From: Cuniculiplasma divulgatum
GTDB lineage: Archaea; Thermoplasmatota; Thermoplasmata; Thermoplasmatales; Thermoplasmataceae
DNA: 32,000 nt
Direction of reading: 5' to 3'
NCBI RefSeq assembly: GCF_900083515.1
Contig: NZ_LT671858.1
Span: 1,740,001-1,772,000, forward strand
Under the pieces are notes generated by a model, which saw only the letters and a list, made by a program, of their open reading frames with translations, made no database searches and was not told where the DNA came from. The position numbers and the translations under genes were made by a program. This document shows, one piece after another, positions 1 to 32,000 of the stretch. Position 1 is the stretch's first letter, and each line of letters starts with the position of its first letter.

Positions 1-75
1 ATAAAAAGCCTAAAAAGCGGTTCAAGACAAGAGAGAATGAGAGAACTCTTTGAAAATTCAAAGAGGAAGTGAAAA

Positions 76-285
76 ATGGTTTCAAAACACGTTCACAGGT
101 ATATCATAGGAGGGGTGGCCATATTTTTCATAGTTTATGTGCTAGTAGCAAATGCCTATCTTAGTTTCAGGGACTTTGCATTGTATGCAGCGTTGCCTTC
201 ATTAGTGATAATGATTGCTCTTGCCTTTTTTTACCGCTATCTTGAAAACAGTATCAAATTTGAGCGGAGGACAGGAACTCAATAA
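76..285 (+). CDS. small hypothetical membrane protein (69 aa, two hydrophobic helices)
   Basis: ORF track; the hydrophobic stretches IIGGVAIFFIVYVLV and LPSLVIMIALAFF; no recognisable family. Confidence 0.35.
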   Translation: MVSKHVHRYIIGGVAIFFIVYVLVANAYLSFRDFALYAALPSLVIMIALAFFYRYLENSIKFERRTGTQ

Positions 286-417
286 CCCGAAAGAAAAGTA
301 TGAGGGGTTGGGGAAAGAGATGGTATTATAGTCTTTATCATAACATTGTACCCTTATTATACATAACGTAATAATTACTGCCGCATATATTTAAATATTC
401 AAAATTGTTATATAATT

Positions 418-918
418 ATGAAACGGCTTGAAATAAACAACGCAAAGGAGATGTCTGTTGCTATACGGAATGAGATATTCCGTTCTGAGGAATCAAGGTA
501 TGATCACCGACTGCACGGCCTTCTGCTCGTCAGTGAGGGAATGAGCTGCTATGAAGCTGGAAATATATTCGGGGAAGATCCCAGAACCGTAGAGAGATGG
601 GTTAAGAGATTCAACGAGAAAGGTTTCAACGCCCTCAGGGAAGGAGTGAGATCCGGACGGCATTCAAGGCTTACGCCTCAGCAAATGGATCAGATAGGCA
701 GCGATCTGAGAAAGAATCCGGGAGAATTCGGATATGATCAGAATCTCTGGGATGGGAAACTTCTCATGCACCACATATGGGAGAAGTTTCATGTGAAGAT
801 TGGTGTAAGGACATGCCAGCTCATATTTCACAGGCTTGAATTCAGGAGGAGAAAACCAAGAGGAATCATAGCCAAAGGCGATCCTGATGAACAGTACGCT
901 TTTAAAAAAACTCTCTGA
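418..918 (+). CDS. IS630 transposase, N-terminal HTH part (frame 1)
   Basis: The translation has helix-turn-helix regions typical of IS630 (TVERWVKRFNEKGFNALREG). It ends just after an A7 tract (902-908) where the second frame takes over. Confidence 0.85.
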   Translation: MKRLEINNAKEMSVAIRNEIFRSEESRYDHRLHGLLLVSEGMSCYEAGNIFGEDPRTVERWVKRFNEKGFNALREGVRSGRHSRLTPQQMDQIGSDLRKNPGEFGYDQNLWDGKLLMHHIWEKFHVKIGVRTCQLIFHRLEFRRRKPRGIIAKGDPDEQYAFKKTL

Positions 919-1453
919 GGATCTGAAGAGAGGCGATACGGATATATGGTCACTGGATGAATGCCATTTCTACCAGCATGGAACCACCCTGGCCATGTGG
1001 ATACCACCTGAAGACAAGGATCCAACAGTATTACAGTATCCCACAAGGAAAGGTGTCAGCGTATTCGGTGCAGTGAACATCAGGACGGGAGAATTCGTTG
1101 GCATGATGTCTAATGTATTCAACGCCATAACTTTCAGCAGATTTCTTACCGTCCTGATGAAAAGGGGGAAGGGAAAGAAGATGCAGATCATCCTGGACAA
1201 CGCCAGGTACCATCATGCAAAGTTGATCCTTCCATGGCTGGAGGAACACAAAGATCAGCTGTTCCTTGACTTTCTACCACCATACTCACCGAAACTGAAT
1301 CCCATAGAGAGGGTTTGGAAGCTCCTGAAAAAATTGAGGTTACATAACCAGTATTTTCCTGACCTGAAAGGAGTTATAAGAGTGGTTGCAAAACAGTTCC
1401 TGTTATGGAATGGGGAGAATGGAACCCTCAGAACACTATGCTACATGGAATGA
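887..1453 (+). CDS. IS630 transposase, DDE catalytic part (frame 2, reached by a +1 shift at the A tract)
   Basis: Motifs SLDECHF, ILDNARYHHA and LPPYSPKLNPIERVW are the DDE signature of IS630/Tc1. Confidence 0.85.
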   Translation: MNSTLLKKLSEDLKRGDTDIWSLDECHFYQHGTTLAMWIPPEDKDPTVLQYPTRKGVSVFGAVNIRTGEFVGMMSNVFNAITFSRFLTVLMKRGKGKKMQIILDNARYHHAKLILPWLEEHKDQLFLDFLPPYSPKLNPIERVWKLLKKLRLHNQYFPDLKGVIRVVAKQFLLWNGENGTLRTLCYME

Positions 1454-1481
1454 TTGTGTGTATGCGGTAATACTTATTTCG

Positions 1482-1802
1482 TTATGTATAGTTAACAAAC
1501 ATCTCCACCCATCTTTTACAGAAGGATTTGCTTTTTGAGAATTCAATGAAGCTTGCTTTAACAGTATCAACCATCATTTCCTGGTCTTTCGCAAATGTAT
1601 GTGACACTACTTTCTTGATGAATTTCCATATGATTTCTATTGGATTCAGTTGTGGTGAATACGGAGGAAGAAATACCAGTTCAATGTCCAGTATCTCTGC
1701 GGTTATTGCAACATTCTCTGTTCTGTGGGCAAAGAAGTTATCCAGTATGAGAATGATATGATTGAACGGATTACTGTATCTTATCTCATTCAGGAAATCC
1801 AT
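1482..1802 (-). pseudogene. C-terminal fragment of a second IS630 transposase, interrupted at its 3' end by the IS630 at 360-1488
   Basis: LILDNFFAHR and LPPYSPQLNPIEIIW motifs. Only the last third of a transposase is present. On the minus strand 1803-~1990 shows degenerate remnants with stops (FEFIDSYTYF). The last residues of the ORF are supplied by the neighbouring IS end. Confidence 0.75.
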
Positions 1803-2284
1803 GACACTTTCCCGTTTTGAATTAAAAACGTGTTCACTGTACCTTTACACCGTTAGGCATATTTTATAATCTATATAGCAAACCACGGTGTCGGTTATCG
1901 CTTTTCTGTATGAGTAAAATAGGTGTAGGAATCAATGAATTCAAAACCGGCCATTTTCCGTCAGTTCTGTGATTTTGTTAATAAAGTCCATCTAACGCTC
2001 TGTGGCAGCCATAGTCAATGACTATAATCAAAAAAGAAAGGAGGAATAGCAGAATAGACTATGACTATTGGAACGAAGTACAGCGGTCTCACGTTTTCTC
2101 ATGAAATGAACGGGAGGATAGGAAAAGAATCAATAAGCAGATGTGGTCGCTTCTGGAAGAGCAGTAATTCCTATTAAACTAAAAGACACTACCCCCAAAA
2201 TGTTACACTTGTAACAAGTAATACCTGTAATAACCTTTGAAATGTGACTAATGTGCTACAGAGCAGATTGTGCTATTTTGGTAA

Positions 2285-2324
2285 GTATTCCCTTAAAACA
2301 TTAATCAAATCCCGACCGGTCCAT
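2285..2324 (+). repeat. 40-nt array repeat, copy A (40/40 to consensus)
   Basis: GTATTCCCTTAAAACATTAATCAAATCCCGACCGGTCCAT read directly; intergenic, 150 nt from the 3' end of the MFS gene. Confidence 0.9.
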
Positions 2325-2473
2325 TCTATAACAATTAGAGAAAAAGATGGTTTTTACAACATAACCGAGGTTCGTTTAGTGCGGAATCATAGAATATGAG
2401 GAGTTCTCGTGCTGCACATTTTTCGGAAATTCAATAGAAAATAAATAAACGTGGCTGCAATCTTTCGATGCAA

Positions 2474-3727
2474 CTAAAGAATGTGAAGACACACCTCCTT
2501 TGACATTGGGAATTTATAAGAAAGTACCAAAGTAGCAGCAACCACGTTTAGAGCCAATAGAATAAGAACGATATCTTTTGAGCCTATGGAAATGAATGAA
2601 CCTATGCTCAGGCCGATGGACATTGCGACCGTACCCTGCAATGTCCTCAGAGCAGAACCAACAATCCTGTTTTCCTGTCCAAGACTGTTCATGGTGTAGG
2701 ATGTGTTTGATGTGGTTGCAAGGCCCGATGCAATCCCAAGGAGAATTTCTGCAAGAATCAAGTTTATAAATATGGAAAAGGAAAACAGCGCCATTGTCAG
2801 AAAAGCAAGCATTGGTACAACTTTTCTACCAAACCTGTCGGAAGCTTTCCCTCCAGCAAGAGAAAAGAATGTGAATGACAACGGAAACAGGAGTATAAGA
2901 AGACCGTATTGGAGTGAATTGTAACCCAGATATGCATAAAGAAAAACGAGATAAGCAGCGAAGCTGTTTCTCGTTATTGAATGAAGGAAACCACTGAGAC
3001 TCGATTTCACGTATTCTCTTGGCAATCTCACCCTAGAACTCATTATCAGACCAATAGCCATCACTGCTATCCCTGCCCAAATATTTAATGCCAGTAACAC
3101 AACACCGGATAGTGCAAGGCTCGGTCCAAATGCGCGGCGTCCGATTGATGAAGCTTTCCTTATGTCCTCAATTCTCAAGGCAAAAGCAAGGCAAACCAGT
3201 GCCAGCAATGAAGAGACCAGGAAAAGCACTTTCCAGTCAAGGAGAGCAACGAAACCGCCTACTGGCAATCCGATTACATATCCTAAGCTCACTATGGTAT
3301 GATTTGTCCCTATGGCGCTACCTCTGCTTGCGTCATCACCGATGCTTGAGGCATATGCAAGGGATGTTGGCAACACTATGGATGCGCCAACAGCCTGTAT
3401 CATTCTGAAAAACTCAATTTCAATGAAGCTGGAACTGAAGAAAATAAGGAATCCCCCCGCCGCCAGCAGGGCACCTCCAAAAATCATGCCCAGTTTGAGG
3501 CTAATCCTTTCAAAAATCATGGCAAACGGAACAAATAGAAACGCCTCTATTGCCACGTAGATAGTAACAAGTAAAGAAGCCTGAAGGTGAGAGATGCCGA
3601 AATAGTCAGAAAGTACCGGAACAGCAACCAGTATCATGGTTGCCTCGAATGTGGAAATAAATCCCAGAAGAGATGCAACCACTATGTCCTTACCGTTCAT
3701 TCTTGACCCTTGAAGAATAAAACTCAT
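2474..3727 (-). CDS. MFS-type transporter (about 12 TM segments)
   Basis: 417 aa, uniformly hydrophobic with repeated helices, and an MFS-like loop DRFGRKV. Overlaps the stop of the upstream SnoaL-like gene by 4 nt, suggesting an operon. Confidence 0.75.
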   Translation of the reverse strand: MSFILQGSRMNGKDIVVASLLGFISTFEATMILVAVPVLSDYFGISHLQASLLVTIYVAIEAFLFVPFAMIFERISLKLGMIFGGALLAAGGFLIFFSSSFIEIEFFRMIQAVGASIVLPTSLAYASSIGDDASRGSAIGTNHTIVSLGYVIGLPVGGFVALLDWKVLFLVSSLLALVCLAFALRIEDIRKASSIGRRAFGPSLALSGVVLLALNIWAGIAVMAIGLIMSSRVRLPREYVKSSLSGFLHSITRNSFAAYLVFLYAYLGYNSLQYGLLILLFPLSFTFFSLAGGKASDRFGRKVVPMLAFLTMALFSFSIFINLILAEILLGIASGLATTSNTSYTMNSLGQENRIVGSALRTLQGTVAMSIGLSIGSFISIGSKDIVLILLALNVVAATLVLSYKFPMSKEVCLHIL

Positions 3728-4137
3728 TGGAGTTGTCTAATAACGTCTAACATGTTGTAATAGGCTCTTTCCTCCTTTATAAGATTGCTACTGTCCAGTA
3801 TCATGACGTCTACACCTTCATATTCAATTTTCTTAGGTTCAGTAACCTTGTTGCGCCCATATCTTTGCCCTTGAAATGTACCTTTCCCAATCCATTCTCC
3901 GAATCCTATGCTTCCATTCCATACGGTTCTAAGTAACTTGAACTCAAAATCAGGAATAGAATTCCACAATCCTTTAAGGTAGAGTTCGAATTGATTTTTT
4001 CCACTAACTATTCTTGGTTCTTCCCCTTGATGTTTGTAAACGATATCTTCCGCATATAATTCCAAAAGTTGATCAGTTGTATGATAGTTCCATCCTTTCA
4101 TAAATTTTCTTTCAAAAGATTCACGATCAAAAGCCAT
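3724..4137 (-). CDS. SnoaL/NTF2-like small protein (ester-cyclase-like fold)
   Basis: 137 aa; the pattern LLELYAEDIVYKHQG ... GKNQFELYLKGLWNSIPDFEF is typical of SnoaL-like polyketide-cyclase family proteins. Confidence 0.55.
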   Translation of the reverse strand: MAFDRESFERKFMKGWNYHTTDQLLELYAEDIVYKHQGEEPRIVSGKNQFELYLKGLWNSIPDFEFKLLRTVWNGSIGFGEWIGKGTFQGQRYGRNKVTEPKKIEYEGVDVMILDSSNLIKEERAYYNMLDVIRQLQ

Positions 4138-4264
4138 GTCGGTTACAACTGACCATTATATTTACGGTTGTCGCTATATTTCCCTCTTATCCCAATTAGT
4201 ACTCCTCAATCATACCGTTCATCGGTTTCGCCATGTCGGTTTTAGTGCATAAGATTTTTGCATA

Positions 4265-4304
4265 GTATTCCCTTAAAACTTTAATCAAATCCTGTTCGGT
4301 CCAT
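4265..4304 (+). repeat. 40-nt array repeat, copy B (36/40)
   Basis: GTATTCCCTTAAAACTTTAATCAAATCCTGTTCGGTCCAT; lies in the divergent intergenic region between the SnoaL-like gene and vapB. Confidence 0.9.
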
Positions 4305-4399
4305 TGTGTGCATTGAATGATTCATGCAACATATTACAGACCAATCTTGTGTCTTGATATCCAGTCCAACTCCACAGTTTACACTTGCGTTTTGTATTG

Positions 4400-4449
4400 T
4401 TGTGGAATACTTTAGAAATTATTCCCACAAATATACAGAATTCCCACAA
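4400..4449. promoter_or_regulatory. candidate vapBC operator: inverted plus direct repeats of ATTCCCACAA
   Basis: TTGTGGAAT (4400-4408) is the near-perfect inverse of ATTCCCACAA (4421-4430). ATTCCCACAA recurs at 4440-4449, 29 nt before the vapB ATG. Confidence 0.35.
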
Positions 4450-4477
4450 TCTTAATTAGTCTGTTCTGTATCATCAT

Positions 4478-4756
4478 ATGGCAATGATTGAAGAGGCAAA
4501 ATTGGATGAAAAGGGACGAATTAACATAGGTCAAGAATCGAGAACATTATATGGGGACAGATTTTATGTTATCAAATTGTCTGGAGAGATTCTGCTAATT
4601 CCCAAGCCCAAAGATCCTGTTACTGAGTTACGAAAGTGGGGCAAAAAACTCGGTCTCGGCAAGCAAACGGCAAGAGATACCAGAATGTTGGCTGTGGACG
4701 AGGCAAACAAAGAAGTTGAAGAAAGGACCAACAGAAGACAAAAGGATATGCGATAA
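4478..4756 (+). CDS. vapB: AbrB/SpoVT-fold antitoxin (VapB-like)
   Basis: N-terminal LDEKGRINIG swapped-hairpin motif; 92 aa; its stop is immediately followed by the PIN toxin start. Confidence 0.75.
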   Translation: MAMIEEAKLDEKGRINIGQESRTLYGDRFYVIKLSGEILLIPKPKDPVTELRKWGKKLGLGKQTARDTRMLAVDEANKEVEERTNRRQKDMR

Positions 4757-5128
4757 ATGCCATACGCTGATACAGATTTCTTCATCGCAATTTCGAATTC
4801 AAATGATGGGTTGAACAATTGGGCTATCAAAGCACTGGAAAATTATAAGGGAACAATCTTCACTTCTATGCTTACCCTGGTAGAACTAGCGCTGGTAAGC
4901 GTCAGGAAAGGAGTACCCACCGAAGGCATGATTGCTAGCGTCCTATCCATTGCTGAACTGAAAGGGGCCAGTAAACAAAATGCTTTGGCAGCAGCACACC
5001 TTATCGATCACGAAGGTGTGGGTGTCTTTGACGCGTTCCACGCATCACTGTGTGAGGGTGAGATAATAAGCTCAGATCATATATATGAGAAGCTTGGTGT
5101 TAAGCGGGCGGGATCTGATTATCTCTGA
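4757..5128 (+). CDS. vapC: PIN-domain toxin (VapC-like)
   Basis: Acidic PIN positions are visible (YADTDFFI, TLVELAL, FDAFHA, ISSD); 123 aa; directly downstream of the antitoxin. Confidence 0.8.
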   Translation: MPYADTDFFIAISNSNDGLNNWAIKALENYKGTIFTSMLTLVELALVSVRKGVPTEGMIASVLSIAELKGASKQNALAAAHLIDHEGVGVFDAFHASLCEGEIISSDHIYEKLGVKRAGSDYL

Positions 5129-5188
5129 CATCAATCCCAGATGGGGAAAGTATTACGCCAAAATGAAATCTTAGAAGATTGTAGTATG

Positions 5189-5228
5189 GCATTCCCTTAA
5201 AACAATAAGCAAATCCCGACCGGTCCAT
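5189..5228 (+). repeat. 40-nt array repeat, copy C (37/40, ACAATAAGC variant)
   Basis: GCATTCCCTTAAAACAATAAGCAAATCCCGACCGGTCCAT; begins 61 nt after the vapC stop. Confidence 0.9.
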
Positions 5229-5278
5229 CTTTTCTATATCAAAAAATGCTCTGAATTACAGTGTTTACTGATGAATGG

Positions 5279-5312
<34 letters not shown>

Positions 5313-5328
5313 ATTTGTTTCTATTATT

Positions 5329-6264
5329 ATGGGTAGCAGAAAGCAGGAACTCACAATGTCGGAAGTAGTACGAGTGGTAAAGGATAAAGATGAAATAAAA
5401 ACTGAGGTTATTACTTACAAGAAACCTAGAAAGATCTCTCCAAAAATTCAAACGCCTCAAACATTTGCTAATAGTGGTGTGAAAAACATTTCTCTAATTT
5501 TTTCTGATAAGACCCAAAATTACACTATGTCATTTCGAGAGATGGATTATGAACTTTCAGAGGAAAAAATATCTCAGTCGGGAAAAGCTTACTCATTATA
5601 CTTTGAGATTGCCGATGATGAGGCCATAATATACTTAGAAGGGAGTATAGTTCCACTTGAAAACAACAAAGGCGCATTGTTTCTATCCATCAACGTTTCA
5701 CCAAAGGACCTAAACCATGTTGACCTTTTCGCTTTACCAATAAGCATAAATTATAAAGGAGACTTTTTATCGGTTGCAAAAGACTTAAGTTTTGTTATAA
5801 ACAAATTAGATAACGGTGTTTCAGAAAAGAGAAAGTGGATTTACAATAAAATGGCGCATCTTCTGAGCGCTTTTCCTGAAGTATATGACAACAACCGAAA
5901 TAAATTGAAGCCAATTGATGTGATGGAACTATCTTACAAGGTGACCTTAATGGATTTTAATTTTACATGTTGCCTTGAGAATGCATTGAGTCTCACGGAT
6001 TGCGTTCTCAGTGTTCCTGACATTGAGGAGATATGCGCAGAGTGTCTAGTTTTACCTGATTGTCTCGCAGCTTGCTTTGATTTTTTAACGTTACCTGCTT
6101 GTCTTATATGCTTTAGTCTTGATGTTCTTGCATGTGCCTATTGTATTTATAAAGCAGGGGAGTGCACTGAGTGGTCTGCCCCCTTAAATAGTGAGACAAA
6201 GTTGTCCTATAGGGTTAAATATATATTAAGAGATGAATTAAAGGGGGTCTGGGGGGAACAATGA
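5329..6264 (+). CDS. hypothetical protein with an extremely Cys-rich hydrophobic C-terminus; 3' end displaced by an IS3 insertion (native sequence to 6171, resuming 7518-7560)
   Basis: ORF track. From 6172 on, the residues come from the IS3 left end. Removing 6172-7517 plus one TGAG copy restores ...YKAGECTE-DAYNVIQCCTGA-stop (293 aa). Confidence 0.55.
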   Translation: MGSRKQELTMSEVVRVVKDKDEIKTEVITYKKPRKISPKIQTPQTFANSGVKNISLIFSDKTQNYTMSFREMDYELSEEKISQSGKAYSLYFEIADDEAIIYLEGSIVPLENNKGALFLSINVSPKDLNHVDLFALPISINYKGDFLSVAKDLSFVINKLDNGVSEKRKWIYNKMAHLLSAFPEVYDNNRNKLKPIDVMELSYKVTLMDFNFTCCLENALSLTDCVLSVPDIEEICAECLVLPDCLAACFDFLTLPACLICFSLDVLACAYCIYKAGECTEWSAPLNSETKLSYRVKYILRDELKGVWGEQ

Positions 6265-6563
6265 CAGAACGAAGAAGATGGAAAGCGGAAGAGAAGCTTG
6301 CCATAATAAAGGAGATCAAGGAGAGTGGCAAGGTTGTTGAAACGTGCAGGAAATACTCTGTAGATCCAGGCATGTACTACAAATGGAAGGAATCCTATGA
6401 TACCTTCGGACTGGATGGTCTTAAACCACATTACAGGAGAATGGAACCTGGAGTGAGAAAACTGATGAAGGAAAATGAAAAGCTGAAGACACTCCTTGCA
6501 GAAAAGGATCTGGAGAATGCACTGCTCAGTGAATCTATAAAAAAAAAGATGGTGAAGAGATAA
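6261..6563 (+). CDS. IS3 OrfA (HTH/leucine-zipper transposase part)
   Basis: RRWKAEEKLAIIKE...CRKYSVDPGMYYKWK is typical of IS3 OrfA. The slippery A-run AAAAAAAAAG at 6539-6548 precedes the stop. Confidence 0.9.
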   Translation: MTERRRWKAEEKLAIIKEIKESGKVVETCRKYSVDPGMYYKWKESYDTFGLDGLKPHYRRMEPGVRKLMKENEKLKTLLAEKDLENALLSESIKKKMVKR

Positions 6564-7474
6564 TGAACCTGGCAAATGAATACATTGGCAAAGGGTTGGG
6601 AATAAGCCACATTGCAGACCTTCTTCACATACCAAGGTGCAGCTTCTACCGGAATGGTGTATTCAGTGAAAGACAGTTGCTGAAGAGGGGGAGGCACAAC
6701 TCCCTCTTCACAATTAAGAGGGATGGCAATGAAACAATCATGGTGGATAACAGCATTGTGGTGGATGAAATGGAGAAACTTCTCTCAAGGGGGTTTGTCT
6801 GTTATGGATACAAGAAAACTGCAAAACAGATCAATCGAAATGGATATGAAATCAACAGGAAGAAGGTCAGGAGACTCATGTCAGAGAATAATCTTCTGAA
6901 CCACTCATACAATAAGAGAAAGCCGGTAACAAGAGTTGTGCAGTCCACTGTTGAGGTTACGGGTCCGGATCAGGTGTGGGAATTCGACATAAAGTATGTC
7001 TGGATCCATGGGGAATCCAGGAATGCCTATCTTCTTGCAATGATTGACTGTTACACCAGGGAGGTTGTTGGTCACTATTTGGGATATCACTGCACCGGTA
7101 ACGATGTGAAAGAAACAATGGCCTCTGCATTTGATCGAAGAGGGTTGGAGAATATCTCAGGCGTTCGTATGAGAAGCGATAACGGCACACAGTTTATATG
7201 CAATACTGTGGAGAATTTCCTCTCAATGATGAACATCCCGCATGAGAGGATCCATCCAGCAACTCCGAAGGAAGATGCACACATAGAATCGTTCAACTCA
7301 ATTCTGGAGAGGGAAGTCATAAGAAGATTCGAGTTTGATTTCTTTGATGAAACGAAATCAACAATCGAGAGATTCGTGGATTTCTATAACAACGAGAGGC
7401 TGCACACTGCCATAGGATATATTGCACCAAGGGAGAGGAATGAAAAATGTATGGAAAAGATTCAGAAAGCTTGA
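6563..7474 (+). CDS. IS3 OrfB (DDE/rve integrase-type transposase), in the -1 frame relative to OrfA
   Basis: WEFDIKYV, MRSDNGTQF and EDAHIESFNSILERE give the D, D(35)E motif. Confidence 0.9.
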   Translation: MNLANEYIGKGLGISHIADLLHIPRCSFYRNGVFSERQLLKRGRHNSLFTIKRDGNETIMVDNSIVVDEMEKLLSRGFVCYGYKKTAKQINRNGYEINRKKVRRLMSENNLLNHSYNKRKPVTRVVQSTVEVTGPDQVWEFDIKYVWIHGESRNAYLLAMIDCYTREVVGHYLGYHCTGNDVKETMASAFDRRGLENISGVRMRSDNGTQFICNTVENFLSMMNIPHERIHPATPKEDAHIESFNSILEREVIRRFEFDFFDETKSTIERFVDFYNNERLHTAIGYIAPRERNEKCMEKIQKA

Positions 7475-7586
7475 AATGTTATAAGACAATAATGTCTCCA
7501 ATTAGGGGACCTAACCATGAGGATGCTTATAATGTAATTCAATGTTGCACTGGGGCTTAATAAGATTAAGGGAAGGGGGAGTAAAC

Positions 7587-7982
7587 ATGAGATATGAGAA
7601 CATCTATAAGTCCCTTCTTTTTTATATTGTTGGTTTAGCCCTTCTATATCTGTCAATATTTTTATCTTACAACCTAAAGTTTGATGGACATTTCATATCA
7701 GCATTGCCAATAGTTTTACCATTGGTTTTTTCCATAGCCTCTATTGGTGTGGCAGTTATTCTTATAATGGAAAAAGATTCCCCTTGGTTTTTTAGAACTG
7801 GCATTATGAGTTTAGTTGGTGGAATCACTTTATTTTCATTCGGTATTCTAACATTCTACTTAGGAGTAAAATCCTTAGTATGGGCAGGTTCATTTGTAGT
7901 TGGTATAATGTTTATTTTTGCTGCGATGGTTCGATTATTCATTCAGGGTGGTTTGAGTGCATACAGAAAAAGCAGGAATTAG
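7587..7982 (+). CDS. small integral membrane protein (about 4 TM)
   Basis: ORF track frame 7542-7982. The ATG at 7587 follows a GGGGGAG purine tract and avoids overlap with the restored upstream ORF end (7560). Strongly hydrophobic. Confidence 0.5.
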   Translation: MRYENIYKSLLFYIVGLALLYLSIFLSYNLKFDGHFISALPIVLPLVFSIASIGVAVILIMEKDSPWFFRTGIMSLVGGITLFSFGILTFYLGVKSLVWAGSFVVGIMFIFAAMVRLFIQGGLSAYRKSRN

Positions 7983-8175
7983 AACATTATTCCCATCAAT
8001 ATTTGGAATTATATTTCTGATTTCAGGTGTTGTGGGTTTATTAGGATCTTTTAATGTTCAAACATTCTATTCATTTGGTACTTTGATTTCCGTAGTTTCC
8101 ATTATCGCTGGAGTGTATTTTATTCTGAGTACTCACATAAGTAGGAAGAATAGAGTTAAATGGAGTACCAAATAA
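7957..8175 (+). CDS. small membrane protein (2 TM, basic tail)
   Basis: ORF track; hydrophobic helices followed by SRKNRVKWSTK; overlaps the previous ORF end. Confidence 0.4.
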   Translation: MHTEKAGIRTLFPSIFGIIFLISGVVGLLGSFNVQTFYSFGTLISVVSIIAGVYFILSTHISRKNRVKWSTK

Positions 8176-8177
8176 TC

Positions 8178-8387
8178 ATGAATCGTTATCTTTACCACTT
8201 AGTTCTTGTTATAGTTGTATCCATTGTTGTTCTGGCGATCAACATCATGGCATTCATGTCAAAGAACGTTTCTGATTACCTCTACATATTTGATCTAACA
8301 TATACCGTAGGGAACAGTGCTCATTTTGTGGCTTTGTCTATCTCCGAAAGATGTATATCAGTAAAGGATCAAACTTCTAATAGTTAG
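8178..8387 (+). CDS. small membrane protein starting MNRYLYH (69 aa)
   Basis: ORF track frame 8160-8387. The internal ATG at 8178 is conserved with a decayed paralogue at 22432. The stop TAG at 8385-8387 overlaps the first base of repeat D. Confidence 0.45.
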   Translation: MNRYLYHLVLVIVVSIVVLAINIMAFMSKNVSDYLYIFDLTYTVGNSAHFVALSISERCISVKDQTSNS

Positions 8388-8426
8388 TATTCCCTTAAAA
8401 CATTAATCAAATCCCGATCGGTCCAT
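8387..8426 (+). repeat. 40-nt array repeat, copy D (39/40)
   Basis: GTATTCCCTTAAAACATTAATCAAATCCCGATCGGTCCAT. Confidence 0.9.
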
Positions 8427-8455
8427 AATTAGGGGCCCAACCCAAAATAGGAACT

Positions 8456-8493
8456 GTGACATCCTCCCCTCGCTAAAGCGTCGGGGCTTCCTG
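8456..8493. other. hairpin-containing segment downstream of the tnpB remnant (candidate IS200/IS605 right-end / omega-RNA region)
   Basis: CCCC-T-CGC-TAAA-GCG-TC-GGGG stem-loop at 8466-8486. The segment has a diverged homologue at 25053-25091. Confidence 0.3.
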
Positions 8494-8513
8494 ATTCAAT
8501 CCGTGTGCTTGCC

Positions 8514-8966
8514 CTATGCCCTCTCCATGCGGAGGGAAAAGGTATTGGCACCTCTGTCCACAGGCGTTAATTCCCCACTGTCCGTGGGTACTCCGCTCTT
8601 GATCAGAGCGAATTTTCTTATGTTTATTGCGGCATTCAAGTCCCTGTCTATGGTTAAGCCACACTTATCACATGCGTATGTCCTTTTAGATAATTCCATG
8701 TGTTTCATGTATCCACAACTCGAACACATCCTCGTTGAGGGATCAAATCTCCCTATCTCCACTACATTCTTGCCCCTCAGCAATGCCTTGGTTTTCAGCA
8801 TTGCCAGGAAGGAAGACCATCCCGCATCCATTATACTTCCAGCCAGACGATGATTGTTTACCATACCGCTGACGTTCAGGCTCTCGACCCCGATACTGTC
8901 ACACGTTAGGATCAGGATGTCGGATACCTTGTTCTGGAAGTCCTTTCTCTGTTCCGAAATATGCTG
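8514..8966 (-). pseudogene. tnpB: C-terminal half of TnpB (IS605/IS1341 OrfB, RuvC-like plus zinc finger), N-terminus removed by IS3 insertion
   Basis: QRKDFQNKVS, IGVESLNVSGM, DAGWSSF, CSSCG...CDKCG and DRDLNAAINI motifs. The N-terminal 34 residues of ORF 8514-9074 are read-through from the adjoining IS3 end. Confidence 0.75.
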
Positions 8967-9003
8967 TGACATGGACCCCGTTTGTTTAGACAACTTTCCG
9001 GGT

Positions 9004-9879
9004 TCATTCGAGGAGAATGACATGCTCATACCTCCCCATCTGTTTTTCAATCCATTTTCTTCTAAACATTTCATCCTCCATTATCCTGCACTCAAATTCC
9101 TCCGGAGTGAGATAATCCAGTGATGAGTGCGGTCTCACTGAATTGTAGTCATTCACAGCCCACCCGATGTAGGACTCGAACTCGATGTAACTGGAGAAAT
9201 CCCTGGTGTATATATAGTCCTCCTTGAAATGGCCGAAATACGATTCCACATGGCCATCCTCCTCCGGCGTGTTGGGGTGTATTGTCTCGTGCCTTATTCC
9301 CAGGGACCTCAGGTATTCCTCATACCTGTGTGATGTCAGCTGAGAACCGTCGTCCGATCTTATGGACAGATTGGGGATCACGAGGTCAGGGAATTCCGTG
9401 AGGAGGGCACTGTCAAGTGCCAGCAGCATCTCTTCTGTCCTGGACATCATTGAGACAAGGAATCCCCTGACCTTCCTTGAGCAGAGGTCGATGTAGGCGG
9501 TGAAATATACCCACCCTTCTCCGGGTATGTATATCTTTGTGAAGTCGGTCTCCCACGTCCTGTTCAACGTGGAAACGACTACTGCCCTGGGGGCCTTCTC
9601 CCTGGCCACCTTTTTCCTCGCCATGACCAGGTTCATCGCCCTCATGTGCCTCCTGACCCTCTTCCTGTTCACATTGAGGCGGGAACGCCTTATCATTGCC
9701 GTAACCCTTCTCGTACCGTAGGAAGGCCTCTCCTTGATTATTTCGCTGATCCTGGACTCGATGGATGGGTCAAGGGGTATTGACCTCTTCCTGTGTCTGT
9801 AGTACAGGAGGGACCTGCTGTATCCTGAGAGGTCACATGCCCTGCTCCTGCTGATCCCTTCCCCAACAAGGTAGGTCAT
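9004..9879 (-). CDS. IS3 OrfB (DDE/rve transposase)
   Basis: WETDFTKIY, IRSDDGSQL and EEDGHVESYFGHFKED motifs. Confidence 0.9.
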   Translation of the reverse strand: MTYLVGEGISRSRACDLSGYSRSLLYYRHRKRSIPLDPSIESRISEIIKERPSYGTRRVTAMIRRSRLNVNRKRVRRHMRAMNLVMARKKVAREKAPRAVVVSTLNRTWETDFTKIYIPGEGWVYFTAYIDLCSRKVRGFLVSMMSRTEEMLLALDSALLTEFPDLVIPNLSIRSDDGSQLTSHRYEEYLRSLGIRHETIHPNTPEEDGHVESYFGHFKEDYIYTRDFSSYIEFESYIGWAVNDYNSVRPHSSLDYLTPEEFECRIMEDEMFRRKWIEKQMGRYEHVILLE

Positions 9880-10175
9880 CGCATCCCTCCTCTCCTGGAG
9901 AGTTGAGTTTTTTTTAGTGTTTCATTTGCTACAGTCAGTTCTCCTATGATCCTCTTGAGGTTTTCGATCTCCATCTGCACCTTAGCGTCCTTTGATGATC
10001 TGCCTGCTTCAAGTGCAGCTGTGCCTGCTGCAATGAACGCATCCCTCCACTTGTAGAACGCCGATGATCCAACGTCGTATTTCCTGCAGATTTCAGCTAT
10101 AGAGGCGGTGTTGGACAGGGCCTCCATGACAATCCTTGCCTTCTCTTCCCTGGTCCTGTTAGATTTGCCTACCAT
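9876..10175 (-). CDS. IS3 OrfA
   Basis: REEKARIVMEAL...ICRKYDVGSSAFYKWRD. The A8 slippery run (reverse complement of 9908-9915) places OrfB in the -1 frame. Confidence 0.9.
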   Translation of the reverse strand: MVGKSNRTREEKARIVMEALSNTASIAEICRKYDVGSSAFYKWRDAFIAAGTAALEAGRSSKDAKVQMEIENLKRIIGELTVANETLKKTQLSRRGGMR

Positions 10176-10260
10176 GATGAAGCCTCCATGGAATCCGGGA
10201 GGAGATTAAAAATTCCCCCTCTCTTGACTCTCCCCCTATTTAAACCTTTCTCCACTATCA

Positions 10261-10652
10261 AATTGTCTAACTCTAACTAGGTCCAGTACAGGTATCATTC
10301 CAACGAGATGCAGCTTTGCAAGCTTGAGGCTGTCCACCTTATCGTTTTTCTTCTTTGACTTTGTTATCCACGTCATCTCTTTCGGATGGGCCACGGTTAT
10401 GTCATAATATCCAATACCTTTCAATGCGTTAGAAACTGCATACGCAGATCCCGATGCTTCAAACGCTATTCTCGTCTCTTTCGGTATCCTCTTTTCAAAT
10501 TCTCTGTACCCCTCTCCAGTCATGGGGAACCTGAACTGTTCCCTTATGTCTCCATCAGGTGCCATATACGTGGCAAAGCTTTCCTTCTCTCCAAGATCTA
10601 TTCCCACTACAGGACTGTTCATGCGATCAATACGCTTTTTCTGTTTATCCAT
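10261..10652 (-). pseudogene. N-terminal fragment of an IS110-family (DEDD) transposase, truncated by the IS3 element
   Basis: VVGIDLGEKES, AFEASGSAYA and KKNDKVDSLKLAKL motifs. The C-terminal domain is absent, and the ORF tail (10236-10260) is read from the IS3 end. Confidence 0.7.
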
Positions 10653-11081
10653 TTTATCCCTCCCGGCGACTCTTATGGCTGACTGAGAGCCGCACACGGA
10701 AGGCTGACCGCCCAGGGAATTTACTATTCAGTCAAGTACAAATATTTCAATGCCACAAGAGGGGTTCCCAAATTCTATCAAGCTTTCGCCCCTGAAATCA
10801 GCCTCTCCTCCACTTCCACACCTCTAAGCGCCTCTTTGACCGGAATATATTTCACTCTGTCGATAAAGGAAGAGAACATATAACTGTCAGGAAGAGAAGG
10901 GCGAGTATAGCAATAAAAGGATTCACGTTCACTGCTTAATTTGTTGTGCACAGGATCAGTGCTTCAGTTGCCGAATCACGAGCCAACATGATAAAATACT
11001 TGCCATTGTGTAAGCTTTTATGAAGAGAATTCCACAAAATGCAAACACAATTGTTAAGTAGCAATCTGTAATTGTTGAAGC

Positions 11082-11276
11082 ATGTCCTGCGGATGTATGA
11101 ATCAATCAGAAAAAGGAAATGGCAGACACAGCATGCATGATCATGGAAACATGGGCGGCAAATCAGACGACAGCAGTATGACCGCGATGGATATTCTGGA
11201 TATCCGTTACGCAAAGGGTGAGATCAGCATGGAAGATTACAAGAGCATGAAAAGTGAGATTGCATCGAGGCAATAA
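11082..11276 (+). CDS. SHOCT-domain protein with a Cys/His-rich N-terminus
   Basis: C-terminal LDIRYAKGEISMEDYKSMKSEI matches the SHOCT short C-terminal domain. The N-terminus MSCGCMNQ...HSMHDHGNM suggests metal binding. Confidence 0.6.
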   Translation: MSCGCMNQSEKGNGRHSMHDHGNMGGKSDDSSMTAMDILDIRYAKGEISMEDYKSMKSEIASRQ

Positions 11277-11277
11277 T

Positions 11278-11685
11278 ATGGCAACAGAATACAGGAAAAA
11301 CTCCAAATTGACATTTGAAGAGGCGTGTTCTAAGGTACCGGATCTGGTGACGAGGAATGGTTTTGCCGTTCTGGCAGAAATAAAAACCAGTGAAATCCTG
11401 AAAAGCAAAGGTTTCGACTACACTGAACTTAGGACATATGATATCTGCAATGCAGGTCTTGCCAGCAGAGCGCTTGCAATGGATACCAGACTGGAATCAC
11501 TTCTTCCCTGCCACCTCATCGTGAAAAATGCAGGTGATCATTCTGAGATATCAGTTCAACTACCTGGCGAGATATTCCGCACACTCAATTTGAGCCATTC
11601 GAAAGACATGGAACCTTTCCTGGTTGAAGTCGAAACGAAACTCAAGAAGATAGTGAATTCATTCATGGATAATGATTCTATATGA
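11278..11685 (+). CDS. DUF302-family protein
   Basis: By-eye match to the DUF302 pattern (GFAVLAEI...YDICNAGLASRAL...LLPCHLIV). ATG at 11278 within track ORF 11254-11685. Confidence 0.6.
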   Translation: MATEYRKNSKLTFEEACSKVPDLVTRNGFAVLAEIKTSEILKSKGFDYTELRTYDICNAGLASRALAMDTRLESLLPCHLIVKNAGDHSEISVQLPGEIFRTLNLSHSKDMEPFLVEVETKLKKIVNSFMDNDSI

Positions 11686-12443
11686 ATTCAAAAAAGTTAG
11701 GTTCCGGAATGTTGACTCCTGCTGTTATGAAGATAATGGCTGATAACCTGAATAAGTCATCACAAACAATTGATCCAAGGACGACTGCATTGTATCAAAA
11801 AGTTCTGCAGAACCTAGGTCCCGAGCGTTCTATAATCGACATAGGAAGCGGAGTCGGCAGATTTGCAATACCATTGGCGCAGGCAGGATGTTCCGTGACA
11901 GCATTTGAACCAAGCGAGGAGATGCGCACGCGACTCCTTTCGACAGCTGAGAAAGAAGGTGTTTTGCCAAACATAAATGTAGTTCCGGATTCTTGGCCAA
12001 CAAAGAAAACGGTAAACGCTGAAGTCACTTTCGCATCCTTTGTAATTCAATTTGCCAATGACCCCATTGAATTTATACTTGCGATGGAGCGTTCCGCAAG
12101 CAGGAAATGCATACTGGCTGTCCATGTGGATCAGATGTTGGGATTCCTGAAGGACGTCTGGCCCGTGTTTCGCCCTTCTGAGCCCATACCGACCATGCTG
12201 GCTTTCCCGGAAATTTATTCAACAATGCTGGACATGGGCATCATCGCCGATGTCTCCATCCTCAGTGAGCAAAGAGAGATCAACATGCCTGAACCGGCTC
12301 AGATCATGGAAATACTCTCTGATCTATTGGGATTACGCGATGATCCTCACGAGATGAAACTGCTGAAAGAGATGCTTATGTCAAGAAAGGATACGGTAAA
12401 ACAGCAGAGGAATATACGTACGGCCATCATCTCATGGCCCTGA
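11682..12443 (+). CDS. class I SAM-dependent methyltransferase
   Basis: Motif I IIDIGSGVGRFAIPLAQAGCSVTAFEPS; overlaps the upstream stop (ATGA). Confidence 0.7.
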   Translation: MNSKKLGSGMLTPAVMKIMADNLNKSSQTIDPRTTALYQKVLQNLGPERSIIDIGSGVGRFAIPLAQAGCSVTAFEPSEEMRTRLLSTAEKEGVLPNINVVPDSWPTKKTVNAEVTFASFVIQFANDPIEFILAMERSASRKCILAVHVDQMLGFLKDVWPVFRPSEPIPTMLAFPEIYSTMLDMGIIADVSILSEQREINMPEPAQIMEILSDLLGLRDDPHEMKLLKEMLMSRKDTVKQQRNIRTAIISWP

Positions 12444-12672
12444 AGAGTCGCACCAGTGTTATGGAGGATAAGAAGCATGGGATTGCCAATTAGAAGAAGA
12501 TTTCTCTGAAGCCCAATTTAGCGCGTAACACGTCTTTATACCTTTCTGTGATTCTTCATTATTGATATTGAAGAGTGACCTTGTCACCATGAATGAAAGG
12601 CTTATGGAGTTCAATCGGAGAAATAAATGAAGGAATCTACGGAAATCTATGGGGACTGTAAGGTTGGTTGAA

Positions 12673-13308
12673 ATGTTGTTGGAAGGCATAATGATTCTTT
12701 GATTTGCACCGACACTCCCTTTTCTCCTGTTCGTTGCATTAGATATCAGATCCACTCCTGAAAATCCCGTGCTAAAGCTTTAATTTGTACTTGTAACTGC
12801 ATACACTGGCCCCATTGGCGCCTTCCTGTATGTGCTCGGGTGACGTGAACCCTTGCCAGGATTACATGAAAGATATGTTTCGATTAGATGGCGCCGGGTG
12901 TTGGGCTCCACAATCCATTGTGTAGCCGGAGACGGGCTTGGTATCATGGCTGGTGCGATAATCAGATCATTTGCACATCTGCCACCACCCGTTAAGATAA
13001 TCCTTGAATATCTGCTAGGATTCGGCTTTGATCGGTCTATATTCCGGTCGCTTTTCATGAAAGATGTGTCCGGAGGTTTGTATAGACATTCTTTGTCAGG
13101 CACCTTCATTCCGGAGTTGCTTTCGATGAACTTACTGATGTCTGGAATGGTGCCGGTCTCAAACATATTGTTCTCAAATATTGTAGGGAGTCATGATCCT
13201 GCCTCCTGTGCTTTCAGGTTCATAATGTCAATGGCCTTGCTTGCAGGACCGGCGTTGGCATATCCAATGAACCGGCAGCTTGTATCTAAGAGGCTAAACA
13301 TGGTATGA
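12673..13308 (+). pseudogene. DUF4396-like membrane protein gene, apparently decayed at its 5' end (three in-frame stops)
   Basis: 12853-13308 encodes STIHCVAGDGLG...PMNRQLVSKRL, resembling DUF4396 (HC..GC..GE ... PVNRWL). The same frame upstream is hydrophobic but interrupted by TGA 12700-12702, TAA 12781-12783 and TGA 12841-12843. Confidence 0.45.
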
Positions 13309-13499
13309 TGACTGTCGGGCGTTCTGGTGAGCTTACCAGAAATGGAGAGAGTGATTCTAAACATCCTCAAATGCTGCATCACGGAGAAAAAGAAGCAAAT
13401 AAACCTGTTACCAGGAAGGCGATCGCATTGATGGCCACCACTTCATTCCTGATGTTAGTTATTGGATTAATCATTACCGGGATATTTGCGTCACTATAA
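13305..13499 (+). CDS. small protein with a C-terminal TM helix
   Basis: ATGA overlap with the preceding ORF; ALMATTSFLMLVIGLIITGIFASL helix; no family recognised. Confidence 0.3.
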   Translation: MMTVGRSGELTRNGESDSKHPQMLHHGEKEANKPVTRKAIALMATTSFLMLVIGLIITGIFASL

Positions 13500-13561
13500 T
13501 CCTACTAACTGGCCTGCCATTTTCACACCCTTATCATTAACTTTCAAACACTTGTGGATTA

Positions 13562-14255
13562 TAGTGTAAGACATAACTATATGGACTTATTCGTGTTTTC
13601 ACATCCATGTCAAGAGTAAGTCGGATTGAAGTGAAGAGACATCTTCAGGCATCGGAGCTTCGGCGGCTGATAAGGGAAGAACAGAAGAGAGGAAAAATCA
13701 TCCAGAGGCTCATCTTCATCAATGATCTCTATGATGAAAAGAGCGTTCCTGAGGCTGCGAAGCATGCTGGCGTCGTTAAGACAATAGCGTATGAATGGCT
13801 GAGGAGGTGGAACGAATCCGGATATGAGGGTCTTATTCCGAGGTATGCAGGTGGCAAACCCTCCAAACTTTCCACAGATCAGAAGAGCGAGTTGAAATCG
13901 CTGCTGGAAGCAAAGGATCTGTGGTCACTCAGGGAGATAGAGGATCTCATAAGAGAGAGATTTCAGGTTCAATATTCTGAGAGGCAGGTACGCAGAATGC
14001 TGAAGGGCATGAAGATGAAGCATGCAAAACCCTATCAGGTGGATTACAGGAAGCCAAATGATGCAAGGGAAAAACTAAAAAAAACTCGGTTCGGTTGATC
14101 CTCAGAGCATGATCATAGGATTCTTCGATGAATCCGCCCCACAGACCACATCAAATACAGTAAGGATGTGGTCCTTCCGTAAGCCGGTAATCTTGAAGAA
14201 CACAACAAAGTTCAGGGCCAATACCTTCGGTTTCTACGCTTTCAATGGAAGATAA
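13562..14255 (+). mobile_element. 5' fragment of a third IS630-family element, truncated inside the DDE domain
   Basis: HTH ORF 13607-14098, then the A8 tract (14073-14080) and a +1 frame reading ...IIGFFDESAPQTTSNTVRMWSF...ANTFGFYAFNG that stops at 14253-14255. The downstream two thirds of the transposase and the right IR are missing. The left end is assumed near TAGTGTAAGAC (13562). Confidence 0.7.
13607..14098 (+). pseudogene. IS630 transposase N-terminal HTH part (element is truncated)
   Basis: AAKHAGVVKTIAYEWLRRWNESGYEGL and SLREIEDLI... HTH regions, with the same organisation as 418-918. Confidence 0.8.
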
Positions 14256-15345
14256 TAGACCAGACGTGATTATTTGTACAATGCCTAGTGATATTGAAGA
14301 ATATTGCGGCATTTCAGAGAAAACTCGTGGTGCGAAAAGACCGAAATTTACTCCGGAAGAGAAGTTGATCTCAGAATTGAAGGCTAAGGGTAATAAATTT
14401 CTGGACGAATGGGGGCTGGAAGTTCAAGACCCAACAGAGAGGGACCTTGATTTGGACTTTCATAATGCGCTTAAGGGGAAAGTTATGGAATTTGGCATCC
14501 CGATTCAACTGCTTCGTGAATCCACTGCCAGGGGGTTTGTTGATTTTGGTAACCCCTCGGTTAAACGAATTCAGGAGCCGGCCACTTTCGCCTATAACTT
14601 TGCCACAGCATTGTACTATAAAGCCAATGGAAAACCGTGGCGCCTGGCTAAATTGAGACAGGACACCTGCTACGTTGGAATATCTTTTTTTCACAACTTA
14701 TTGAGCCCAAAGTTTGATGTTGAAACATCGATGGCACAAGTTTTCACACATAATGGAGAAGGAATGGTCTTACGAGGTGCTGATGTTGTAATAGATAAAC
14801 GCACAAAAGAACCTCACATGAGCAAAAGACAGGCATATGAATTAATGAAAGAAGCTTTGAAATCCTATGAAGAGAGAGCGGGGAGGCAACCTTCTCGTGT
14901 TGTAATTCACAAAAAGACGACATTTTATGACGTCGAAAGAGAAGGTTTCATGGAAGCTATAGGAAATCAGTCGCACGACTTTGTTGCAATAACTGATAGG
15001 CATTCTTACAGATTCGCTCGAACAGGGCAGTATCCGGTCTTAAGAGGGACAGGAATACGTCTTTCAGAAAGAAGATGGCTTTTGTACACCTCAGGCTATA
15101 TTCCAAGAGTGAGAACCTATCCAGGACATAGAATTCCTAGCCCATTGCTTCTGAATCATCAAGGAGACTCTCAGATTAATGAAATATGCGAGGAAATCTT
15201 AGGTCTGACTAAATTGAACTGGAACACCACATCATTTGCCACTATATGGCCCATCACGCTTGAATTCTCTAAGGATGTAGGAAAGGTCTTATCCGAGTTG
15301 CCTGAAGGTTCTCCAATACAGAATCACTATAGATTTTATATGTAA
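14245..15345 (+). CDS. prokaryotic Argonaute remnant: partial MID plus complete PIWI domain, short-pAgo-like, predicted catalytically inactive, about 100 aa missing at the N-terminus
   Basis: MID pocket pattern FHNALK / IPIQLL / YYKANGKPWRL (H-x3-K, Q, K). PIWI blocks YVGISFFH, RVVIHKKTTF, LYTSGYIPR and TKLNWNTTSF, with C-terminal HYRFYM. The acidic catalytic positions are replaced: S where GxDV is expected and KK where RDG is expected. The ORF begins at the junction with the truncated IS630. Confidence 0.75.
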   Translation: MEDNRPDVIICTMPSDIEEYCGISEKTRGAKRPKFTPEEKLISELKAKGNKFLDEWGLEVQDPTERDLDLDFHNALKGKVMEFGIPIQLLRESTARGFVDFGNPSVKRIQEPATFAYNFATALYYKANGKPWRLAKLRQDTCYVGISFFHNLLSPKFDVETSMAQVFTHNGEGMVLRGADVVIDKRTKEPHMSKRQAYELMKEALKSYEERAGRQPSRVVIHKKTTFYDVEREGFMEAIGNQSHDFVAITDRHSYRFARTGQYPVLRGTGIRLSERRWLLYTSGYIPRVRTYPGHRIPSPLLLNHQGDSQINEICEEILGLTKLNWNTTSFATIWPITLEFSKDVGKVLSELPEGSPIQNHYRFYM

Positions 15346-15580
15346 TGAGGTGCCATTATCTCCAAATACTGTCTGTGAATCTCTCTGCTCAACGTACAGA
15401 ACGGTTAAATATCTTGACCAGCTATTCAATTGTTGTCGAAAGGCAAAATGATTCCAAAGGCAGCAAAGAGAGTGCAATCCGCCTTTGATAAAGAGGGTAC
15501 GCCAGAAGCTCAAGCTGCCAAAGGAAGAGTAATGTCAGTTACTGCGAAAGGAAGTAAGAAGAAATAGACTCACATAAGCT

Positions 15581-15811
15581 CTATGTTTTCTTGTAAGAGG
15601 TAGTGAAAATAGAGGTTTTGCCATCTATACCGGCGAATTCGTTGCATTTTATTATCCTACTCTCGCTGAGGAGCGCATTTATTGAAGCTTCATAGAGTTT
15701 TCCTAGAAGTTGATTGAGGATCGGAGAGAAAGTGTAGTCTTTTCCGAACGTTGAATGCATTATTTCAACACAGTTTTTGCAGCTGCTGTCAATTCCTAGG
15801 GTAATTTTTGA
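15581..15811 (-). pseudogene. C-terminal part of a small ORF abutting the IS4-like element (possible continuation of the fragment at 17341-17466)
   Basis: Track ORF 15581-15856. Residues upstream of 15811 are read from the IS inverted repeat. No family recognised. Confidence 0.3.
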
Positions 15812-17340
15812 TTTAAGCCTTAACTCACCCTTTTTTACGTAATATGTCCAGATCAATCTTCATATCAGACACCAGGTCTTTTGCTTTTTTAGGGAGTTCA
15901 CTCATGATCTCCTGTTTCTCAAACCTGTACATCTTGATTCTTGACAGGATCAGGAGAACATCCCTGACGCTGTATTTCCCGTCCAGCATATTGAGGATCT
16001 GGAAGTGCAGATACAGGGACAGAAGGTTCAGGAACATGTACGTGAACATCATGTGGTCGTCCCTCAGGTATGATCTATCGGCCTCAAGATCGTTCTTGTA
16101 AACATTGAAGGCGTATTCCACGTATTCACGCTGCTTGTAAAGCCGGTATACCCTTTCAGGATCCTCATTCAGGTCGGAGAGAAGATAGAGCTTTCCAAAA
16201 TTGATCTCGTTTTCATCGAACTGTTTCCCGATCCTCTTATTCTCCTCTATTCTCAGGAGAAAGTCCTTCTCCTCCTCGCTTTTCAGGATGGGATCCTCGA
16301 ATATGTACACATCATTTTCACGTTTCCAGTACTTGACAGGTTTCCCGTCATAACGGAAAACACCCGTGAAACCATCAGCATCGGGTATCAGTGACGAATT
16401 CCTCCTCAATGGTATGATGTAGCTGAGACGTTTATTCTCCAGCTTCCTTATGTTATCAGGGGAGAAGAATCCCTTATCGGCAACGATCACGCATTTCTCT
16501 ACGCCTGCCATGTCAATGGTCTTTGACATGGCTGAAACGTCCCTTATTGATCCTGGAAGTATCCTCACGAACGTGGGCATTGTCCTGGTGGATGAAAACA
16601 GTATCATGACATTGATCTGTGGAAGATGCATGCCCTTTGAGTTGTGGCCCAGTTCAAGGAATGACATGTTCTCCGACCTGGAGAATACTGCCGTTGAATC
16701 CATGAGAACGTATTCGCCCTTCTCCGTCAGTTCTCGCATGACCCTGATGCTCTGGTCCTCTGGCAGGGAAGAGAGCATCCTTGACAGCGAATCGGGAGAC
16801 ATGCTCTCGTCCATTACCCTGGAGAGGTATGTCTTCTCATACAGGTAATGCACGGATTTCATTGGCAATGGCTGTATGTTCCTCAGAATGACGTAAGATA
16901 TGATGCGTTCCCACATGGTGGGATATATCTCCTTCAGCACGGGGATGATTGTCTTCTCAGCTATGCCATACAGCAGTGAAATATTCCCGTATTCATGATC
17001 GGATCTCGGAAGCCCCATGGATCGGGGCTTCACTATTCCCTCATGGGTTACGACGCCAAGGTACTGTCCGGTGATCTTGTCGGCCCTCTTCTTCTCCCTG
17101 TTCCATTTGCTGGACATCTCATAGGCATAGTAATTCTGTCCGGATACCCGGATTTCGACACCTTTTGTCTTGTATTTCCTGACCCAGTCGGGGAGAACAA
17201 CCATATTACATAGTATACGTAATATGTATAAAGATCTTTCGCATTAAGGCAGAGATGCCATAAAATAGGCATTCGGTGGAGATTGAAATGCAGGAATATG
17301 TGCGGCCTATTACACAAAAAACACGGAGTTAAGGGTTAAA
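15812..17340 (-). mobile_element. IS4-superfamily insertion sequence (IS1634/ISH3-like), 1529 bp
   Basis: Terminal inverted repeats TTTAAGCCTTAACTCACCCTTTTTTACGTAAT (15812-15843) against the reverse complement of 17309-17340 (25/32 identical). No flanking direct duplication detected. Confidence 0.75.
15825..17204 (-). CDS. DDE transposase, IS4 superfamily
   Basis: 459 aa; LMDSTAVFS, IVADKGFFS and the exact Y-x2-R-x3-E-x6-K signature in YKQREYVEYAFNVYK. Confidence 0.85.
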   Translation of the reverse strand: MVVLPDWVRKYKTKGVEIRVSGQNYYAYEMSSKWNREKKRADKITGQYLGVVTHEGIVKPRSMGLPRSDHEYGNISLLYGIAEKTIIPVLKEIYPTMWERIISYVILRNIQPLPMKSVHYLYEKTYLSRVMDESMSPDSLSRMLSSLPEDQSIRVMRELTEKGEYVLMDSTAVFSRSENMSFLELGHNSKGMHLPQINVMILFSSTRTMPTFVRILPGSIRDVSAMSKTIDMAGVEKCVIVADKGFFSPDNIRKLENKRLSYIIPLRRNSSLIPDADGFTGVFRYDGKPVKYWKRENDVYIFEDPILKSEEEKDFLLRIEENKRIGKQFDENEINFGKLYLLSDLNEDPERVYRLYKQREYVEYAFNVYKNDLEADRSYLRDDHMMFTYMFLNLLSLYLHFQILNMLDGKYSVRDVLLILSRIKMYRFEKQEIMSELPKKAKDLVSDMKIDLDILRKKG

Positions 17341-17466
17341 CTGCTCTAGGTCCATCTTTAGAACTATTCCGTCAAAAGATGTCATACCAGCCACCTTGAC
17401 TAGGCCATATTCGGAACCATAATAAATTTTGCTGACGTCCAGTTTCTGATAAGCATTGGCATTCAC
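17341..17466 (-). pseudogene. N-terminal part of a small ORF translationally coupled to the 472-aa ORF, cut by the IS4-like element
   Basis: GTG at 17464-17466 overlaps the upstream stop (GTGAGTGA). It reads 42 codons (NANAYQKLDVSKIYYGSEYGLVKVAGMTSFDGIVLKMDLEQ), then runs into the IS inverted repeat. Confidence 0.3.
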
Positions 17467-18881
17467 TCACCTTTCAGTATGCTTCTGAGGAGTGCGTTCA
17501 TTTTCCCTTCGCAAAAGTCATTGAATCGTTTATCATCATAGATTGCTATCGTGTTTGCTCCACCTTTCACGGGTTTCGATGTTATTCCTTGTTCCGCTAA
17601 CTCCCCTATTAAGACTTCAGCATCGTGAACATCAGACCCAATAGCTCTAAACGAATCATAGAGTGTGCTTGGAACAAATGGGTTATGTGCTCCTAGAATT
17701 GCCCACTCTGCGTAAGATTTGAGTTTATCCCTTTGAGAAGATTCTATCCATTCTTCTATGTCGAGTTTTCTGAGTAATGCCCTCAGAGGGGCCGAATACA
17801 TTTCACCCCACCAATCGCCCTTGGAACTAAAGGCCTTTGTCTCATTCCCGAGTTGTGCGTCTGTAAGAGCTTTGTATACTTGTTTTAGCGTCTCTCGAAA
17901 CAGAGGTGAACTGGTCACAACACTGGTTGTGTATGTAATTTCATAGTCAATATTGAATTCTTCAACGAGATCCCTTGGTACCTCATTCCACGAAACACCC
18001 ACACTTGGAAGTTGAATTCCTGAATATGGGTAATTATTCAAAAATCCTGATAAGTCCGCTCTATCAACAAATCTCCCCATTTGCCCCAGCAGGGAAATTA
18101 AGAATGCTGAGTCACCGTACTTTCTGATGATTTGTAACAGCTTTTCCTCTTTTTCTCTGATTCTTTCGTCTATGATCCGTTCAGCCAAGTCACGCCCGTC
18201 TCTTGACAAATAGTAAATTGATTGCCTTCCAGTGTCATAGCTTCTTCCAGGTCGGTCCTCGAAAATAAGATTCCTAGCTCTCAGATATAGTACCTCCCTC
18301 GGCACCTCTGTTGATCCATAATACTCTGTTCCAACTGTTCCTTGTGCGTAGAACCCGAGATGTATCCCTCCTAACGCAGTTCGAAACACTATGTCCTTGA
18401 CCATATCAACATCAAGCCCCTGGTCTCGAATTTCGTCAATAAAATCAGGAAGTGGATCTTTGGTACCAGTCTGGGGCTCTCTGTCTATTCGTTTCTTGAA
18501 TTCATTAAACCATGTCCGTTTGTTTTGATTCGTAAATTCCCTTATCTTGGCCTCAAAAGCCACTTCTTCGTCTGGAGGACGTACAATCTCTATACTCTTT
18601 CCATTTACATTTGTAACCGGTCTTAAAGATAACGTATCTGGATCATCGGTCATAATCAGTCTCCACTTAAAGCTAGGTGTTTTAGCAAGCTTAGCCGCAT
18701 CATGTTGAAAGTCGCTGGAAAGCTCTACCTCAATTCCAATGTCTGGGGCTATCTTATTCTTAAAATAGCCCACCACATCTACCCTTTCTTTGGTATCCAA
18801 AGGGAATTCAGTATCCGGAAGAATGTAGTAATAACTCAATATCTGAACACATTGTTGTTTGATTTCTTCGTGCCTATCCAT
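17463..18881 (-). CDS. hypothetical 472-aa protein; N-terminal region with a PD-(D/E)xK-like pattern, then probable winged-helix-like regions
   Basis: Long uninterrupted ORF with no competing frame. The ERVDVVGY...DIGIEVELSSD arrangement resembles a restriction-endonuclease-fold core. No family recognised by eye. Confidence 0.65.
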   Translation of the reverse strand: MDRHEEIKQQCVQILSYYYILPDTEFPLDTKERVDVVGYFKNKIAPDIGIEVELSSDFQHDAAKLAKTPSFKWRLIMTDDPDTLSLRPVTNVNGKSIEIVRPPDEEVAFEAKIREFTNQNKRTWFNEFKKRIDREPQTGTKDPLPDFIDEIRDQGLDVDMVKDIVFRTALGGIHLGFYAQGTVGTEYYGSTEVPREVLYLRARNLIFEDRPGRSYDTGRQSIYYLSRDGRDLAERIIDERIREKEEKLLQIIRKYGDSAFLISLLGQMGRFVDRADLSGFLNNYPYSGIQLPSVGVSWNEVPRDLVEEFNIDYEITYTTSVVTSSPLFRETLKQVYKALTDAQLGNETKAFSSKGDWWGEMYSAPLRALLRKLDIEEWIESSQRDKLKSYAEWAILGAHNPFVPSTLYDSFRAIGSDVHDAEVLIGELAEQGITSKPVKGGANTIAIYDDKRFNDFCEGKMNALLRSILKGE

Positions 18882-18937
18882 GAGACTTCAACATTGGCAT
18901 TGGTAAATAACTTTTGCAGATCATGGGCACTCAGTGC

Positions 18938-18977
18938 GTATTCCCTTAAAACTTTAATCAAATCCCGACCGGTCCAT
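18938..18977 (+). repeat. 40-nt array repeat, copy E (39/40)
   Basis: GTATTCCCTTAAAACTTTAATCAAATCCCGACCGGTCCAT; between the start of the 472-aa ORF and the 3' end of relE. Confidence 0.9.
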
Positions 18978-19032
18978 TCTTACTGAAATTGTCTTTCGTG
19001 ATTTTAAAATACTATATAAAAAGGGAGGCTTG

Positions 19033-19287
19033 TCATTTGTAGATGTTCCTTCTGTGACCCAGTGATCTGACAACTATAACTCTCCTATTTTCTTCAATGT
19101 CGGCAATCACCCTGTAGTCACCGACTCGAAGCTTGTACTCGGTCCTCCCGACCAACCTGACAAAGAACCTGTGTGGATCACTTCTAGTGCTTTCTATTTT
19201 CTGGATAATCCTCTTAGCTAAGGGAATGTCCATGCCTCGAAGCTGAAAAAGAGATTCCTCTGAAAATTCAACTTCAAAGTTTGTCAC
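19033..19287 (-). CDS. relE: RelE/ParE-family toxin
   Basis: 84 aa; ...YKLRVGDYRVIADIEENRRVIVVRSLGHRRNIY is the canonical RelE/StbE C-terminal signature. Confidence 0.85.
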   Translation of the reverse strand: MTNFEVEFSEESLFQLRGMDIPLAKRIIQKIESTRSDPHRFFVRLVGRTEYKLRVGDYRVIADIEENRRVIVVRSLGHRRNIYK

Positions 19288-19526
19288 TGTATTCCCAACT
19301 GTTTCTTCACTTCTTCTACTGTGTGGGTCTTCTTCTCTTTCACATCAAGGAGACCCCTAAGCAGAGATGCCCTGAAATCCTCAGTGTAAACCCCCTCATC
19401 ATCACCCTCAGGAATTAGTGACATGAGTGCATTCAGCAACTCATCATATGTCATTCTCTTGTATGCCCTTAGTCCATTCAGTTTCTCTCTTGTGGATCGG
19501 CTAATCTGTATGGTTGTATAATCCAT
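19284..19526 (-). CDS. ribbon-helix-helix-like antitoxin partner of RelE
   Basis: MDYTTIQISRSTREKL... N-terminal beta-strand motif. 4-nt overlap with the relE start. ATG at 19524-19526 preferred over the track start at 19592 because the intervening DNA carries phased TGTATA repeats. Confidence 0.7.
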   Translation of the reverse strand: MDYTTIQISRSTREKLNGLRAYKRMTYDELLNALMSLIPEGDDEGVYTEDFRASLLRGLLDVKEKKTHTVEEVKKQLGIQ

Positions 19527-19553
19527 GTATATACCTTGTATACCCAATGTATA
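19515..19553. promoter_or_regulatory. four TGTATA hexamers at exact 11-bp spacing over the relBE start/upstream region
   Basis: TGTATA at 19515-19520, 19526-19531, 19537-19542 and 19548-19553. Confidence 0.3.
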
Positions 19554-19658
19554 ATTGCAATATAATTCTTGCCTTTTCGTCAATTTATACACGGGTGCAG
19601 TAATGTTTGGGCATTATGAGATAAGGGATAGTTTTCTTATATTCATGTAAAGCAGAAA

Positions 19659-19698
19659 GTATTCGCTTAAAACAATAAGCAAATCCCGACCGGTCCAT
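19659..19698 (+). repeat. 40-nt array repeat, copy F (37/40, ACAATAAGC variant)
   Basis: GTATTCGCTTAAAACAATAAGCAAATCCCGACCGGTCCAT. Confidence 0.9.
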
Positions 19699-19861
19699 CC
19701 TAACTATGGTAGAACTCTCCTATTGACGAAAGTATTAAAATAAGTTCGTTTGCAAGTAATCCAGAACTCAAATAATTCAAACGTATTACGGTACATAACG
19801 TGTATAAGCACATAAATCGTTATATGTAGAATATAGATGACATATAATACCTAAATCAAAA

Positions 19862-19987
19862 TCCACAACGATTCAACTGGACAGGTCTGTTGTAGATGCT
19901 CTTAAAAAACTTAAAATATATCGACGGGAGACTTATAGCGAGATCATTCTTAATCTCATAAAAGTACTGAAGAAACAAATGAGTTAG
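19862..19987 (+). pseudogene. RHH-like antitoxin paralogue without a canonical start codon
   Basis: Reads STTIQLDRSVVDALKKLKIYRRETYSEIILNLIKVLKKQMS-stop, similar to the antitoxins at 19284-19526 and 22976-23197. The frame opens after TGA 19838-19840 with no ATG/GTG/TTG. Confidence 0.4.
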
Positions 19988-20062
19988 AATCCTTTGTACA
20001 AAATGCCTAGGAAGAGAAGATGAAACAGCTCTGGGAAAAAGGTGATTACTCGGGATGGGAAC

Positions 20063-20317
20063 ATGCCTGAACCATGCGATGTTGTAATAACAAGGGTGAA
20101 ATTTACCGATTCTGATGATTCTAAAATTCGTCCCATCCTTATATTGTTAGAGGAATGAGGTGGTGTTGTCCTAGCTTGGATCACAACTAACAGAAGAATG
20201 AACGGTATAATAATATCCCGGAGTTATGAAGCTGCTCAGGATAGTGTGATGAAATTGAATTATATCTTTACCATTACAAATAAAGCAATAATTAAAACAG
20301 TATTTCATTTGAATTAA
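20063..20317 (+). pseudogene. MazF/PemK-like toxin gene with an in-frame TGA (20156-20158) and a premature TAA
   Basis: MPEPCDVVITRVKFTDSDDSKIRPILILLEE-stop-GGVVLAWITTNRR...SVMKLNYIFTITNKAIIKTVFHLN fits the MazF pattern (GD.V...F.......K.RP..VL ... ITT ... S.V....I.TI). The homologous copy at 23891-24073 reads on past the TAA. Confidence 0.55.
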
Positions 20318-20557
20318 GAAAAATAAATTTGGTTTTTGACGAGCTCTCAAAAAGTTTTTTGCATTGAAATATGATTGATAAATTCCTGTTATTAAAATTT
20401 TTTGAGGAAAAATCCATCAGGCTTGCAATTTGGAGAATATCACCACAATGAAGTATACATGCCAGATGTGTGAACCACATTTATATCTAAACCCTCATTT
20501 AGACTCACGATCCATAAATTATTTATCATTGTCTCACTCTGCTGGAAGCATCACTTA

Positions 20558-20592
20558 TAGTCTCTTTAAAACTCTATCAAATTGTACATCAT
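20558..20592 (+). repeat. possible degenerate copy (H) of the array repeat
   Basis: TAGTCTCTTTAAAACTCTATCAAATTGTACATCAT; the CTTTAAAACTCTATCAAAT part matches CCTTAAAACTTTAATCAAAT at about 16/20; intergenic, 45 nt before the ATPase start. Confidence 0.35.
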
Positions 20593-20636
20593 ACTAAACA
20601 TAAATTATAATAATATGTACAGTATACTATACAATA

Positions 20637-21944
20637 ATGGTAACAGTTGAAGATTTTAAGTACGTTTTAACGCTCTGGAATGGCCACAAAATACCTGGCC
20701 TTATAGAACGTGATATAAAAGTTGATCTAGATTCAAATAAGATAATTGCTATTGCCGGGTCAAGACGATCGGGAAAAACCTATGTAATGTTTCAATGCAT
20801 TAATGACCTTTTAAAAAAAGGCGTTAAGAAAGATAATATCCTTTATATCAACTTTGAGAACGAGAGACTTGTTGGAATAACAGCTATCAATCTAGACAAC
20901 CTTCTTATAGCCCATAGGGAGCTGTTCAATTCTGACGGGATAATGTACGTTTTTCTTGACGAAATACAGATTGTTGAGAACTGGGATAAATGGGTCAGGA
21001 AGATCTACGATACTGGGAAGTATCGTGTAATAGTAACAGGTTCCTCTTCTGAATTACTTAGTAGCGAAATAGCCACTTCACTTGCAGGAAGGAACCTCAC
21101 ATATATTGTGTACCCTTTCTCTTTCAAAGAATATGTTGATGCACAGGGCCTGAAAATTAACAAACTGCAAAAATATTCTTTTGAAAAAGGGGTAATTCTT
21201 AAGGCAATGAATGATTTTTTGGAGTTTGGATCATTTCCCGAAATAGCAATGACATCAAGCATATCCAGAAAACTGGAGATACTTTCATCTTACTTTGATG
21301 CAATTTTCTTCAAGGACATAGTTAGAAGGTATGGAATTAGGGATGTTGGAGATTTAAACATATTTCTCAAAATTCTCTCCAGCAGCTACGCCTCATATTT
21401 CAGTTCGGTAAAGTTGTTTAATTATTTCAAAAGTACTGGGAGAAAGATAAGTAGAGTTACATTGCTAAACTTCCTTGATTACTCGAGATCGGTTTTTCTT
21501 CTGAGTCTACTTGAGAAGTATGAAAAGAGCGTAAGAAAGCGTATTTCAATGCAATCAAAGACTTATATAATAGACACTGGTATTTCCAGACTTTTCTCTG
21601 ACATTGATAAGGGCAGGGCACTGGAAAATGCAGTTTTCATCGAGTTATCCAGAAGAAAAGAACCTATAGAGAGCATAAACTATCTTAAGCTTAAATCCGG
21701 TAAAGAAGTGGACTTCATTGTAGGCGGCAAAAATGGTGAGATCATACAGGTATCTTGTGAAGTGTCCCTACTAAGTACAAGATCTCGAGAAACCTCTGCA
21801 CTTGTGGAGGCTGCAAAGGGTCTTGGGCTGAAGTCCGGGAAAATAATAACCTACGATTATGAAGGAGAAGAATTAATTGATGGAATTTTAATTCATTACA
21901 TCCCATTCTGGGCTTGGGCTTTATATGATACAAAGCAAAAGTGA
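20637..21944 (+). CDS. AAA+ ATPase of the AAA_14/DUF4143 type
   Basis: Walker A GSRRSGKT and Walker B VFLDEIQ followed by W.KW. Length and C-terminal region are typical of this family. Confidence 0.8.
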   Translation: MVTVEDFKYVLTLWNGHKIPGLIERDIKVDLDSNKIIAIAGSRRSGKTYVMFQCINDLLKKGVKKDNILYINFENERLVGITAINLDNLLIAHRELFNSDGIMYVFLDEIQIVENWDKWVRKIYDTGKYRVIVTGSSSELLSSEIATSLAGRNLTYIVYPFSFKEYVDAQGLKINKLQKYSFEKGVILKAMNDFLEFGSFPEIAMTSSISRKLEILSSYFDAIFFKDIVRRYGIRDVGDLNIFLKILSSSYASYFSSVKLFNYFKSTGRKISRVTLLNFLDYSRSVFLLSLLEKYEKSVRKRISMQSKTYIIDTGISRLFSDIDKGRALENAVFIELSRRKEPIESINYLKLKSGKEVDFIVGGKNGEIIQVSCEVSLLSTRSRETSALVEAAKGLGLKSGKIITYDYEGEELIDGILIHYIPFWAWALYDTKQK

Positions 21945-22004
21945 GTTTATCCTCAAGATAATCCACAAAACTCTCGCTGTCCTGCTAGATATGTGTTACA
22001 TTTG

Positions 22005-22034
22005 GAATATCTCTTTAAAAGTTTGATCAAGTTC
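22005..22034 (+). repeat. possible degenerate copy (I) of the array repeat
   Basis: GAATATCTCTTTAAAAGTTTGATCAAGTTC; shares TAT-TC-CTT-AAAA-TTT-ATCAA with the consensus and TCTCTTTAAAA.T.T..TCAA.TT with copy H; intergenic. Confidence 0.3.
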
Positions 22035-22104
22035 AATACTATTCTTTGATCCCATAGTTATGAATGTGCAACCTGTCCGTTTAGCAAGATGAATAGGGAT
22101 ATAT

Positions 22105-22392
22105 ATGTATGAATTCACTCATCATATTATGGTAGGGTTTCATCCAATAAACAAGACTATGACTGTTGAAACCTTTATGTTCATAAGTTCAATGGTTGTA
22201 ATCGCGCTCGGAGCGCTGTTTCATTACCTACACTACTCTGCCTCAGTTTACCTTCCACTCTTCTTTTATGGTCTGGGAATATTCTTGCTTTTAGCAATAA
22301 TATTGTTCATTGGAACACTGCTGGCAGCAAAGAGTGGCAAGTTGCAGAAAAGAACGAGCGACATATGGAATAACAAAAAAGAGAAGCAATGA
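22105..22392 (+). CDS. small membrane protein (2-3 TM, basic tail)
   Basis: ORF track; hydrophobic helices then KSGKLQKRTSDIWNNKKEKQ; same layout as 7957-8175. Confidence 0.45.
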   Translation: MYEFTHHIMVGFHPINKTMTVETFMFISSMVVIALGALFHYLHYSASVYLPLFFYGLGIFLLLAIILFIGTLLAAKSGKLQKRTSDIWNNKKEKQ

Positions 22393-22431
22393 CCTTCGGC
22401 TCTTTGCCCCGGTTGATTTTAAAATCTAACA

Positions 22432-22575
22432 TGAATCGTTATCTTTATCATACATTATTCGTCTTCATTTTGTCAGCTGTTGCTTCAAATAATCAATGAT
22501 ATGGTCTTCATCTAAAAAATTCCACCGATTATCTGTATCTCCTTTAACTTACCTATGCAATAGGGAACATTCGCC
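22432..22575 (+). pseudogene. decayed paralogue of the MNRYLYH small membrane gene (8178-8387)
   Basis: ATGAATCGTTATCTTTA(T/C)CA shared start. Premature stop after 22 codons. Nucleotide similarity resumes (GATTATCTGTATC...TAGGGAACA versus GATTACCTCTACA...TAGGGAACA) and ends near 22575. Confidence 0.5.
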
Positions 22576-22782
22576 TCGTGCCCATGCGAGTGCTTGTTCA
22601 ATTGCTATGCGTGGATGGCTATCATCTGGTCTCTCCTCCTGGAAAAGATGAAGCACATGCTGAGCGCAATCAGCTGCCCACTTCGCAATAAGACGATGAT
22701 CAGAGTCATTAAGCGTTCCACCTCGACGTATGGTTACAAGCCTAAGATTCCGTCTCTTTTCAAAAATGTTCTGCTTGTCCAT
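22576..22782 (-). pseudogene. N-terminal fragment of a protein resembling a bacterial family annotated as putative immunity protein (WAADCA.HVL...RP..AIE.A.AWARGE)
   Basis: Track ORF 22549-22782. The family-like sequence ends at ...AWARGE, and the last residues are read from the neighbouring pseudogene. Locally more GC-rich than its flanks. Family assignment is from memory only. Confidence 0.35.
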
Positions 22783-22844
22783 AATAAGCCTCTCATACAG
22801 AATATTATACTGGGAGAACTTACGAATGTTTTTCCTTTTTGTGG

Positions 22845-22882
22845 TTATTGAGATAATACTTTAATCAGATCCAAATATCCAG
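22845..22882 (+). repeat. possible degenerate copy (J) of the array repeat
   Basis: ACTTTAATCAGATCC (22858-22872) matches ACTTTAATCAAATCC at 14/15 and is followed by ...ATCCAG where GGTCCAT is expected; intergenic. Confidence 0.35.
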
Positions 22883-22975
22883 ACACATTCTAAGCTGTAA
22901 ATCTGCCATATCGACCCCATTGAGATAAAAGTTCTGTATGACAAAACTTTATACTATCGATCACTATAGGCAACT

Positions 22976-23197
22976 GTGACTATTTCAACAATACAGGTAA
23001 AGCAAGAAACAAAGAAAACACTACAGTCAATGAAACTGCATCCTAGAGAAACATATGAGGAAGTAATAGAAAGGATGATTGAGGATCTTAACGAACTAAA
23101 CGAGGAGACTATAAGGGAGGTGGAAGAAGCTAGACGTGAAATCGAATCTGGCAAATTTGTCACCCACGAACAACTGAAGAAGGACCTAGGTCTTTAA
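22976..23197 (+). CDS. RHH-like antitoxin (GTG start)
   Basis: TISTIQVKQETKKTLQSMKLHPRETYEEVI..., paralogous to 19284-19526; overlaps the relE start by 1 nt (TAATG). Confidence 0.75.
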   Translation: MTISTIQVKQETKKTLQSMKLHPRETYEEVIERMIEDLNELNEETIREVEEARREIESGKFVTHEQLKKDLGL

Positions 23198-23451
23198 TGG
23201 ATTATAGAATAGTATGGTCCATTCAGGCATCCAAGCAGTTGGAACGCCTTGACAGGTCAGTTGCCAAGAGGATTCATGAAAAAGTTGGACAATTGTATCA
23301 AAACCCAGAAAGGTATGTTGAGAAACTTGTTAGATATCAATACTACAGGCTTAGGGTAGGGGATTATAGAGTGATTCTTGATATTCAAAATGAAATGGTT
23401 AGAATATTGATTTTAAAAGTCGGACACAGGAGCAATGTCTATGAAAGGTAA
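23197..23451 (+). CDS. relE: RelE/ParE-family toxin
   Basis: YYRLRVGDYRVILDIQNEMVRILILKVGHRSNVY signature. Confidence 0.85.
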   Translation: MDYRIVWSIQASKQLERLDRSVAKRIHEKVGQLYQNPERYVEKLVRYQYYRLRVGDYRVILDIQNEMVRILILKVGHRSNVYER

Positions 23452-23465
23452 TTTTCTATTCCTTA

Positions 23466-23505
23466 ATATTCGCTTAAAACATTAATCAAATCCCAACCAG
23501 TCCAT
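23466..23505 (+). repeat. 40-nt array repeat, copy G (36/40)
   Basis: ATATTCGCTTAAAACATTAATCAAATCCCAACCAGTCCAT; begins 15 nt after the relE stop. Confidence 0.85.
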
Positions 23506-23554
23506 TTTACGAACTTCATTTATATCGAATTTGCCACATATTTTTGGATTTCTT

Positions 23555-23782
23555 CTATTGTTTGTCTTTGGATTCTAACCGGAGAGTATCGTCATAGTAC
23601 TCCCGTTCTCGCCTGGTCAGACCATTTTCAAAATCAATGCTTCCTCTTAAGGACTCAAGTATATTCTCCTTGCTCTGCGATTTTACCAATCTATCCAGAA
23701 GTTCGCTAAAACTCTCATTTTCCTTTTTGAATGCATGTAATTCTTCTTAAACTGACTTTTTTATGGAAATGGTTTTGGTCGT
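23555..23782 (-). pseudogene. RHH-like antitoxin paralogue with an in-frame TAA and no start codon
   Basis: Minus strand reads TTKTISIKKSV-stop(23747-23749)-EELHAFKKENESFSELLDRLV...REREYYDDTLRLESKDKQ-stop. Confidence 0.4.
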
Positions 23783-23890
23783 TACATGTGTTTATGTTTA
23801 AACATTACATTAATTTTTATAACCTCCTCGACAAAATTATTTTATTATATCATATTTTATTCTCTCACCGTAAATTTTACTCAAACATGA

Positions 23891-24073
23891 CAAAACTATA
23901 ATGCCATTACGAATGAAGGGGCTGCTCATGATAGCATGATTAAATTGAACTATATCTTTACAATCACAAATGCAGCCATAATTAAAACAGTATTTCGACT
24001 GAGCCCAGAAAAAAGGAATTTGGTTTTTGACGAACTCATGAGTGGGTTTTCTGCTCTGAGATTTTCTTGGTAA
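23891..24073 (+). pseudogene. C-terminal fragment of a MazF-like toxin, paralogous to 20063-20317
   Basis: About 115 nt (23921-24037) align at roughly 80 percent with 20231-20346. It reads ...DSMIKLNYIFTITNAAIIKTVFRLSPEKRNLVFDELMSGFSALRFSW-stop. The frame opens directly after a TGA and the N-terminal half is absent. Confidence 0.55.
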
Positions 24074-24163
24074 TAGAATGCTTAATTTTTTGAACCGTTT
24101 AAATCTCGTTTCTTTTGTTAAAACAGTAATTGGGTATTCGGTATTGAGCAAACATTCTTTTTT

Positions 24164-24188
24164 TTCTCTTTTAGTTTGATCACTTTGA
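24164..24188 (+). repeat. possible degenerate copy (L) of the array repeat (H/I subtype)
   Basis: TCTCTTTTAGTTTGATCACTTTGAC versus copy I TCTCTTTAAAAGTTTGATCAAGTTC; intergenic. Confidence 0.25.
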
Positions 24189-24315
24189 CTTTGAGTATTT
24201 CTAAAAATTTAAAGAAAATATTTAGGTGTGACTGATAAAAAATGACATTTTACAAGAACTTGCTTTAGAATTTTATTCCAATTAGTGAACGTGAATTCTT
24301 TCCGTTGAGTAAACT

Positions 24316-24840
24316 TCAGAGTGGAAGTTTTTTCCAATCCATCAAATCCTCATTGTTCAGGGATCTGATTTCCAGTTTTTCAAGAAGATCTAAAAATAGA
24401 TCGTCTTTGATTTCCCTTCCATAGACTTTATCCATAGAATGATGGAATAATGCTGATTTCAAAGCACTTGTTGTAATGGCCGACTGAAGGCCCGTTGCAT
24501 TATCTGCATCTCCCTTTATCTGCCTTGAGAAATCTCGTGATATATCATCTTTTTGTAGATCTTTAAGGAAATCATCGACTACGCTTTCAAGCATCTTGTT
24601 ATGTTCTTCCGCCATTACTATCCTGACTTTGTATGTTGGTTCAAAATCAATTTTTTCATCTTTCACCTTGAACCATTTTAAAGCATCTTTTTCGAAAAAT
24701 ACATCTGATATTATCCTTGCCACAGACTTTGGATCTGAGAAATCTACTCCTTTTGTAAGATCATAGGTAACAAGCGATCCATCGTCTGATATCTTTCTTG
24801 AATTTTCAATAGCTGATTTGAGGTTTTTTTCTTCTGGCAT
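24316..24840 (-). CDS. hypothetical protein (174 aa, acidic, soluble)
   Basis: Clean ORF with no competing frame; no family recognised. Confidence 0.55.
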   Translation of the reverse strand: MPEEKNLKSAIENSRKISDDGSLVTYDLTKGVDFSDPKSVARIISDVFFEKDALKWFKVKDEKIDFEPTYKVRIVMAEEHNKMLESVVDDFLKDLQKDDISRDFSRQIKGDADNATGLQSAITTSALKSALFHHSMDKVYGREIKDDLFLDLLEKLEIRSLNNEDLMDWKKLPL

Positions 24841-25052
24841 GATATTCTATATTGTAATCGAGTAATATAGATATTTTCCTCTAAAGGATTTAACACTGTA
24901 AGACTCCAAAAAACTTGTTTGCAGATTATCCTAACTATACGAAATTATATACTTACTGGATTTGTTAAATTGTCTTAACTTTAAGTGATATGGGTGAATC
25001 AAGCCGTCAATATTTATTATTCAATTCATTGCATAGTGTAAGACGCAGTTAA

Positions 25053-25091
25053 GTGTCATCCTCCCATCCCTCGATAGTGCTGGATTTCTCG
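25053..25091. other. diverged copy of the tnpB-downstream hairpin segment (orphan IS-end-like scar); an IS630-end-like 12-mer lies just upstream
   Basis: GTGTCATCCTCCCATCCCTCGATAGTGCTGGATTTCTCG versus 8456-8493 GTGACATCCTCCCCTCGCTAAAGCGTCGGGGCTTCCTG. ATAGTGTAAGAC at 25033-25044 is identical to 13561-13572. Confidence 0.3.
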
Positions 25092-25159
25092 CCGCAAATT
25101 CTAAGAGCTAATAGTGCCAATTGTTAAATAATTATCCCCGCTTATGTTAAAGAATAAAA

Positions 25160-25645
25160 GTGACAATACTATGTGATGGCGATATCAGGCTGAGACCGGT
25201 TGATTTAAAAAGAGACATGAATTCGTTCTTACTTTGGTATAATACTCCGAGAGTTATTTTTTATTCAGAAGGGCCAAAAGTAATGCCTTACGGTAGAGAG
25301 ATAATAGAACGAATGATTAAGATACTCTCTGAAATTCATGAGAGCTATATTATAGAAATCTATAAAAAAGATGTGTGGACCCCCATTGGCGATGCAAGTA
25401 TAACTATGGAGAAGACTCCAATCACTATTGGAGTTGAAGAATATTGGGAAAAGGGATTGGGGACAAAAGTTCTTGCCATTTTGATAAGTCGAGCCAGAAA
25501 AATTGGGTTGAAAAAACTTAAGGTCAGTGGAATTTATGAATACAATGAAAGAAGCCTGCGCCTATACCGTAAGGCTGGTTTCTCAGAAACAGAGCATTTT
25601 GAGGAAAATGGTTATAATTGCATAAAGATGGAGTTATTACTCTAG
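25160..25645 (+). CDS. GNAT-family N-acetyltransferase (GTG start)
   Basis: The WEKGLGTKVLAILISRARKIGLKKL...NERSLRLYRKAGF motif A/B region is typical of GNAT. Confidence 0.8.
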   Translation: MTILCDGDIRLRPVDLKRDMNSFLLWYNTPRVIFYSEGPKVMPYGREIIERMIKILSEIHESYIIEIYKKDVWTPIGDASITMEKTPITIGVEEYWEKGLGTKVLAILISRARKIGLKKLKVSGIYEYNERSLRLYRKAGFSETEHFEENGYNCIKMELLL

Positions 25646-25953
25646 ACCTCTGTGCTATCACAAAGAGATTGGTTGCAAAAAGATCAATTTTTTTTAGGAG
25701 TTATGAAAGTGTTTTGAAAAATTTTTTCTACAAAAATTGTTTTCGATGAGTTATATTTCCATTTTTCAGGATATACATTAATATATTGCATTTATTCTTA
25801 CCTAGATCACTGCAAAATTTGGATGATCTATTAATTATCTTATTAAATCCTCTTAAAACAGATAAATATATTTCTGAAATTTGTTTGAAATATGAGTATT
25901 GGTAATATTTGTTAACTAAAATGTTAAGATAACCGGAATAATAATTATCACTA

Positions 25954-26610
25954 ATGAGTGATTATAAAAGACAGATTACCATTCAATCAGATTTAGAATT
26001 CAAAAAAATCACAGATGATATAATAAAAGTGGGAAATAAGCTATATTCACGAGGTTTACTTTACGCTACCAGTGGGAACATAAGTTCTGTTCTAAAATAC
26101 GATCCACTTGAACTGGCAATAACCGCGAGCGGTGTGGATAAGGGAAACATGGATGCTAAGAATGTTCTAATAGTGGATTCAAGTGGAGAAGTCATTGAGG
26201 GTAATGGAAAGCCTTCTGCAGAAACGTTACTTCATCTTGCTGTTATCAGAAATATGAAGGCTAAATCAATAATACATACCCATTCCATATGGTCTACCAT
26301 ACTATCGAGAAGATATTTATCCGAAGGATTCGTCGAACTTAACGGATACGAGATGCTGAAGGCCTTAGAAGGAAATACAACCCACAATGAAAATGAAATT
26401 TTACCTGTATTTGAAAATTCTCAGGATATGGTGGAACTATCTAAAAAGGTTTCAAAATACCTTATAGAACATCCTAAATCTCATGGTTTTTTACTTAGTG
26501 GACACGGACTTTATACCTGGGGAAAGAATCTTAGCGAGGCAATGAGGTCCCTTGAAGCTATTGAATTTCTGTTAGAGATTAGAGGAAGAGAAATAAGTTT
26601 GGAGAGGTGA
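25954..26610 (+). CDS. mtnB: methylthioribulose-1-phosphate dehydratase (class II aldolase/adducin fold)
   Basis: YATSGNISSV, PSAETLLH and IIHTHS motifs, plus adjacency to mtnD and mtnC. Confidence 0.8.
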   Translation: MSDYKRQITIQSDLEFKKITDDIIKVGNKLYSRGLLYATSGNISSVLKYDPLELAITASGVDKGNMDAKNVLIVDSSGEVIEGNGKPSAETLLHLAVIRNMKAKSIIHTHSIWSTILSRRYLSEGFVELNGYEMLKALEGNTTHNENEILPVFENSQDMVELSKKVSKYLIEHPKSHGFLLSGHGLYTWGKNLSEAMRSLEAIEFLLEIRGREISLER

Positions 26611-26614
26611 ATAA

Positions 26615-27187
26615 ATGGTTTCTTTGAAGATAATTGAAAAAAATATTACAATTCATGACCCTGAAAAAGTGGCTGATTATCTTAGTAAATATGGAATAAA
26701 GTATGAGAAATGGAATTCTGATAAACTAAATTCAGAAGATGCATCGCCAGATAGAATACTTGAGGTATATAGAGAAGAAGTAGAAAGACTAAAGAAAGAA
26801 GGCGGTTATGTAACAGCTGATGTCATCGATATAAATAGCAATACCCCTGGACTTGATGATATGCTATTAAAATTCAACAAGGAACACTGGCACGATGAAG
26901 ATGAGGTAAGATATACAATAAAAGGTCATGGATTATTTCATATTAACGCAGAGGATGAAGTAACGCTGTCAGTTGAGGTTGGAAAAGGGGATCTTCTTAG
27001 GGTTCCGAAAGGAACAAAACACTGGTTTGACCTATGCTCAGATAGGGAAATTAGAGCCATAAGACTATTTCAGAACAAAAGTGGATGGACTCCTCATTAT
27101 ACCAATAGCGGGAAAGATAAGAAATTCATGCCTCTGTGCTTTGGACCTGCGTTTATTCCTGCCGAAAATGACAGAGAAAAGGTATGA
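26615..27187 (+). CDS. mtnD: acireductone dioxygenase (ARD, cupin)
   Basis: FNKEHWHDEDEVRYTIKGHGLFHI...GTKHWF carries the ARD metal ligands H-x-H...E...H. Confidence 0.85.
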   Translation: MVSLKIIEKNITIHDPEKVADYLSKYGIKYEKWNSDKLNSEDASPDRILEVYREEVERLKKEGGYVTADVIDINSNTPGLDDMLLKFNKEHWHDEDEVRYTIKGHGLFHINAEDEVTLSVEVGKGDLLRVPKGTKHWFDLCSDREIRAIRLFQNKSGWTPHYTNSGKDKKFMPLCFGPAFIPAENDREKV

Positions 27188-27888
27188 CTTGCAAAATTAA
27201 TATTCAGAATTATGTACTACTTGACGTAGAGGGAACCACAACGCCAGTAAATTTTGTGCACATTACTCTATTTAAGTATGCCAGAGATAGCCTAACTAAA
27301 TTCCTGACAAAAAATAATAAAATCCCGGTGGTGAAAAAAGCACTATTAGAAATAGCTCAGAATGGAAGAATTAATGAAAATGGTGAATTTTCCCCCGATG
27401 AAAAGATTGTCGCGTATATTGAAAGGCTTATTGATCTGGACAGTAAACTTGGGGCACTGAAAACGCTGGAAGGACTTATCTGGCAGGAAGGCTATGAATC
27501 TGGAGAACTGAAGAGTGAGGTATACGATGATGTGCCAGAATCTTTAATTAGATGGAAAAAGTCAGGAAAAAAGGTTTACATATATTCATCAGGCAGTGTA
27601 CTGGCACAAAAACTACTATTTAAATACTCTAAATTTGGCAATTTGACAAAATACATTGACGGATACTTTGATACAGAAATAGGACCTAAAAAAGATGTTA
27701 AAAGTTATGTTAATATTTCTAATAAATTAGGAGTTTTGCCTGAAAAAATTAGTTTTATAAGTGATTCGATAGATGAAGTAAGTTCATCACGAAATGCTGG
27801 CATAAATTCAATTCTAATAAACAGAGGAAATGAAGTAGACGATACAAATCCTGTGGACTTCATAATTGATTTTAGAAGCCTGTGCTGA
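27184..27888 (+). CDS. mtnC: enolase-phosphatase E1 (HAD superfamily, acireductone synthase)
   Basis: LLDVEGTTTPVNFV HAD motif I, YIYSSGSV motif II, ISDSIDEV motif; ATGA overlap with mtnD. Confidence 0.85.
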   Translation: MTCKINIQNYVLLDVEGTTTPVNFVHITLFKYARDSLTKFLTKNNKIPVVKKALLEIAQNGRINENGEFSPDEKIVAYIERLIDLDSKLGALKTLEGLIWQEGYESGELKSEVYDDVPESLIRWKKSGKKVYIYSSGSVLAQKLLFKYSKFGNLTKYIDGYFDTEIGPKKDVKSYVNISNKLGVLPEKISFISDSIDEVSSSRNAGINSILINRGNEVDDTNPVDFIIDFRSLC

Positions 27889-27893
27889 ACCGC

Positions 27894-29087
27894 CTAATCG
27901 CATATTGTTAGAGATTCAGTATCTTTAGGATAATATGTAATTACTTCAGGCCCGTCTTCATGCATGACGACAGTATCTGAATGTCTGAATCCTCCTAAGC
28001 CCTTAACATATATTCCTGGTTCAACTGAAAATGTCATGCCTGCCCTTATTTTTTCATTCTCTCCTACATCCAGAAATGGTGCCTCATGACCTTCAAGACC
28101 AATGCAATGGCCTGAATGGTGTAATCTATACTGAAGCACATCGTTCTCTTTTGCAAATTCTATTACCTTTCTATCAACTGCACTGAACTCCTTGCCTATT
28201 TCCAGAGCGTCTATTGCGACCTTTTGCATTTCCACTGCAAGCTTGTGGAACCTCCTTGTCCTTTCATCTGGCTTTCCCACGAATAAATTTCTCTCGATTT
28301 CAATATGATAACCATCAATTTCCCCACTGGCTCCAGAACCGAGGATATCACCTTTTCTGATTTTCCTATTAGTAAATAATGAATGTGGGTAATAGGAATG
28401 TTCTCCAACCTGCCCCCTAAATCCTGCACCTATTTCCATTGGAGAGTTAATTGAGGGTCTTGTATCCATCCCAAATGCATACATTGCCATTTTATTTGCT
28501 TCAGAGGAGGCTTTGTATGAGATTTCAAAATCAAATTCTCCATATTCTGTATACTCCTGTAAAAGATTATGTGCGAGGTTTCCCCACTTGGAACTTTCCC
28601 TCATAATCTCTATTTCCTCATCTGACTTGATCTTTCTCATATTGTAAAGGTCTTCCGATATGCCTGAAATGTTGAATCCTTTTACGATTTCATCGACTGG
28701 AATTGGCTTAAATCCCCATCCAGAACTGTAGAATGAAGGATTGTCTACACCAATCTTTTTCTCCTTTACGATCTTTTCTGTCCATTCTCCAAAGTACTTC
28801 AGTGGATGCTTATCTCCAGGATAGTCGGGATATCCATAAGAATCCTTTATATTAGGACACTGACCAAGTACATGTTCCTTTTCCATTACGGGACCAAAAA
28901 AGTGTATATCCAGATTCTTATCTATTAGAAATGCTGCTGGTCTTTCAGTGGCAATGTAAAAATAATCTGCAAAATACTTGAATGATGTAGTTCCAGAAAT
29001 ATATATTGCGTCAAGATCCTTCTCGCTCATCAATTTACCGAGCTTTTCAACTCGCCTTTTCAGTTCTCCCTTAGAAATCCTTATCAT
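27894..29087 (-). CDS. M24-family metallopeptidase (Xaa-Pro aminopeptidase/creatinase-like)
   Basis: HHSGHCIGLEGHEAPF, GMTFSVEPGIY and FRHSDTV motifs. Confidence 0.85.
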   Translation of the reverse strand: MIRISKGELKRRVEKLGKLMSEKDLDAIYISGTTSFKYFADYFYIATERPAAFLIDKNLDIHFFGPVMEKEHVLGQCPNIKDSYGYPDYPGDKHPLKYFGEWTEKIVKEKKIGVDNPSFYSSGWGFKPIPVDEIVKGFNISGISEDLYNMRKIKSDEEIEIMRESSKWGNLAHNLLQEYTEYGEFDFEISYKASSEANKMAMYAFGMDTRPSINSPMEIGAGFRGQVGEHSYYPHSLFTNRKIRKGDILGSGASGEIDGYHIEIERNLFVGKPDERTRRFHKLAVEMQKVAIDALEIGKEFSAVDRKVIEFAKENDVLQYRLHHSGHCIGLEGHEAPFLDVGENEKIRAGMTFSVEPGIYVKGLGGFRHSDTVVMHEDGPEVITYYPKDTESLTICD

Positions 29088-29237
29088 GAGTTAATAATCC
29101 TTTTTAGGATTTATAGATTTCCGCATTTATCATAAGTGATGAATTTATGAATGTTAATATATTTAAAGTAAAAAAATAATATCGAATAATTATAAAATTA
29201 CTTAGTGATCAGAGAACTATTTTACGGTTCCCGTTAT

Positions 29238-29780
29238 CTATTCCTGAAGAATCATTTCGGCATGGGCAGTGAATTTAATCTTGCTTCCGACCATTACCTT
29301 TCCCGCCTCTATAACCATATTCCACTTTAACCCGAATTCCTCTCTGACTATTTCACCTGAGACGGTTATTCCTGCCCTTGTCTTACCATATGGATCCTTT
29401 ATTATTCCTTCAAGGTCCCCATGGAAAGTTATCTCTTTGGTTACATCTCTAATTGTGAGATTTCCCTTGATAATATATTCGCTTTCCCCCTTCTTGCTTA
29501 TAGACGTGCTCTCAAACTTAATCTCTTTGTATTTTTCCGCATCGAAGAAGTCTGGTGACTTTAGGTGATTGTCCCTATCATTATCTCTTGTACTTATCGA
29601 CGAGGGATCAATTGTCACTATTACCTTTGCGCTTTCCGGAGTCTTATCTGACCCAAATGCCGTTATTTCAAAATTTCCAAAATTCCCCTTGACTGTTGAT
29701 ATCATCATATGTCTTGCTGAGAACTCAATCTCCGAATGTGCCTTATCAGATATCCATTTCATTTGTTTCTGTGTTTCCAT
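29238..29780 (-). CDS. YceI-like polyisoprenoid-binding protein
   Basis: WISDKAHSEIEFSARHMMISTVKGNF and GNLTIRDVTKEITF are characteristic of YceI. Confidence 0.85.
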   Translation of the reverse strand: METQKQMKWISDKAHSEIEFSARHMMISTVKGNFGNFEITAFGSDKTPESAKVIVTIDPSSISTRDNDRDNHLKSPDFFDAEKYKEIKFESTSISKKGESEYIIKGNLTIRDVTKEITFHGDLEGIIKDPYGKTRAGITVSGEIVREEFGLKWNMVIEAGKVMVGSKIKFTAHAEMILQE

Positions 29781-29838
29781 ATAAGGGTATCAAAAATACA
29801 TTAAAATACTTATAGTTACTTGCAATACATTAGATATC

Positions 29839-30183
29839 ATGATGAATACGGTAAATAAGAATCAGGAAATTTGCCCTATAGTTGAGACAATAAAGGTAAT
29901 TGGTGGTAAATGGGAGCTTACAATTATTAGGTATCTATCGGACAGACCTATGAGATTCAATGAATTACTCAGGAATGCTCATGGGATAAGTTCCAGGACA
30001 TTATCAAGAATCCTCAAGATTCTAATGGAAAAGGGGCTAGTTAAGAGAGAGCTCATTTCGCTTCAGCCTGTTGTGGTTCTATACTCACTGACTGAATCAG
30101 GAAGCGAGATAAGGCCTGTAATAGATGCACTCAGGAAATGGGGTGAAAAATACATTACCTCTGGGGAAAACACCATATATTAA
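29839..30183 (+). CDS. HxlR-family winged-helix transcriptional regulator, divergent from the yceI-like gene
   Basis: CPIVETIKVIGGKWELTIIRYL...RFNELLR...ISSRTLSRILKILMEKGLV. Confidence 0.85.
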   Translation: MMNTVNKNQEICPIVETIKVIGGKWELTIIRYLSDRPMRFNELLRNAHGISSRTLSRILKILMEKGLVKRELISLQPVVVLYSLTESGSEIRPVIDALRKWGEKYITSGENTIY

Positions 30184-30284
30184 TTTTTCTTTGAAATATT
30201 CACTTACAGAATATAATTTTAAAGCTTTCTTATAATATTTATACGATGAGTAAATGCCTCATATGGTGATTACTTGGAACAACG

Positions 30285-31037
30285 ATGGAGGTTTTGGGCC
30301 TCGACTTCAGATATGACAACGGATACAAGGTTTTCAATAACATCAACATCAAGGTGGAAAGAGGGAAATTCGCAGCCATAGTTGGTCCATCAGGGGTAGG
30401 CAAATCCACACTTTTGAGGTTATTTGGCGCTTTTTTGAAGCCAGAAAGCGGTACAGTATTGCTGCATGGAAAACCTGTTTTGAGACCTACTCCATTAATT
30501 TCCATGGTGCATCAGTCAATAGTTACTTTTCCATGGATGACAGCAGAAGAGAATGTGATGCTATCGCTGAAAACAAAAAATATCCCCAAAGATGAATGCA
30601 AAGAACTTGCCTCTAAGGCACTGGAAATGGTTGGTCTTCAGGGATTTGAGAATCTTTATCCCAAGGAGATGAGTGGAGGAATGAGACAGAGAGTCTCTGT
30701 CGCAAGATCTCTTGCTGCAGAACCAAAAGTTTTGCTTATGGATGAGCCTTTTGCACATCTCGATGAGTTGACTGCAGAGGGGTTGAGACAGGATATTTAT
30801 AACATTCTATTCAATCCAGAGAGTCCGCTGGAGTGTGTTATAATGGTCTCTCACAATCTTACTGAAGTTGTTGAGCTTTCAGATACAGTGTTCGTTCTTA
30901 ACAACAGTCCTGCAACGGTTGTGGGACAGATCGATATTGAGATGCCCAGACCAAGAAATAGCAGAGATCCCGTTTTCGATAATTATCTTGATACTCTATA
31001 CAGGCTACTTACAAAGAAAAAAGGGGGAACCAGGTGA
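30285..31037 (+). CDS. ABC transporter ATP-binding protein (nitrate/sulfonate/bicarbonate type)
   Basis: Walker A GPSGVGKST, signature MSGGMRQRVSVARSL, Walker B VLLMDEPF, H-loop VSHN. Confidence 0.9.
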   Translation: MEVLGLDFRYDNGYKVFNNINIKVERGKFAAIVGPSGVGKSTLLRLFGAFLKPESGTVLLHGKPVLRPTPLISMVHQSIVTFPWMTAEENVMLSLKTKNIPKDECKELASKALEMVGLQGFENLYPKEMSGGMRQRVSVARSLAAEPKVLLMDEPFAHLDELTAEGLRQDIYNILFNPESPLECVIMVSHNLTEVVELSDTVFVLNNSPATVVGQIDIEMPRPRNSRDPVFDNYLDTLYRLLTKKKGGTR

Positions 31038-32000
31038 ACGAATATATCTTCATAATACTTGCAGTTCTAGCAACTGGTGGAAGAGTTATAGGATTGATTT
31101 TACTTTCAATTCTTTCAGGGTGGCTTCTTGCGTATGCGGCCATCAAAAGCAAAATATTTGAAAATTTATTTATTTCGTTTATCGAGGTATTTGAGAGTGT
31201 TCCAGTAATTTCATTTTTTCCAATCGTACTTATAATATTTGTTGACAGGATAGGTGGCCCTCTTGGGGTTGAATTTGCGGCTGATTTTCTTGTATTTACA
31301 GCAGTTGTGTGGAATATATGGATGGGACAGTATCAGGCATATAAGACCATTCCCAGTGAAATGGTAGAGGTGACTGAAAATTATAATTTTAGCCTATGGA
31401 TGAAGCTCAGGAATGTGTATATACCATTCTCAATACCCAGAATTGTAGCAAATCTATTTCCAAGTATATCTGATGGTTTTTTTTATATAACAGTAAGTGA
31501 GGTATTTACCATAGGTATAACATCATACAGCACCTTTGGGGTTGGCAGTCCTATAGACAAATTTGCTGCCGATGGGAATTTCAGGATGTTAATAGTAACA
31601 TTTCTAGCCCTTGGGATTTTCGTAATTCTACTCATAGAATTAGTAAGGAGGATAGGGAATCACGCAGTTGCAAAATATACGATTGATACAGATTCACCTA
31701 TTATTAAAAGGGGTAAAGCCAGAATAAGGCAGACTTCAAGATTTTCTGCCATTGTTTCCCAGAACACCCTTGGAAAACTTGCCTCTTATACAAGAGTCAG
31801 GAAAGGACCAGAGGATTTGGAAGAGCTTTATTCTAAAGAAAAAAAGAATGGAAAAATTGGCATAATTGCCGGTGTTATAGTTCTTGCTATTTTTGCATAT
31901 ATTATGTATTCAATCATAATTTTTGTAATGTCTGTAAGTGGTTCTGAATGGTCATACCTTTTCTCACAAACACCGTCACTACTTTATGGATTGCTAATTG
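31034..32000 (+). CDS. ABC transporter permease, partial (runs off the window; long enough to suggest a fused or duplicated permease)
   Basis: Not in the ORF track because no stop is reached. GTG at 31034 overlaps the ATPase stop (GTGA). My translation is open for all 322 codons, is hydrophobic, and carries an EAA-like loop region (VEVTENYNFSLWMKLRNVYIPFSIPRI). Confidence 0.7.
   Translation, partial: MNEYIFIILAVLATGGRVIGLILLSILSGWLLAYAAIKSKIFENLFISFIEVFESVPVISFFPIVLIIFVDRIGGPLGVEFAADFLVFTAVVWNIWMGQYQAYKTIPSEMVEVTENYNFSLWMKLRNVYIPFSIPRIVANLFPSISDGFFYITVSEVFTIGITSYSTFGVGSPIDKFAADGNFRMLIVTFLALGIFVILLIELVRRIGNHAVAKYTIDTDSPIIKRGKARIRQTSRFSAIVSQNTLGKLASYTRVRKGPEDLEELYSKEKKNGKIGIIAGVIVLAIFAYIMYSIIIFVMSVSGSEWSYLFSQTPSLLYGLLI

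What the first reader, a model, noticed from the sequence alone, without database searches (positions are those of the whole stretch)
2285..24188. Same-orientation 40-nt repeat punctuating a ~22 kb cassette-like array (integron-like, but not classical attC)
Seven copies of GTATTCCCTTAAAACATTAATCAAATCCCGACCGGTCCAT lie at 2285, 4265, 5189, 8387, 18938, 19659 and 23466. Each matches the consensus at 36-40 of 40 positions. All seven are on the + strand regardless of the orientation of the flanking genes. All are intergenic (one begins on a stop codon), and conservation ends sharply after ...GGTCCAT. They cut the region into units of 1-4 genes: MFS+SnoaL (-), vapBC (+), a Cys-rich ORF plus small membrane ORFs (+), relBE (-), relBE (+), and others. 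TA modules, gene fragments and eight IS-derived segments are concentrated among the repeats, and the repeats stop before the housekeeping block starting near 25.1 kb. This is the architecture of a sedentary integron cassette array, or of serial site-specific integrations. However, the repeat shows no RYYYAAC/GTTRRRY pair and no long imperfect hairpin, only the 8-bp palindrome GACCGGTC. No tyrosine or serine recombinase gene lies in the window. I do not recognise the repeat as a described element.
Basis: partly seen in the sequence, partly recalled or inferred. Interest (0 to 1): 0.85.

Follow-up and report, generated by a model that had tools for sequence, protein, structure and literature searches.

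The report
tRNA-Ala attachment-site array of mobile cassettes
The seven repeats are attachment-site scars, each made of a 21-base element arm and the last 19 bases of a tRNA-Ala gene, left where an archaeal integrating plasmid and many tiny integrase-less gene cassettes stacked up behind that tRNA gene; the result looks like an integron but arises by a different, broadly known route.

Summary
Seven same-strand copies of a sharply bounded 40-41-nt repeat lie at the stated positions, and none is expected by chance.

The window is from Cuniculiplasma divulgatum, a Thermoplasmatales archaeon. The last 19 nt of the repeat (CAAATCCCGACCGGTCCA+T) match the 3' end of tRNA-Ala, from the T-loop to the discriminator base. 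The first 21 nt are an element-derived arm, called P here.

In related strains and about 75 other Thermoplasmata genomes, the same repeat forms one-orientation arrays headed by a complete tRNA-Ala(CGC) gene.

One strain has an emptier site. There the tRNA is joined directly to the unit that follows copy 19659 in the window, and homology starts at the first tRNA-derived base.

A 429-aa tyrosine integrase sits right after the tRNA in several strains, including strain PM4. It is at least 89% identical across Cuniculiplasma, Acidiplasma and Ferroplasma. It is preceded by an arm, P', that is an inverted repeat of P (17 of 21 bases).

So the 40-mers are attR-type sites. The array was built by serial integration at the tRNA. 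Most units (median 1.1 kb) lack an integrase and reassort between genomes as discrete cassettes carrying toxin-antitoxin, defence and transporter genes.

It is not an integron: there is no hairpin and no IntI. It is a new archaeal variant of tandem accretion with cis-mobilizable elements.

The parts
2285..2324 (+). 40-mer copy 1 (attR-type site). Bases 2285-2305 are the P arm. Bases 2306-2324 are the tRNA-Ala 3'-end core (O) plus T.
   Evidence: Exact match to the consensus. The unit to its left is a decayed relative of the integrase-bearing element.
4265..4304 (+). 40-mer copy 2; 36 of 40 bases match, with three mutations in the O part (CCTGTTCGG).
   Evidence: It ends the MFS+SnoaL unit. The same unit in L016 ends in a 40-mer with a consensus tRNA-derived part.
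5189..5228 (+). 40-mer copy 3, with the P-arm variant AATAAG.
   Evidence: The AATAAG variant also follows the related PIN cassette in L047 and L061 (L060 has AATAAT), but not in L056.
8387..8426 (+). 40-mer copy 4.
   Evidence: It ends the Cys-rich/membrane-ORF unit, which is also present in strain PM4 (L078) without the IS3 insertion.
18938..18977 (+). 40-mer copy 5.
   Evidence: From this point on the window is 99.2% identical to L078-L083. Upstream of it each strain carries a different unit and a different P-arm variant.
19659..19698 (+). 40-mer copy 6. This site has an emptier counterpart in another strain.
   Evidence: In L077 a complete tRNA-Ala(CGC) occupies this position. Homology window 19680-32000 = L077 3723-16047 starts at the first tRNA-derived base. 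The junction GGTCCA|TCCTAACTATGG is identical.
23466..23505 (+). 40-mer copy 7, the last and most decayed copy (36 of 40); distal end of the array.
   Evidence: It is present in all C. divulgatum strains examined. Beyond it lie ORF-poor DNA with cassette-like remnants (23.5-24.1 kb) and the 174-aa gene (24316-24840, -), then the syntenic GNAT and mtn genes from 25160.
1..2284 (.). Distal end of a decayed integrase-element-like unit, interrupted by an IS630 copy and a fragment (329-2024).
   Evidence: L086 is 100% identical to window 1-1571 and extends 4 kb to the left with no repeat or tRNA. Its 206-aa gene is a 31-38% homologue of the 213-aa gene that follows int429. IS630 identification.
2325..4264 (.). 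Cassette: MFS transporter + SnoaL-like protein (genes on the - strand).
   Evidence: Pfam. Absent from PM4-like strains exactly between repeats. An 86% homologue in L016 ends at a 40-mer.
4305..5188 (.). Cassette: antitoxin + PIN toxin (genes on the + strand).
   Evidence: Pfam. This cassette family occurs in 5 loci with 5 different neighbour pairs. It aligns almost end to end with L056 (89% identity, at most 13 nt unaligned at the left ends, none at the right ends).
5229..8386 (.). Cassette: 311-aa Cys-rich ORF plus small membrane ORFs, with an IS3 insertion at about 6172-7517.
   Evidence: The same 1789-bp unit without the IS occurs in L028, L053, L065, L078 and L079.
8427..18937 (.). 10.5-kb IS-ridden unit. 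It holds a TnpB fragment, IS3, an IS110 fragment, DUF302, a methyltransferase, an IS630 fragment, IS4, and 366-aa and 472-aa ORFs.
   Evidence: Absent from the other C. divulgatum strains examined.
18978..19658 (.). Cassette: DUF7557 antitoxin + ParE/RelE toxin (genes on the - strand).
   Evidence: Pfam. Present in L078-L083 and absent in L077. An 82% homologue occurs in L066.
19699..23465 (.). Probably composite unit. It holds a remnant small-ORF module (about 19810-20357), an AAA_14/DUF4143 ATPase, a 95-aa ORF, and DUF7557 + ParE (genes on the + strand).
   Evidence: Pfam. Its sub-parts match separate cassettes in L011, L017, L054, L004 and L032.

Best explanation
The 40-mers are attR-type attachment sites of a family of tRNA-Ala-specific integrative elements of acidophilic Thermoplasmatales. 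Each site has two parts. One is a 21-nt element-side arm, P (GTATTCSCTTAAAACWWTAAK). The other is the 18-19-nt core, O, which copies the 3' end of tRNA-Ala from the T-loop to the discriminator base.

The parent element is a plasmid-like island of at least about 15 kb. Its genes run int429, 213 aa, 175 aa, a VirB4/CedD-like ATPase, ParA, a resolvase, Orc1/Cdc6, then cargo.

Its attP reads P - O - P', with P and P' as inverted repeats. Its 429-aa tyrosine integrase recombines O with the identical end of a chromosomal tRNA-Ala gene. That leaves tRNA|P'-int...cargo-P-O.

Each later arrival at the tRNA pushes older units downstream. All P-O sites therefore point the same way, and the array ends at the original tRNA flank, which here is the housekeeping block.

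Most units in the window and elsewhere are 0.6-3 kb cassettes. They keep a P-O site at their right end but have no integrase and no P' arm.

I infer that they move in two ways. They may be carried out together with an upstream integrase element that uses a downstream P-O as an alternative attR (accretion, or cis-mobilization). Or they may move as circles formed by recombination between two P-O sites, which re-enter at any O.

Shown: the tRNA origin of O; arrays headed by the tRNA; the emptier-site versus filled-site junction; the integrase and the P/P' inverted repeat; gain, loss and reassortment at the level of whole cassettes.

Inferred: that int429 acts on these sites, where the crossover lies within O, and how integrase-less cassettes are excised and first formed.
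For: (1) The repeat occurs almost only in Thermoplasmata: 75 loci. A profile search finds 166 copies, and within every locus all copies lie on one strand.

(2) The last 19-21 nt also hit the 3' end of a full tRNA-Ala(CGC). That tRNA always lies at the 5' head of the array on the same strand, in L006, L007, L015, L026, L044, L057, L067, L077 and L095-L103.

(3) Emptier site. L077, the same species with an identical MtnB, has purN-RFC-helicase-tRNA-Ala joined directly to the unit that follows window copy 19659. Homology starts at window 19680, the first base of O.

(4) One species shows at least 6 array configurations between identical flanking genes. The P-arm variant changes with the upstream unit, while O and the right flank stay constant.

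(5) The 90 complete units span 589-10511 bp, median 1147. Homologous units from different genomes always share the same orientation. In the clearest families (the 1.92-kb, about 760-bp and 708-bp units) they align end to end, with about 0-10 nt unaligned. Other pairs share only part of a unit. They have different neighbours.

(6) int429 (PF00589, 31.8 bits) starts about 48 nt after the tRNA in L095, L098 and PM4 (L105). Full copies, or copies cut by a contig end, follow the P' arm in L095, L098, L105-L114, L071 and L115; decayed remnants follow it in L024, L065 and L068; L007 and L025 keep the arm with no detectable int429.

(7) P' (TTTAATCTATTAATCGAATAC) matches the reverse complement of P at 17 of 21 positions. 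Among 20000 random 21-mers scored against P', only three reached 14 or more matches, and one of those (21 of 21) was evidently a genuine P' arm, since the sample was drawn from the same loci.

(8) The distal end of the integrase element is a 40-mer. L020 (resolvase, Orc1, Mtase, MjaI, 40-mer) is collinear with the end of L105 at 75% nt identity.

(9) The top 120 of 1865 int429 homologues are all at least 89% identical to the query and include proteins named from Cuniculiplasma, Acidiplasma and Ferroplasma. This matches the cross-genus conservation of the 40-mer.

(10) The logo of 120 non-redundant copies shows P as well conserved as O, and flanks at about 0.1 bit.
Against: No recombinase and no tRNA lie in the window itself, so the link to int429 rests on related strains and genomes.

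No single contig shows a complete int429 element with both ends. The distal end is inferred from collinearity.

Cassettes lack a P' arm: only 4-5 of about 150 copies have one. How a tyrosine recombinase would excise or insert a single cassette is therefore unexplained.

The 18-nt spacer between the P and P' arms is longer than a usual 6-8-bp overlap region, so the arms may be accessory sites rather than core sites.

The 40-nt identity could let homologous recombination do part or all of the cassette shuffling.

The origin of the precise left ends of cassettes is unknown.

The conservation logo is partly biased, because one copy per locus was selected with a pattern covering positions 4-28.

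No circular or excised forms were seen; this cannot be tested with these tools.
Confidence: 0.8

Rival explanations
1. It is an integron-type cassette array (a sedentary chromosomal integron, or a CALIN). The 40-mer would be an unusual attC site, recombined as folded single-stranded DNA by an IntI-like integrase.
For: The architecture looks alike: same-orientation sites punctuate 0.6-3 kb units rich in toxin-antitoxin genes, and variability is greatest near one end.
Against: Neither strand forms a hairpin (z about +0.5 to +1.1). There is no R''/L''-L'/R' symmetry. Half of the site is the tRNA-Ala 3' end. The associated integrase scores 39.8 bits against the XerA/integron-integrase model, whose cut-off is 220. 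It sits on a mobile plasmid-like element, not on a fixed platform with attI and Pc. Cassette genes lie in either orientation relative to the site, fixed within each family but differing between families.
Confidence: 0.03
2. The sites began as att scars, but cassette gain, loss and reshuffling is now driven mainly by homologous recombination between the 40-nt repeats (and the 19-nt tRNA end) after DNA uptake. Under this view no integrase acts on the small cassettes.
For: There is 36-40 nt of near-identity at every unit boundary. Cassettes have no P' arm. Most arrays have no integrase nearby. Units missing from strains are deleted exactly between repeats.
Against: The P arm is conserved as strongly as the tRNA part across genera, and it forms an inverted repeat with P' next to a highly conserved integrase. 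Both point to protein recognition. Cassettes abut the tRNA itself, where only 19 nt of homology is available. This reading does not explain how each cassette first acquired a P arm.
Confidence: 0.15
3. The small units are inert deletion remnants of full-size integrated elements and are not mobile. The shared units in other genomes reflect vertical inheritance, or transfer of whole islands.
For: Decay is evident: mutated O parts (copies 4265 and 23466), a degenerate copy in PM4, many IS insertions, and int429 pseudogene remnants.
Against: The same cassette families recur with the same ends but different neighbours on both sides in several genomes: F0 in 8 loci and F1 in 5 loci. Strains with identical flanking proteins carry different head cassettes. 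Random deletion would not repeatedly trim units flush with ...GGTCCA on the left.
Confidence: 0.07
4. The 40-mer is a dispersed REP- or MITE-like repeat, or a regulatory or RNA element (promoter, terminator or small RNA) that happens to be clustered here.
For: The P arm contains a TATA-like TTAAAA preceded on the minus strand by a BRE-like ATTAAT (read from the sequence).
Against: All copies in every locus share one orientation and lie downstream of tRNA-Ala. Rfam gives no match and there is no structure. Distances from the repeat to gene starts are irregular (about 80-500 nt), and genes lie in either orientation.
Confidence: 0.03

Closest known systems
Dehalococcoides ssrA-specific genomic islands (McMurdie et al. 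2011, PMC3146451)
   Same: Islands lie in tandem downstream of one small-RNA gene. Each is bounded by a roughly 20-bp direct repeat of that gene's 3' end. A further conserved motif (15 bp there, 21 nt here) lies just upstream of the repeat and does not match the target gene. Insertion is inferred in the T-loop. About half the islands lack an integration module and were interpreted as cis-mobilizable elements.
   Different: That system is bacterial and its target is tmRNA. Its recombinase is a CcrB-like serine recombinase that overlaps attL. Its islands are multi-kb and carry rdhA cargo. Here the host is archaeal, the target is tRNA-Ala(CGC or UGC), and the candidate recombinase is a tyrosine recombinase. 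The median unit is only 1.1 kb. The same cassettes reassort across genera.
CIMEs and site-specific accretion (ICESt1-type elements; reviewed in PMC5704250)
   Same: Integrase-less units that keep att sites sit in tandem with an integrase-bearing element at the 3' end of a target gene. They can be mobilized in cis when the composite excises.
   Different: CIMEs are described as decayed ICEs or IMEs with both attL and attR, and usually only one or two occur per site. Here there are up to 7 or more units per array. Each unit has only the attR-type P-O site, and the units recur as defined cassette families.
Tycheposons of Prochlorococcus (Hackl et al., bioRxiv 10.1101/2020.12.28.424599)
   Same: They are tRNA-targeted elements that seed hypervariable islands. 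Successive integrations push older elements inward, separated by partial tRNA copies. Remnants and partial tRNAs are scattered through the islands.
   Different: Most described tycheposons carry their own integrase and replication module. No conserved extra arm or array of integrase-less cassettes around 1 kb was reported there. The host domain also differs.
Integron cassette arrays (attC/IntI)
   Same: The outcome is similar: an ordered, one-orientation array of small cassettes rich in toxin-antitoxin genes, with strain-level turnover.
   Different: There is no attC hairpin, no IntI/attI/Pc platform, and the sites are sequence-defined and contain tRNA. The recombinase travels on a mobile element.
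Archaeal SSV-type (Phage_integr_3) integrase elements and 'gene capture' at tRNA genes (She et al. 2001; cited from my own knowledge)
   Same: Archaeal elements integrate at tRNA 3' halves and accumulate there. Members targeting tRNA-Ala lie inside these same arrays (L003 and L071, PF16795, E = 5e-50).
   Different: Those elements use an identity block of about 44-47 nt, starting at the anticodon loop and embedded in the int ORF. The 40-mer shares only the last 19 nt, and its arm is unrelated to that int gene.

Membership tests
tRNA-targeted integrative elements in tandem accretion (with CIME-like units) | The direct repeat contains the 3' end of the target tRNA gene. | tested here: met
   The last 19 nt of the 40-mer equal T-loop position 55 through the discriminator base of tRNA-Ala(CGC/UGC).
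tRNA-targeted integrative elements in tandem accretion (with CIME-like units) | An intact target tRNA lies at one end of the array, in the same orientation as the repeats. | tested here: met
   Met in 7 GTDB loci and in C. divulgatum strains L077 and L095-L103. Not visible in the window itself, where the head lies left of position 1.
tRNA-targeted integrative elements in tandem accretion (with CIME-like units) | Empty versus occupied site polymorphism, with the breakpoint at the att core. | tested here: met
   L077 tRNA|TCCTAACTATGG versus window copy 19659|TCCTAACTATGG. Homology starts at window 19680.
tRNA-targeted integrative elements in tandem accretion (with CIME-like units) | A site-specific integrase is encoded next to an att site of at least some units. 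| tested here: met
   int429 (PF00589) starts about 48 nt after the tRNA or 40-mer in L095, L098, L105-L114 and L115. Remnants occur in L024, L065, L068 and L071. None lies in the window.
tRNA-targeted integrative elements in tandem accretion (with CIME-like units) | Integrase-catalysed excision and integration at these sites. | not testable with these tools
   This needs PCR or long reads for circles and empty sites, or in vitro recombination.
Integron / CALIN (attC cassette array) | The attC site is an imperfect hairpin with R''-L''/L'-R' boxes, 57-141 nt long. | tested here: not met
   The repeat is 40-41 nt. The best fold is -0.2 to -0.4 kcal/mol, no better than shuffles. There is no inverted symmetry within the repeat.
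Integron / CALIN (attC cassette array) | An IntI integrase with attI and Pc on a fixed platform next to the array. | tested here: not met
   Upstream of the array lie purN, RFC, a helicase and tRNA-Ala. The only nearby tyrosine recombinase is far below the XerA/integron-integrase cut-off (39.8 versus 220 bits) and is part of a mobile element. This row excludes a complete integron only; a CALIN by definition lacks an integron integrase.
SSV-type 'suicidal' integrase elements (PF16795) | The att site lies inside the int ORF, and the identity block runs from the anticodon loop to the tRNA 3' end. | tested here: not met
   This holds for the separate elements in L003 and L071 (ORF starts MDRSGFEPEASCLQS, antisense to the tRNA) and for L090 at tRNA-Thr (47-nt repeat). 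It does not hold for the 40-mer, which shares only 19 nt and reads MDRSGFD-stop on the antisense strand.
REP / MITE dispersed repeats | Copies are dispersed genome-wide, in both orientations, unrelated to one anchor gene. | tested here: not met
   All copies in each of more than 80 loci lie on one strand and in arrays behind tRNA-Ala. In the complete genome CP009479.1 the matches fall in two adjacent 8-kb blocks. A full-genome scan of C. divulgatum was not possible.
CRISPR array | Short repeats are regularly spaced by spacers of 25-70 nt. | tested here: not met
   Spacing is 589-10511 bp, and the units contain genes.
Xer/dif-type sites (IMEX, pdif modules) | A site of about 28 bp with two inverted 11-bp arms around a 6-8 bp spacer; orientation alternates in pdif modules. 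| tested here: not met
   The 40-mer has no such internal symmetry, only the 8-bp palindrome GACCGGTC (read from the sequence). All copies are direct.

The most novel reading that the evidence does not exclude
The tRNA-Ala locus of acidophilic Thermoplasmatales may work as a true archaeal analogue of an integron. Under this reading, cassettes of 0.6-3 kb without an integrase, each tagged only by the 21-nt P arm plus the tRNA-derived core, are excised and inserted one at a time by the int429 tyrosine integrase supplied in trans by a promiscuous integrative plasmid. That would create a shared cassette pool of toxin-antitoxin, defence and transport genes spanning several genera.
Probability: 0.3. 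Interest if true: 0.75.

Novelty: new variant of a known kind. Interest (0 to 1): 0.55.

Why it matters
This locus shows how one tRNA-Ala gene becomes the main hypervariable, defence-rich island of Cuniculiplasma and its relatives. Published genome papers list such islands only generically.

The analysis yields three usable things:
- a 40-nt marker that finds these arrays in any Thermoplasmata assembly;
- a candidate integrase whose attP appears simple, with a 21-nt inverted repeat around an 18-nt core;
- a set of defined cassettes that evidently move between Cuniculiplasma, Acidiplasma and Ferroplasma.

If the small cassettes prove individually mobile, this would be a second route, independent of integrons, to a cassette-array architecture, and it would be in Archaea. 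The integrase and site pair could also serve as a genetic tool for acidophilic archaea, which lack such tools.

There is a practical point too. The repeats break short-read assemblies at every unit: contigs L076, L084 and L087 end in the repeat. These islands are therefore under-represented in metagenome-assembled genomes.

Tried and rejected
- Rfam and tRNA scans of the window found nothing.
- Folding the repeat as an attC-like hairpin gave no structure.
- A viral-contig scan for the 40-mer gave 0 hits, and a viral scan for the SSV-type integrase found no relatives.
- I first suspected the SSV-type integrase found inside arrays (L003, L071) as the cognate enzyme. I rejected it because that family uses 44-47-nt identity blocks starting at the anticodon loop. 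Its relative in L090 is an ordinary 8.6-kb island at tRNA-Thr.
- I considered that the P arm derives from the 3' end of that int gene (a shared ATGTTTTAAG in one of three genes). I judged this to be chance in AT-rich DNA.
- I considered a promoter role for the P arm. Distances to start codons are irregular and gene orientations are mixed.
- Pfam scans of 20 large ORFs next to repeats found cargo (Schlafen/AlbA_2, DndB, Fic, MFS, peptidase A4, regulators). Apart from the two SSV-type integrase genes already noted in L003 and L071, they found no recombinase.
- Look-ups to extend the window leftwards gave only short contigs, 4 kb at most, with no tRNA.
- An apparent circular tRNA in L114 was an artefact of ARAGORN's circular default.
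- The one metagenome scan, for the full P-O-P' site, returned a single 2-kb contig. It was informative but showed no circular form.
- The label 'Acidiplasma aeolicum' on L065 first misled me about the source organism. Identical proteins later placed the window in Cuniculiplasma divulgatum.

Full report
**1.

The consensus 40-mer matches at 2285, 5189, 8387, 18938 and 19659 with 0-3 mismatches, and none is expected by chance. The repeat finder adds 4265 and 23466. That makes seven direct copies, all on the + strand, spaced 721-10551 bp apart.

Aligned with 150-nt flanks, conservation begins at (G/A)TATTC and ends at GGTCCAT(T). The flanks are unrelated.

The window has no tRNA gene, no Rfam match and no recombinase gene.
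- MFS+SnoaL, a PIN toxin-antitoxin pair and two ParE/DUF7557 pairs;
- an AAA_14 ATPase;
- many IS630, IS3, IS110, IS4 and TnpB pieces;
- housekeeping genes from about 25.1 kb.

Neither strand of the repeat folds better than shuffled sequence.

**2. Where else the repeat occurs**

I scanned one genome per prokaryotic species for TTCNCTTAAAACNNTAANCAAATCC. The scan returned 75 loci, almost all from Thermoplasmata: Ferroplasma, Acidiplasma, Cuniculiplasma and Caldiplasma relatives, plus many acid-site metagenome-assembled genomes.

A profile built from the seven window copies finds 166 copies in these loci. Within every locus all copies lie on one strand.

The 90 complete inter-repeat units measure 589-10511 bp, with a median of 1147 bp. 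In a logo of 120 non-redundant copies, positions 1-41 are highly conserved and the flanks carry about 0.1 bit. One caveat applies: one copy per locus was selected by a pattern spanning positions 4-28.

**3. Half of the repeat is tRNA**

In several loci the profile also hits, with its last 19-21 positions only, the 3' end of a gene that ARAGORN calls tRNA-Ala(CGC). The sequence CAAATCCCGACCGGTCCA covers T-loop position 55 through the discriminator base.

In all seven such GTDB loci the tRNA is at the 5' head of the array and on the same strand as the repeats. Upstream of it are syntenic housekeeping genes: purN, the RFC small subunit and a Hef-like helicase.

The first 21 nt of the repeat (GTATTCSCTTAAAACWWTAAK) do not resemble the tRNA. 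I call this part the P arm and the tRNA-derived part O.

**4. Source organism and strain comparison**

The window's MtnB protein is identical to one in LT719092.1, which is Cuniculiplasma divulgatum PM4. The helicase next to the tRNA is named from C. divulgatum.

Contigs that carry the identical MtnB or helicase show at least six different arrays between the same flanks.

The key case is L077. There the order is purN, RFC, helicase, tRNA-Ala(CGC), followed directly by TCCTAACTATGG... and the AAA_14 unit. In the window the same junction follows copy 19659. The 99.2% homology between the two starts at window 19680, the first base of O. This is an emptier site compared with a filled site, with the breakpoint inside the tRNA-derived core.

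Strains L078-L083 share everything from copy 18938 onward. Upstream of it each carries a different unit:
- the Cys-rich unit in PM4;
- a ResIII helicase plus an AAA_15/21 ATPase in L080;
- 575-aa and 180-aa genes in L082;
- the 10.5-kb IS-rich unit in the window.

The P-arm variant changes with the upstream unit, while O and the right flank do not. PM4-like sequences lack window 2325-5188, the MFS+SnoaL and PIN units, exactly between repeats.

**5. The units behave as discrete cassettes**

Homologous units from different genomes always have the same orientation relative to the repeat. In the clearest families they align end to end, with roughly 0-10 nt unaligned; other pairs share only part of a unit, some because an internal repeat has decayed. 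Examples:
- a 1.92-kb two-gene unit in L026 (directly after the tRNA), L043, L056 and L063, at about 88% identity;
- a PIN toxin-antitoxin unit of about 760 bp in eight loci;
- a 708-bp unit in L006 (after the tRNA), L021 and L045.

The same cassette family has different neighbours in different genomes. The family containing window 4305-5188 occurs in five loci with five different neighbour pairs.

The base after GGTCCA (T or C) and the following flank travel with the downstream cassette. P-arm variants tend to travel with the upstream one.

Cargo consists of RelE/ParE and PIN toxin-antitoxin pairs, Fic, Schlafen/AlbA_2, DndB, restriction-modification genes and transporters.

**6. The recombinase**

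Most arrays contain none.

An SSV-type integrase (PF16795, E = 5e-50) lies inside arrays in L003 and L071. Its ORF begins antisense within a 44-nt tRNA-Ala 3'-half fragment. A relative in L090 marks an ordinary 8.6-kb island at tRNA-Thr, bounded by a 47-nt repeat. This family therefore uses identity blocks that start at the anticodon loop. That does not match the 19-nt O, so I set it aside.

The better candidate came from the array heads in C. divulgatum. In L095, L098 and PM4 (L105) the tRNA is followed by TTTAATCTATTAATCGAATAC. About 48 nt after the tRNA end comes a 429-aa tyrosine recombinase, int429 (PF00589, 31.8 bits; distantly XerA-like). L099 and L102 show the same arm right after the tRNA, but those contigs end before any gene.

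That 21-nt arm, P', matches the reverse complement of the P arm at 17 of 21 positions. Among 20000 random 21-mers scored against P', only three reached 14 or more matches, and one of those (21 of 21) was evidently a genuine P' arm, since the sample was drawn from the same loci.

Most 40-mers or tRNA fragments followed by a P' arm are also followed by int429, either intact (or cut only by a contig end) or as a decayed remnant. This holds in L024, L065, L068, L071 and the metagenome contig L115; L007 and L025 keep the arm with no detectable int429. Other cassette starts are not P'-like.

Downstream of int429 the element is plasmid-like. It encodes a VirB4/CedD-like ATPase, ParA, a serine resolvase and Orc1/Cdc6.

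L020 is collinear with the end of L105 at 75% nt identity over resolvase and Orc1. It continues through a methylase and an MjaI-type endonuclease and ends in a 40-mer. I therefore infer that attP is P-O-P' and that the 40-mer is attR. No single contig shows both ends.

The same int429 protein sits after tRNA-Ala(CGC) or tRNA-Ala(UGC) in five different host contexts. All of the 120 closest homologues listed (of 1865 found) are at least 89% identical to the query; they include proteins named from Cuniculiplasma, Acidiplasma and Ferroplasma. This parallels the cross-genus conservation of the 40-mer.

The sample that yields a contig 100% identical to the left end of the window also yields a head contig with tRNA|P' (L099). 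The unit left of copy 2285 contains a distant homologue of the 213-aa gene that follows int429.

**7. Mechanism**

Shown:
- the repeats are att sites made of the tRNA-Ala 3' end plus an element arm;
- arrays grow from the tRNA;
- whole units are gained, lost and reassorted at ...GGTCCA;
- a conserved integrase with matching inverted-repeat arms sits at array heads.

Inferred:
- int429 recombines O of attP with the tRNA end;
- successive arrivals stack up, leaving P-O sites pointing one way;
- integrase-less cassettes move either with an upstream int429 element that uses a downstream P-O as an alternative attR, or as circles formed between two P-O sites;
- homologous recombination between the 40-nt repeats probably contributes.

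Unknown:
- the crossover position within O. Because identity begins in the T-loop, the site fits the T-loop sublocation class described for the ssrA islands;
- the role of the 18-nt spacing between the arms;
- how cassettes first acquire a P arm and a clean left end.

**8. Comparison with known systems**

The closest described system is the set of Dehalococcoides ssrA genomic islands. These are tandem islands bounded by a 20-bp copy of the tmRNA 3' end. A 15-bp motif that does not match ssrA lies just upstream of the repeat, insertion is inferred in the T-loop, and 15 of 31 islands lack an integration module and were read as cis-mobilizable elements.

The accretion and CIME concept and the tycheposons are also close.

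The present system differs in these ways:
- it is archaeal;
- it is associated with a tyrosine integrase carried on a plasmid-like element;
- its units are much smaller (median 1.1 kb);
- units carry only an attR-type site;
- units recur as cassette families across genera.

It is not an integron.

Literature searches found only generic island descriptions for these archaea, and nothing on this repeat or this integrase.

**9. Verdict**

It is best filed as a new archaeal variant of tRNA-targeted tandem accretion with cis- or trans-mobilizable cassettes.

Interest is moderate to high for specialists in mobile elements and archaeal genomics. It would rise further if single-cassette mobility by int429 were demonstrated.

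Noticed in passing
window 8427-9074 (- strand): A TnpB (IS200/IS605 OrfB) C-terminal fragment lies directly beside copy 8387. Its downstream non-coding end (...GCGAGGGGAGGATGTCAC...GGGCCCCTAATT) abuts the repeat at ...GGTCCAT|AATTAGGGG. The IS remnant therefore appears to have inserted right at the cassette start.
   Followed up: no
window 20231-20381 and 23921-24073: A direct repeat of about 150 nt at 78% identity. Both copies match small-ORF modules (74-aa and 105-aa genes) found in cassettes of L011 and L017. This suggests that the 3.8-kb unit, and the DNA after the last 40-mer, contain decayed cassettes whose own 40-mers are lost.
   Followed up: partly
window 5274-5325: An (AT)n microsatellite of about 40 nt lies just after copy 5189, ahead of the Cys-rich ORF.
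   Followed up: no
window 9905-9929 and 14063-14087: A 25-nt inverted repeat at 88% identity brackets 4.1 kb inside the IS-rich unit, from the IS3 left end to the IS630 HTH fragment. It may mark IS termini or a composite structure.
   Followed up: no
L003 2959-3792; L071 781-1614 and 5455-6273: SSV-type integrase genes (PF16795) whose first 15 codons (MDRSGFEPEASCLQS) are the antisense of the tRNA-Ala 3' half. A second subgroup (P0043) reads the same tRNA segment in another frame (WTGRDLNPRPPACKA) after an 11-aa leader. These are small int-plus-two-gene elements of about 2.5 kb nested in the 40-mer arrays.
   Followed up: partly
L065 (labelled Acidiplasma aeolicum VT contig_5), L028 (I-plasma), L053: These three loci carry different organism names but are 99.9-100% identical to each other over a 1789-bp cassette. 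They share about 96-97% identity with the window's left flank, as does C. divulgatum PM4. This indicates either very recent inter-genus transfer of this island or contamination or mis-binning.
   Followed up: no
L012, L014, L020, L024, L051: These copies have a normal P arm but a different core (CAAATCCGGTCGGGCCCA or CAAATCCGGCCAGGCCCA). This suggests a sister lineage of the element that targets a tRNA with a different acceptor stem.
   Followed up: no
L110 3651-7113: The 213-aa, 175-aa and 82-aa gene module directly after int429 is tandemly duplicated.
   Followed up: no
L076, L084, L087 (short-read contigs): Contigs start or end inside the 40-mer. L076 is exactly one cassette with the repeat at both ends. 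Assemblies break at every unit, and such contigs could be mistaken for circular elements.
   Followed up: partly
L108 2917-4161: A different 414-aa tyrosine integrase (Phage_int_SAM_1 plus PF00589) lies next to tRNA-Ser(UGA), 6 kb from the tRNA-Ala/int429 site. This would be a second tRNA-linked integration hotspot in the same genome.
   Followed up: no
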